Notes: a model not told the origin generated them from the sequence alone. Numbered from the stretch's first letter, positions 1-46,841 are shown. The stretch: 46,841 nt of DNA from Nitrosomonadales bacterium (GCA_043777275.1 JAYVQD010000516.1:1-46841), one strand, 5' to 3'. A program made the numbers and translations.

Positions 1-1
1 T

Positions 2-268
2 GGCTACTCGATTGCACGTTTGTTGCGCAGGCTCGGCTGGAAAGGTGAGTTGCGCGCGGTCGGCGACGTGCTGCGCGATCAATTGTTCTACATGACGCGT
101 TGCGGCTTTGACGCCTACGCGCTGCGTGAAGATCAGGACGCGCAAGTGGCGCTCACTGCATTCAGCGATTTTAGCGCGCCCTATCAGCCTGCTATCGACG
201 ATGGCGTGCGCCTGGGCACAGTGCGTGCTGCCAGCGCAGCGGCCGTCAACACGCTCAGTCCTTGGTAA
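2..268 (+). CDS. DUF934-family protein (associated with sulfite reduction), 5'-truncated by the window edge
   Basis: Frame 2 is open from the window edge. GYSIARLLRRLGWKGELRAVGDVLRDQLFYMTRCGFDAYALRED resembles the conserved core of DUF934 proteins found next to sulfite reductase/cys genes. cobA starts 5 nt after its stop. Confidence 0.6.
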   Translation, partial: GYSIARLLRRLGWKGELRAVGDVLRDQLFYMTRCGFDAYALREDQDAQVALTAFSDFSAPYQPAIDDGVRLGTVRAASAAAVNTLSPW

Positions 269-272
269 ACCC

Positions 273-1043
273 ATGAGCGGCGCCGTTTACCTCGTAGGCG
301 CAGGCCCCGGCGCGCCGGATCTGCTAACGCTGCGCGCCGCTCGCCTGCTTGAGCGCGCAGACATCGTATTTCACGATGCGCTGGTGCATCCCGAAACCTT
401 GGCGTTGGCCGCGCGCGCGGTCAAAGTCGCCGTGGGCAAACGCAGCGGCAAACACTCCACCGCGCAGCGTTTTATCAACAAACAGTTGATCGATGCGGCG
501 AAAAAATATTCGACCGTGGTGCGCCTCAAAGGCGGCGACCCGATGTTGTTCGGCCGCGCGCAGGAAGAAATCGACGCGTTGGTTGCGGCAGGCGTTACCT
601 TAGAAATCGTGCCGGGCGTCAGCGCTGCATTTGCCGCCAGCGCCGAGTTGCAGTGTTCGCTGACGCGCCGCGCGTTGTCGCGCAGCGTGGTGTTCGCCAC
701 GCCACGCGAAGCGGCGGGCAGTAAACAAAATGAGTGGGCCAAGGCTGCCGCCGCCGCAGATACAGCGGTGCTCTACATGGCAGCGGGTGAGGCGCAATCG
801 GTGAGTGCGGCGCTGATTGCCCATGGCGTACCGGCATCGCGTGCCGTGGTTATCGTTGAAAACGCCACCGGCGAATCGCGCAAAGTGATTTCCACCGATG
901 TCGGTAATCTGCCTGTTGCCGCGCAATGTGTTGGCGAAGGCCCTGCGCTGGTGATGGTGGGCGAGGTGTACGCCAACGTGAATACGGTGATAAACGCAGA
1001 CGACCTGTCGTCGTTGCTTCTGTCTTCGTGTAGAACGGCGTGA
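273..1043 (+). CDS. cobA: Uroporphyrinogen-III C-methyltransferase (SUMT, siroheme branch)
   Basis: Tetrapyrrole methylase motifs: VYLVGAGPGAPDLLTLRA, VRLKGGDPMLFGR, EIVPGVSAA. The ATG at 273 is preferred over the track start at 108, which would overlap the upstream gene. About 256 aa, so SUMT only, not the trifunctional CysG. Confidence 0.85.
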   Translation: MSGAVYLVGAGPGAPDLLTLRAARLLERADIVFHDALVHPETLALAARAVKVAVGKRSGKHSTAQRFINKQLIDAAKKYSTVVRLKGGDPMLFGRAQEEIDALVAAGVTLEIVPGVSAAFAASAELQCSLTRRALSRSVVFATPREAAGSKQNEWAKAAAAADTAVLYMAAGEAQSVSAALIAHGVPASRAVVIVENATGESRKVISTDVGNLPVAAQCVGEGPALVMVGEVYANVNTVINADDLSSLLLSSCRTA

Positions 1044-1120
1044 CGCGGTCCGCTTTCGCGGACTCAGCGGCGCGCCTTTAAAAAATTAACGGTAGTGACC
1101 ATCGCGGGGAACGTGCGGCC

Positions 1121-1837
1121 ATGATAAACGTAATCGAGCAACAAGTGGGCGAATTAAGAACATTGCTACGCAGAATCGCCGATGATTTTGCGCCAGCGGG
1201 ATTTGCCAGCAGCCTGGGTGCCGAGGATATGGTGCTCACCGATCTCATCTACACGATGGCGTTGCCGATCACAGTGTTTACGTTGGACACCGGGCGTCTG
1301 CCCGAGGAAACGCACGCGCTGATGGATGCCATCGCCCAACATTACGGCACGCGCCCGCGCGTTTTTTTTCCGCAGGCGGCGGCGGTCGAAGCGTATGTGT
1401 CGAGTCACGGTGCAAACGGCTTCTACGCCAGCGTGGAGGCGCGCAAGGCGTGCTGTCACATTCGCAAAGTTGAACCGTTGCGCCGTGCGCTGGCAGGGAA
1501 AAAAGCGTGGATTACCGGCTTGCGCCGCGAACAATCGGCGACCCGCACCGCGCTCGACGTCGAATCGTTTGATGCGGACAACTGTCTGATGAAATTTAAT
1601 CCCCTGGCTGCGTGGAGCGATGCACAGGTGTGGGAGTACATCCGTGCGCGCGGCGTGCCGACCAATGCGCTGCATGACCGGGGCTACCCCAGCATCGGGT
1701 GCGCGCCCTGCACGCGCGCGATCACGGTGGGCGAAGACATCCGCGCGGGCCGTTGGTGGTGGGAAAACCCGCAGCTCAAAGAATGTGGTTTGCACCCCAT
1801 AACCGGCAAACGAATTGCACAGGAGATCGAAGCATGA
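1121..1837 (+). CDS. cysH: Assimilatory adenylyl-sulfate (APS)/PAPS reductase, Fe-S type
   Basis: PAPS_reduct fold with KFNPLAAW and a C-terminal KECGLH. The Cys pair ACCHIRK plus CAPC is the signature of the 4Fe-4S APS-reductase subclass. Stop overlaps the cysD start (ATGA). Confidence 0.9.
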   Translation: MINVIEQQVGELRTLLRRIADDFAPAGFASSLGAEDMVLTDLIYTMALPITVFTLDTGRLPEETHALMDAIAQHYGTRPRVFFPQAAAVEAYVSSHGANGFYASVEARKACCHIRKVEPLRRALAGKKAWITGLRREQSATRTALDVESFDADNCLMKFNPLAAWSDAQVWEYIRARGVPTNALHDRGYPSIGCAPCTRAITVGEDIRAGRWWWENPQLKECGLHPITGKRIAQEIEA

Positions 1838-2781
1838 ACAGTGTTGTTGAAGCGGGGCAGTTTACGGTATCGCCGGAGTACGCAAGTGCGCGCAGCCATC
1901 TCGACTGGCTGGAGTCCGAAGCCATCTACATTTTGCGCGAAGTGGCGGGTGAGTGCGCGAATCCCGCGCTGCTGTTTTCGGGCGGCAAGGATTCCGCGGT
2001 GTTGTTGCGGCTGGCGGAAAAAGCCTTCCGGCCGGGACGTTTTCCGTTTCCGCTGCTGCATATCGATACGGGCCATAACTTTCAGGAAGTCATCGACTTT
2101 CGCGACGCGCGTGCCGCCGAATTGGGCGAGCGGCTGATTGTGCGTTCACTCGATGATTCGATCCGCACCGGGCGCATCCGTCTGGCGCGTGAGGACGAAA
2201 GCCGCAACGTGCATCAGTCGGTGACGCTGCTCGACAGCGTGGCCGAATTCGGCTTTGATGCCCTGATCGGTGGTGCGCGGCGCGACGAGGAAAAGGCGCG
2301 CGCCAAGGAAAGAATTTTTTCGTTCCGCGACCGCTTCGGCCAGTGGGACCCCAAAAACCAGCGGCCGGAGCTATGGGACGTGTTCAACTCGCGGGTGCAG
2401 CCGGGCGAACATGTGCGGGTGTTTCCGATCAGCAACTGGACCGAGCTCGATGTGTGGGAATACATCGCGCGCGAAGACATGGCATTGCCGTCGGTTTATT
2501 ACGCGCACGAACGGCCGGTGGTGCGCCGCAATGGGCTATTGGTGCCGGTCACACCGCTGACGCCGCCGCGCGAGGGTGAGGTGGTGGAAGACGTGTCGGT
2601 GCGCTTTCGCACCGTGGGCGACATTACCTGCACCTGTCCGGTCGAATCCACCGCAGCGACGCCTGAAGAGATCATTGCCGAGACCGCGATAGCCCGTGTC
2701 ACCGAGCGCGGCGCCACGCGCATGGACGATCAAACATCAGACGCGTCGATGGAACGGCGCAAGAAAGAGGGGTATTTCTAA
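1834..2781 (+). CDS. cysD: Sulfate adenylyltransferase subunit 2
   Basis: PP-loop SGGKDS and HIDTGHNF. Internal ATG at 1834 overlaps the cysH stop. Stop overlaps the cysN start (TAATG). Confidence 0.93.
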   Translation: MNSVVEAGQFTVSPEYASARSHLDWLESEAIYILREVAGECANPALLFSGGKDSAVLLRLAEKAFRPGRFPFPLLHIDTGHNFQEVIDFRDARAAELGERLIVRSLDDSIRTGRIRLAREDESRNVHQSVTLLDSVAEFGFDALIGGARRDEEKARAKERIFSFRDRFGQWDPKNQRPELWDVFNSRVQPGEHVRVFPISNWTELDVWEYIAREDMALPSVYYAHERPVVRRNGLLVPVTPLTPPREGEVVEDVSVRFRTVGDITCTCPVESTAATPEEIIAETAIARVTERGATRMDDQTSDASMERRKKEGYF

Positions 2782-4058
2782 TGGACCGATCAGGGGCAGT
2801 GGAACTAGCCGCGGTAGCCGCACTGGCGGAACGCGGCGTGCTGCGTTTTATCACGGCGGGCAGCGTGGATGACGGCAAAAGCACGCTGATCGGCCGCTTG
2901 CTGCATGACACGCACGCGATCATGGAGGATCAATTTGCGGCTGTGCAGCGCGCGTCCGCCAAACGCGGCGCAGTGGAAACGGACCTGTCGCTGCTCACCG
3001 ACGGCTTGGAAGCCGAGCGCGAGCAGGGCATCACCATCGACGTGGCGTACCGTTACTTCACCACGCCCCGGCGCAAATTCATCATCGCCGATACGCCGGG
3101 CCACGAGCAATACACGCGCAATATGGTGACGGGTGCGTCCACCGCTGATGCCGCGATTATTTTGCTCGATGCGCGCAAGGGTTTGCTCGCGCAATCGAAG
3201 CGCCATTTGCTGCTGGCGAATCTGCTGGGCATACGCCAGATCATCGTGGCGGTGAACAAAATGGATGCGGTGGATTACAGCCGTACGGTGTTTGAGTCGG
3301 TCACAGCAGACTTTGAGCGTTTCGCCGCGCCACTGGCAATCCCCGGTCTGGTGTTCATACCCGTGTCGGCGCTGCGCGGTGACGGGGTTGTCGCACGCAG
3401 CGCACACATACCCTGGTATCGGGGGCCATCGTTGCTGGAAGTGCTGGAAAACACGCCGTCGGGTTCGTTGGATGAACAACACTCATTTCGTTTGTCCGTG
3501 CAACGGGTGAGCCGGCACAATGATGTGCGCGGCTATGCTGGACGTATCGCTGCCGGGCAGGTCAAAACGGACGACGAGATCGTGGTGCTGCCGTCGGGAC
3601 GGCGTACACGCATCCGCAGCATCACCGCGCCCGATGGCCAGCGGTCTTCGGCAACGGCGGGCGATTCGGTGACGCTGACCCTCGCCGATGAAATCGATAT
3701 TTCGCGCGGCGACATGCTGGCCAGCGTGACACATCCGCCGCGTGTCCTGGATACGGTCACGGCAACCCTGTGCTGGCTCACGCAAGAGCCGCTGCGTATC
3801 AACGCGCGCTATGTGCTGCGGCACACCACGCGCACTGTCAAGGCCAAGGTGGTGGCGGTGAACTCGCATCGGGATGTGCATACACTGGAAAAACGGGCGG
3901 TTGCAGGCGGCGTGAATTTGAATGACATCGTGCAGGCCACGCTCGCGCTGCAACAGCCGATTTTCGCCGACCCCTATGTGACGACACGCGCCATGGGCGC
4001 TTTCATTCTGATCGACGAGGTGACCAATCAGACCGTCGCGGCCGGGATGGTTGAGTAA
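2781..4058 (+). CDS. cysN: Sulfate adenylyltransferase subunit 1 (GTPase), no fused APS kinase domain
   Basis: G1 GSVDDGKST, G3 DTPGHEQY, G4 NKMD. At 425 aa it lacks a CysC domain. Confidence 0.93.
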   Translation: MDRSGAVELAAVAALAERGVLRFITAGSVDDGKSTLIGRLLHDTHAIMEDQFAAVQRASAKRGAVETDLSLLTDGLEAEREQGITIDVAYRYFTTPRRKFIIADTPGHEQYTRNMVTGASTADAAIILLDARKGLLAQSKRHLLLANLLGIRQIIVAVNKMDAVDYSRTVFESVTADFERFAAPLAIPGLVFIPVSALRGDGVVARSAHIPWYRGPSLLEVLENTPSGSLDEQHSFRLSVQRVSRHNDVRGYAGRIAAGQVKTDDEIVVLPSGRRTRIRSITAPDGQRSSATAGDSVTLTLADEIDISRGDMLASVTHPPRVLDTVTATLCWLTQEPLRINARYVLRHTTRTVKAKVVAVNSHRDVHTLEKRAVAGGVNLNDIVQATLALQQPIFADPYVTTRAMGAFILIDEVTNQTVAAGMVE

Positions 4059-4099
4059 TTGAGTCGAATAACTGAGTTGAATAAGTGTCGCGTGGAGCC

Positions 4100-5080
4100 A
4101 TGAAACCATCAGAATTGAACGATTCCGACAATGCGGCGAGCGAGTGGCATCGCAAACGCGCGACGGCGCGTGCGATCGTGACGGATGCTGCCACCTGCCA
4201 GCCGGAACGCGTTCTGCGCGCCGCGACGTGGCTGATATGCGTGTTGCTGTCCGGTTTGATGCTAACCGCGGCATGGCTGTTGATTTTGCGGTACGACTGG
4301 CACGGAGCGCTGGACATCGTTGGTGCAACGCTTTCCAGCAGCGTGTTCTGGACCGCCTTGGCGGTGGGGCTGTTCGCGCAGATCGTCGATGGCGCGCTGG
4401 GCATGGCGTATGGCGTCACCGCTTCTACGTTTTTGATGGCGACCGGTGCGAGTCCCGCAGCTGCGAGTGCTAGTGTGCATATCGCGGAAATATTTACGAC
4501 CGGTGTTTCGGGTATTTCTCATGTCCGAATCGGCAACGTGGACAAACGATTGTTCGTGCGGCTGGTGGCGCCCGGCGTTGCAGGCGCGATACTGGGCGCC
4601 GTGGTGGTGACGCAGATTGATGGCGCAATGCTCAAGCCCTATGTTTCCACGTATCTGTTGCTGTTGGGTATTTACATTGTTTATAAAGCAATTCGGCAGG
4701 CCAAGCGGCGTACGCGAGCGCCCGCCCATGTGGGCAAACTGGCGCTAACGGGTGGATTTCTCGATACGGTTGGCGGCGGCGGCTGGGGTCCGGTGGTGAC
4801 GTCAACGCTGATCGGCGCCGGCAATGATCCGCGCAAGACCATCGGTACCGTGAGTTTGGCGGAATTCTTCGTCGCGCTGGCCGGCGCGGCATCTTTTTTG
4901 TTATTGATGGAGACGAACACCTGGATGATTATCGCGGGACTGGTAATGGGCGGTGCGATTGCCGCGCCGTTTGCCGCGCTCGTTTGTGCGAAGCTGCCGG
5001 CGCGCCTGCTGATGCTGCTGGTGGGCGTGCTGATCGGGGTACTCAGTATGTTTAACCTGTATCGGGCGATTTACATATAA
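4100..5080 (+). CDS. TauE/SafE (TSUP, DUF81) family anion permease
   Basis: Multi-TM protein with DGALGMAYGV...HIAEIFTTGVSG and a second half GGFLDTVGGGGWGPV, typical of the TSUP internal repeat. Start is uncertain (GTG 4085 or ATG 4100). The TAA stop at 5078-5080 is the first 3 nt of a 17-mer repeat copy. Confidence 0.8.
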   Translation: MKPSELNDSDNAASEWHRKRATARAIVTDAATCQPERVLRAATWLICVLLSGLMLTAAWLLILRYDWHGALDIVGATLSSSVFWTALAVGLFAQIVDGALGMAYGVTASTFLMATGASPAAASASVHIAEIFTTGVSGISHVRIGNVDKRLFVRLVAPGVAGAILGAVVVTQIDGAMLKPYVSTYLLLLGIYIVYKAIRQAKRRTRAPAHVGKLALTGGFLDTVGGGGWGPVVTSTLIGAGNDPRKTIGTVSLAEFFVALAGAASFLLLMETNTWMIIAGLVMGGAIAAPFAALVCAKLPARLLMLLVGVLIGVLSMFNLYRAIYI

Positions 5081-5094
5081 GTATTTGTTTTTAA
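5078..5094 (+). repeat. AT-rich 17-mer TAAGTATTTGTTTTTAA, copy 1 (perfect)
   Basis: Exact 17/17 match. Its TAA is the stop codon of the TauE-like gene. It is followed by about 30 more AT-rich nt. Confidence 0.9.
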
Positions 5095-5211
5095 ATAAAA
5101 ATTTGTAATATAGCATTATCCGTTTGGTGCGACGGCGGCGTTACGCGCAGCGTGCGGTGCGGCAATGCGAAGTAGAATTCCGTCGATCCCCAACTGCACG
5201 GATGCATTGCC

Positions 5212-5931
5212 ATGACACCCGATCTAACCGACATCAAGGCGCTCACCTTCGACGTATTCGGCACCTGCGTCGATTTTCGCGCCAGCATCATCAAGGATTG
5301 CCGCACGTGGGGCAAAGCGCGCGGCTTACGCGTGAACTGGCCGAAGTTTGCCGACGCATGGCGCGCCGGTTATCGCCCTGCGATGGATCGCGTGACACGC
5401 GGCGAATTGCCGTGGACCAAAATCGACGCGCTGCATCGCTTGATCCTCGATGACCTGCTGGTGAAATTCAAGATCAACGATCTGACCGAAGCCGAGAAAG
5501 TTCATCTGAATCGCGTATGGCATCGCTTAAAGCCGTGGCCGGATACCGTCAAAGGGTTGAAGCGGCTGAAGAAAAATCACACTATCGCCACGCTCTCCAA
5601 CGGCAACACCTCGCTGCTGGTGAACATGGCGAAGTTCGGCGGCCTGCCGTGGGACTGCGTGTTTTCAGCAGAGACGTTTCATCACTACAAGCCCGATGCC
5701 GAAGCGTATTTGGGCGCAGTGGCGGCACTCGATCTCAAGCCCGAACAGGTGATGATGGTTGCGGCGCACAAGCACGATCTTTTCGCTGCGCAGATGGTTG
5801 GTTTGAAAACCGCCTTCGTGCGCAGCCCGCATGAGCATGGCCGCAACACCAACAAAGACCTGGCTGACGAGCCGTCGTTTACGATTAACGCCGACGACAT
5901 GGTTGATCTGGCGGCGAAGCTCGGTTGCTAA
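5212..5931 (+). CDS. HAD-superfamily hydrolase, haloacid dehalogenase type II-like
   Basis: N-terminal DVFGT nucleophile motif, TLSNGN and a C-terminal HKHDL region typical of type II haloacid dehalogenases. Confidence 0.7.
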   Translation: MTPDLTDIKALTFDVFGTCVDFRASIIKDCRTWGKARGLRVNWPKFADAWRAGYRPAMDRVTRGELPWTKIDALHRLILDDLLVKFKINDLTEAEKVHLNRVWHRLKPWPDTVKGLKRLKKNHTIATLSNGNTSLLVNMAKFGGLPWDCVFSAETFHHYKPDAEAYLGAVAALDLKPEQVMMVAAHKHDLFAAQMVGLKTAFVRSPHEHGRNTNKDLADEPSFTINADDMVDLAAKLGC

Positions 5932-5945
5932 TTCAGGAGAAACAC

Positions 5946-6551
5946 ATGCCCGCCAAAACCCAACGGCCGACGCAGGAAGAAATGAAAACGCGCATCGCGC
6001 GCTTCAAAGACTTGAAATCCACCAAGGCGCAGCACGGCGCGAACAAAGGCATCCCGCCCGAAGTGCTGGAGCTGATTACCGCCAAGACCACCTACAACAT
6101 CATGTCGCCGCCGGGCCTCGGCGGGCAGCTCGCGCCCACGCCGCCGGTGGTGGGTGGTGATGCGGGCGTGTTTCGTTTAGGGATAGTGACCTGCCCGCCG
6201 GGCAATGGCGCGGGACTGCATGTGCATTGGAAGACGCACGAAACCTTCATGGCGCTCACCGGCAAGTGGGAAATGATCTGGGGCGACAAGGGCGAAGAAA
6301 AAACCGTGCTGGAGCCGTTTGACCTGATGGCCGTGCCGCCGCGGGTGACGCGTACCTTCAAAAATATCTCGGATGCCGACGCGCATATGCTGGTGATTAT
6401 TCAAGGCCAGCCCGGCGAGTTCGACGACGTGGGCCGCGTGCCGGAGACTGCCGAAAAAGTCGCGCAGAAATTCGGCCCGGAGATGGTGGAAAAATTAAAA
6501 ACCCTCGGCTGGCAGTTCACGCTGGATGCGAACGCGCCGCCGGATGCGTAA
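5946..6551 (+). CDS. Cupin-domain protein
   Basis: G-x-H-x-H-like core GNGAGLHVHWKTHETF plus a second beta-barrel motif. The ATG at 5946 is preceded by AGGAGA and is preferred over the track start at 5925. Confidence 0.6.
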   Translation: MPAKTQRPTQEEMKTRIARFKDLKSTKAQHGANKGIPPEVLELITAKTTYNIMSPPGLGGQLAPTPPVVGGDAGVFRLGIVTCPPGNGAGLHVHWKTHETFMALTGKWEMIWGDKGEEKTVLEPFDLMAVPPRVTRTFKNISDADAHMLVIIQGQPGEFDDVGRVPETAEKVAQKFGPEMVEKLKTLGWQFTLDANAPPDA

Positions 6552-7644
6552 CACCTCCACCGTCGTTCCCGCGCAGGCGGGAACCCATAACACAGTGTCG
6601 CTTGAGGCGCCGCATGGGTTCCCACCGCAGCCTGCCCTCGAATGCTTTAGTCGGGGGCGCGAACGACCGTATTGGTGCGGTTGCGCTTTCCTGTTTGTAA
6701 CGCTGGCAACGGGATCACTCAGCGCGCAACCCTACCCCACGCGCCCCATCCGCCTCATCGTTCCCTTCCCGGCCGGCGGCACCGCCGACGTGCTCGCGCG
6801 CAGCATCACCAACGAAACCGGCGCGCAACTGGGGCAGCCGTTTGTGATCGACAATCGCGGCGGCGCCAACGGCATCATCGGCATCGACATCGTGGCGAAA
6901 GCGCCGCCCGACGGCCACACGCTGCTGCATGTGACGGCGGCCTTCGTCATCAATCCGCATGTCTACCTCAAGCTGCCGTATGACGTGTTTCGCGACTTCG
7001 AGCCGGTGACCAACGCAGTGCTCGGCACCGGCTATCTGGTGTTGCTGCATCCGGCGGTGGCGGCGAACACGGTAAAGGAGTTGATCGCGCTGGCGAATGA
7101 TCCAAAAATGAGCGGCAAGCTGAGTTACAGCTCGCCCGGCGTCGGCAACACGCTGCATCTGGCGGCGGAGTTGTTCGCCACGCGCACGGGTATAAAACTC
7201 CTGCACGTGCCGTACAAGGGGGTTGCGCCGGCGCTGAATGCCGTGCTTGCGGGTGAAGTGCAAATGACGCTGATACCGCCGACCATCGCGGTGCCGCAGA
7301 TCAAGGCGGGGCGCGCCAAAGCGATTGCGTTTACCGGATCAACGCGTTTTCCAGGCTTGCCGCAACTGCCGACGATGACCGAAGCGGGCATCCAGAATCT
7401 CGAACTCACCGGCGCATGGCACGGCTGGTTCGCGCCGGCGAGAACACCGGCGAACGTGCTTGCGCGCCTGCACCAGGAAGTGGCAAAGTCGTTGCAGATG
7501 CCGCGCGTGCGCGAGGTCATCGTCACCGGCGGTTACGAGCCGGACGGACGCCCGCCTGCGGAATTTCGCGCGTTTCTGCGGCTCGAATACGAGCGTTATG
7601 CCGAGATGGTGCGGGTGGCCAACGTGCCCAAGACAACACATTAA
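6544..7644 (+). CDS. Bug-family (TctC-like) tripartite tricarboxylate transporter substrate-binding protein; N-terminus uncertain
   Basis: The mature part, QPYPTRPIRLIVPFPAGGTADVLAR...YSSPGVGNTLHLA...HVPYKG, is classic Bug/TctC. The only in-frame canonical starts (6526, 6544) lie upstream of a REP-like hairpin that would then be translated. Confidence 0.8.
   Translation: MRNTSTVVPAQAGTHNTVSLEAPHGFPPQPALECFSRGRERPYWCGCAFLFVTLATGSLSAQPYPTRPIRLIVPFPAGGTADVLARSITNETGAQLGQPFVIDNRGGANGIIGIDIVAKAPPDGHTLLHVTAAFVINPHVYLKLPYDVFRDFEPVTNAVLGTGYLVLLHPAVAANTVKELIALANDPKMSGKLSYSSPGVGNTLHLAAELFATRTGIKLLHVPYKGVAPALNAVLAGEVQMTLIPPTIAVPQIKAGRAKAIAFTGSTRFPGLPQLPTMTEAGIQNLELTGAWHGWFAPARTPANVLARLHQEVAKSLQMPRVREVIVTGGYEPDGRPPAEFRAFLRLEYERYAEMVRVANVPKTTH
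6565..6623. repeat. GC-rich REP-like nested palindromes
   Basis: GTTCCCGC (6565-6572), loop GCAG, then GCGGGAAC (6577-6584) form a perfect 8-bp stem. GGGAACCCAT (6579-6588) pairs with ATGGGTTCCC (6614-6623). The translation VPAQAGTH is typical of a widespread proteobacterial intergenic repeat. Confidence 0.55.
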
Positions 7645-7647
7645 AAT

Positions 7648-8097
7648 ATGATTAAAAACAAATACTTACATAAAGAACGCACAGGGTTGATTCTGTTCGC
7701 CCACGGCTCGCGCAATCCGGCGTGGCGCAAGCCGTTCGACCGCGTGCTGAAAGATGTGATGAAACGCGGCGAGTGCCAGGCGATTCTGGCGTTCGGCGAA
7801 TTCATGTCGCCGGGCATGGTCGAGGCCGCGCAAATGCTGGCGGCGCAAGGCGTGAAAAAGGCGGTGATCGTGCCGTTGTTTCTGGGCGGCGGCGCGCATG
7901 TGCGCGGCGACGTGCCGAAACTCGCCGCGCAGGCGCGCGCGGCGAGTGGTATGCAATTGCGTGTGGCAAAAACCATCGGCGAAGACGCCGCGGTGTTGAA
8001 CGCGATTGCGGATTACAGCATTGCCGCCGCACGCCCTCCGCGTGCTACACGTGCTACGCCGGCTGCGACTATTTCAGCGCGCCGAAAACCTTCTTGA
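7648..8097 (+). CDS. CbiX/SirB-type (small) sirohydrochlorin chelatase
   Basis: LILFAHGSRNPAWRKPF...VIVPLFLGGGAHVRGDVP matches the CbiX(S) pattern. The first codons (MIKNKYLHKE) are encoded by the 17-mer repeat; an alternative TTG start at 7687 is possible. The 3' end overlaps the convergent gene by 29 nt. Confidence 0.7.
   Translation: MIKNKYLHKERTGLILFAHGSRNPAWRKPFDRVLKDVMKRGECQAILAFGEFMSPGMVEAAQMLAAQGVKKAVIVPLFLGGGAHVRGDVPKLAAQARAASGMQLRVAKTIGEDAAVLNAIADYSIAAARPPRATRATPAATISARRKPS
7652..7668 (-). repeat. AT-rich 17-mer, copy 2 (perfect, reverse orientation)
   Basis: TTAAAAACAAATACTTA on the + strand. Lies 8 nt after the Bug stop, inside codons 2-7 of the CbiX-like ORF. Confidence 0.9.
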
Positions 8098-8755
8098 CGA
8101 TATCGCTGGTGGCACCGAGCGGATTGGCGCGCAGCGCTTTTTCCTGTTCGCCGATCATGAAATACAAACCGTCGAGCGCCTTGTTGGTGACGTAGTTTTC
8201 GATTTTGGCGTCGTCTTTCTTGATAAGCCCCAATGAGGCACCTTGCCCGGCGAGCGAGTTGTATTGCTGCGCGAGGCCCACTTTGTCGGTGGAGGTTTTA
8301 ACGATCGGCAAAAAGCGCTGCGTGAGTTGCGCACTGGTGGTGCGCTTGAAATAATCGGTGACCGAAGTCTGGCCGCCGGTGAGGATGCCCTTGGCGTCCT
8401 GTAGCGTCATTTTCGACACCGAGTCGGCGATCAGTTGTTTGGCTTCGGGCACCGCCATTTCGGCGGCGCTGTTCATCGACACCACCAGCTCGTCGGCCTG
8501 TTTTTTCATGCCCGCGAGGCGCAGCGCGCCCTCTACTTTTTTGAGTGCGGGCGGCAGCGGAATTTTCACCTGCGGGTTGTTCAGAAAGCCCCCTTGTGCG
8601 CCGAGCTTGCCGATGGCGGCAATGGCGCCTTCGTTCAGCGATTGCTTCAGGCCGCTGCTGGCGTCGGCGTTGCTGATGCCGGATAACTGCGCGAATGCGG
8701 GTGAGGCGAAAACAGTCAGTGTGGCAATGGCAACAACATTTGAAATTCGGCGCAT
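8069..8755 (-). CDS. DUF4197-family secreted protein
   Basis: Signal peptide MRRISNVVAIATLTVFASPAFA. GLKQSLNEG, VKIPLPPAL, MNSAAE, YVTNKALDGLY and a VKKVFG tail fit DUF4197. The ATG at 8755 has AGGAG 7 nt upstream. Confidence 0.75.
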   Translation of the reverse strand: MRRISNVVAIATLTVFASPAFAQLSGISNADASSGLKQSLNEGAIAAIGKLGAQGGFLNNPQVKIPLPPALKKVEGALRLAGMKKQADELVVSMNSAAEMAVPEAKQLIADSVSKMTLQDAKGILTGGQTSVTDYFKRTTSAQLTQRFLPIVKTSTDKVGLAQQYNSLAGQGASLGLIKKDDAKIENYVTNKALDGLYFMIGEQEKALRANPLGATSDIVKKVFGALK

Positions 8756-8803
8756 AATTTGCTCCTTTGAGTTCATTGAGTCCGGTCAGGCGTGAGGAAT
8801 GAT

Positions 8804-9307
8804 GTGAAAAAAGTAGTTTATCCTATGCTCGTAGTCGCCGCGGCGGCAATAGGGCTGTTGCTGTATAACGCGACATTTAACAAATCGATTACACCGCAGG
8901 TGACGTTTGTTTCGATCAAGGGCGAGCGCATCACGGTGGCTGATTTGCGCGGCAAGGTGGCGCTGGTCAATTTTTGGGCCACCGATTGCGCGATCTGCAT
9001 CAAAGAAATGCCGCAACTGGTTAAAACGCATCAGAAATACCAGTCACGCAGATTTGAAACCATCGCCGTGGCGATGCGCCACGATCCGCCGAACTACGTG
9101 CTCGCGTACGCCGAGAAAAACGCGCTGCCGTTCAAGGTGGTGCTGGATCCGATGGGTGAAATCGCCAAAGCATTTGGCGACGTGAAGCTCACGCCGACGA
9201 CGTTTATTATCGATAAGCGCGGCAACGTGGTGAAAAAAATTGTCGGCGAGCCGGATTTCAAAAAACTGCACGAACTGCTGGAGAAGAAGCTGGCGGAACC
9301 GTCTTGA
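8804..9307 (+). CDS. TlpA/redoxin-family thiol:disulfide oxidoreductase (membrane-anchored)
   Basis: N-terminal TM segment. Thioredoxin-fold motif NFWATDCAIC (CxxC) and TPTTFIIDKRG. The GTG at 8804 is preceded by GAGGA. Confidence 0.75.
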   Translation: MKKVVYPMLVVAAAAIGLLLYNATFNKSITPQVTFVSIKGERITVADLRGKVALVNFWATDCAICIKEMPQLVKTHQKYQSRRFETIAVAMRHDPPNYVLAYAEKNALPFKVVLDPMGEIAKAFGDVKLTPTTFIIDKRGNVVKKIVGEPDFKKLHELLEKKLAEPS

Positions 9308-9590
9308 ATCGATGTAGCGGTCGTGGCTTGATGTGGCTGGGAATTGTTGGTTCCGACCCTGAAGAGACATTCACTGTGACTACCATCGGCGTCTGGTATT
9401 CGGCCAAAGCGGACGACAAGATTCGTTGATATAGGCGATGGCCTATGTCCGCTTCCACATCCCAAACAGCTACTATCGACCCATCTCGGAAACGGCCAAT
9501 AGCCACTATTGCGGTATTCAAGCTCTTAACCGCTTTCTTGGCGCAATACGCGTGTTGCGCAGAATAAGCTCAAAAGGGGAGGGGTGAACG

Positions 9591-9947
9591 ATGCGTATAG
9601 AAAAGGTAAGAATCGAAGGTTTCCGGCTGCTCGAAGATGTCGAGATCATGCTGGAACAGACATCTACGGTGATCGTCGGCAGAAACAATAGTGGGAAGAC
9701 ATCGTTAACTGATGTCTTCGACCGTTTCGCGGGCGAAGCGGGTCCTCGTTTTCGCCTTGAGGATTTTTCCACCGACATTCGTTCCAAGTTCGTTGCGGCT
9801 AAGGCATTACGAGATGGCGGCGCCTCGCCGGAAGCTGTGCTCTCCGCGCTTCCCAAGATTGCGATCACGCTGTCCTTCGCCTATGACGTCGGATCTGCTG
9901 ATCTAGATAGATACGGGCAATCATTGGGGGAGGCTACGAGAGAATAA
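9591..9947 (+). pseudogene. N-terminal fragment of an AAA_15/OLD-like (Septu PtuA / Gabija GajA-type) ATPase
   Basis: MRIEKVRIEGFRLLEDVEIMLEQTSTVIVGRNNSGKTSLTDVF is the typical N-terminus plus Walker A of SMC-like defence ATPases, which normally run to 500 aa or more. Here the ORF stops after 118 aa, with no Walker B or C-terminal domain in any frame downstream. It has a strong RBS (GGGGAGGGG). Confidence 0.55.
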
Positions 9948-10014
9948 CCATTGACCTGATAATTTGGCATCCGACAAAACTGCTAACCGTCATGTGGAAT
10001 TTGATCTCTTATAG

Positions 10015-11133
10015 CTAAACGGGCTCAAAAGAGCCTTCTTTGGTCTTTCGCGTTAGCACGCGAGTACTACCAAAACCTAGCGTTCCGTGAGTTACGTAGC
10101 AGTACTCGAACAATAGGATATCTTCGAGACCATCACCGTTAAAATCCGCTCTTGCTACCTCAATCAGCTGATGCCCCATACCATGAGGCTGAGCAACATG
10201 TAGCAGATTCTGCCTTACCCTTTTAATTACAATTGTTCCGTCGGTAACTTTGCTCTGATACGTCGCTGTGATATCCGTATTAGTTGTTTCCTCGCATAAA
10301 CGTGGGAACAAAGTAAACGGCATGAGTTCAATATCTATGATTCCCACTCTGGGCTCGGCGATAAAACTAACTTGCGGCGTGGATGCAGCCTGAAGCGCCG
10401 AAAGTAGGCCGCATTGATGCTCGAAGAAAGTTGCCATCTTGATATCGAAAGTCGTACAGGCAAAGAAGCCCGCTCTGATCGATTCGCAGTACTCCCGACA
10501 CGTTCGAACGTAAACATTCTGACCGGCATTGTTGGACAGCGCGACGCCATCGATATGATCGTTTTGCCCCAGCCTGATTGGTCGGTCACGGAGCGTCTCG
10601 ATTTCGGCTCTTGCTATCGTCCGAACTTCAGTCGCATCGGCGAACCGTAGTCCTTCGATGAGCTGAAAAATCTCCTCCGGTCGCTCGACGTGCTCCTCGA
10701 TTATGGTAGCAACTTCAGATGGATCAAGTTCGCCACGTTCGAGACACTGCTGGAGAAGTATCAGTGCCTTACCGCGAACGTTGCGTCTTTCGATCTTCGC
10801 AAGATGCTCCTCTATCGACTTCCGCTTACTAGAGGCCAAGCCCATGAAGAAATGGGTATGGGGAACATCGAGCACTAATGACGCCTTCTGTAGATTCGCA
10901 CCGGGACGGCTCGGCAGAAGATTCTCGTACTCAAAGATGTCGAAGGTATCCGGCAGGTGGAGTACATTACGAATGCGTTCCAGTTCAATCGGGTCGTCCG
11001 CCAGACGCTCTGGAAGGATGTGATCGACGTGAAAGCTACTAACATCAAGTAGCTCTCTCGTGTAAGCGCACTTTTTCTCATATGCCAGCCAGAGGGCCTC
11101 TCGTTGCGACGCGCTAAACTTCTGGTTGGACAT
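10015..11133 (-). CDS. HNH-nuclease-domain protein with a large uncharacterised C-terminal region
   Basis: N-terminal HNH pattern: KKCAYT...FHVDHILPE...YENLLPSRPGANLQK (H-x-D-H ... N ... N-x-x-K). The remaining ~290 aa match nothing I recognise, apart from an FG-GAP/VCBS-like stretch ADFNGDGLEDILLF near the C-terminus. Lower-GC coding sequence. Confidence 0.6.
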   Translation of the reverse strand: MSNQKFSASQREALWLAYEKKCAYTRELLDVSSFHVDHILPERLADDPIELERIRNVLHLPDTFDIFEYENLLPSRPGANLQKASLVLDVPHTHFFMGLASSKRKSIEEHLAKIERRNVRGKALILLQQCLERGELDPSEVATIIEEHVERPEEIFQLIEGLRFADATEVRTIARAEIETLRDRPIRLGQNDHIDGVALSNNAGQNVYVRTCREYCESIRAGFFACTTFDIKMATFFEHQCGLLSALQAASTPQVSFIAEPRVGIIDIELMPFTLFPRLCEETTNTDITATYQSKVTDGTIVIKRVRQNLLHVAQPHGMGHQLIEVARADFNGDGLEDILLFEYCYVTHGTLGFGSTRVLTRKTKEGSFEPV

Positions 11134-11247
11134 AGATATCAGTGAGCCTTTTCTTTATGCTCTAAGACGTTACACCCGTCAGGACACTGGGGCAAACTCG
11201 CGAATCCGCAGTTAACGTTTCCATCTACCCTTAGATAGGCGTGCGTT

Positions 11248-12216
11248 TCACTGCGCCTTAATCCCCGCCTCCCTGATAATCCCGCCCCACTTCACAATTT
11301 CCGAGCGAATAAACGCAGCAAATTCATCAGGCCGTCCGCCCACCACTTCGGTGCCGGTCGATGTCGCCAGCTCGCGCACGTCCGGCGAATTGAACACGCG
11401 TACCAGTTCCCGATTTAACCTTTGGATCACCGGCGGCGGCACGCCCGCCGGTACAAAATAGCCGCTCCACGCGCTGGCCTCGACGCCGGGCAGCCCGCCT
11501 TCCGCCATGGTCGGCACCTCGCGCAGCACCGGCAGGCGCGTGCGTCCCGACACGGCCAGTCCGCGCAGCTTGCCTGATTTCACATGCGCCATGATGACCG
11601 TCGCCACCAGATAGCCGGTGGTGATCTGCCCGCCGAGCAGGTCGGGCATTTCGGCACCCACGGATTTGTAGGGCACATCGAGTATGTGGGTGCCGCTTTT
11701 CTGTTTGATCCACTCGCCGAGCAACTGCGTGATGCTGCCCGGCCCCGCCGAGGCATAGGTGAGCGCGCCGGGTTTGGCTTTGGCGATCTGCAAATATTCC
11801 TGCAAGGTATTCGCGCCCACGCCGGGGTGCACCACCATCACCAGTGGCGACAGACTGAATTGCGCCACAGGCGCCAACTCGTGGTTAAGCCGGGCGGTTG
11901 AATTGGGATGCAGCAAATCGTTGATGGCGTTGTTGATCAGCGCCGACATCAGGGTGTGGCCGTCGGCTTGCGCCATTGCCGCTTGCTGCGCGGCGATGCG
12001 TCCATTGGCGCCGGGACGGTTATCGACAATGACGTGTTGACCCAGCGCCTCGGCGAGCTTGGGCGCGATCTGGCGCACGCGCACGTCGGGCGCGCTGCCG
12101 GCGATGGTGGGCACGATGATTCTGAGCGGTTTGCTGGGGAAGTTCTGCGCGGGGGTCTGACCGGCAACCGCCAGCAAAGTTAAAGCGCAAATAGCTTGCA
12201 AAGGCAATATTGTCAT
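11248..12216 (-). CDS. Bug-family (TctC-like) substrate-binding protein
   Basis: Signal peptide, then FPSKPLRIIVPTIAGSAPDVRVR...YASAGPGSITQL...DVPYKS. Confidence 0.85.
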   Translation of the reverse strand: MTILPLQAICALTLLAVAGQTPAQNFPSKPLRIIVPTIAGSAPDVRVRQIAPKLAEALGQHVIVDNRPGANGRIAAQQAAMAQADGHTLMSALINNAINDLLHPNSTARLNHELAPVAQFSLSPLVMVVHPGVGANTLQEYLQIAKAKPGALTYASAGPGSITQLLGEWIKQKSGTHILDVPYKSVGAEMPDLLGGQITTGYLVATVIMAHVKSGKLRGLAVSGRTRLPVLREVPTMAEGGLPGVEASAWSGYFVPAGVPPPVIQRLNRELVRVFNSPDVRELATSTGTEVVGGRPDEFAAFIRSEIVKWGGIIREAGIKAQ

Positions 12217-12388
12217 TGGATTCTTGATTGAACGCGATGCGGTGGCGGGACGACAATGTGCCTCTGTGGGGTGAGTGCGTCAAGTAACGGATTTCGACTA
12301 TGTTGCTGATATGGGTCACCCTTGAGTCACCTTTGGATCACCATTTTCCGGCCGCGCAAGGTGATGCGACGTCCTTAGTATCAACATG

Positions 12389-12417
12389 TTGCAACACTGC
12401 AGGGATGTGCCTATACT
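12389..12417 (+). promoter_or_regulatory. Candidate sigma70 promoter of the mazEF-like pair
   Basis: TTGCAA (12389-12394), a 17-nt spacer, then TATACT (12412-12417). AAGGAG at 12433-12438 and ATG at 12445 follow. Confidence 0.45.
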
Positions 12418-12444
12418 GGCAGCACCTTTTTCAAGGAGACGCTC

Positions 12445-12705
12445 ATGGAAGGCACCGTAAAAGTGGGCCAGACTGTTCAGGAATGGGGCAACGGCCTCGC
12501 CGTGCGGATCACCGCGCCGGTGGCCAAGGCGGCGAAACTCACGCGAGGGCAGCCGATCACCATTGAGGTGGTAGCGCAAGGTGTCTTGATTCGCTCGACG
12601 GGCAAACCGCGCCTGACGCTGGCGCAGAAGTTGAAGGCATTCGATCCGAAGATTCATGGTGGCGAAGCTATGAAGAGCGGACGTGTTGGACGAGAAGTGT
12701 TCTGA
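12445..12705 (+). CDS. mazE: AbrB/MazE-type antitoxin
   Basis: SpoVT/AbrB swapped-hairpin motif VQEWGNGLAVRITAPVAKAAKL. 86 aa. Stop overlaps the toxin start (TGATG). Confidence 0.75.
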   Translation: MEGTVKVGQTVQEWGNGLAVRITAPVAKAAKLTRGQPITIEVVAQGVLIRSTGKPRLTLAQKLKAFDPKIHGGEAMKSGRVGREVF

Positions 12706-13073
12706 TGCCTGCGGTCAGCAAACTGTGGGTGCCTGATCGCAGGGATATTATCTGGATAGGCTTTAATCCACAGGTAGGCCGCGAGATGAAAGACGAGCAC
12801 CCGATGCTTGTTTTGTCGAACAGGATATTTAATGAACGAACTGGGATCGTTATTGGCTTGCCGATGACACACGCAGCCTTCAACGACACAAACCCGTTTG
12901 CCGTGAAATTCGCCGGCGCAAAGGGTGAAGTCGGTTATGTGCTGTCACACCAGCCGAAATCATTTGACTGGCGGCTACGCGGTGCGCGGCCCCACCTTTG
13001 GAAGCAGGTTTCGCCGAGCGTGTTTCAGGCGGCATGCGAAGAACTGAACGGCATTATTGCGATTTGTTCGTAG
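12705..13073 (+). CDS. mazF: MazF/PemK-family endoribonuclease toxin
   Basis: VPDRRDIIWIGFNPQVGREMKDEHPMLVLSNRIFNERTGIVIGLPMT fits the PemK fold consensus. 122 aa. Confidence 0.8.
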   Translation: MPAVSKLWVPDRRDIIWIGFNPQVGREMKDEHPMLVLSNRIFNERTGIVIGLPMTHAAFNDTNPFAVKFAGAKGEVGYVLSHQPKSFDWRLRGARPHLWKQVSPSVFQAACEELNGIIAICS

Positions 13074-13133
13074 GATTGGCGTGGAAGCGCCGGATCGCGT
13101 TGTCGCGCGCATGCCATAGCGTACAATCCCCCC

Positions 13134-13985
13134 ATGAAACCTCCCAAACGCCTGCAATCCCTGATCGAAGAAGGTCTGATCGACACGGTGGTGCTGCAAC
13201 TGATGAGCGGCAAAGAGGCTGCGGTTTACGTGGTGCGCTGTGGCGACGACACGCTGTGCGCCAAGGTCTACAAAGAGGCGACGCACCGCAGCTTTCGCCA
13301 GGCGGTTGATTACACCGAGAACCGCAAAACCAAAAACAGCCGCCAGGCGCGCGCGATGGCCAAGGGCTCCAAGTATGGCCGCGAGTCGCAAGAGGCGGCG
13401 TGGCAAAGCGCCGAGGTGGATGCGCTGTATCGCCTGGCCGCCGCCGGGGTGCGCGTGCCCGCGCCGCATAATTTTCTGGATGGCGTGTTGCTGATGGAGC
13501 TGGTGACCGATGAAAACGGCGAAGCGGCGCCACGTCTGAATGATGTGATGTTCACGCCCGAGCAGGCACGCGCGCAGCATGCGATGCTGTTGTTGCAGGT
13601 GGTGCGCATGTTGTGTGCCGGTGTGGTGCATGGCGATTTATCGGAGTTCAACATTCTGCTGGGCGCGGAAGGCCCGGTGATTATTGATCTGCCGCAGGCG
13701 GTGGATGCCGCCGGTAACAACCATGCGCAGCGCATGCTGCTGCGCGATGTGGTGAATCTGCGCGATTTCTTTGGCCGCTTTGCGCCGGAGTTGCTGCACA
13801 CCGATTTTGGCCCGGAGATCTGGGATTTGTATCATCGCGGTGAACTCACTACCGAAACGGTGCTCACCGGCACGTTCGAGCGCGAGGCGGGTGAAGTGGA
13901 TATCAGCAGCGTGATACGCGAGATTGAAGATGCGCGTATGGAAGAAGCCGCGCGGTTGCTTCGGATGCAGACGGCGGAGCAATAA
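13134..13985 (+). CDS. RIO1-like atypical serine protein kinase (bacterial RIO)
   Basis: SGKEAAVY (ATP loop), catalytic HGDLSEFNIL, metal-binding IIDLPQAV. 283 aa. Confidence 0.8.
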   Translation: MKPPKRLQSLIEEGLIDTVVLQLMSGKEAAVYVVRCGDDTLCAKVYKEATHRSFRQAVDYTENRKTKNSRQARAMAKGSKYGRESQEAAWQSAEVDALYRLAAAGVRVPAPHNFLDGVLLMELVTDENGEAAPRLNDVMFTPEQARAQHAMLLLQVVRMLCAGVVHGDLSEFNILLGAEGPVIIDLPQAVDAAGNNHAQRMLLRDVVNLRDFFGRFAPELLHTDFGPEIWDLYHRGELTTETVLTGTFEREAGEVDISSVIREIEDARMEEAARLLRMQTAEQ

Positions 13986-13987
13986 TA

Positions 13988-14004
13988 TAAGTATATGTTT
14001 TTAA
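13988..14004 (+). repeat. AT-rich 17-mer, copy 3 (one substitution: TAAGTATATGTTTTTAA)
   Basis: Starts 3 nt after the RIO stop. 24 nt separate it from the next ATG (14029), with AAAGGGG in between. Confidence 0.85.
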
Positions 14005-14028
14005 ACAATATTATCTAAAGGGGTCAAC

Positions 14029-14952
14029 ATGAAAGCGGCTTACTTCAATAAACACGGCGGGCCCGAGGTGATGGAATACGGCGAGATCAAAGACCCGGTC
14101 GCCGCGCCGGGTCAAGTGCTGGTGGATGTTCACGCCGCCAGCGTCAACGGTGCCGACTGGAAAGTGCGCGCGGGTTCGTATGCACCGATTACCGACTTGC
14201 CGTACATACCGGGCCGCGATTTCTCCGGCGTGGTGTGCGCCTTGGGTGCGGGCGTGACCGATCTCAAAGTCGGCGACGAAGTGTTCGGTGTGTGTGATGT
14301 CGGGCTGGAGCAAGCCTACGCGGAGAAGGTTGCGATCAAGGCGTCCATCGTGGCGAAAAAACCCGCGAACCTGTCGCATGAAGATTGTGCCGCGCTGGCG
14401 CTGATTGGTTTGACTGCGCTGGTGTCGATTGAAGACACGCTGAAAATAAAATCCGGCGAAACGATTTTGATCCATGGCGGCGCGGGTGGCGTGGCGAGTT
14501 TTGCGATACAGGCGGCCAAACATATCGGCGCGCGCGTCATCACCACCGCGAGCGCGGCCAATCACGATTATCTGCGCAAACTCGGCGCGGATCAGATCAT
14601 CGATTACAACAAAGAAGATTTCACCAAGGTCGTTTCAGGCGTAGACGCGGTGTTCGACACCGTGGGCGGCGACGTGACGCAACGCTCGTTCGCCGTGCTG
14701 CGCGCGGGCGGGCGCGCGGCGTCTATCGCGGCAGGGCAAGCCGCACCAGTGTCGCCGCGCGCGGACGTGCAATCGCTGCGCCCGAAAGTCGGGCGTGATC
14801 GTGAGCATCTGGAGCGCATCGTCGCGCTGGTCGCCAGCGGCGCGGTTCGCGTGCCGGAGATTACGCTGTATAAATTATCCGAAGCCGCCGCCGCGCATAA
14901 GGTCAGCGAGGGGCGTCACTTTCGCGGCAAGCTGGTGTTCAAGGTTCGGTAA
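14029..14952 (+). CDS. NADPH:quinone oxidoreductase / zinc-independent MDR-family oxidoreductase
   Basis: The PGQVLVDVHAASVNGADWKVRAG, GETILIHGGAGGVASFAIQ Rossmann motif and KLVFKV tail are typical of Qor-like MDRs. Confidence 0.8.
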   Translation: MKAAYFNKHGGPEVMEYGEIKDPVAAPGQVLVDVHAASVNGADWKVRAGSYAPITDLPYIPGRDFSGVVCALGAGVTDLKVGDEVFGVCDVGLEQAYAEKVAIKASIVAKKPANLSHEDCAALALIGLTALVSIEDTLKIKSGETILIHGGAGGVASFAIQAAKHIGARVITTASAANHDYLRKLGADQIIDYNKEDFTKVVSGVDAVFDTVGGDVTQRSFAVLRAGGRAASIAAGQAAPVSPRADVQSLRPKVGRDREHLERIVALVASGAVRVPEITLYKLSEAAAAHKVSEGRHFRGKLVFKVR

Positions 14953-14957
14953 GCATC

Positions 14958-15929
14958 GTGCGCGCGATAACGGTCACGTGCATGGCACTGCTGCTCACGG
15001 CAGCGGCCGTGACGGCACAGGCGCAGGTGTGGCCCGAAAAACCCATCCGCTTGGTGGTGGGTTTTCCGCCGGGCGGCTCGGGTGATTTTATCGCGCGCAA
15101 TATGGGCGAAGAGATGAACCGGCTGCTTGGCCAGCAGATCATCATCGATAACCGTCCGGGTGCGGGCTCGAATATCGCTTCCGAAATCATTGCGCGCGCC
15201 AATCCCGATGGTTACTCGATACTGCTCGGCGGCAGCTTCAGCCACGCGGTCAATCCCACGCTCTACAAAAAGCTGCCGTTCGATGCGGAAAAAGATTTTT
15301 CTCCGATCACCAAGATCGCCAATTTCACCACCATCATCGCGGTTTATCCGAAGCTGCCGGTCAATACCCTCAAGGAACTGATTGCGCGCGCAAAAGCGGA
15401 GCCGGGCAAATTGAGTTACGGCACGCCGGGTGCGGGCACGCCATCGCATCTGGCCGGCGTGATGCTTAATATCATCGGCGGCATCAACATCGTGCATGTG
15501 CCGTTCAAGGGCGGCGGGCCGTCGCTGGTGGCCACGCTGGCGGGCGAGGTGCCGGTCATCATCGCCACGCCGCCGGTGGCACTGCCGCAAGTCCGCAGCG
15601 GCAGGCTGCGCGCCTTGTCGCTCACCACGCGCAAAAATTCGCCGATCATTCCGGGCATACCCGGCACCGAAGAAGCCGGGCTGCCAAACTTCGATGTCGG
15701 CGGCTGGTGGGGCCTGTGGACGCCCGCGCGCACGCCGTCTGCGGTGGTCAACAAGCTGTTCGACACCGCGCACAAAGTGTTCGGCGCGCCGCACATCCGC
15801 GAACGTCTCGCACGCGAGGGGCTGGAGATCGAAACCTCGGCGTCGCCTGCGGAATTCGCGGCGTTCATCCGCAAGGAAATTCCGTTCTGGGCGAAGGTGG
15901 TGCGCGAGTCCGGCGCTACGGCCGATTAG
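14958..15929 (+). CDS. Bug-family (TctC-like) substrate-binding protein
   Basis: Signal peptide, then WPEKPIRLVVGFPPGGSGDFIAR...YGTPGAGTPSHLA...HVPFKG. GTG start at 14958 (alternative ATG at 14982). Confidence 0.85.
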   Translation: MRAITVTCMALLLTAAAVTAQAQVWPEKPIRLVVGFPPGGSGDFIARNMGEEMNRLLGQQIIIDNRPGAGSNIASEIIARANPDGYSILLGGSFSHAVNPTLYKKLPFDAEKDFSPITKIANFTTIIAVYPKLPVNTLKELIARAKAEPGKLSYGTPGAGTPSHLAGVMLNIIGGINIVHVPFKGGGPSLVATLAGEVPVIIATPPVALPQVRSGRLRALSLTTRKNSPIIPGIPGTEEAGLPNFDVGGWWGLWTPARTPSAVVNKLFDTAHKVFGAPHIRERLAREGLEIETSASPAEFAAFIRKEIPFWAKVVRESGATAD

Positions 15930-15971
15930 CGTTCCCGCTCGCGGGTCGAAAACCGGTTGCGCCCGCTTTGA

Positions 15972-16826
15972 TTAAAGCGTTACAACACCCGCGCCTAATT
16001 CAATGACCTGCCCGCCGACATAGATACCACCACTGGTATCCACATCGAGCAGCAGCCGGGATGGGCGCGATATGACTTCGCCCTGACGGATGATGCGCTT
16101 CACGGGTAGCGGCGCTTTGCGTGCGACGTACCAGCCACCGAGATTGGCCGCTGCGCTGCCGGTGCCGTGATCCTCGGATAACGCGCCGTGCTTTAACAGA
16201 AAAAACCTTACGCACAATTCACCGCCACCGGCATCGGCCCACACATAAATCTTGGTTACGTCATCTGCAGCCTTCTCAGCGGCCATGCGCGCAGCGTCGG
16301 GCTTGCAGCGTCGCACGGCATCGGCACTTTTTAAGGGCACGACCAATTGTTCGTTACCGGTGTTCACCCACAACAACGTGTCTGAAATATCCGTGGCGTT
16401 GATGCCGAGTGTTTGCGCCAGCGACGCCAGCGTCTGCGCATAGGGGCGCGTTTGCGGCGCGTTGGCTTTGAGCGTCCACTGGTCGCCGCATGCGCTGACG
16501 GGGATTACACCCGCGCCGGTCTCAAGCGTTATTTGATCGCCTGCGCCGGTGAGCGCGCGCACCACGTGCGCGCTGCCCAACGTGGGATGCCCGGCAAAAG
16601 GCATTTCAAACGCGGTGGTGAAAATGCGTATGCGCGCGGTGGCTTGGTCCGACGGCAACACAAACACGGTTTCCGACAAATTCCATTGCAGCGCGAGCGA
16701 CTGCATGGTTGCGGTATCGAGTCCGCGTGCATCTTCAAACACGCAGAGCGGATTGCCGGTCAGTCGCGGCTGCGCCGACGAGGTGTCGGCGAAAACGTTG
16801 ACGATACGGTAGTTGTATTGAGGCAT
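15972..16826 (-). CDS. PhzF-family isomerase-like protein
   Basis: VNVFADTS...TGNPLCVFED...SETVFVL...EMPFAGHPTLGSAHV is the PhzF signature. Confidence 0.85.
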   Translation of the reverse strand: MPQYNYRIVNVFADTSSAQPRLTGNPLCVFEDARGLDTATMQSLALQWNLSETVFVLPSDQATARIRIFTTAFEMPFAGHPTLGSAHVVRALTGAGDQITLETGAGVIPVSACGDQWTLKANAPQTRPYAQTLASLAQTLGINATDISDTLLWVNTGNEQLVVPLKSADAVRRCKPDAARMAAEKAADDVTKIYVWADAGGGELCVRFFLLKHGALSEDHGTGSAAANLGGWYVARKAPLPVKRIIRQGEVISRPSRLLLDVDTSGGIYVGGQVIELGAGVVTL

Positions 16827-16840
16827 AGAAAATTATCCTT

Positions 16841-16856
16841 TTAAAACAAATAGTTA
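16841..16856 (-). repeat. AT-rich 17-mer, copy 4 (degenerate: one base shorter, one substitution)
   Basis: The minus strand reads TAACTATTTGTTTTAAAAGGATAATTTTCTATG, that is, motif, then AAGGA, then the phzF-like ATG. Confidence 0.7.
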
Positions 16857-16883
16857 TGACGCTCTTCGAGGGCGTGTGTTTGG

Positions 16884-17294
16884 GTGCCGGCTGCCGCGAC
16901 CGCTTGCTATGGGGAATTTGAATCGAAACGCTGCAATGCAATTGACGACAACCCATTTGTTCGACGGTCTTTCCATGCGGCAAGCCGGATGGCGAGATCT
17001 TGCGTAGGCACGAGACGCGCAAACTGTTCGCTTTCGATATGCAATCCTTCTCCTATGCTGGTGTTGATGCTGCGGGTTACCGCCGTGAGGATCGCGCTGA
17101 TCGCCCCGACCCTCGCCAGTGGCGCTCTGGTCGCGCCGCTTCAGCAGGCACAGTTCAAGTCCAGGCGGGCGGATCGCGGCTACTGGCTGATAGCGGCGCC
17201 GGCAGCGCGCGAACATCCGCAAGTGCGTACCTTCATGAAATGGCTGACGACAAAGGCCGCGCCGCTGGCGCGCAGCGCAGGTGAATCACAGTAG
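16884..17294 (+). pseudogene. Probable remnant of a LysR-type regulator (C-terminal effector-domain tail only)
   Basis: The C-terminal ~60 aa (RIALIAPTLASGALVAPL...GYWLIAAPAAREHPQVRTFMKWL) resemble the end of GcvA-like LysR proteins. No HTH domain is present in any frame, and upstream similarity is scattered across frames. Confidence 0.4.
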
Positions 17295-17348
17295 CCGGCG
17301 TCGTTTCGTTGCCGATCACCTTGAACAACGCAGCCCTACGCAGGGACA

Positions 17349-18521
17349 TCAAACAATCTGCGTCGCCACCGCCAGCAGCATTTCATCGTTGCCGCGCGCC
17401 GCGATCATCGACAAGCCCAGCGGACAGCCGTTCACGGTGGCCAGCGGCAGGCTCACTTGCGGTAGCCGGCCGATGCCTGAAATGCACAGCATGCCCATCG
17501 CGCGCTCGCGGAACGCCGTGGTCTGATCGGGCGGACAGTTCTTGAGTGGCGCGATGTCGGGCACGGTGGGCAGCAGCAGAATCGCATTGTTGGCGAGCAG
17601 TTTGTCGAGGCGCATGGCGAGTTCTTCGCGGCGCGGAATCATGCGCCCGACTTCAGCGGCGTCACTCTTTGCCACGGCTTCAAAACGCTTGCCGATGGCC
17701 GGGCCGAATTTCGGTTTCACGCGCGTCACCCACTCGCGATGTTCGTTCCAGATTTCGGCGAATTGTAAAACGCGAAACACTTCGAACCATTCGTTCAAAC
17801 CTTCGGCGCTGACTGTCACGGGCTCGGGCGCACCCAGCACCTTGGCGACACGCGCCAGCGCGGGCTGCAACGCTTGCTGTGCATCAGGCATGGCGAGCGC
17901 AAACGCATCCTGCGCGAGCAGCACGCGCCCCGGCGACGCGGCCTTACCGCCGAGCAGCACTTCGCCAACGCGGGCGAGTAAATCCGCATCACGCGCGAAC
18001 CAGCCGCAGGTGTCAAAGCCCGGCGCGAGCGCACATACGCCCTCAAGCGATATGCGTCCGTGCGTCGGGCGTATGCCGTAGAGGCCGCAAAAACTCGCCG
18101 GCGCGCGCACCGAGCCGCCGGTGTCGCTGCCGATGGCGAAGTCAACGAGCTTGCCCGCCACCGCTGCCGCCGAGCCGCTGGATGAACCACCCGGCACGCG
18201 GTCGGGAGCGGCCACATTGATCGGCGTGCCGTAGTGCGCGTTTTCGCCGGTGAGGCTGAACGCCATTTCCTCGGTGTGGGTTTTGCCGGCGAGTGATGCG
18301 CCCGCATCGAGCAGTTTTTTTGCTACGACGGAATGCGCCGTCGCAGCATCATGCGTGCGCAACCAGTCGGGACAACCGAAGCCGGTTTTGTGTCCGGCGA
18401 CATCGAAAATATCTTTCAGGCCAAAGGTCAGTCCGGCGAGCCGGCCGCTGGGCGCACCTGTCAATTCAACATGGGTGTGGCGACAAAAGGCGCCGAGTGT
18501 GTCCCGATCTAATATACTCAC
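17349..18521 (-). CDS. Amidase-signature family amidase
   Basis: GGSSSGSAAAVA plus GSDTGGSVRAPA amidase signature. GTG start preceded by AAGGAG. Confidence 0.85.
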   Translation of the reverse strand: MSILDRDTLGAFCRHTHVELTGAPSGRLAGLTFGLKDIFDVAGHKTGFGCPDWLRTHDAATAHSVVAKKLLDAGASLAGKTHTEEMAFSLTGENAHYGTPINVAAPDRVPGGSSSGSAAAVAGKLVDFAIGSDTGGSVRAPASFCGLYGIRPTHGRISLEGVCALAPGFDTCGWFARDADLLARVGEVLLGGKAASPGRVLLAQDAFALAMPDAQQALQPALARVAKVLGAPEPVTVSAEGLNEWFEVFRVLQFAEIWNEHREWVTRVKPKFGPAIGKRFEAVAKSDAAEVGRMIPRREELAMRLDKLLANNAILLLPTVPDIAPLKNCPPDQTTAFRERAMGMLCISGIGRLPQVSLPLATVNGCPLGLSMIAARGNDEMLLAVATQIV

Positions 18522-18531
18522 AAAAACTCCT

Positions 18532-18548
18532 TTAAAAACAAATACTTA
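18532..18548 (-). repeat. AT-rich 17-mer, copy 5 (perfect)
   Basis: The minus strand reads TAAGTATTTGTTTTTAAAGGAGTTTTTGTG: motif, SD, then the amidase GTG. Lies 7 nt downstream of the cytochrome c stop. Confidence 0.9.
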
Positions 18549-18554
18549 CACTAT

Positions 18555-19445
18555 TTACTGTAACGGCGGCAATGTCCGCAGCCACGCCACCAGCGCGTTC
18601 AGGTCTTCGTCGGTGAGCCGCTTCAGGTACTGCGCGTAGGTCGCCATGTTGATCGCCAGCGGGCGACCATTGCGCGATACGCCGTCGGTCAGCGCGCGCT
18701 TGATTTCAGCATCGCTCCACGCGCCCAATCCTTTGGTGGGATGCGAGGTAATGTTCGCCGCCGTTGAAAGACCCGCCGGTGATTTGAACACACGCCCGCC
18801 CTTGCCTGCGCCGGTGCGGTCGTTCGGCACATCGTCGTGACCGCGATCGGCGTGGCACTGCATGCAGTGGCCGAGGTTCGCAAGATACATCCCGCGCCTC
18901 ACCGGATCGCGCAGATCGCTTTCGCTCATCGGTTTTTCCGCGCCCGGATAAGGATAAGTGATCTGTTCTGATTTGTAGAACGGTGGCGCAACCTTGGCGT
19001 TGACCGGCGCAACGCTGCGCACAGACGCCACCACCGCATCCAGATCGCGCGGCGTCAGCACTTTATACAAAGAGTACGGCATGATGAAAGCGAGCTTCAC
19101 GCCATGGGGCCGCACGCCATCGACCAACGCGTGCTTAATCTCGGCATCGCTCCATTTGCCGATGCCGATGCCGATGCCGGTGCCGGTATCCTGGGTGATG
19201 TTGGAGCCGCTTACCGTAAACGTCACCTCGTCAAAGCGCTGTACGCCGCCGGCGAACTGCTGCGCTATCACCGGATTGCCTGCCTTGTCTTTGGGCGTGT
19301 GGCAATGATTGCAGGTCATGATGCCGTTGACGAGATAGTCGCCGCGCGCGAGCAGCGCCTCGGCGCTGTCACCTGTTGGTAATTGCGCGCAGGAACCCAA
19401 CGCTACCACTGCTGGCAAAACGACTACACGTAGCAAATAATTCAC
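18555..19445 (-). CDS. Dihaem c-type cytochrome, probable lipoprotein
   Basis: Two CxxCH motifs (CNHCH, CMQCH). Signal peptide with the lipobox-like ALGSC. GTG start. Confidence 0.8.
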   Translation of the reverse strand: MNYLLRVVVLPAVVALGSCAQLPTGDSAEALLARGDYLVNGIMTCNHCHTPKDKAGNPVIAQQFAGGVQRFDEVTFTVSGSNITQDTGTGIGIGIGKWSDAEIKHALVDGVRPHGVKLAFIMPYSLYKVLTPRDLDAVVASVRSVAPVNAKVAPPFYKSEQITYPYPGAEKPMSESDLRDPVRRGMYLANLGHCMQCHADRGHDDVPNDRTGAGKGGRVFKSPAGLSTAANITSHPTKGLGAWSDAEIKRALTDGVSRNGRPLAINMATYAQYLKRLTDEDLNALVAWLRTLPPLQ

Positions 19446-19474
19446 TAATGCCGTCTCCCCGAATTCTGCTGCGA

Positions 19475-20815
19475 CTACGCAAGCCTTTTCATTAACTTGG
19501 TGTGTATGCCGCCAAAGCCGCCGTTGCTCATAATCAGTACGTGGTCACCCGCACGCGCGGCAGCGGCGATAGCCTCCACCAGCCGCGCAAGATCGTCGCA
19601 CACGCTTGCTTTCGCGCCCAGCGGCGCGAGCGCGGCCGCCGGGTCCCAGCCCAGTCCGCCGCTGTAACAAAACACCGCGTCGGCATCCGCCAGGCTCGCG
19701 GGCAGCGCATTTTTCATCACGCCCAGCTTCATGGTATTGGAACGCGGCTCCAGCACAGCGAGGATGCGCGAGGCACCGGCCTTTTTGCGCAAGCCCGCGA
19801 GCGTGGTGGCGATGGCGGTCGGGTGGTGCGCGAAATCATCGTAGACGGTCACGCCGTTGACCACGCCTTTGATCTCCATGCGGCGCTTGACGTTTTTGAA
19901 GGTGGCGAGGGCTTCGATCGCCAGCTTCGCGGGCACGCCTGCATGGCGCGCGGCGGCAATCGCCGCCAGCGCATTTGCCACGTTGTGTTCGCCGAGCAAA
20001 TCCCAGCGCACGCGGCCCTGCATCGCGCCATTGAACAGCACATCGAGACCGTCGGCGCTTTGCGCGCCGGCCTGCCAACCGCCGCCGATGGAAAATCGCT
20101 CGATGGGCGTCCAGCAGCCGCGCGCTAGCACACGATCGAGATTGGCATCAGCGCCGTTGCTGACCATCAAGCCAATGCCCGGCACGGTGCGCACCATGTG
20201 ATGAAACTGCGTTTCGATTGCCGCAAGATCAGCAAAAATATCCGCATGATCGAATTCGAGATTGTTCAAAATCACCGTGCGCGGACGGTAATGCACGAAC
20301 TTGGAACGTTTGTCGAAAAACGCCGCGTCGTACTCATCGGCCTCAATGACAAAAAACGGCGATGGGGTCAGCCGCGCGGAAACGCCAAAATTCTCCGGCA
20401 CGCCGCCCACCAGAAACCCGGGATCCAGCCCGCCGCATTCGAGCATCCACGCCAGCATCGCCGTGGTGGTGGTTTTGCCATGCGTGCCCGCCACCGCCAG
20501 CACCCATTGATTGCGCAGCACGTTTTCTGCCAGCCACTGCGGGCCGGAGGTATACGGCAAGCCGCGATCGAGGATTTCTTCCATCAACGGATTGCCGCGC
20601 GCAACCACGTTGCCGATCACGAACAAATCCGGTTCGAGCTTGACTTGATCAACAGAAAAACCTTCGATCAGTTCGATACCCTGCGCTGTGAGTTGCGTGC
20701 TCATCGGCGGATACACATTGGCATCGCAGCCAGTGACTTTGTGCCCGGCGGAGCGCGCAATCGCCGCGATGCCGCCCATGAAAGTGCCGCAAATGCCGAG
20801 GATGTGGATATGCAT
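19475..20815 (-). CDS. mpl: UDP-N-acetylmuramate:L-alanyl-gamma-D-glutamyl-meso-DAP ligase (murein peptide ligase)
   Basis: MHIHILGICGTFMGGIA, GTHGKTTT P-loop. Mur ligase middle and C-terminal domains. 446 aa. Confidence 0.9.
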   Translation of the reverse strand: MHIHILGICGTFMGGIAAIARSAGHKVTGCDANVYPPMSTQLTAQGIELIEGFSVDQVKLEPDLFVIGNVVARGNPLMEEILDRGLPYTSGPQWLAENVLRNQWVLAVAGTHGKTTTTAMLAWMLECGGLDPGFLVGGVPENFGVSARLTPSPFFVIEADEYDAAFFDKRSKFVHYRPRTVILNNLEFDHADIFADLAAIETQFHHMVRTVPGIGLMVSNGADANLDRVLARGCWTPIERFSIGGGWQAGAQSADGLDVLFNGAMQGRVRWDLLGEHNVANALAAIAAARHAGVPAKLAIEALATFKNVKRRMEIKGVVNGVTVYDDFAHHPTAIATTLAGLRKKAGASRILAVLEPRSNTMKLGVMKNALPASLADADAVFCYSGGLGWDPAAALAPLGAKASVCDDLARLVEAIAAAARAGDHVLIMSNGGFGGIHTKLMKRLA

Positions 20816-20857
20816 GGTGGGGAGAATAACTCAACTGCCGTGTAACGACCGGCCCGC

Positions 20858-22117
20858 TCACTCAAATGCCAGCGCGCGCCGTATCTCGTCGTAACGTTGA
20901 TGAAGGTCTTCGGCGCTGGCGCCGCCGAGATTCAGCACGGCGTAGCGGTAGCTGCCGAGCCATTTCATTTCGCGCGCGAGGCTCGCGCCGCGCTTCAGAT
21001 ACAACATCAGCCGCGCATCGGGATAGCGTTGATGCACCGAATCGATCTGCGCCTGCCGTGGCACGCGCGTCAATGCATGCCCGTCAAAACGGCGGAACAC
21101 GAAACTCGCCGCCGCACCGAACGCGCCCTCACCCGTGGTGACGTGCGGCGTCTTGCCGAGCGCAAGATCGATCAACACCTCGTAGGGGTCGTAGCCATCC
21201 ACACGGCGATACAGATTCACAATTTGCGAGGCCATGCGCGGATTGATTTCGATGATCTGGATGCGCCCGGTGTCCGGCTGGTAGATCAGTTCGAGGTTGA
21301 AGAATCCGTAGCCGTAATCGAGGCCGGCGAACAGTTTTTCAGCCAGCACTTTCATGCGCGCCAGCACATCGGCAGGCAGGCGTGACGGATACTCGAAGCG
21401 CGCGAACGCCTGCGTGCCCGGATACATCACTTCATCGACGATGCCCAGGAAGGTCATCTTGCCGTTGAACATGAACCCGTCGAGGTTGACCTGCACGCCG
21501 GACATGATTTCTTCGGCGATCAAGTGATGCGCGTCGATGGTGAACGGTGTGTAACGCGCCATCAGGTCGTTAAACGGCGTCACCAATTTGTGCAGGATCA
21601 GGGTTTCGAGGAGATTAAAGCGCAGATGTCCCTGCAACTCGGCGAAGCTTTCCACCCGGCGCGCCAGCACGGAATACGTCGCCTTGACCGGTTTTACGTA
21701 GAGCGGAAACGGCAGGCCCACCTCGGCGGCCGTGTCCATTTTGTAGGGGAACACGGCGAAACGCGGCGTGGCTTCGGGCACGATTTTTTGTTGCAGGCAG
21801 CGCGCGTAATACTTGTGCTGCGCGGCGATAATCACCGCCGGGTCAGTGCCCGGCAAACCGAGGCGTTGCGCCACCACGGCGGCGATGAGCGCGCCGAATT
21901 GCTCGTTGTTACTGATAACGCCGTCGATGCGGCCATGATATTTTTTGACCAGCTTATCGACGTAACGCTTTACGTTAAAGGTAATCAGCCGCGCGTTTTC
22001 AGGAAACCTGAAAAGGTCGAACCCTTCGTAGAAAAACGCGTAGCGCTCACGATAGCGCGGTTGTTCGAGTTCGTCGCGGTCCCAATCCTTGGGGAAAAGC
22101 ACGAGGAGGCGTTTCAT
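20858..22117 (-). CDS. ATP-grasp domain protein of unknown specificity
   Basis: Central and C-terminal regions (YVKPVKATYS, FFNLELIY...IIEINPR) fit the ATP-grasp fold. The substrate cannot be inferred. Confidence 0.6.
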   Translation of the reverse strand: MKRLLVLFPKDWDRDELEQPRYRERYAFFYEGFDLFRFPENARLITFNVKRYVDKLVKKYHGRIDGVISNNEQFGALIAAVVAQRLGLPGTDPAVIIAAQHKYYARCLQQKIVPEATPRFAVFPYKMDTAAEVGLPFPLYVKPVKATYSVLARRVESFAELQGHLRFNLLETLILHKLVTPFNDLMARYTPFTIDAHHLIAEEIMSGVQVNLDGFMFNGKMTFLGIVDEVMYPGTQAFARFEYPSRLPADVLARMKVLAEKLFAGLDYGYGFFNLELIYQPDTGRIQIIEINPRMASQIVNLYRRVDGYDPYEVLIDLALGKTPHVTTGEGAFGAAASFVFRRFDGHALTRVPRQAQIDSVHQRYPDARLMLYLKRGASLAREMKWLGSYRYAVLNLGGASAEDLHQRYDEIRRALAFE

Positions 22118-22216
22118 TGTTGCGTCGATACCCTGCTACTTGTTCAGCAACCATTGTAACGCTTTCGGATATTCCGTTAAGCTTCGCATTCGACAGCCAC
22201 AACCGGAGTAATCCCA

Positions 22217-24160
22217 ATGAATGATCCACTCCATACCCAAGGTCCCGGCGATACCGCCTCCAGCCCAACCGCACAGGTGCCCCTGTCACAGTTGATGCAA
22301 ATGCGCCTTACCCGGCGAGAGGCATTGAAGGGCGTAGCCGCTGCCGGTGTGTACGGTCTGTTCGGCTGCGCCACGCCGGTACGGCAAAACACGGGATCGT
22401 CCCTGACGTTCACCGAATCCGGCCGCTTTATGGATGAGACGCACCACGTCGCACCCGGTTACCACGTGCGCACGCTGCTGCGCTGGGGTGACCCGCTGCA
22501 CGCCGATGCACCCGACTTCAATCCGTTGCAACAAACGGCGGCAGCGCAGGAGCGGCAATTCGGTGCCAACAATGACTACATCGCCTTCATGCCGCTGCCG
22601 CGCGGGTCAGCCAATTCGTCACGCGGCCTGCTGTGCGTCAATCACGAATACACCCTGGCGCCGCTGATGTGGCCGGGCTACAACGCTGCGGACTATGCCA
22701 AGAATGTAACGCGCGAACAATGCGAGACTGAAATGGCCGCACAAGGCCATTCCATCGTTGAAATCGAAAACCGCGGCGGCCAATGGACAATAAATCGGGA
22801 CAGCGCGTACAACCGCCGCATTTCGGCGCGCAGTACCGCGATGCGCATTTCCGGGCCTGCGGCGGGTCATCCACGCATGACCACCAGAGCGGATATCGCT
22901 GGCACGCGCGTGTTCGGCACCCTCGCCAATTGCGCGGGCGGCACCACGCCCTGGGGAACGGTGCTCACCGGCGAAGAAAATATTCATTACAGCTTTACCG
23001 GCGACGCCAGTACGGGGCGCGAGGCGGCAGCCTGGAAACGCATGGGCATCGATGGGCGCGGACGAAACCTGTGGGGCCGCTACTTTGACCGCTTCAATCT
23101 GAACAAGGAACCCAACGAAGTCAACCGCTTCGGCTGGATCGTGGAGATTGATCCCTACGACCCGAAATCCATGCCGGTAAAACGCACGGCGCTGGGCCGC
23201 TGCAACCATGAGTGCGCCAACACCACGGTCAGCCACGACGGGCGCATCGCCGTGTACTCGGGCGACGACAAGCGTATGGAGTACGTTTACAAGTTCGTCA
23301 CGCGCGATACCTACAACGCGCAAGCGCCCGAAGCCAATCGCGATCTACTCGACAACGGCACGCTCTATGTCGCACGGTTTGAGACGAGCAAGATGCGCTG
23401 GCTGCCGCTGGTGTTCGGGCAGGGGCCTTTGACCCAGGCGAACGGCTTCGAAAATCAGGGTGATGTGATGATCGAAACACGCCGCGCCGCTGATCTGCTG
23501 GGCGCAACCCCGATGGATAGGCCGGAAGACGTCGAAGTCAATCCCGCAACGGGCCGCGTTTACGTCGTGCTCACTTACAACGAGAATCGCAAACCCGATC
23601 AAGTGGATGCCGCGAATCCGCGCGGCCCGAACAAGCACGGGCACATCATCGAAATTATTCCGCCCATGGTCAACGGCAAGCCCGATCACACCGCGACGGA
23701 ATGCACGTGGGAGTTTTTCATTCTCGGTGGCGACCCGAAAAACCCCGAGCACGGTGCGCGCTATGGTAGCAATGGTAACGGCAGCCCTGTATCCGCCAAC
23801 GGCTGGATCGCCGCGCCGGACAATCTGGCGTTCGATCCCAAGGGACGCATCTGGATCGCAACCGACGGCCAAGACGATTGGGCAGGATTCGCAGACAGCC
23901 TGTATGCCGCCGAAACCAGCGGTCCGCAACGCGGTGTGACACGCAATTTTTTCAGTTCGCCACGCGGCGCGGAAGTCACGGGCCCGGCCTTCACGCCCGA
24001 TGGAAAAACATTGTTTCTCTCGGTGCAGCATCCCGCCGATGAGAAAGGCTCCACCTTCGACAAACCCTCAACGCGCTGGCCGGACTTCAAACCTGACTTG
24101 CCGCCGCGTTCCGCCGTGGTGGCGATTACCAAGGCGGATGGCGGAGAAATCGGCAGTTAG
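22217..24160 (+). CDS. phoX: PhoX-family (DUF839) secreted phosphatase, Tat-exported
   Basis: Twin-arginine motif LTRREALKG. GANNDYIAF, LLCVNHEY and a beta-propeller-like repeat body. GGAG lies 8 nt before the ATG. Confidence 0.8.
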   Translation: MNDPLHTQGPGDTASSPTAQVPLSQLMQMRLTRREALKGVAAAGVYGLFGCATPVRQNTGSSLTFTESGRFMDETHHVAPGYHVRTLLRWGDPLHADAPDFNPLQQTAAAQERQFGANNDYIAFMPLPRGSANSSRGLLCVNHEYTLAPLMWPGYNAADYAKNVTREQCETEMAAQGHSIVEIENRGGQWTINRDSAYNRRISARSTAMRISGPAAGHPRMTTRADIAGTRVFGTLANCAGGTTPWGTVLTGEENIHYSFTGDASTGREAAAWKRMGIDGRGRNLWGRYFDRFNLNKEPNEVNRFGWIVEIDPYDPKSMPVKRTALGRCNHECANTTVSHDGRIAVYSGDDKRMEYVYKFVTRDTYNAQAPEANRDLLDNGTLYVARFETSKMRWLPLVFGQGPLTQANGFENQGDVMIETRRAADLLGATPMDRPEDVEVNPATGRVYVVLTYNENRKPDQVDAANPRGPNKHGHIIEIIPPMVNGKPDHTATECTWEFFILGGDPKNPEHGARYGSNGNGSPVSANGWIAAPDNLAFDPKGRIWIATDGQDDWAGFADSLYAAETSGPQRGVTRNFFSSPRGAEVTGPAFTPDGKTLFLSVQHPADEKGSTFDKPSTRWPDFKPDLPPRSAVVAITKADGGEIGS

Positions 24161-24194
24161 GCAAAAATCAATCGGCACGATCAGGAGGGACGAT

Positions 24195-25157
24195 ATGCAA
24201 TTCGTTTCCGCTGCAACGATGGCTGCAATCGCAGCGCTATACCCGTCTGCCGTCATAGCGCAAAATTATCCCATCAAGCCGATGCGTATTATCGTGCCGG
24301 TCGCGCCGGGCGGCGGCCTCGATCCGCAGGCGCGGCTGCTTGGCCGGAAGTTTCAGGAAAGCATGGGGCAAATCGTCGTCATCGAGAATCGGCCCGGCGC
24401 GGGCAGCATGATCGGCACGGAGGTTGTCGCGAAATCTCCCGCCGATGGTTACACGCTGTTGTGCGCGGCGGCCTCGCTCGCCAGCGCTGCAACGCTCTAC
24501 AAAAATCTATCGTTTGAGGTGCAGAAAGATCTCGCGCCGGTGGGCCAGATTTCATCGAACCCACAGTTTCTGATCACGCATCCGAGCTTGCCCGCCACAT
24601 CGGTAAAAGAATTTATCGCGCTGGCAAAAAAGCAGGCCGGCAAGCTGAACGCCGCGTCGGGCGGCACGGGAACGGCGAACCACCTGGTGCTCGAAATGTT
24701 CAAGCAGCGCGCGGGTTTTATCGCAACGCACGTGCCCTATAAAGGCTCCGGCCCGGCGACCATCGCGCTGATGAGCGGCGAGGTGGATTTCAGTTTCGCC
24801 GGCGCGATCACCATGATTCCGCATCTGCGCTCCGGCAAGGTCAAAGCGCTGGCGGTAACCTCGCCCACGCCCACGCGACTGGCGCCCGATTTGCCGACGC
24901 TGGCGTCGCTGTATCCGGGTTTCGAGTCGGTAAACTGGTATGCGATATTCGTACCGGCGGCGACGCCCGCCGCCATCGTCAACAAGTTAAGCGCGGAAAT
25001 CGCCGCCGCCATCAAATCGCCTGAAGTCCGCGACTTCATGCTGAAAGAAGGCGCCGATGCGGTAGGCAGCACGCCGCAGGAATTTGCCACCTACTTCAGG
25101 AGCGAAGTCGCGCGTTACGCTGAAGTCATCAAGGCCGCGAATATCCGCGTTGAATGA
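24195..25157 (+). CDS. Bug-family (TctC-like) substrate-binding protein
   Basis: An internal ATG at 24195 with AGGAGGG upstream gives the signal peptide, then NYPIKPMRIIVPVAPGGGLD...HVPYKG. Confidence 0.85.
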   Translation: MQFVSAATMAAIAALYPSAVIAQNYPIKPMRIIVPVAPGGGLDPQARLLGRKFQESMGQIVVIENRPGAGSMIGTEVVAKSPADGYTLLCAAASLASAATLYKNLSFEVQKDLAPVGQISSNPQFLITHPSLPATSVKEFIALAKKQAGKLNAASGGTGTANHLVLEMFKQRAGFIATHVPYKGSGPATIALMSGEVDFSFAGAITMIPHLRSGKVKALAVTSPTPTRLAPDLPTLASLYPGFESVNWYAIFVPAATPAAIVNKLSAEIAAAIKSPEVRDFMLKEGADAVGSTPQEFATYFRSEVARYAEVIKAANIRVE

Positions 25158-25247
25158 TTCGCGGCAAGGCGCGATGGGTTGCGATGGGTTACGGCCATGG
25201 GCCAGTACCCATCACAAACACCGGTTGAATTTACCGGTTCACCCACC

Positions 25248-26063
25248 TCACTTCGTCACCACAATCTCACCCTTCATCCCCGGATGCAATCCGCAGATGT
25301 AACCGTAGACGCCTTCATCGTTGAACTGTAGCGCGGTACTTTGCCCTTTCAACACCACCGGCGTGCGCAACGTGCTCGCACCCTGCACTGTCACCTGATG
25401 CGGCGAATCGTCGATGTTGGTCCAGGTGATCGTCTGTCCGGCTTTAACCGAAACCTTCTCCGGGCCGAACAAAAACTCCGCAATCGCCACCGTGCCAGGG
25501 CCTGATGGCCGCTGCGCCGCGCCCGGCGCCGTGCCCGCCAGATTCGCCAGCGAAATCACAAAATCCTGTTTTGCATGCGGCAGATGGCAATCGAAGCACG
25601 CCTTGATGCCAGCGTTAGCTTTTTCGTTGGGCTTGCCGTCGGCGGTATAGGCCGCGTACTGCCAGTCGCCATTGCGCCAAGCCTCCGGCACCGAGGCACC
25701 CCAGCCCGCGCGCTTTTCCATCACCGTGACACCCATCGGTTTGCCTTTGATGAAGTTGCCTTTGGCGTCGCGCGCGGGTTTGCCATCCGCGCCTTCCTGT
25801 GCAGCGAAAATCGCCAGCGCCAGTACCGTGCCGTTGGGTATGGGTTTGCCTTCGCGCACGGCCTTCACTACCTCAGGCTTGGCATACAGCTCGCGGTATT
25901 GCTTGGTATCGTGGCGATTCAACTGCTGATACATCTCCCACTTCTCGAAGCCCGCCGGATACGCGACATCCTTGGTGCCTATCGTTCCTTGTGCCATCAG
26001 CACGCCTGCGCCGATAGCCAATGCAGCAGCAACAGCGGTGGTGATCTTGCGAATCTGCGTCAT
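25248..26063 (-). CDS. Cytochrome P460-family domain fused to a C-terminal type-1 copper cupredoxin domain
   Basis: ATG at 26063 (GGAGG upstream) gives a signal peptide. The P460-like body has YPAGFEKWE...VMEKRAGWG...GDWQYAAY...CFDCH (single CxxCH near the domain end). The C-terminal ~90 aa carry the amicyanin-type ligand set H (SPHQV) ... C-x2-H-x2-M (CGLHPGM). Confidence 0.65.
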   Translation of the reverse strand: MTQIRKITTAVAAALAIGAGVLMAQGTIGTKDVAYPAGFEKWEMYQQLNRHDTKQYRELYAKPEVVKAVREGKPIPNGTVLALAIFAAQEGADGKPARDAKGNFIKGKPMGVTVMEKRAGWGASVPEAWRNGDWQYAAYTADGKPNEKANAGIKACFDCHLPHAKQDFVISLANLAGTAPGAAQRPSGPGTVAIAEFLFGPEKVSVKAGQTITWTNIDDSPHQVTVQGASTLRTPVVLKGQSTALQFNDEGVYGYICGLHPGMKGEIVVTK

Positions 26064-26205
26064 AACCCCTCCCCGAATAAATGATGCAACAGTTGAACCT
26101 GCCACTGAACGTAAGCACGTGAAAACGTGAGCGTCCATAGGCTACATCAGCTTTCGTCGTGCGTCAGCATCAATCCTTACATCATGGCGTCATTAAAATT
26201 ATTGT

Positions 26206-26222
26206 TTAAAAACAAATACTTA
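26206..26222 (-). repeat. AT-rich 17-mer, copy 6 (perfect)
   Basis: Lies 6 nt downstream of the PhyH stop and 142 nt upstream of the P460-cupredoxin ATG. Confidence 0.9.
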
Positions 26223-26228
26223 TACTAA

Positions 26229-26999
26229 TCATTCAGAAAGCGGCAGATCCGCCAGCGCGGCCGAACGTGTGCCCGGCAGCGGACGATTGTCTGCCGCATG
26301 GTAGGTGTGAACCACCGACAGTTTGGTATCCGCGGTTTGGTTGTGACCGGCGGCGTGAAACAAGCGGCAGTGAAAGAACAGCACATCGCCGGCGTGCAGC
26401 TCGGCGGCGATTTGGGTGCGCAGCAACGCGCGATTCTCGTCGAGATCGGTACGCAGAAATTGCGCCGCGTCGAGTTGATCGGCACGGAACGCCATGTCAT
26501 GCGAACCGGGCAACAGCAACAGGCAGCCGTTTTTTTGGTGCTCCTCGCCGAGCGCGAGCCACACCGACACCAGTTCCGGTTTATCGAACGACCAGTAGCG
26601 GATGTCGCGATGCCAGTGCGTAACGCTGCTGTAGGCCGGGTCTTTGGTCATCACGCAATTGTGATGCGACTGCGACAACTCGACGCGCGGGCCCAGTATC
26701 TGCGCGAGCCGCGCCGCGATCAACGGCGAGCATGCCCATTGGCGAAACACCGCGTCGCGCGCTACCGCCTGCAGCAGGCGGCGCACCGTGCGACCGCCCG
26801 GCGCATCCGGCGACGCGGGCGCACCGGGATATTGCGTGTCGGTTTCATACTCCACGGGTAAGCGCGGCTCGGCCAGATGCCTCAGCGCGACTTCGCGCAT
26901 ACGCGCCACCGCAGCGGCAGGCGCCAGCCCACGCGCAATCGCGTAGCCGTCGCGCGTGAGTTGCGCGAGTTCAGGCGGGCTGAACCGTTGCGCAGTCAC
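26229..26999 (-). CDS. Phytanoyl-CoA dioxygenase (PhyH) family Fe(II)/2-oxoglutarate oxygenase
   Basis: HWHRD (HxD) and a distal FHAAGHN His. GTG start overlaps the CPBP stop (GTGA). Confidence 0.8.
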   Translation of the reverse strand: MTAQRFSPPELAQLTRDGYAIARGLAPAAAVARMREVALRHLAEPRLPVEYETDTQYPGAPASPDAPGGRTVRRLLQAVARDAVFRQWACSPLIAARLAQILGPRVELSQSHHNCVMTKDPAYSSVTHWHRDIRYWSFDKPELVSVWLALGEEHQKNGCLLLLPGSHDMAFRADQLDAAQFLRTDLDENRALLRTQIAAELHAGDVLFFHCRLFHAAGHNQTADTKLSVVHTYHAADNRPLPGTRSAALADLPLSE

Positions 27000-27895
27000 G
27001 GCGCGCGGCGCAGAAAAAACCAGCCATAGAACAAGCCACTACCCACGATCAGGCTTATCAACGAAAAAACCGGGTCCAGCGTATCCGCGATAAAAATCGC
27101 CGGTGTATCCAGCGCCGAATTCGGATACGTCGCGACGATGGCGATAAATATATTGTTGGCGGCGTGCGCGCCGATGGCAAGCTCCAGGCGCCCGTCGCGC
27201 AAGGTAATGACAGCGAAAAAGATCGCGAGCAGCAGGTATTGCACGGCCACCAATACGCCACCGTGTTCGGCCTCGGGATTCAACAGGTGCGACGCCATGA
27301 ACAACAGACTACTCGTTATCACGATCAGCAGCGGGCTGCGCGTGAATGTGCGCAGCGACTGCATCAGGTAGCCGCGAAACAGCAGCTCCTCGGTGGCCGC
27401 CTGCAACGGCGTCAGCAGCAGTATGACCGGCGCGAACACCCACCATTGGCCTGCATCGCCATTCAGCGCATTCAACGTATAGCGGCCCGGATACAGCGCG
27501 CTTTCGACAGCGAACGCGATACCCGCCAGCACGGTGAACACCCCGAAACCCTGCCCCGCGCGCCGCAGGTCAAAGCGCTCGCGCGGTGTCACCAGCGTCA
27601 GCATCGGACGGCGCTGCACCCACACCACCGCGAGCACCAATCCCGCCAGCAACACCAGTATGCCCAGATTAACGGCGACGAATTGCCCCAACTTGCCGGA
27701 TTGGAATTGCGCTTCAAACAAGAAATACAGAACGCTACTCAGCACTATCCATGCCGCCAGAATCAACGTGCAACCCGCCAGCGTGCGCCACCCGCTGTTG
27801 CGTCCGCGCGCGATCAGGTTGAGATAGCTGTCGGCCGTGAGCCGCCAGTGCGCGCCGGGCGGCGCCACGGTCTGCGCAACCGGTTCAGCGTTCAT
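26996..27895 (-). CDS. CPBP-family intramembrane glutamic endopeptidase (CAAX protease-like)
   Basis: [16 protein letters not shown] and HAANN motifs on a multi-TM body. The ATG at 27895 overlaps the metH 3' end by 11 nt. Confidence 0.8.
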
Positions 27896-30800
27896 AGCCC
27901 AGCGCCGGCGCGAGCCAGCGTTCGGTCTCATCCAGCGGCATGGCCTTGCGCCGCGCGTAGTCTTCGACCTGATCTTTGCCGATTTTGCCCACCGCGAAAT
28001 ACTGCGCTTGCGGGTGCGCTAGATAAAACCCGCTCACCGACGAGGCCGGCCACATGGCAAAACTTTCGGTGAGCGTAATGCCCGCGCGCTTGGCGTCGAG
28101 CAGATCGAACAGCGCGCCCTTCTCGGTGTGATCCGGGCACGCCGGATAACCCGGCGCGGGCCGCACGCCGCGATATTTTTCCGCGATCATCGCGTCATTG
28201 TCGAGCGACTCATCTTTCGCGTAGCCCCAGAACTCGCGCCGAACGCGCTTGTGCAGCAACTCGGCAAACGCTTCGGCCAGCCGGTCGGCCAGCGCTTTCA
28301 ACATGATGCTGCTGTAGTCGTCGTGATTTTTCTCGAACTCGGCAAGTTTTTTCTCGATGCCGAAACCGGCGGTCACTGCAAAGGCGCCCAGGTAATCTTT
28401 GATACCGCTTTCTTTCGGCGCGACAAAATCGCCGAGACACAGATTGGGGTTGCCCGTGGGCTTGCGGTTCTGCTGACGCAGGTTGTGCCAGGTCATCACC
28501 GGCCGATTGTTATTCCGGGCGTTTTCGTCGCCATAAATCTCAATGTCTTCGCCTTCGTTCACGCTGTTGGCGGCGAACAATCCCATCACGCCATGCGCTT
28601 GCAGCCATTTGCCGTCGATGATTTTTTTGAGCAGCGCTTTGGCATCGGCAAATACCTTTTTCGCCTCGACCCCAACCACCTCATCATCCAGAATTTTCGG
28701 ATACGAACCGGCCAGGTCCCAGGTCTGGAAGAATGGGCTCCAGTCGATGTGCGCAGCGATTTCCGCCAGATCATAGTTGCGCAGCAGCTTCATGCCGGGG
28801 AAGGCCGGTGCCACGGGCACGAGTTTTTTCCAGTCGGTCTTGAAACGATTGGCGCGCGCTTCCGCTATCGGAATCAGCTCCGGGCCTTTTTTGCTGGCGT
28901 GCTGCGCGCGGACTTTTTCGTAGTCCGCGTTGAGTTCATCCAGATATTTGCGGCGCACCACTTCATCTTCGGCCAGCAGGCTGCTGCACACCGTGACGCT
29001 GCGCGAGGCATCCGGCACCCAAACCGTGGGGCCGTTGGTGTAGCCCGGCGCGATTTTCACCGCCGTGTGCGTACGCGAGGTCGTGGCGCCACCAATCAGC
29101 AGCGGCAGCGTAAAACCCTGACGCTGCATTTCGCGCGCCACGTTGGCCATTTCTTCGAGCGAAGGCGTAATCAGCCCCGACAGGCCGATGATGTCCACCT
29201 TCTCCGCGCGCGCCATATCCAGCACCTTCTGGCACGGCACCATCACGCCCATGTTGACCACTTCGTAGTTGTTGCACTGAAGCACCACCGCCACGATATT
29301 CTTGCCGATGTCGTGTACGTCGCCTTTGACCGTGGCAATCACGATCTTGCCCTTGGGTTTGGAGGCCTCGCCGGATTCGCTCGCCAGCCGCGCTTTTTCT
29401 TCCTCGATAAACGGAATCAGATGCGCCACCGCCTGCTTCATCACCCGCGCCGATTTCACCACCTGCGGCAAAAACATCTTGCCCGCGCCGAACAAGTCGC
29501 CGACGATATTCATGCCGTCCATCAGCGGGCCTTCGATCACATGAATAGGGCGGCCGCCCGCTGCCGCGACTTTGGCGCGCGCCTCTTCGGTGTCTTCGAG
29601 TATCCATTGGGTAATGCCGTGGACCAGCGCGTGAGAGAGCCGTTTTTCCACCGCCGCCGCGCGCCATTCCAGTGTTTGCTCCTCTTTCGCCGCGCCTGCT
29701 TTCAACGTGCTCGCGAATTCGATCAGGCGTTCGGTGGCCTCATTTGGGTTCTCTGCGCGCCGGTTCAGCACCACGTCTTCCACACACTCGCGCAGCTCGG
29801 GCGACAGATCGTCGTACACGCCCACCATGCCGGCATTGACGATGCCCATGGTCATGCCCGCTTTGATCGCGTGATACAAAAACACGGTGTGGATCGCTTC
29901 GCGCGCCGGGTCGTTGCCGCGGAACGAAAAGCTCACGTTCGACACACCGCCACTCACCTTGGCGTAGGGCAGATTCTCACGAATCCAGCGCGTAGCCTCG
30001 ATGAAGTCCACCGCGTAGTTGCTGTGTTCTTCGATGCCGGTGGCAATGGCAAAAATATTCGGGTCAAAAATAATGTCTTCCGGCGGGAAACCCACTTTTT
30101 GCGTCAGCAGATCATAGGCGCGTTTGCAGATTTCAGTCTTGCGCTTGAAGGTATCGGCCTGACCTTGCTCATCGAACGCCATCACGATCACCGCCGCGCC
30201 GTAGCGTCTGCACAACCGCGCCTGGCGCAAAAACTCCGCCTCGCCCTCCTTCATACTGATGGAGTTGACCACCGGCTTGCCCTGCACACACTTCAACCCC
30301 GCCTCGATCACCTCCCATTTCGAGGAATCGATCATCACCGGCACGCGCGAAATATCCGGCTCGCCCGCGAGCAGATTCAAAAAGCGCGCCATGGCGGCCT
30401 TGGAGTCGAGCATCGCCTCGTCCATGTTGATGTCGATGATCTGCGCGCCGTTCTCCACCTGCTGGCGCGCCACGGCGAGCGCTTCGTCGTATTGCTCGTT
30501 CAGAATCAGCCGCGCGAAGGCCTTGGAGCCGGTGACATTGGTGCGCTCGCCGACGTTGACGAACAGCGAGGTCTCGTCGATATTCGCCGGTTCCAGCCCC
30601 GACAGGCGCAGCTTGTGATCGCCTTCCGGCACCACGCGTGGCGGCAACACTTTCACCGCCTGCGCGATGGCGCGGATGTGATCGGGCGTGGTGCCGCAGC
30701 AACCCCCGGCGATATTGACAAACCCTGCCTCGGCAAACTCTTTTAACAAGCCCGAGGTAATCGACGGCGTTTCATCGAAGCCGGTGTCGCTCATGGGGTT

Positions 30801-31631
30801 GGGCAAGCCCGCGTTCGGATACACGCAAATCGCCGCGTCGCAAATCTTCGACAGCTCGGCGATATAAGGCCGCATCAGCGACGCACCGAGCGCGCAATTC
30901 AGCCCAATGGTGATCGGCTGGGCGTGGCGCACCGAGTTCCAGAACGCCTCCACCGTTTGCCCCGACAAGATACGCCCGGAAGCATCGGTCACCGTGCCGG
31001 AGATCATCACCGGATAACGCTCGCCGCTTTCTTCGAAAAACTGGTCGATGGCGAACAGCGCGGCTTTGGCGTTCAAGGTGTCGAAGATAGTTTCGACCAG
31101 AAACAAATCCACGCCGCCTTCGTGCAGCGCGCGCGCCTGTTCCAGATACGCCGTCACCAACTCATCAAACGTGACGTTGCGCGCACCCGCGTCGTTGACG
31201 TCGGGCGAGATCGAAGCAGTTTTCGGCGTGGGGCCGAACGCACCGGCGGCGAAGCGGGGTTTTTCGGGCGTCGAATATTTTTCACACGCGGCTTTGGCAA
31301 TGCGCGCCGCCGCCACGTTCATTTCATACGCCAGCGACTCCATGTGGTAATCGGATTGCGCGATACGCTGCGCGCCGAAGGTATTGGTCTCGATGATGTC
31401 CGCGCCGGCATCCAGATATTGCTCGTGGATTTCCTGAATGATGTGCGGCTGCGTCAGCACCAGCAGCTCGTTGTTGCCCTTCACGTCATGCGCAAAATCG
31501 GCGAAGCGCGTGCCGCGATACTCGTTCTCGCCCAGCTTGTAGCGCTGGATCATGGTGCCCATCGCGCCGTCGAGCACGAGGATGCGTTGTTTGAGCGCGG
31601 ATTCGATGAGGGCGTAGCGAGGTGAGGTCAT
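27885..31631 (-). CDS. metH: Cobalamin-dependent methionine synthase
   Basis: Five-module architecture: Hcy-binding [10 protein letters not shown], pterin-binding domain, B12 motif [11 protein letters not shown] (DxHxxG), and a C-terminal AdoMet reactivation domain. The ATG at 31631 is preferred to the TTG at 31649. Confidence 0.95.
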
Positions 31632-31750
31632 GGGTGTGCCGGGGTGCAATCGTAGTGTTGCAAGTTCTTGTTAAGAAAGCACAATTTTATCATGCGCTGG
31701 CGGCCATCTCGGCTGGCGGACTATAATCATTGCTTCGTCCCACGAAAGTC

Positions 31751-32143
31751 ATGGTTATGAAGCATCTCGAACCCAAAGCCGCGCACGAGTTTCTCCAGTC
31801 CAATCCCGAGGCGATTTTTATCGATTGCCGCAGTGAGATGGAGTACCTGTTCGTCGGCCATCCCACCGGCGCAATACTCGTGGCGTGGAACGACGGCCCC
31901 AACTGGGAAATCGATCCGCAGTTTGTGCCGCACGTGAAAAAAGCCGCGAGCGTGGATCGGCCCATCGTGCTGATCTGCCGCAGCGGCAATCGGTCCATTG
32001 ACGCAGGCCATGCGCTGGAAGAAGCGGGCTTCACGCAGATCTACAACGTGCTGCACGGCTTTGAAGGCGAACTCGACGGCAACCATCATCGCAATGAAAA
32101 AACCGGCTGGCGGCATGATGGGCTGCCATGGGAGCAATGTTAG
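31751..32143 (+). CDS. Single-domain rhodanese (sulfurtransferase)
   Basis: Active-site loop CRSGNRS. ATG at 31751 (alternatives 31757, TTG 31730). Divergent from metH. Confidence 0.8.
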   Translation: MVMKHLEPKAAHEFLQSNPEAIFIDCRSEMEYLFVGHPTGAILVAWNDGPNWEIDPQFVPHVKKAASVDRPIVLICRSGNRSIDAGHALEEAGFTQIYNVLHGFEGELDGNHHRNEKTGWRHDGLPWEQC

Positions 32144-32147
32144 TCCT

Positions 32148-33191
32148 TTAACTTAGCGTTACCCCCAGCGCCCGTCCAATCAGATAAGTCACCGCACCCG
32201 CGGCAACGCCGATGCCCAGCATGCGCGTGCCGCTCCACCACGCGTTGCGTCCGGTGAACAGCGATAGCGTTGCGCCCACGGCGAACAGCGCCACCGCTGT
32301 CATGGCAATCGCGATGGTCATGCTGTTGGCGCCGCCGGCAAACAAAAACGGCAACAGCGGCACCGCCGCGCCGCATGCGAATGCCGAAAACGAAAACAGC
32401 GCCGCACCCCACGGCGAGCCGAGATCATCCGGGTTCAGACCCAGTTCCTCGCGCGCCAATGTATCCAGTGCGCGCGCGGGGTCGGCGGTGAGTTGCGCGG
32501 CGAGCCGCACTGCATCGTCGCGCGGCAATCCTCGCGCCTGATAAATCAAGGCGAGTTCCTCGGCTTCTTCTTCCGGGTAGTGATCAAGTTCCTCTTTCTC
32601 CAGACCGATTTGATATTCGAACATCTCGCGCTGCGAGCGCACCGACACATACTCGCCCGCCGCCATCGAAAACGCGCCCGCGATCAGCCCCGCTGCGCCC
32701 GACAGCAAAATCAATCCATTGTTGGCCATGGCACTCGTGGCACCCGCCATCCCCATAATCAGGCTGGCGTTGGAAATCAATCCATCATTCACGCCAAACA
32801 CCGCCGCGCGCAGATTGCCGCCGCTGCCCATGCCGCGATGGCGCTTGCCCATTTCGCTGCCGGGGGCGTGCGCGGTATGTCCCTGCACCGGATGGGTATA
32901 CAACGACATGCCGCGCACCTTCATCGCCGAGAGCACCGTGCGCAAGGGGCGAGCGCCCAAGCGCCGCACCAGTGCTGCCACCACGCGCGTGCGCGTATCC
33001 GGCGTGTAGTGCTCTGGCGATTGATAGCCCGCCTGAACCGCCAGTTTTGCCCAGATGGCAGCCTGTTTTTCGGCCTCGCCCGCCAACTCCGTGAACAAAG
33101 ACGCGCGCGGCGTGCCCGCTTCGACTTGCGCCACCACATGGTAGAGATAGGCCGCCTGCTTTTCTTCGCGCCAGCTTGAAAGTTCGCTCAT
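32148..33191 (-). CDS. VIT1/CCC1-family iron/manganese transporter with N-terminal ferritin-like domain
   Basis: GVNDGLISNASLIMGMAG and C-terminal TM helices. The N-terminal ~90 aa helical region is rubrerythrin-like. The ATG at 33191 has GAGGA upstream. Confidence 0.8.
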   Translation of the reverse strand: MSELSSWREEKQAAYLYHVVAQVEAGTPRASLFTELAGEAEKQAAIWAKLAVQAGYQSPEHYTPDTRTRVVAALVRRLGARPLRTVLSAMKVRGMSLYTHPVQGHTAHAPGSEMGKRHRGMGSGGNLRAAVFGVNDGLISNASLIMGMAGATSAMANNGLILLSGAAGLIAGAFSMAAGEYVSVRSQREMFEYQIGLEKEELDHYPEEEAEELALIYQARGLPRDDAVRLAAQLTADPARALDTLAREELGLNPDDLGSPWGAALFSFSAFACGAAVPLLPFLFAGGANSMTIAIAMTAVALFAVGATLSLFTGRNAWWSGTRMLGIGVAAGAVTYLIGRALGVTLS

Positions 33192-33201
33192 GCGTGCGTC
33201 C

Positions 33202-34500
33202 TCAGTGATAACGCAGTTGCAGATAGACCCGCCACAGCACCAGCGCGCCCAGCGCAAATAGCAGCCCGCCGAAAGCCATCGTCGCGGCTGATGCCGAAAA
33301 CAACGGTGACGCAATCGCCGCCACAAACCCCGCCACCATCGACTGCACGCAACTTTGTAACGACGCGGCCATGCCGCGATTATGCGGAAACATCTCCAGC
33401 AGCATCAAGGTCAGCGACGGCATCGCCATCGCCATGCCCGTGGCGACAATCACCTGATGCACCACTGACCATGGCAACTGCGGCAAAAACCATATATAAA
33501 ACAAGTTGTTATAAGCAACTCCCACAAACATGAGAACGAACCCCAGGCGCACCGTTTGCCGCGGCGTGAGCCTGCCCGCCAGCCGGTCGGACATAAAAGC
33601 ACCGAGCATCATGCCGATCACGCCCGCCATGAACAGCCACGCGAAATCATGCGCGGTAAGCCCCAGATGGCGATAGATAAACGCCGGCGCCGACAACACA
33701 TACAGAAAAAATCCCGCGAAGCTCAGTGAACTCACCCCCGCCAACAACAGAAAACGCGGATTGAGCGCCACCAGCCGGTACGCCGCGAGTAACGGCGCCG
33801 GCGCAAAGCGCTGGCGCGCCGATGCCGGATGCGTCTCCGGCAGATAGCGGTAGCACGCTACCAGCAACACCGCGCCGAACGCTGCCAGAAACCAGAAATT
33901 CGCGCGCCAGCCAAACCACGTCTGCAACCAGCCGCCGATGATGGGCGCGATCGCGGGCGCAATCGAAAACAGCAACATCACCCGCGACAGCAGCCGTTGC
34001 GCCTCAACCCCTTGATACACATCGCGCACCACCGCGCGGCTGATGGAGGTGCCCGCACCGGCCACCAACCCCTGCATCGCGCGGCAGATCAGCAACAGGG
34101 TCATGCTGTCGGCCAGCGCGCAGCCGATGGAGGCCAGCACAAAGCCGCCAACGCCGATCAAGATCACCGGCCGCCGCCCAAACGCATCCGACAGTGCGCC
34201 GTGAAACAACATCATCACCGCAAACGGAACCAGATACGCGGTGAGCGTTTGCTGCATCAGCACTTCTGTCGTTTGCATCTCCAATGCCATCGCCGGAAAC
34301 GACGGCAGATAGGTGTCGATCGCAAACGGGCCTATCGTCGCGAGACCGGCGATCAGCAGCGGCAACCAACGACGATGGCGGATTTCGGTGGGCAACGGCG
34401 GATTCCGGTCGACAGGCGCAACAAACAAAAGCCATTGTAGCGCTGGACGCCTCGCGCCCGGACGCAGGGGTTCGGCGTGGTGGTTGCTTCGATACGGCAT
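33202..34500 (-). CDS. MFS transporter, Bcr/CflA drug-efflux subfamily
   Basis: GPFAIDTYLPSFPAMA and LSDAFGRRPVIL motifs, 12 TM segments. Start uncertain (ATG 34500 or an internal TTG near 34395). The track start at 34557 would overlap the divergent ORF. Confidence 0.8.
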   Translation of the reverse strand: MPYRSNHHAEPLRPGARRPALQWLLFVAPVDRNPPLPTEIRHRRWLPLLIAGLATIGPFAIDTYLPSFPAMALEMQTTEVLMQQTLTAYLVPFAVMMLFHGALSDAFGRRPVILIGVGGFVLASIGCALADSMTLLLICRAMQGLVAGAGTSISRAVVRDVYQGVEAQRLLSRVMLLFSIAPAIAPIIGGWLQTWFGWRANFWFLAAFGAVLLVACYRYLPETHPASARQRFAPAPLLAAYRLVALNPRFLLLAGVSSLSFAGFFLYVLSAPAFIYRHLGLTAHDFAWLFMAGVIGMMLGAFMSDRLAGRLTPRQTVRLGFVLMFVGVAYNNLFYIWFLPQLPWSVVHQVIVATGMAMAMPSLTLMLLEMFPHNRGMAASLQSCVQSMVAGFVAAIASPLFSASAATMAFGGLLFALGALVLWRVYLQLRYH

Positions 34501-34541
34501 CGGCGCTACGCTGACCGTCATCTCATGCCAGGGGGCGCTGC

Positions 34542-34985
34542 ATGCCCGTCGCCGCAAACATCCGCAAGCTCGGCTTCCGCCGCTGGCATGAGTGCCAGCT
34601 CATCGAAGCGCACGCCAGTCTGGTGACGGCATTTCTGTGCGTGATCGTGATCGCAGTGTGCCTGGATCAACTGCACTGGCGCGACGCGGGTTTCAAACCG
34701 TTGATGATGCTGGCGCTGATCGTCGCCGGCATCGCGCTGTGCTTCAAAGCCGTGACGTTTTATTTCAAGGTGCTGTTTCGCGCAGAGCATTTGGCAGCGC
34801 AGGCGACGTGCGGCGGGTGCGGCGTTTATGGCGTGATTGAAGTGCTGTCGTTTTTTGAACAGGCCGCACCAGAGCCTGCCGATGCGACCAGCGGCGATTG
34901 GCTCAAGGTGCGCTGTAAAAAGTGCGGCCATGCGTGGACGATGACTGCAGATCAGCCTCCGACGCCGATTGAGAAATCCTTGTAA
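34542..34985 (+). CDS. Hypothetical membrane protein with C-terminal zinc-ribbon (CGGC...CKKC)
   Basis: Two predicted TM helices followed by CxxC...CxxC. Codon usage looks native. No recognisable family. Confidence 0.4.
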   Translation: MPVAANIRKLGFRRWHECQLIEAHASLVTAFLCVIVIAVCLDQLHWRDAGFKPLMMLALIVAGIALCFKAVTFYFKVLFRAEHLAAQATCGGCGVYGVIEVLSFFEQAAPEPADATSGDWLKVRCKKCGHAWTMTADQPPTPIEKSL

Positions 34986-35031
34986 GATCGTGCCACCTTA
35001 AATTGGGCCATCGGCCCCGGAGCAATACCAC

Positions 35032-35934
35032 ATGACGATCACAACAGGGTTCATCGGATTAGGCAACATGGGCAACCCGATGGCGGGCAACGTACTCAAA
35101 AACGGCTACGCGATGACGGTGTTCGACAGCAACGCCAAGACGATGGAGAACCTGGTGGCTGCGGGCGCCAAGGCTGCCGCATCGGCCATCGACGTGTTAA
35201 GGCACGCAGAGGTGGTGTTCACCAGTTTGCCCGGAACGCCGGAAGTTGAGAGCGTTTACCTGCAACCCGGCGGCCTGATCGACAGTGCAACGCCCGGCAC
35301 CACGCTGGTCGATTTAAGCAGCACCCTGCCTTCGACGCCGCGCAAGCTCGAAGCCGCCGCCAAAACACGGGGCGTGCGCTTTCTGGAAGCGCCGGTCAGC
35401 GGCGGCGTCACCGGCGCGCGCGCCGCCACGCTCGCCATCATGGCGGGCGGTGATGCGGCGACGCTGGAACACGTGCGCGCGATATTGCGCTGCATCGGGC
35501 CCAACATTCATCACATCGGCGCGGTCGGTGCGGCGAATACCTTGAAAGCGATCAACAACATGATGTCCAACGTCAACGCCTGCGCGATGATGGAGGGCCT
35601 GGTGCTGGGGATCAAAGCCGGGCTCGATTTGCAGATCATGACCGATGTCATCAAGCAAAGCAGCGGCAACAGCAATGCGCTCGCGCGCGTGGATCGCGCG
35701 ATCAAGCCGCGCAATTTCGAGCCGGGCTTTAAAATCGCGCTGATGAACAAGGATCTCGAAACCTACAACACCATCGCCAAGACACTGCACGTGCCGGTGA
35801 GCTTTTCCAACCTGGCGCAGCGCTATCAGCAAATGGCGCTGGCGGCGGGGTTGGGCGAAAAAGACACCAGTGTGGTGTTCACCGTGATCGAGCAGTTGGC
35901 AGGGCTTAAGCCGGCAGCGGCGAGTGGAAAATAA
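35032..35934 (+). CDS. NAD(P)-dependent 3-hydroxyisobutyrate dehydrogenase / tartronate semialdehyde reductase family oxidoreductase
   Basis: GFIGLGNMGNPMA Rossmann motif, LEAPVSGG, and a conserved K in the NKDL region. Confidence 0.8.
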   Translation: MTITTGFIGLGNMGNPMAGNVLKNGYAMTVFDSNAKTMENLVAAGAKAAASAIDVLRHAEVVFTSLPGTPEVESVYLQPGGLIDSATPGTTLVDLSSTLPSTPRKLEAAAKTRGVRFLEAPVSGGVTGARAATLAIMAGGDAATLEHVRAILRCIGPNIHHIGAVGAANTLKAINNMMSNVNACAMMEGLVLGIKAGLDLQIMTDVIKQSSGNSNALARVDRAIKPRNFEPGFKIALMNKDLETYNTIAKTLHVPVSFSNLAQRYQQMALAAGLGEKDTSVVFTVIEQLAGLKPAAASGK

Positions 35935-35936
35935 TT

Positions 35937-35997
35937 CGTAGGGTGCGCATCGCGCACGCGGAAACGGTGATGAACGGTGCGCGATGCGCACCCTACG
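35937..35997. repeat. Perfect 21-bp inverted repeat (REP-like palindrome, probable bidirectional terminator)
   Basis: CGTAGGGTGCGCATCGCGCAC (35937-35957), a 19-nt loop, then GTGCGCGATGCGCACCCTACG (35977-35997). Sits between two convergent genes. No U-tract. Confidence 0.6.
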
Positions 35998-36040
35998 AGT
36001 TTCGCGGTGCTGCAAGCGGGCAGGTGTAGCAAACCGCTTC

Positions 36041-37378
36041 CTACACACCCTTCCCCGCCACCATCCGCGCACAACAATCCCCAAACCCGATCGCGGCATA
36101 TCCCTCGCGCCGCCCATGCGCGCGCAAATAAATATCGTCGCCGTCCTGCACCCAGCGGCGGATTTCGCCGGAGTTCAACGTGATATCACGGGTACCATCA
36201 AACGATAACTCGGCGATGCTGCCGTAGTTTTCGGGCGTGGGGCCGCTGATGGTGCCGGAGCCGAAGAGGTCACCGGGTTCGAGGCTGCAGCCGCCGCAGG
36301 TGTGGTGCGCGACCATTTGCGCGACGGTCCAATACAGATGTTTGGTGTTGCTCACCGCGATGCGCTGCGGCGGTATGCCTTTGCTGCGCATGCCTTCGGT
36401 GTGGATCAGCACTTCGATTTCAAGATCGAATTGGCCTTCGCGCTGATCGTTTGCATCCCAAAGATAGTCTAACGACCGAGGATCACCATCCGACCGCGCG
36501 GGCTGTGCGATTTGAAACGGCGCCAGCGCTTCAGGCGTAATCATCCACGGTGAAATGGTGGTACCGAAATTCTTCGACAAAAATGGCCCCAGCGGCTGCG
36601 ATTCCCAACGCTGGATGTCGCGCGCCGACCAGTCGTTCAACATGCAGTAACCGTAGATGTGCTGCGCCGCTTTGCCGGTGGGGATCGGCTCGCCCCACTC
36701 ATTGCCGTTGCCCATCCAGATGCCGAATTCGAGTTCAAAATCCATTTTCAGACACGGGCCGAAGGTCGGCAGTTGCTCGCCATCCACCACGCGCTGGCCG
36801 TTGGGGCGGCGCACCGGCACGCCGCTCGGGCGCACGGTGGAGGCGCGGCTGTGATACGCCACCGGCACGTATTTGTAGTTAGGGCTTAACGGCGGATTCG
36901 CGCCGCGGCGCTTGCCGCCGTTTTCGGCGTGCGTGATGCCGGCAAAGAAATCAGTGAACGCGCCGATCTTCGCGGGCAGGTGCAGCGCACAATCGGCGGC
37001 CTTGTGCAGCAGCGTAGCGGCCAGCGGCTGTGCGCGTTTGGATTCGGCGGTGCCATCGGCGAGCAGCGCCGACAGTTGCTTGCGTAACGCAACGCGCGGG
37101 CCTGCACCCAGCGCCATCAAGTCATTCAGCGTTGTCGCGCTGGCAGCACGCGCGGCTTTTTCGGCATCGCCCGTGAACAATTTTGCTTCGCACGCCGCTT
37201 TGAGATCGAACACCTCGTCGCCGATGGCAGCACCGCCGCGCGGCGTATCTCCCCGCACACTGAAAATGCCGAGCGGCAAATTCTGAATCGGAAAATCGCC
37301 GTGGCCCTGAGCGCGAACATCCGCGCTGGCAACCCAGCTTTTGCGGTTGGCGTCATGTGTTTCGTCGAGCTGAATCAT
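36041..37378 (-). CDS. fahA: Fumarylacetoacetase
   Basis: N-terminal FAA-hydrolase N domain (FPIQNLPLGIFS) and C-terminal catalytic domain (DLFGSGTISGP). 445 aa. Confidence 0.88.
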   Translation of the reverse strand: MIQLDETHDANRKSWVASADVRAQGHGDFPIQNLPLGIFSVRGDTPRGGAAIGDEVFDLKAACEAKLFTGDAEKAARAASATTLNDLMALGAGPRVALRKQLSALLADGTAESKRAQPLAATLLHKAADCALHLPAKIGAFTDFFAGITHAENGGKRRGANPPLSPNYKYVPVAYHSRASTVRPSGVPVRRPNGQRVVDGEQLPTFGPCLKMDFELEFGIWMGNGNEWGEPIPTGKAAQHIYGYCMLNDWSARDIQRWESQPLGPFLSKNFGTTISPWMITPEALAPFQIAQPARSDGDPRSLDYLWDANDQREGQFDLEIEVLIHTEGMRSKGIPPQRIAVSNTKHLYWTVAQMVAHHTCGGCSLEPGDLFGSGTISGPTPENYGSIAELSFDGTRDITLNSGEIRRWVQDGDDIYLRAHGRREGYAAIGFGDCCARMVAGKGV

Positions 37379-37394
37379 CTCCGACCCCTTTGTC

Positions 37395-37410
37395 TAAGTA
37401 TTTGTTTTAA
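37395..37410 (+). repeat. AT-rich 17-mer, copy 7 (one T shorter: TAAGTATTTGTTTTAA)
   Basis: In the 63-nt spacer between the ccmI stop and the fahA start, antisense to both genes. Confidence 0.8.
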
Positions 37411-37441
37411 TGGATATTTATTTTAATTCTCGATGTCGCGT

Positions 37442-38668
37442 TCACGGCACTTCCGAGTCAATAACAACCGAAATACCGCTGGCGGTATTGTTCCCCGGTT
37501 TGCTCATTCCCTGCAAATCCCCCGGCTGCGGCATGGCGTTGCCGCTTTTGGAAATGCGCGCGCCGATGATGACTTGCGGCGTACCCGACAAGCGTGTCGC
37601 GGGCGACATCGCGGCGCTGTCGTCCAGCGTAAACGTGACGGGCAGGTCGCTGACTTTTTTGCGCAGGATGGCCAGCGGCATGCGCGGGCCTTCGGCGGCG
37701 CGCGCGAAAATGAACACGGTATCGTCAGGCGCGGCTTTGGCTTTTAACGCCGGGGCCAGCGTGACCGTGCCGCTCACACCTGCGGCTTTGTCAGTAGCGG
37801 GCGCGGTTTTACTACCTAGCAATCCGCGTGCCTCGGCAATGCTCGATTGCACGCCGCGCGCCATGTCACTGTCTGGCGGAATCTGCGTGACGAGTTTTTC
37901 CCAATAGCGAATCGCGGCGGCATAGTCTTTTTTCTCGAAGGCGACGGTGCCCGCCAGCGCCAGTGATTTGCCGTGATCGGGATCGATTTTCAATGCGCGT
38001 TGTATCAGCGCCTCCGGTTCGCCCAGCAGACTTTGCCCGCGCGCCATGCCCAATGCGTCGGCGTAATCCGCCAGCAGGTTGGGGTTGTCCGGCACGCGCG
38101 CCACGGCTTTGCCGTACGCGGCTGCCGCATCGTCAAAGCGGTTCATCACCGCATACGATCTGCCGAGCATGGCCCAGCCCTGCGGGTCATCCGGGTTTTG
38201 CTTCATGCGCTCGGCGAGTTTTGCCACCATTGCTTCGACTTGCTCGGCGGTGACGCCCTTGCTGGTATCGGTGGGAATCGCCACCGGCGCGAGCGCGCGC
38301 GGGCTGCCCACGGTGAAGTAAAGGCCCACCGCCAAGAGCGGCACCACCAGCCCCATCAGCACGGCGGGAGTTCGATTGACGGGACTTGAGGGGCGCACTG
38401 TGATTGCGGGTGCATTGGCTTCCGCGACATCTTCCAACAAACGCCGCTCCAGCTCGATGCGTGCGCGCTCGTATTGTCCGCCGGTAATAACGCCAGCGTT
38501 GAGATCGGCTTCGAGTTCGCGTTGCTGGTCACGATACACCGCAACGTTCAATTCGCTGTTCGCCGGTGCCGCGTTGCCTGCTTTAGCGCCGCGCTTGAGC
38601 AACGGCGGCAACACAAACGCCAGTGCGGCGGCGATCAGCAGCGCCGCGAGTATCCAGAATAAAGTCAT
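37442..38668 (-). CDS. ccmI: Cytochrome c biogenesis protein CcmI (TPR)
   Basis: N-terminal TM hairpin, VAVYRDQQRELEADL, and TPR repeats in the periplasmic part. ATGA overlap with the ccmH stop. Confidence 0.8.
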   Translation of the reverse strand: MTLFWILAALLIAAALAFVLPPLLKRGAKAGNAAPANSELNVAVYRDQQRELEADLNAGVITGGQYERARIELERRLLEDVAEANAPAITVRPSSPVNRTPAVLMGLVVPLLAVGLYFTVGSPRALAPVAIPTDTSKGVTAEQVEAMVAKLAERMKQNPDDPQGWAMLGRSYAVMNRFDDAAAAYGKAVARVPDNPNLLADYADALGMARGQSLLGEPEALIQRALKIDPDHGKSLALAGTVAFEKKDYAAAIRYWEKLVTQIPPDSDMARGVQSSIAEARGLLGSKTAPATDKAAGVSGTVTLAPALKAKAAPDDTVFIFARAAEGPRMPLAILRKKVSDLPVTFTLDDSAAMSPATRLSGTPQVIIGARISKSGNAMPQPGDLQGMSKPGNNTASGISVVIDSEVP

Positions 38669-39132
38669 CGTTGATTCGGCTTGATAGTCGAGCTATTGGT
38701 TTGCAGCAATGCCGCCGCGCGTGCGCGCTCGTCATCGGTGAGCGCAGGTTCTGCGGCTATCGTGGTGCGGCGGCGCAGGCGCATAAACAACGCGACCAAC
38801 CCCGCCACCATCAACAACCCCGGCCCAAACCACAGCAGCCAGGTCGTCGCTTTCACCGGCGGACGATACAAAACGAAATCGCCGTAGCGTTCGGTCATGA
38901 AGGTGATGATGTCTTTTTCGCTGACGCCCTGTTTTAATTTTTCGCGCACCTGATTTTTTAAATCAACGGCGAGATCGGCACTGGAGTCCGCAATGGTCTG
39001 GTTCTGGCACACCAGGCAACGCAGTTCTTCGGAAACGCGCTGCACGCGCCGCTCCAGCGCGGCGTCTTCGGCTGCCATCGCGGGCACAGGGCTGAATATA
39101 AAAATAATTATTAAAAACAAATACTTAATCAT
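38665..39132 (-). CDS. ccmH: Cytochrome c-type biogenesis protein CcmH
   Basis: LRCLVCQNQTIADS (LRCxxC) motif and a C-terminal TM segment. The ATG at 39132 gives the signal peptide MIKYLFLIIIFIFSPVPAMA, whose first codons are a 17-mer copy. Confidence 0.85.
   Translation of the reverse strand: MIKYLFLIIIFIFSPVPAMAAEDAALERRVQRVSEELRCLVCQNQTIADSSADLAVDLKNQVREKLKQGVSEKDIITFMTERYGDFVLYRPPVKATTWLLWFGPGLLMVAGLVALFMRLRRRTTIAAEPALTDDERARAAALLQTNSSTIKPNQR
39111..39127 (-). repeat. AT-rich 17-mer, copy 8 (perfect), inside the ccmH signal-peptide coding region
   Basis: The minus strand reads ATGATTAAGTATTTGTTTTTAATAATT, which translates as MIKYLFLII. Confidence 0.9.
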
Positions 39133-39136
39133 CACA

Positions 39137-39667
39137 TTACGTACCAGAATTGAGCTTCGCAATCAACGGCACAATTTTGTCTTTTAATGCTGCGGGCGTC
39201 ACCGGGCCGATTTGTTTATAGCGAATCACGCCCCGTTTATCGATGACATAGGTTTCGGGCACGCCGTAGACGCCGTAGTCGATGCCGATGCGGCCCTGCA
39301 CGTCGTACGCCGACAGCACATACGGATCGCCAAAGCGTTGCAGCCACGCAATGCCGTCGGTGCGTTTGTCCTTGTAGTTAAGCCCGTAAATCGGCACCGT
39401 GCCGCTCTTGGCGAGATCAACCAGTAGCGGATGCTCATCGCGGCACGACGCGCACCAAGACGCCCACACGTTGAGCAGCCACACTTTGCCCGCCATGTCT
39501 TTTTGCGAAAAGATTTTGTCTGGCGCGTGCAATTGCGGCAATTCAAACGCGGGCGCGGGTTTGCCGATCAGCGGCGACGGCACTTCGCGCGGGTTCAGCG
39601 TGAGACCCACGCCGAGGAACACCACCAACACCATAAAAAGGCCCAGAGGCCATAGCCAGCGTTTCAT
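39137..39667 (-). CDS. ccmG: Thiol:disulfide interchange protein CcmG/DsbE
   Basis: WASWCASCRDEHP CxxC motif and GVYGVPETYVID. ATGA overlap with the ccmF stop. Confidence 0.9.
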   Translation of the reverse strand: MKRWLWPLGLFMVLVVFLGVGLTLNPREVPSPLIGKPAPAFELPQLHAPDKIFSQKDMAGKVWLLNVWASWCASCRDEHPLLVDLAKSGTVPIYGLNYKDKRTDGIAWLQRFGDPYVLSAYDVQGRIGIDYGVYGVPETYVIDKRGVIRYKQIGPVTPAALKDKIVPLIAKLNSGT

Positions 39668-41661
39668 CGTGATTGACCCGCCACCGTTGCACCGGCAGCA
39701 CCCGCCACCGGAATTATTTCATCGCGTCTGCGCGCCGCCAAACGGTAGCGTCGGTCGAGCACCGCCAGCAATCCGCCCAGCGCCATCAACACACACCCGC
39801 CCCAGATCCAATCGACAAACGGCTTCACCTGCACCCGCACCACCCACGCTTTGCCTTCCACCGCCTCGCCCAGCGAGACATACAAGTCGCGGGTGAAGCC
39901 GGTGTTGATCGCCGCTTCGGTCATGGGGTTTTTCTGCACGTTGTAGATGCGCTTTTCGGGATACATCATGCTGACCGCAGACGCGCCACGCGTGACGGTG
40001 AATGTGCCGCGCACGGCCACGTAGTTCGGGCCTTTCACGTCATTCAGTGCGTCGAAGCGAAACGTGTAGCCGCCCAGTTCAACGGATTCGCCTACCGACA
40101 GCTTCACGTCTTTCTCGGCCTCATAACTTTTCACCATCGTCACGCCCACCACGAACACCGCCATGCCTGTGTGCGCGAGCAGCATGCCGTAGTAGCTGCG
40201 CGATTGCGCGCGCCATTTGGCGATGCCTGTGCCGGGCGTTTGGTTCAAGCGCGATAATAAGGTGGTCACGCTGCTGGCCACAATCCAAACCGCAAGCAAC
40301 AAACCAAAACTCGCCAGAGGCGTCCATGTGCCCATGGTGAACGGCAGCAGCAATCCGCCCACAACCGCAACCGCAAACGCCCACTTCAGCCGCACGGCTA
40401 GTTCGGGCAAGCTCGCCTGTTTCCAGCGCGCCATCGGCCCCACGCCCATCAAAAATAACGCAGGCGCCATCAGCGGCGCAAACACGGTTTCAAAGTAAGG
40501 CGGGCCGACGGAAATTTTGCCCATGCCCAGCGCGTCGAGGAATAACGGATACAGCGTGCCGAGCAAAACCGAACCCGTCGCCACCAGCAGCAGCACGTTA
40601 TTGGTGAGCAAAAACGATTCGCGCGACACCACCTCGAAGCGCCCACCCAGGCCCACGCGATGCGCGCGCCACGCAAACAACGCCAGCGAGCCGCCGATTA
40701 CCACCACCAAAAAGGCAAGGATGAACACGCCGCGCTTGGGGTCGGTGGCAAACGAATGCACACTGGTCAGCACACCGGAGCGCACGAGGAAGGTGCCGAG
40801 CAGCGACAAGGCAAACGCGAATATCGCCAGCAGCACGGTCCAGCTTTTGAATGCGCCGCGTTTTTCAGTTACCGCCAGCGAATGAATCAGCGCGGTACCC
40901 ACCAGCCACGGCATGAACGAAGCGTTCTCCACCGGATCCCAGAACCACCAGCCGCCCCAGCCCAATTCGTAATACGCCCACCAACTGCCGAGCGCGATAC
41001 CCAACGTGAGAAACGCCCACGCCAACGTGGTCCATGGCCGCGACCAGCGCGCCCACGTCGCATCCAAGCGGCCCGACAACAGCGCGGCAATCGCAAACGC
41101 ATACGCCACCGAGAAGCCAACATAACCCATGTAGAGCATCGGCGGATGAATAATCATGCCGAAATCCTGCAACAAAGGATTCAGATCGCGCCCGTCCATC
41201 GCCGCCGGCAGCAGCCGGTCAAACGGGTTGGAGGTAAACAGCGTGAAGCTGAGGAATCCCACACTGACCAAGCCCAGCACGCCGAGCACACGCGCAACGA
41301 TGTCGTTGGGCAAGTGGCTGCTGAACACGCTGACCGCCGTGGTCCAGCTCGCGAGCATCAGCATCCACAACAGCAGCGAGCCTTCATGCCCGCCCCACAC
41401 CGCAGCAATGCGGTACTGCAACGGCAAGCCCGAGTTGGAATTGGAGGCGACGTAGAGCACGGAAAAATCGTTGATTACAAACGAATAGGTGAGGCAGCCA
41501 AACGCGATGGCAACAAACACCAACTGCCCCTGCGCCGCAGGCCGCGCGAGATTCATCCACGACTGCGTGCCGCGCGCCGCCCCCGCCAGCGGCAGCGTGC
41601 CTTGCGCCACCGCGAGAATAAGTGCCAACACCAAGGCGAATTGACCGAGTTCTGGAATCAT
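39664..41661 (-). CDS. ccmF: Cytochrome c haem lyase subunit CcmF
   Basis: WWD motif WGGWWFWDPVEN. 665 aa polytopic membrane protein. Confidence 0.93.
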   Translation of the reverse strand: MIPELGQFALVLALILAVAQGTLPLAGAARGTQSWMNLARPAAQGQLVFVAIAFGCLTYSFVINDFSVLYVASNSNSGLPLQYRIAAVWGGHEGSLLLWMLMLASWTTAVSVFSSHLPNDIVARVLGVLGLVSVGFLSFTLFTSNPFDRLLPAAMDGRDLNPLLQDFGMIIHPPMLYMGYVGFSVAYAFAIAALLSGRLDATWARWSRPWTTLAWAFLTLGIALGSWWAYYELGWGGWWFWDPVENASFMPWLVGTALIHSLAVTEKRGAFKSWTVLLAIFAFALSLLGTFLVRSGVLTSVHSFATDPKRGVFILAFLVVVIGGSLALFAWRAHRVGLGGRFEVVSRESFLLTNNVLLLVATGSVLLGTLYPLFLDALGMGKISVGPPYFETVFAPLMAPALFLMGVGPMARWKQASLPELAVRLKWAFAVAVVGGLLLPFTMGTWTPLASFGLLLAVWIVASSVTTLLSRLNQTPGTGIAKWRAQSRSYYGMLLAHTGMAVFVVGVTMVKSYEAEKDVKLSVGESVELGGYTFRFDALNDVKGPNYVAVRGTFTVTRGASAVSMMYPEKRIYNVQKNPMTEAAINTGFTRDLYVSLGEAVEGKAWVVRVQVKPFVDWIWGGCVLMALGGLLAVLDRRYRLAARRRDEIIPVAGAAGATVAGQSR

Positions 41662-41688
41662 ATGGGAGCGTCGCCTAGTAAATAAAGT

Positions 41689-41727
41689 CCCCTCGCCCCG
41701 CTTGCGGGGAGAGGGTTAGGGTGAGGA
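41689..41727. repeat. GC-rich REP-like hairpin (GGGGAGAGGGTTAGGGTGAGG type)
   Basis: CCCTCGCCCC (41690-41699), loop GCTTGC, then GGGGAGAGGG (41706-41715) form a 10-bp stem with one mismatch, followed by TTAGGGTGAGG. Lies in the 101-nt ccmE-ccmF spacer and resembles a widespread proteobacterial intergenic repeat. Confidence 0.5.
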
Positions 41728-41762
41728 GGAGCACGCGAACCGACGCAAACATGCGCTTGGTG

Positions 41763-42239
41763 CTACTTGCCTGTTTTAGAGGGTGAATTCACCACGGTAC
41801 CCACCGCTTTCTGATTGGTGGCCTGCGCTTTTTTCAGTGCTTCGGCAGCTTCGGGCGGCATATAATTTTCGTCGTGCTTGGCAAGCACGTCGCTGGCCAC
41901 GAACAGGCCGTTTTCGAGCCGCCCCTGCGTCACCACGCCCTTGCCTTCACGAAACAGATCCGGCAACACGCCCTTGAACGCCACCGGAATGCTCTTGGCG
42001 GTGTCCGTGACGACAAAATGCACGGTCACCCCATCGGGCTGGCGCTTGACGCTGCCTTTTTCAACCATGCCGCCGACGCGAAACGCGCGCCCCTGCGGCG
42101 CTTCGTTCGCCACCACCTGCGTGGGCGTGAAGAAAAACACCAGGTTGTCTTGAAACGCCTGCAACACCAGCGTGGCGGCAAGTGCCAAACCGGCGACACC
42201 CGCGACGATCAAGGCGATACGACGATGACGCGGCTTCAT
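41763..42239 (-). CDS. ccmE: Cytochrome c-type biogenesis haem chaperone CcmE
   Basis: N-terminal TM segment, FRVGGMV OB-fold, and haem-binding LAKHDENY (HxxxY). Confidence 0.9.
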
Positions 42240-42394
42240 GATTTTGTACTCCCGACTTTTTGCATGGCACGGCGGCGCATCGCCAAGGCCGCCAGCTCAA
42301 TGGCGATGCAAAGAAATGTCACCACATAGGAACCCCACACGTACAGCCCCTTGCCGCCCATCGCGAAAAACTCGCTCGCGCTACCCCAGTTCAT
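42236..42394 (-). CDS. ccmD: Haem exporter protein CcmD (52 aa, absent from the ORF track)
   Basis: Hand translation: [56 protein letters not shown] overlaps with both the ccmC stop and the ccmE start. Confidence 0.75.
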
Positions 42395-43161
42395 CGTTGG
42401 CTCCCAATATAATCAGTAACCCAATCACTGCGCCGCTCCCGTTCAAGAATAATGCAGCGCACGCGCCACAGCGCCGCCGCAATCGCATACGCCCAGCACG
42501 CGAACACCATCACCATCATGCCGGCGAACATGGTCTTTGCCATGGTGGGCGCGCTGCTCAGGCTGACCGATGCGCCCTGATGCAGCGTGTTCCACCATTT
42601 CACTGAAAAATAAATGATGGGAATGTTTATCACCCCCACCAGCGCCAGCACCGCGCCCGCTTTGTCCGCGCGGCGTGGATCATCGATCGCCGCTTGCAGC
42701 GCCATGAAACCGAAATACAAAAACAGCAGCAGCAACTCGGAGGTGAGCCGCGCATCCCACACCCACCACGTGCCCCACGTCGGCTTGCCCCACAGCGCGC
42801 CCGTCCACAACGCCACAAAGGTAAACATCGCGCCGGTGGGCGCGAGTGCCGTCGCCATCATGCCCGACAGTCGCGTGTTGAACGCGAGGCCGATGCCGGC
42901 CCAAAATGCCATCGCCAGATAGATCAGCATCGACATCCACGCCGCCGGCACGTGGATGAAAATAATGCGGTACGACTCACCCTGCTGCGCGTCGGGGGGC
43001 GCGACAAAAAATCCGATATACAAACCCGCTACGCACAGCACCGCGGCAATCGCGGCAAACCACGGTGCCAGCGCACTCGCCAGCGGAAAAAATGTCTGTG
43101 GCGAGGCGTACTTGAACCAGTTGATGCCGTGAGAGGTGGTTTGCGGTGTGGCGCTGGACAT
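42391..43161 (-). CDS. ccmC: Haem exporter/haem-handling protein CcmC
   Basis: WWD motif WGTWWVWDARLTSE. 256 aa, 6 TM segments. Confidence 0.92.
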   Translation of the reverse strand: MSSATPQTTSHGINWFKYASPQTFFPLASALAPWFAAIAAVLCVAGLYIGFFVAPPDAQQGESYRIIFIHVPAAWMSMLIYLAMAFWAGIGLAFNTRLSGMMATALAPTGAMFTFVALWTGALWGKPTWGTWWVWDARLTSELLLLFLYFGFMALQAAIDDPRRADKAGAVLALVGVINIPIIYFSVKWWNTLHQGASVSLSSAPTMAKTMFAGMMVMVFACWAYAIAAALWRVRCIILERERRSDWVTDYIGSQR

Positions 43162-43192
43162 GGCGCGATGTTGGAGTGTGGTTGGTGACTAA

Positions 43193-43225
43193 GGTTCGCT
43201 ACAGCGGTTCGTTACAGCAGTTCAG
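43193..43225. repeat. Tandem 13-mer (about 2.5 copies) in the ccmB-ccmC spacer
   Basis: GGTTCGCTACAGC (43193-43205), GGTTCGTTACAGC (43206-43218), then a partial AGTTCAG. Confidence 0.6.
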
Positions 43226-43279
43226 GGCGCACAGTTTAATACAATTCCGTCACTGCAAAAGCGCGCCGCGATTATATCG

Positions 43280-43296
43280 TAAGTATTTGTTTATTC
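43280..43296 (+). repeat. AT-rich 17-mer, copy 9 (partial: first 13 nt match)
   Basis: TAAGTATTTGTTTATTC. Overlaps the ccmB stop codon (43291-43293 on the minus strand). Confidence 0.6.
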
Positions 43297-43959
43297 ATAA
43301 GAAATCCGAAGTGCCGCCGCAATCGCCCAAGGCGCCAGCGATAGCGCCGCCAGTGACAGCGCCGCCAGCAGCAGCAAGTACGGCTGCGCGGTGAGGCCTG
43401 CCGCCGTGGCGTCGACCGCGAGCGAGCCGAGTATCAGCACCGGCGCGTACAGCGGCAGCACCAGCAACGCCAGCAACACACCGCCGCCGCGCAAACCCAG
43501 TGTGAGCGCAGCGCCGATCGCGCCGATCAAACTCAAGCTCGGCGTGCCCAGCGCGAGTGCGAGCGCCAGCACCGCCAGCGCATCGGCGGGCAAGCCGAAC
43601 TGCAAGCCCAGCAGCGGCGCAATCAACACCAGCGGCAGATTCGCCGCGATCCAGTGCGCGATCACCTTGGCAATCACAATCACCGACAACGGCGTGGCCG
43701 CGAGCAACATCTGCTCCAGCGTGCCGTCGGCGTAATCACTGGCAAAGAGGCGCGACAACGCCAGCATCGACGCCAGCAACGCCGCCACCCACACCACCCC
43801 CGGCCCGATGGCGAGCAACAGTTTCGCTTCCGGCCCGATGCCCAGCGGAAACAGGCTGGCGACGATGACAAAAAATATCATCGACGTGAAGACATCCGTG
43901 CGACGCCGCCATGCGAGGGTGAGATCGCGCGCGATCACGGCGCGCATGACTATCAACAT
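43291..43959 (-). CDS. ccmB: Haem exporter permease CcmB
   Basis: 222-aa six-TM protein immediately after ccmA (7-nt overlap), with CcmB-like conserved segments (FPLGIGP, LLVLPLYAPVLI). Confidence 0.9.
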   Translation of the reverse strand: MLIVMRAVIARDLTLAWRRRTDVFTSMIFFVIVASLFPLGIGPEAKLLLAIGPGVVWVAALLASMLALSRLFASDYADGTLEQMLLAATPLSVIVIAKVIAHWIAANLPLVLIAPLLGLQFGLPADALAVLALALALGTPSLSLIGAIGAALTLGLRGGGVLLALLVLPLYAPVLILGSLAVDATAAGLTAQPYLLLLAALSLAALSLAPWAIAAALRISYE

Positions 43960-44603
43960 GCTGTTTCCGCCACGTCATTCAGGTCAACACACTGCGTAAT
44001 GCGCGCACCGATGCCGACATCCTGATGGGTGGTAAAAATCGCACTGCCGCCGCCATCGATGTACGCGAGGATCGATTGTTCAAGATGATTCACCGCATCG
44101 ACATCCAACGCGGAAAACGGCTCATCGAGTATCCACAATGATGCGCTCGTTGACAGCGTCAAACGCGCCAGCGCGGAACGGCGTTTCTGTCCTTGCGATA
44201 ACGCGCGCACCGGCAAATGCAGGCACGCCGCGAGACCGAACGCGTTTAATGCGTCGCGCACACGGTCGTCGGTCGCGGGCCGCCCCGCCAGCGTGCAGGC
44301 CACCAGCAGATTCTCTGTCGCCGACAGATCATCCTTGAGCGCGTTGGCGTGCCCCATGTAAACGACTTCGCGCCAGTACCCCTCGCGCAGCGCGCGTATC
44401 GTCTCGCCGCGCCAGCGCACCTCGCCCGCGTCCACGGCGCCCAGGCCGCACAGGATGCGCAACAAACTGGTCTTGCCGCTGCCGTTCGCGCCGGCAACAT
44501 GCAACAACCCGCCGGCTTCGAGCTTGAACGACACATGGCGAAACAGCGTGCGGTCGCCTCGGGTGCAGGTAAGTCCCTTTACTTCGAGCATCGCTTCGAG
44601 CAT
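43953..44603 (-). CDS. ccmA: Cytochrome c biogenesis ABC ATPase CcmA
   Basis: Walker A GANGSGKTS, signature LSQGQKRR, Walker B LWILDEP. Confidence 0.9.
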   Translation of the reverse strand: MLEAMLEVKGLTCTRGDRTLFRHVSFKLEAGGLLHVAGANGSGKTSLLRILCGLGAVDAGEVRWRGETIRALREGYWREVVYMGHANALKDDLSATENLLVACTLAGRPATDDRVRDALNAFGLAACLHLPVRALSQGQKRRSALARLTLSTSASLWILDEPFSALDVDAVNHLEQSILAYIDGGGSAIFTTHQDVGIGARITQCVDLNDVAETAC

Positions 44604-44831
44604 GTTTTACGCGAGCGCATGGCGTCTCATTGGAATTTTTTAATGGCGGCGATCATGCGCGCAGTATATCGCAGGGCCGATCCGGCCCCTGCGCGGCGCT
44701 TCTGTGTTGTTCGGCGGCGTGGGTGGCGGGAAAAATAGTGGCGTTGTATCTAGTTGTTTTATTGGGAATTACGTTAATTAACTCTGGCCCCATTTTTACT
44801 GGGGCCGGGGCGCGGTTTACTGGCTGGGCGC

Positions 44832-45347
44832 GTGAGCATTCATGAGCGGCCTGACTGTGTTGCCACCCGCGAGCGTTACGGCGATTGGGAAGGCGACACG
44901 GTCGAAGGACACAAAGGTAGCGGTCACATCGCCACGCACGTGGAACGCAAGAGCCGCTACCTGATTGCCGCAAAACTTACAGACAAGTCCGCCGCAGTGA
45001 CTGCAAAATCCGTGACTGGCGCTTACCAGCGCATCCCAAAAGCCATGCGCAAGACCTTGACGCTGGACAATGGGAAAGAATTCGCACGCTTTAAGCAGAT
45101 TGAGCGCGATACCGGCTTGAAAGTCTATTTCGCCGACCCGTATGCGGCTTGGCAGCGCGGCGTCAACGAGAACACGAATGGTCTATTGCGCAGATACTTC
45201 CCAAAAGGTGCTGACTTCACCCACATCACCGATGAATCACTTGCGCAGGTCGTCAATAAGCTGAATCATAGACCTCGAAAGTGCCTCAACTATCAGACGC
45301 TACATGAAGTCTTTTCAGCCGCCAAGCGTGGTGCACTTGGATTGTGA
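44832..45347 (+). mobile_element. IS30-family transposase remnant (DDE catalytic half only)
   Basis: SIHERPDCVATRERYGDWEGDTV...LTLDNGKEF...YFADPYAAWQRGVNENTNGLLRRYFPKG is the IS30 rve core. The ~150-aa N-terminal HTH part is missing and no inverted repeats were identified. Confidence 0.75.
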
Positions 45348-45456
45348 ATTCACCGTCCACCTGGAATTTGGGATTCGTGTGATTTGCCGGCATCGGGCCG
45401 GCAGCACTGCGGCCCTGTATGCGTGGTTTCATGACGGGGGCTTTTCGCAGGCACGA

Positions 45457-45816
45457 TTAAGCGGCGGCGCCACGTGAGCGCCATGCCACGATAAGGCCCG
45501 CCACCAGTCCTGCAATAAGCAGCGCGTGCAATACGATGTCGAACACGGTTCGGTCGATCCCGATCACGATCATGAAAACGCCGACCGACGTGCCGAGCAG
45601 CGCGAAACCTTCGACACAAAGCGCGATGTTACGGATCGATGCCGGCCATAATAAGGTCGCGATGAATCCCAGGGCCAACACCGGTGCGATGATACTTTCG
45701 GCGGTAGCGGCTTTGTGATGCTCGTATCCACTGATCAACACGCCGGCGTGGATCAGAGTGGCCAGCCCGAACGCTACGGTCGCCACAGTGAGGATGACGC
45801 GAACCACGCTGTTCAT
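45457..45816 (-). CDS. Hypothetical 4-TM membrane protein
   Basis: 119 aa with four hydrophobic segments. No recognisable family. Confidence 0.4.
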   Translation of the reverse strand: MNSVVRVILTVATVAFGLATLIHAGVLISGYEHHKAATAESIIAPVLALGFIATLLWPASIRNIALCVEGFALLGTSVGVFMIVIGIDRTVFDIVLHALLIAGLVAGLIVAWRSRGAAA

Positions 45817-45831
45817 AATGATCTACCTCCG

Positions 45832-46188
45832 TCACAGCGAGCGACCATCGAAGTGCTTCGACGGCAACGCACGCGGGTCGACGCCCTCAATGCAGTTGAC
45901 GTTGACCGCCACAGTCTGAGTGCCATCGGGCTTGGTTCCGAACGCGAACGGCTCGATGCCGCAGACCTTGCAGAATTTGTGGCGGACGACCCGCTTGTTG
46001 AATGTGTAATCCGTCAAGTTCGCCTCGCCGGAAAGAAGCTTGAAGCCGCTTGGCGGAGCGAAGGCGAGTACCACGCCCAGGCGCTGGCACCTGGAACAGT
46101 TGCAGGTAAGCGTCTGGTCGAAATCGATATCCGCTTCGAAGGTGACGGTGCCGCAATGGCAGCTTCCTTTACGACGTTGGATCGCCAT
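45832..46188 (-). CDS. GFA-family (glutathione-dependent formaldehyde-activating / CENP-V-like) protein
   Basis: Zinc-binding Cys pattern CHCG...CNCSRC...FCKVCG. Confidence 0.8.
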   Translation of the reverse strand: MAIQRRKGSCHCGTVTFEADIDFDQTLTCNCSRCQRLGVVLAFAPPSGFKLLSGEANLTDYTFNKRVVRHKFCKVCGIEPFAFGTKPDGTQTVAVNVNCIEGVDPRALPSKHFDGRSL

Positions 46189-46203
46189 CTTATTGGTCTC
46201 CTA

Positions 46204-46626
46204 TCAGAACGATTTTTGATCGGTCGCTGCGCCCGGGCTGTGGCACACGGCCTCGATATTGTGGCCATCCGGATCAAGCACGAAGGCCGCGTAATAGTTC
46301 GGATGGTATTTCGCGCGGATGCCAGGCGCGCCGTTGTCGCGGCCTCCGGCGGCGAGCGCGGCAGCATGAAACGCATCCACCGCGCTCCGCTCGCGCGCCT
46401 CGAAGGCCACATGCAATGCAGGCCCCGTTTTGCCTTCACCGGCAATCCAAAAGTCAGGATTGCCATTGGCACCGGCGCTGAAGCCGCAAGCTGCCATGTC
46501 GCCTCCTGAGCCGGGTATCTCCATCCTCACGACATATCCCAATGGCGCGAGCGCCTGTTCGTAAAAGGTTTTTGTCCGTCGATAGTCGGCGGCGGACAAC
46601 CCGATGTGATCGATCATGCCAGGCAT
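46204..46626 (-). CDS. VOC (glyoxalase/bleomycin-resistance/dioxygenase) family protein
   Basis: MIDHIGLSAADYRRTKTFYEQAL...HVAFEA...NIEAV. Start is at 46626 or at 46617; the latter makes an ATGA overlap with the upstream fragment's stop. Confidence 0.75.
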   Translation of the reverse strand: MPGMIDHIGLSAADYRRTKTFYEQALAPLGYVVRMEIPGSGGDMAACGFSAGANGNPDFWIAGEGKTGPALHVAFEARERSAVDAFHAAALAAGGRDNGAPGIRAKYHPNYYAAFVLDPDGHNIEAVCHSPGAATDQKSF

Positions 46627-46760
46627 TCCTTGAGTGGCGGAGCAATATCGTTTGAGTTGGGCGTCCATGGATCGTAGGTGCCGAAGTTCCACAAATGCCC
46701 CTCCAGGTCCCGACAACTAAAACCGCGACCGCCATAGTCTTCGACTTTACTCAGCAGTCG
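46614..46760 (-). pseudogene. C-terminal fragment of a second VOC-family gene
   Basis: Hand translation of the minus strand: RLLSKVEDYGGRGFSCRDLEGHLWNFGTYDPWTPNSNDIAPPLKECLA*. The DYGGRGF..RDLEGHLW.FGTY.PW block is a typical VOC C-terminus. An in-frame TAG at 46761-46763 leaves no start or N-terminal half. Confidence 0.45.
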
Positions 46761-46841
46761 CTAACATAGGCGACAGAAGGAGCTTTGAAGAATGAGCGGA
46801 CAAGGTGTGGCATTTGCTGGAGCTTCGCGAGCTGCGCCTCG

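Follow-up and report, generated by a model that had tools for sequence, protein, structure and literature searches.

A new non-palindromic AT-rich repeat, possibly an IHF-type bending site, restricted to a single uncultured Burkholderiales clade

Introduction

REP and REPIN sequences are short (about 30–40 bp), abundant, intergenic and host-maintained; the REPs form imperfect, GC-rich palindromes headed by GTAG, with RAYT transposases as their associated enzymes. In the RIP/RIB elements of E. coli an IHF site is embedded in BIMEs, and the Correia elements of Neisseria are MITEs with a central IHF site; the carrier of the IHF site is a palindromic REP pair in the former and, in the latter, a MITE of ~100–150 bp that ends in inverted repeats and is flanked by a TA duplication. 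The Rickettsia palindromic elements (RPE) are 100–150 bp long and palindromic and insert anywhere in genes, where they are tolerated in frame and add peptide segments to proteins. The uptake sequences USS (Pasteurellaceae) and DUS (Neisseriaceae) are clade-wide, orientation-independent and non-palindromic, with many perfect copies, and in the extended USS the conserved core is accompanied by AT-rich flanks. Individual IHF sites follow the consensus WATCARnnnnTTR with an A-tract of 4–6 in the other half (bioRxiv 10.1101/382655), and the lambda H′ site reads AAAAAA - GCATTGCT - TATCAA - TTTG - TTG, the spacing being taken from an attP oligonucleotide (PMC1636419).

Here we describe an AT-rich unit that resembles each of these systems in part. 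It shares with REP and REPIN sequences their small size, abundance, intergenic location and maintenance by the host, but not their GC-rich palindromes. Like RIP/RIB and Correia elements it is a dispersed intergenic repeat with an IHF-type site, located at gene ends and within operons; here, however, the IHF-like site is the whole unit, without palindromes, inverted repeats or duplications. Like the RPE it is short, interspersed, tolerated in frame in protein genes and a source of added peptide segments, whereas it is only ~42 bp long and non-palindromic, and its coding copies almost always form an N-terminal signal-peptide region, rarely a gene interior. Its clade-wide, orientation-independent occurrence, its AT-rich extensions and many perfect copies, the conservation of its orthologous sites and its subtype variation recall USS and DUS, from which it differs in a longer core (17–18 nt) that is AT-rich in a GC-rich genome, a density 5–30 times lower, near-exclusion from gene interiors and insertion-like gain. 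With lambda attP H′ and other bipartite IHF sites it shares an asymmetric layout of ~35 bp, in which a WATCAR-N4-TTR core half (here AAACAA-ATAC-TTA) is joined to an A-tract half of 4–6, with exactly 8 bp between A-tract and core in both the unit and lambda H′, and an AT-rich sequence of the kind read largely via DNA shape. The predicted IHF identity of the unit is qualified by one core mismatch (A for T) and by extra conserved positions, and its probably hundreds of near-identical copies per clade genome contrast with individually diverged IHF sites.

Results and discussion

The word and its copies in the window

The core word, TAAGTATTTGTTTTTAA, occurs in five perfect and four near copies in the window, that is, the whole 46.8-kb stretch of DNA analysed (Table 1), at exactly the nine sites listed by an earlier sequence-only reading. 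That reading had also held such recurrence to be beyond chance, and dinucleotide-preserving shuffles agreed, giving a mean of 0.02 matches and never nine. A profile built from 127 copies recovered all nine sites and no others in the window. Since the window has a GC content of 50–63% per kb, the word forms a sharp AT-rich island. The claim that every copy sits near a start or stop codon held for all nine but was too weak, as many copies touch or contain the codon itself. Two of the nine (copies 8 and 9) lie inside the ccmABCDEFGHI operon. A REP-type doublet with a GTAG head, unrelated to the AT-rich word, was seen at 35933–36001.

Table 1. Copies of the unit in the 46.8-kb window, with their gene context
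Copy	Unit	Word	Strand	Match to word	Context
1	5069..5110	5078–5094	+	perfect, 17/17	TAA within the word ends a TauE-family gene (4100–5080); HAD hydrolase gene starts 117 nt downstream
2	7636..7677	7652–7668	-	perfect, 17/17	7 nt past the TctC stop (7644); + strand ATG ATT AAA AAC AAA TAC TTA (MIKNKYL), predicted CbiX N-terminus; codons 2–7 of the CbiX ORF if ATG 7648 is used, the alternative start being a downstream TTG
3	13979..14020	13988–14004	+	one mismatch, T8→A, creating ATG	2 nt past the RIO-kinase stop, 24 nt ahead of the zinc-ADH start
4	16824..16865	16840–16856	-	two mismatches: G4→C, T-run one base shorter	AGGA directly after the word; PhzF-family start (16826) 13 nt downstream; on the other side, a 0.5-kb stretch with a truncated gene fragment
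5	18516..18557	18532–18548	-	perfect, 17/17	occupies the 33-nt spacer from cytochrome c stop (18555) to amidase GTG (18521); AAGGAG after the word
6	26190..26231	26206–26222	-	perfect, 17/17	6 nt past the PhyH-family stop
7	37386..37427	37395–37411	+	two mismatches, best read as T-run one base shorter	antisense to both neighbours; fumarylacetoacetase start (37378) 16 nt away, ccmI/cycH stop (37442) 30 nt away
8	39095..39136	39111–39127	-	perfect, 17/17	within the ccm operon; translated as codons 2–7 of ccmH (ATG 39132, 4 nt past the ccmG stop); unit codes for MIKYLFLIIIFIF within the CcmH signal peptide MIKYLFLIIIFIFSPVPAMA
9	43271..43312	43280–43296	+	decayed, three mismatches, first 13 nt match	antisense, between ccmB and ccmC in the ccm operon; ccmB stop (43291) inside the copy

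Extent and sequence of the unit

Alignment of 71 copies with their flanks showed that the longer element considered in the sequence-only reading exists, the word being the core of a unit of ~42 bp, not 17. The unit consists of an AT-rich left flank (positions −9 to −1), TAAGTATTTGTTTTTAAA, then N-AA and then a T-run; in the alignment, positions 1–18 are invariant and are followed by A20/A21 and the T-run at 22–27, beyond which the composition is that of the background. The T-run is retained in 84% of the copies without a reverse-strand ATG. Across copies, the frequently variable positions are 4, 7, 15 and 17–19, and the variants include the recurrent T11→A, T8→A (which creates an in-frame ATG) and T8→C. 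Two sequence subtypes exist, one ending in TAA, dominant in the window, and one ending in TAT, dominant in the relatives L116 and L118–L120. As a family, the copies form a tight cluster with many perfect members, not a graded series of weak sites.

In a comparison of 125 copies, neither terminal inverted repeats nor target-site duplications were detected: the inverted match between a copy's own flanks was no better than that between the flanks of different copies (z 1.3–1.5), and the same was true of the direct match (z 0.9–1.3). Folds of the unit were no more stable than those of shuffles (z −1.0 to +2.3), no Rfam covariance model matched at gathering score in the window, and copies shared no flanking sequence beyond the unit, which gives no sign of recent copying. 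These flank statistics and folds bear out the sequence-only reading, which had seen no hairpins, inverted repeats or target duplications and had described the word as non-palindromic and without MITE or REP hallmarks. It had also been unable to assign the word to a described repeat family, and none was matched in Rfam, the literature and the phage collections searched. Being AT-rich and asymmetric, without a stable hairpin or GTAG head, the unit does not belong to the REP, BIME or REPIN sequences (including RIP and RIB), and with neither terminal inverted repeats nor a target-site duplication it lacks the marks of a MITE. A consensus scan found no sigma-70-like hexamer pair at the canonical copies, and no terminator-like site was found at any copy in 4–20 kb, nor a conserved stem upstream.

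Distribution and conservation

A search of related genomes placed the word in at least ~25 species-level MAGs of uncultured Betaproteobacteria/Burkholderiales, one freshwater group with GC-rich genomes, and the unit is confined to this one clade of uncultured Burkholderiales. The profile gave 139 matches in 601 kb of clade DNA versus none in 628 kb from the closest outgroup loci, and at amidase loci the word was present only at ≥84% amino-acid identity and in none of ~70 loci at ≤73%. The density is one copy per 3–30 kb, and the load differs between species. The same 17-mer was found in two Zoogloea genomes, just upstream of a −35/−10-like pair before nrdJ. Its presence in NCBI MAGs of independent origin, in JGI metagenomes and in a Logan assembly rules out the assembly artefact that the sequence-only reading had kept in view.

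Orthologous copies are retained well above synonymous sites. The copy upstream of the amidase keeps 17, 16, 15 and 14 of its 17 bases in four relatives whose four-fold codon positions are 57–63% identical (about 59%); an orthologous copy precedes the amidase in seven of eight relatives, though the upstream gene differs (the site of window copy 5), and the comparison of three independent syntenic pairs gave 0 versus 1 mismatch. Some orthologous copies decay, flip orientation or are missing. The site of copy 6 has decayed to 12/17 in L116, one spacer holds the unit in opposite orientations in L081 and L091, and the amidase–PhzF spacer measures 17 nt without the unit (L122) versus 61 nt with it (L118). 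Gene-scale indels between syntenic relatives had the unit at one junction in all five cases.

Position relative to genes and translated copies

Spacers holding the unit are co-directional, convergent and divergent in the ratio 51:11:9, versus a baseline of 303:62:74. Sense and antisense copies number 31:20, and start codons within about 35–40 nt number 16 versus 15 in the two orientations. Stop codons are nearer to the unit (median distance ~8 nt) than start codons (~35–65 nt), and convergent spacers, which have no start codon inside, hold 15% of copies. Seven sense copies end 9–15 nt before a start codon, and in several copies, such as window copies 4 and 5, AGG or AGGA directly after the word forms the Shine–Dalgarno sequence. 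Contact with coding sequence is limited to at most 20% of copies; ~15% code for N-termini and ≤5% lie inside genes. Orientation-independent, neutral across spacer types and unstructured as RNA, the unit acts at the DNA level. Without a hexamer pair, and with the sense:antisense ratio and convergent share given above, it does not qualify as a sigma-70 promoter.

The translated copies (~15%, about 18 in unrelated protein families) provide M(F/I/N)KNKYL N-termini of secreted proteins. One reading, ATG-TTT-AAA-AAC-AAA-TAC-TTA, gives MFKNKYL, and an alternative one, AAG-TAT-TTG-TTT-TTA, gives KYLFL, both as signal-peptide starts; in translated copies the exact word persists at synonymous positions. 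This frequent translation as the N-terminus of secreted proteins, together with the ~42-bp extent, the limit to one clade and the conservation at orthologous sites, lay beyond the view of the sequence-only reading.

A possible IHF-type docking site

The explanation that we favour, though tentatively, is that the unit is a new non-palindromic interspersed repeat comprising a full IHF-type bending site, with binding predicted from its sequence. It would function as a DNA duplex on which an IHF-type nucleoid-associated protein docks with high affinity and which that protein bends, the binder presumably being IHF itself or a near relative within the IHF/HU family. Reading the reverse strand gives A6-N8-AAACAA-ATAC-TTA, where the T-run at 22–27 becomes an A-tract separated by exactly 8 bp from the core on its 3′ side, in the same register as in lambda H′, the strongest known IHF site. 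The 13-bp IHF core, WATCARNNNNTTR, agrees at 8/9 positions in the consensus copy and at 9/9 in T11→A variants, and 29% of composition-matched shuffles also reach 8/9. A core of at least 8/9 with an A-tract in register is found in 1.5% of composition-matched shuffles, a nominal value that overstates the support, as this register test followed by-eye comparison with the consensus sequences of several other proteins. The IHF lead of the sequence-only reading was strengthened by the register of the T-run; the 8/9 core match is weak by itself.

Among the copies, T11→A gives a perfect WATCAA, T8→C keeps the purine, and the frequently variable positions are all unspecified in the IHF frame. With half-site anchoring, the conservation of positions 1–3, 9, 10, 12 and 13 and the variability of 4, 7 and 17–19 are as expected for IHF; positions 5, 6, 14 and 16, although unspecified, are strongly conserved as well, indicating that more than the known preference of IHF is maintained. 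Several points weigh against IHF. At the T that is usual in IHF sites (WATCAA) the unit consensus carries an A, and since IHF is universal in Proteobacteria, its binding alone leaves the clade limit unexplained. Binding does not account for the spread of a unit of 42 bp that lacks inverted repeats, duplications and hairpins, and so tight a family with many perfect copies would be expected of repeats or uptake sequences sooner than of nucleoid-protein sites.

A live rival, although a rather unlikely one, is a word resembling an uptake signal, favoured by the DNA-uptake apparatus in a clade capable of natural transformation, which would accrue and stay exact via biased uptake and homologous recombination (molecular drive). 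It would fit the tight family with many perfect copies, a single word that at least ~25 species have in common and the nearest outgroups lack, its independence of orientation and neutrality over spacer types, orthologous copies that are either kept almost exactly or decaying, and retention of the exact word at synonymous sites within genes; the conserved core has AT-rich flanks like the extended USS, and the subtype differences between genomes resemble known uptake-sequence dialects. The unit shares with USS and DUS an over-representation that includes perfect copies in both orientations, and it is common to related species and not found outside the group; their ~1 copy per kb with a large share in genes was not seen, with one copy per 3–30 kb and at most 20% of copies touching coding sequence. 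Besides, drive by point mutation could hardly introduce an AT-rich insert of 40 nt into a GC-rich background, invert it at one site or replace a signal peptide, the IHF-like register is not predicted by it, and no uptake specificity for Burkholderiales was found in the literature searched. Another rival is a selfish miniature mobile element, or its solo end or footprint, which a clade-specific enzyme, a transposase or recombinase recognising the asymmetric 17-mer, would move in trans; it would be without host function and co-opted incidentally. The insertion-like difference in the amidase–PhzF spacer, the flip within one spacer, the uneven load between species, the two subtypes, the unit at one junction of all five gene-scale indels and the in-frame copies at gene ends, rarely within genes, are consistent with this idea, which we nevertheless consider unlikely. 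There are no terminal inverted repeats or target-site duplications (z about 1), hairpins or shared flanks that would signal recent copying, ~42 bp is below any described MITE, and no transposase was noticed on casual inspection of the genes beside the copies. Furthermore, neutral junk should not retain 14–17 of 17 bases where four-fold positions are ~59% identical, and one consensus held over at least ~25 species would be unexpected for it.

Translation offers a further and still less probable account, in which the unit is a portable gene-boundary or initiation module, an unstructured AU-rich stretch beside the ribosome-binding site that aids initiation in GC-rich mRNAs on either strand. The sense copies ending 9–15 nt before a start, the Shine–Dalgarno sequence after the word, the ~15% of copies supplying ATG and the first six codons, the in-frame ATG made by T8→A and the unstructured RNA could all be explained in this way; the greater proximity to stops than to starts and the copies in convergent spacers without a start codon could not, and AU-richness would not fix 17 exact bases, among them two G/C positions, nor the final C of the codons AAC and TAC. 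The AU-rich translational leader of the sequence-only reading fails as a general explanation because the orientation to the adjacent start codon is ~50:50. Its alternative of an ordinary regulon-type regulator site fails in the same general sense, given that the genes beside the copies have unrelated functions, convergent spacers show no depletion and the ccm operon contains two copies. A promoter, UP element or intrinsic terminator is very improbable. By eye, the forward word agrees with the UP-element consensus, NNAAAWWTWTTTTNNNAAANNN, at 12/14 specified positions, and in the two Zoogloea genomes the 17-mer lies upstream of a promoter-like pair; however, canonical copies have no sigma-70-like hexamer pair and nothing conserved where a core promoter would be, start codons often lie 10–25 nt past the word, no GC-rich hairpin precedes the T-run, and the lack of orientation bias, the undepleted convergent spacers and the copies inside the ccm operon also count against this reading.

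If the IHF-type docking site is the right explanation, units would enter spacers and gene ends by insertion, as the extra ~40-nt stretches, orientation flips and replaced N-termini suggest. They would survive where harm is least, at gene boundaries, and would then be held by selection on the DNA site. Because it is AT-rich and located at gene edges, the unit has been repeatedly co-opted there, as a stop codon (TAA or TTA), as a Shine–Dalgarno sequence with AGGA next to it, and as the start of a signal peptide.

Copies of the word in the window

Searching the window for the 17-nt word TAAGTATTTGTTTTTAA with up to 3 mismatches returned nine sites (five perfect, and four with one, two, two and three mismatches), against a chance expectation of 0.02 matches on average in dinucleotide-preserving shuffles. 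The nine copies that the sequence-only reading had listed were thus all recovered, and a profile search of the window found the same nine (copies 1-9, numbered by coordinate) and none besides. The word heads the largest direct-repeat family of the window, in DNA of 50-63% GC per kb, and the ~42-bp unit built around it occurs once per 5.2 kb, in about one-fifth of the window spacers.

Several other features of the window were recorded (see the table). Two further repeat families, D2 and D7, are due to three TctC/Bug-family paralogues within 47 kb; such receptors are typical of Burkholderiales. A low-GC stretch may be acquired DNA, and units are absent from 7668 to 13988. A GC-rich inverted doublet in a convergent spacer, REP/REPIN-like and occurring once in the window, has no relation to the AT-rich word. 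One window protein had an identical match on a Logan assembly contig from run SRR23617272. The TctC/Bug receptors, this match and the named CcmH relatives (see below) assign the window to an uncultured member of the Burkholderiales sensu lato.

Coordinates of features in the window, in compared loci (L-numbers) and within the unit
Feature	Location	Strand	Remarks
TctC/Bug-family paralogues	window 6544-7644, 14982-15929, 24195-25157
Low-GC stretch	window 9000-11200		50-52% GC
ORF in the low-GC stretch	window 10015-11133	-	372 aa; no Pfam match
Cumulative GC skew peak	window ~15000-18000		gene orientation turns from mostly + to mostly -
Stretch between amidase and PhzF genes	window 16857-17348		0.5 kb; missing in relatives
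ORF in the amidase-PhzF stretch	window 17055-17294	+	resembles a regulator C-terminal remnant; no Pfam match
Two adjacent genes, separated in L116 and L117	window 20816-20857		membrane-protein gene inserted between them in L116 and L117
GC-rich inverted doublet	window 35933-36001		25-nt arms, 96% complementary; 19-nt loop; contains GTAGGGTGCGC
ccmABCDEFGHI operon	window 37442-44603	-	cytochrome c maturation; complete
CcmH signal peptide	window 39073-39132	-	almost wholly unit-encoded
ccmH start codon ATG	window 39132		4 nt past the ccmG stop
Inserted membrane-protein gene	L116 6525-6914; L117 2529-2898		117-118 aa; ATG overlaps the reversed unit end (…ACTTATG)
17-mer upstream of nrdJ	L017 3661-3677; L097 7914-7930		Zoogloea oryzae and a Zoogloea MAG
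Unit left flank	unit -9 to -1		AT-rich
Unit core	word + A18
Unit variable position	unit 19		C in only 39% of copies
Unit A20 and A21	unit 20, 21
Unit T-run	unit 22-27		fades by +33

Unit structure and distribution

A scan of species-representative genomes gave at least 114 loci with the word. Among the matches listed, about 70 were GC-rich loci (56-68% GC) from about 25 assemblies labelled Betaproteobacteria or Burkholderiales, with some unit-bearing assemblies mislabelled Bordetella; the other matches listed were single and lay in AT-rich genomes, as expected by chance. Alignment of 71 GC-rich copies defined the extent of the ~42-bp unit, on both sides of which the composition is back to background, and two 3′ subtypes coexist, ...TTTTTAAACA... 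and ...TTTTTATTGA... When copies were retrieved by one exact half and the other half was scored, the unretrieved half was still highly conserved, with conservation at positions 1-3, 5, 6, 9, 10, 12-14, 16, 20 and 24-27 and variation concentrated at positions 4, 7, 8, 11, 15 and 17-19. The T-run was conserved equally in copies that are not gene starts.

The word family appears to be sharply restricted to a clade of uncultured freshwater Burkholderiales. In a metagenome scan with the amidase adjoining copy 5 (80 loci), it was carried only by loci with at least 84% amino-acid identity and by none of the ~70 loci at or below 73%. L116-L123 derive from lake metagenomes, and the most complete MAGs of the clade include JALHRQ01, CAYSQJ01 and JANPOH01. 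Likewise, an nhmmer profile of the unit gave 139 matches in 601 kb of clade DNA versus 0 in 628 kb of other loci; the density is about one per 3-30 kb depending on the genome, the copy that retrieved each locus being excluded. Outside the clade, the same 17-mer could be found as a single copy upstream of the class II ribonucleotide reductase gene (nrdJ) of two Zoogloea genomes, in an orthologous AT-rich region just upstream of a -35/-10-like pair.

Genomic context

With genes called by a simple GC3-based caller, units occupied co-directional, convergent and divergent spacers in the proportions 51:11:9, compared with a baseline of 303:62:74. Within co-directional spacers 31 units were sense and 20 antisense, and a start codon lay within ~35-40 nt of 16 sense and 15 antisense units. 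Stop codons were closer (median distance ~8 nt) than starts, and the word's own TAA served as the stop codon in eight cases. The flanking genes were functionally unrelated. Inside the ccm operon of the window, copy 8 lies in the 5′ end of ccmH and the decayed copy 9 between ccmB and ccmC; copy 7 lies at the operon end, after ccmI. The spacer spread, the orientations, the unrelated neighbors and the ccm copies together speak against promoter, terminator or regulon-operator roles and against any strand-specific RNA function; they point to an element that acts at the DNA level and is confined mainly to places where the genome can tolerate it.

Translated copies

Copy 8 is not intergenic; it encodes MIKYLFLIIIFIF of the canonical CcmH signal peptide MIKYLFLIIIFIFSPVPAMA|AEDA. 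The closest named CcmH relatives were MAG proteins labelled Usitatibacter, Aquabacterium and Caldimonas. The two closest matches, which we take to be clade relatives, start MRKYLILLNFLFF... and MFLLIFLL..., fitting the other subtype and the T8->A variant, and the signal peptides of outgroup CcmH proteins are unrelated. Read on the opposite strand, the word is TT-AAA-AAC-AAA-TAC-TTA, and an M(F/I/N)KNKYL start was found in about 18 of 127 copies, with ATG, GTG or TTG mostly 4 nt upstream of the reverse-strand word. The N-termini encoded in this way belong to TctC receptors, gamma-glutamyltranspeptidase, a ModA-like binding protein, dienelactone hydrolase, an MFP lipoprotein and others, and copy 2 places the word in the predicted N-terminus of the window CbiX. 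The nucleotide-identical ATG TTT AAA AAC AAA TAC TTA (MFKNKYL), which is the reverse-strand word, is common to unrelated secreted proteins (L002, L008, L030, L034, L041, L043, L060, L085, L110 and L118-L120). In-frame copies inside genes amount to at most 5%, as possible cases.

All translated copies keep the exact nucleotides at synonymous positions, the C-ending codons AAC and TAC among them, which indicates a constraint on the DNA word rather than on the peptide or on mere AT-richness. An origin from paralogous genes, through conserved TctC/Bug 5′ ends, was rejected as the sole cause because most copies are non-coding and the translated ones fall in at least six unrelated families.

Orthologous copies and turnover

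The unit upstream of the amidase gene was shared by the window and seven of eight relatives, in the same orientation and 10-13 nt before the start codon, with at least four different genes on its upstream side. The word at this site matched at 17, 16, 15, 14 and 12 of its 17 bases in five distinct relatives, L119 and L120 having the same value as L118, and at 9/17 in L116; four-fold codon positions of the amidase gene were only 57-63% identical. Independent syntenic pairs showed 0 vs 1 mismatch three times, and four further pairs, including the window versus L116 at copy 6, had a perfect copy in one genome and a decayed one (4-5 mismatches) in the other. Conservation of the word in many lineages thus clearly exceeds the neutral rate, and other lineages have lost it.

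The amidase-PhzF spacer measures 17 nt and lacks a unit in L122; in L118-L120 it measures 61 nt and has the unit reversed; in the window it comprises a forward unit plus 0.5 kb. At one gene junction common to L081 and L091, the two loci have the unit in opposite orientations. These differences look like insertion-like turnover. A unit lay at one junction in all five gene-scale indels between relatives; since the loci had been selected for their units, this association is a lead only.

Comparison with known elements

Features that define MITEs, REPs, promoters and terminators are lacking in the unit, which shares part of the features of IHF sites and part of those of uptake sequences. A comparison of the flanks of 125 copies found the two flanks of the same copy no more alike, directly or inverted, than those of different copies, so neither target duplications nor copy-specific inverted repeats are present. 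An Rfam search returned no family match for the unit, and its folds were no more stable than those of shuffled sequence, which speaks against a structured RNA or DNA. A phage origin was rejected, since an IMG/VR scan gave only single chance-like matches on contigs of 20-50% GC lacking the consensus flanks. At canonical copies the sigma-70 hexamer pair is absent and no terminator-like site coincides with the unit. The operator-like dyad TTGTTT-NN-AAACAA is present only in the ...AAACA subtype, and the boxA-like TTTAAACAA rests on variable position 19. A dif site near the GC-skew switch was dismissed, as no XerCD core matched with up to 3 mismatches. A resemblance to E. coli TerB, TAAGTAT-GTTGTAACTAA, at 14/17 with one gap, was rejected: the critical GTTGTAAC core is lost, and replication would be blocked by such sites placed every 5 kb in both orientations. 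Compared by eye, the consensus sequences of Fis, Lrp, LysR (T-N11-A), FNR/CRP, NifA and sigma-54 gave no fit.

Searching the literature with both word strands, sub-words and the peptide MFKNKYL yielded no relevant paper, and we found no description of the word or of any similar stand-alone repeat that is non-palindromic and AT-rich. Closest to it are the IHF sites within RIP/RIB BIMEs or Correia elements, together with uptake sequences and REPs; for in-frame use, the nearest are the Rickettsia RPEs. We file the unit as a short host-maintained interspersed repeat.

Candidate function

An asymmetric word of ~35-42 bp that is kept in either orientation, in coding or non-coding DNA, calls for a trans-acting factor able to read double-stranded DNA. 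The IHF consensus WATCARnnnnTTR occupies one half of a footprint of >25 bp, and some strong sites have an A-tract of 4-6 in the other half (bioRxiv 10.1101/382655). The lambda attP H′ site, AAAAAA-GCATTGCT-TATCAA-TTTG-TTG (oligonucleotide S7, PMC1636419), and the reverse strand of the unit, AAAAAA-TTNTTTAA-AAACAA-ATAC-TTA, have the identical spacing A6-N8-core-N4-TTR. When the consensus unit was shuffled, 29% of the shuffles reached an 8/9 core match and 1.5% had the core plus an A-tract in register, the register test being post hoc. The variable unit positions are mostly those that IHF leaves free, the recurrent T11->A gives a perfect WATCAA, and T8->C retains the purine. Based on the H′ register, this pattern of variable positions and the conserved T-run, we rank first, with a chance somewhat short of even, the reading of the unit as a candidate interspersed IHF-type bending site. 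Several conserved positions that IHF does not specify count against it, and its weak point is that the spread and the clade restriction are left unexplained.

An uptake-signal-like word would account for exactly that restriction, as well as for the exactness, the orientation independence, the subtype differences and the synonymous-site conservation; the low density, the insertion-like gains and the IHF-like register nevertheless fit it poorly, and we regard it as rather unlikely. In its full form, in which biased uptake and recombination keep a DNA uptake signal exact across at least ~25 species of uncultured freshwater Burkholderiales, the proposal is judged unlikely; no report of an uptake sequence for Burkholderiales was found in the literature searched. 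Gains, flips and indel junctions would suit a purely selfish mobile unit, which we consider quite unlikely; the lack of transposon anatomy of any sort in the word's unit and the conservation at orthologous sites do not fit it. The co-option at gene ends could be explained by a translation-boundary module, an improbable reading that leaves the exact word, the convergent copies and the stop-codon preference unexplained. A role as promoter, UP element or terminator is contradicted by the data and is very improbable.

Implications

If the IHF-type reading is true, a compact interspersed repeat would consist solely of a protein-docking site, without palindrome, inverted repeat or duplication, and would have colonised about one-fifth of the spacers in the window's genome while being held by selection clade-wide; how such a unit spreads would then be a testable question. 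Were the word instead an uptake signal, it would join only two known families of such signals, neither of them found beyond Neisseriaceae and Pasteurellaceae nor AT-rich against a GC-rich genome, and the clade would be naturally transformable, with DNA exchange preferentially within it. The unit is also an unusually clean case of repeat co-option, in which one DNA word doubles as stop codon, as ribosome-site spacer and, whichever way it is oriented, as the signal-peptide start of unrelated secreted proteins. For binning and tracking these uncultured Burkholderiales, the word is a sharp marker of the clade, and if it acts as a strong IHF site or as an uptake signal, it would also offer a ready-made handle for genetic work on the clade.
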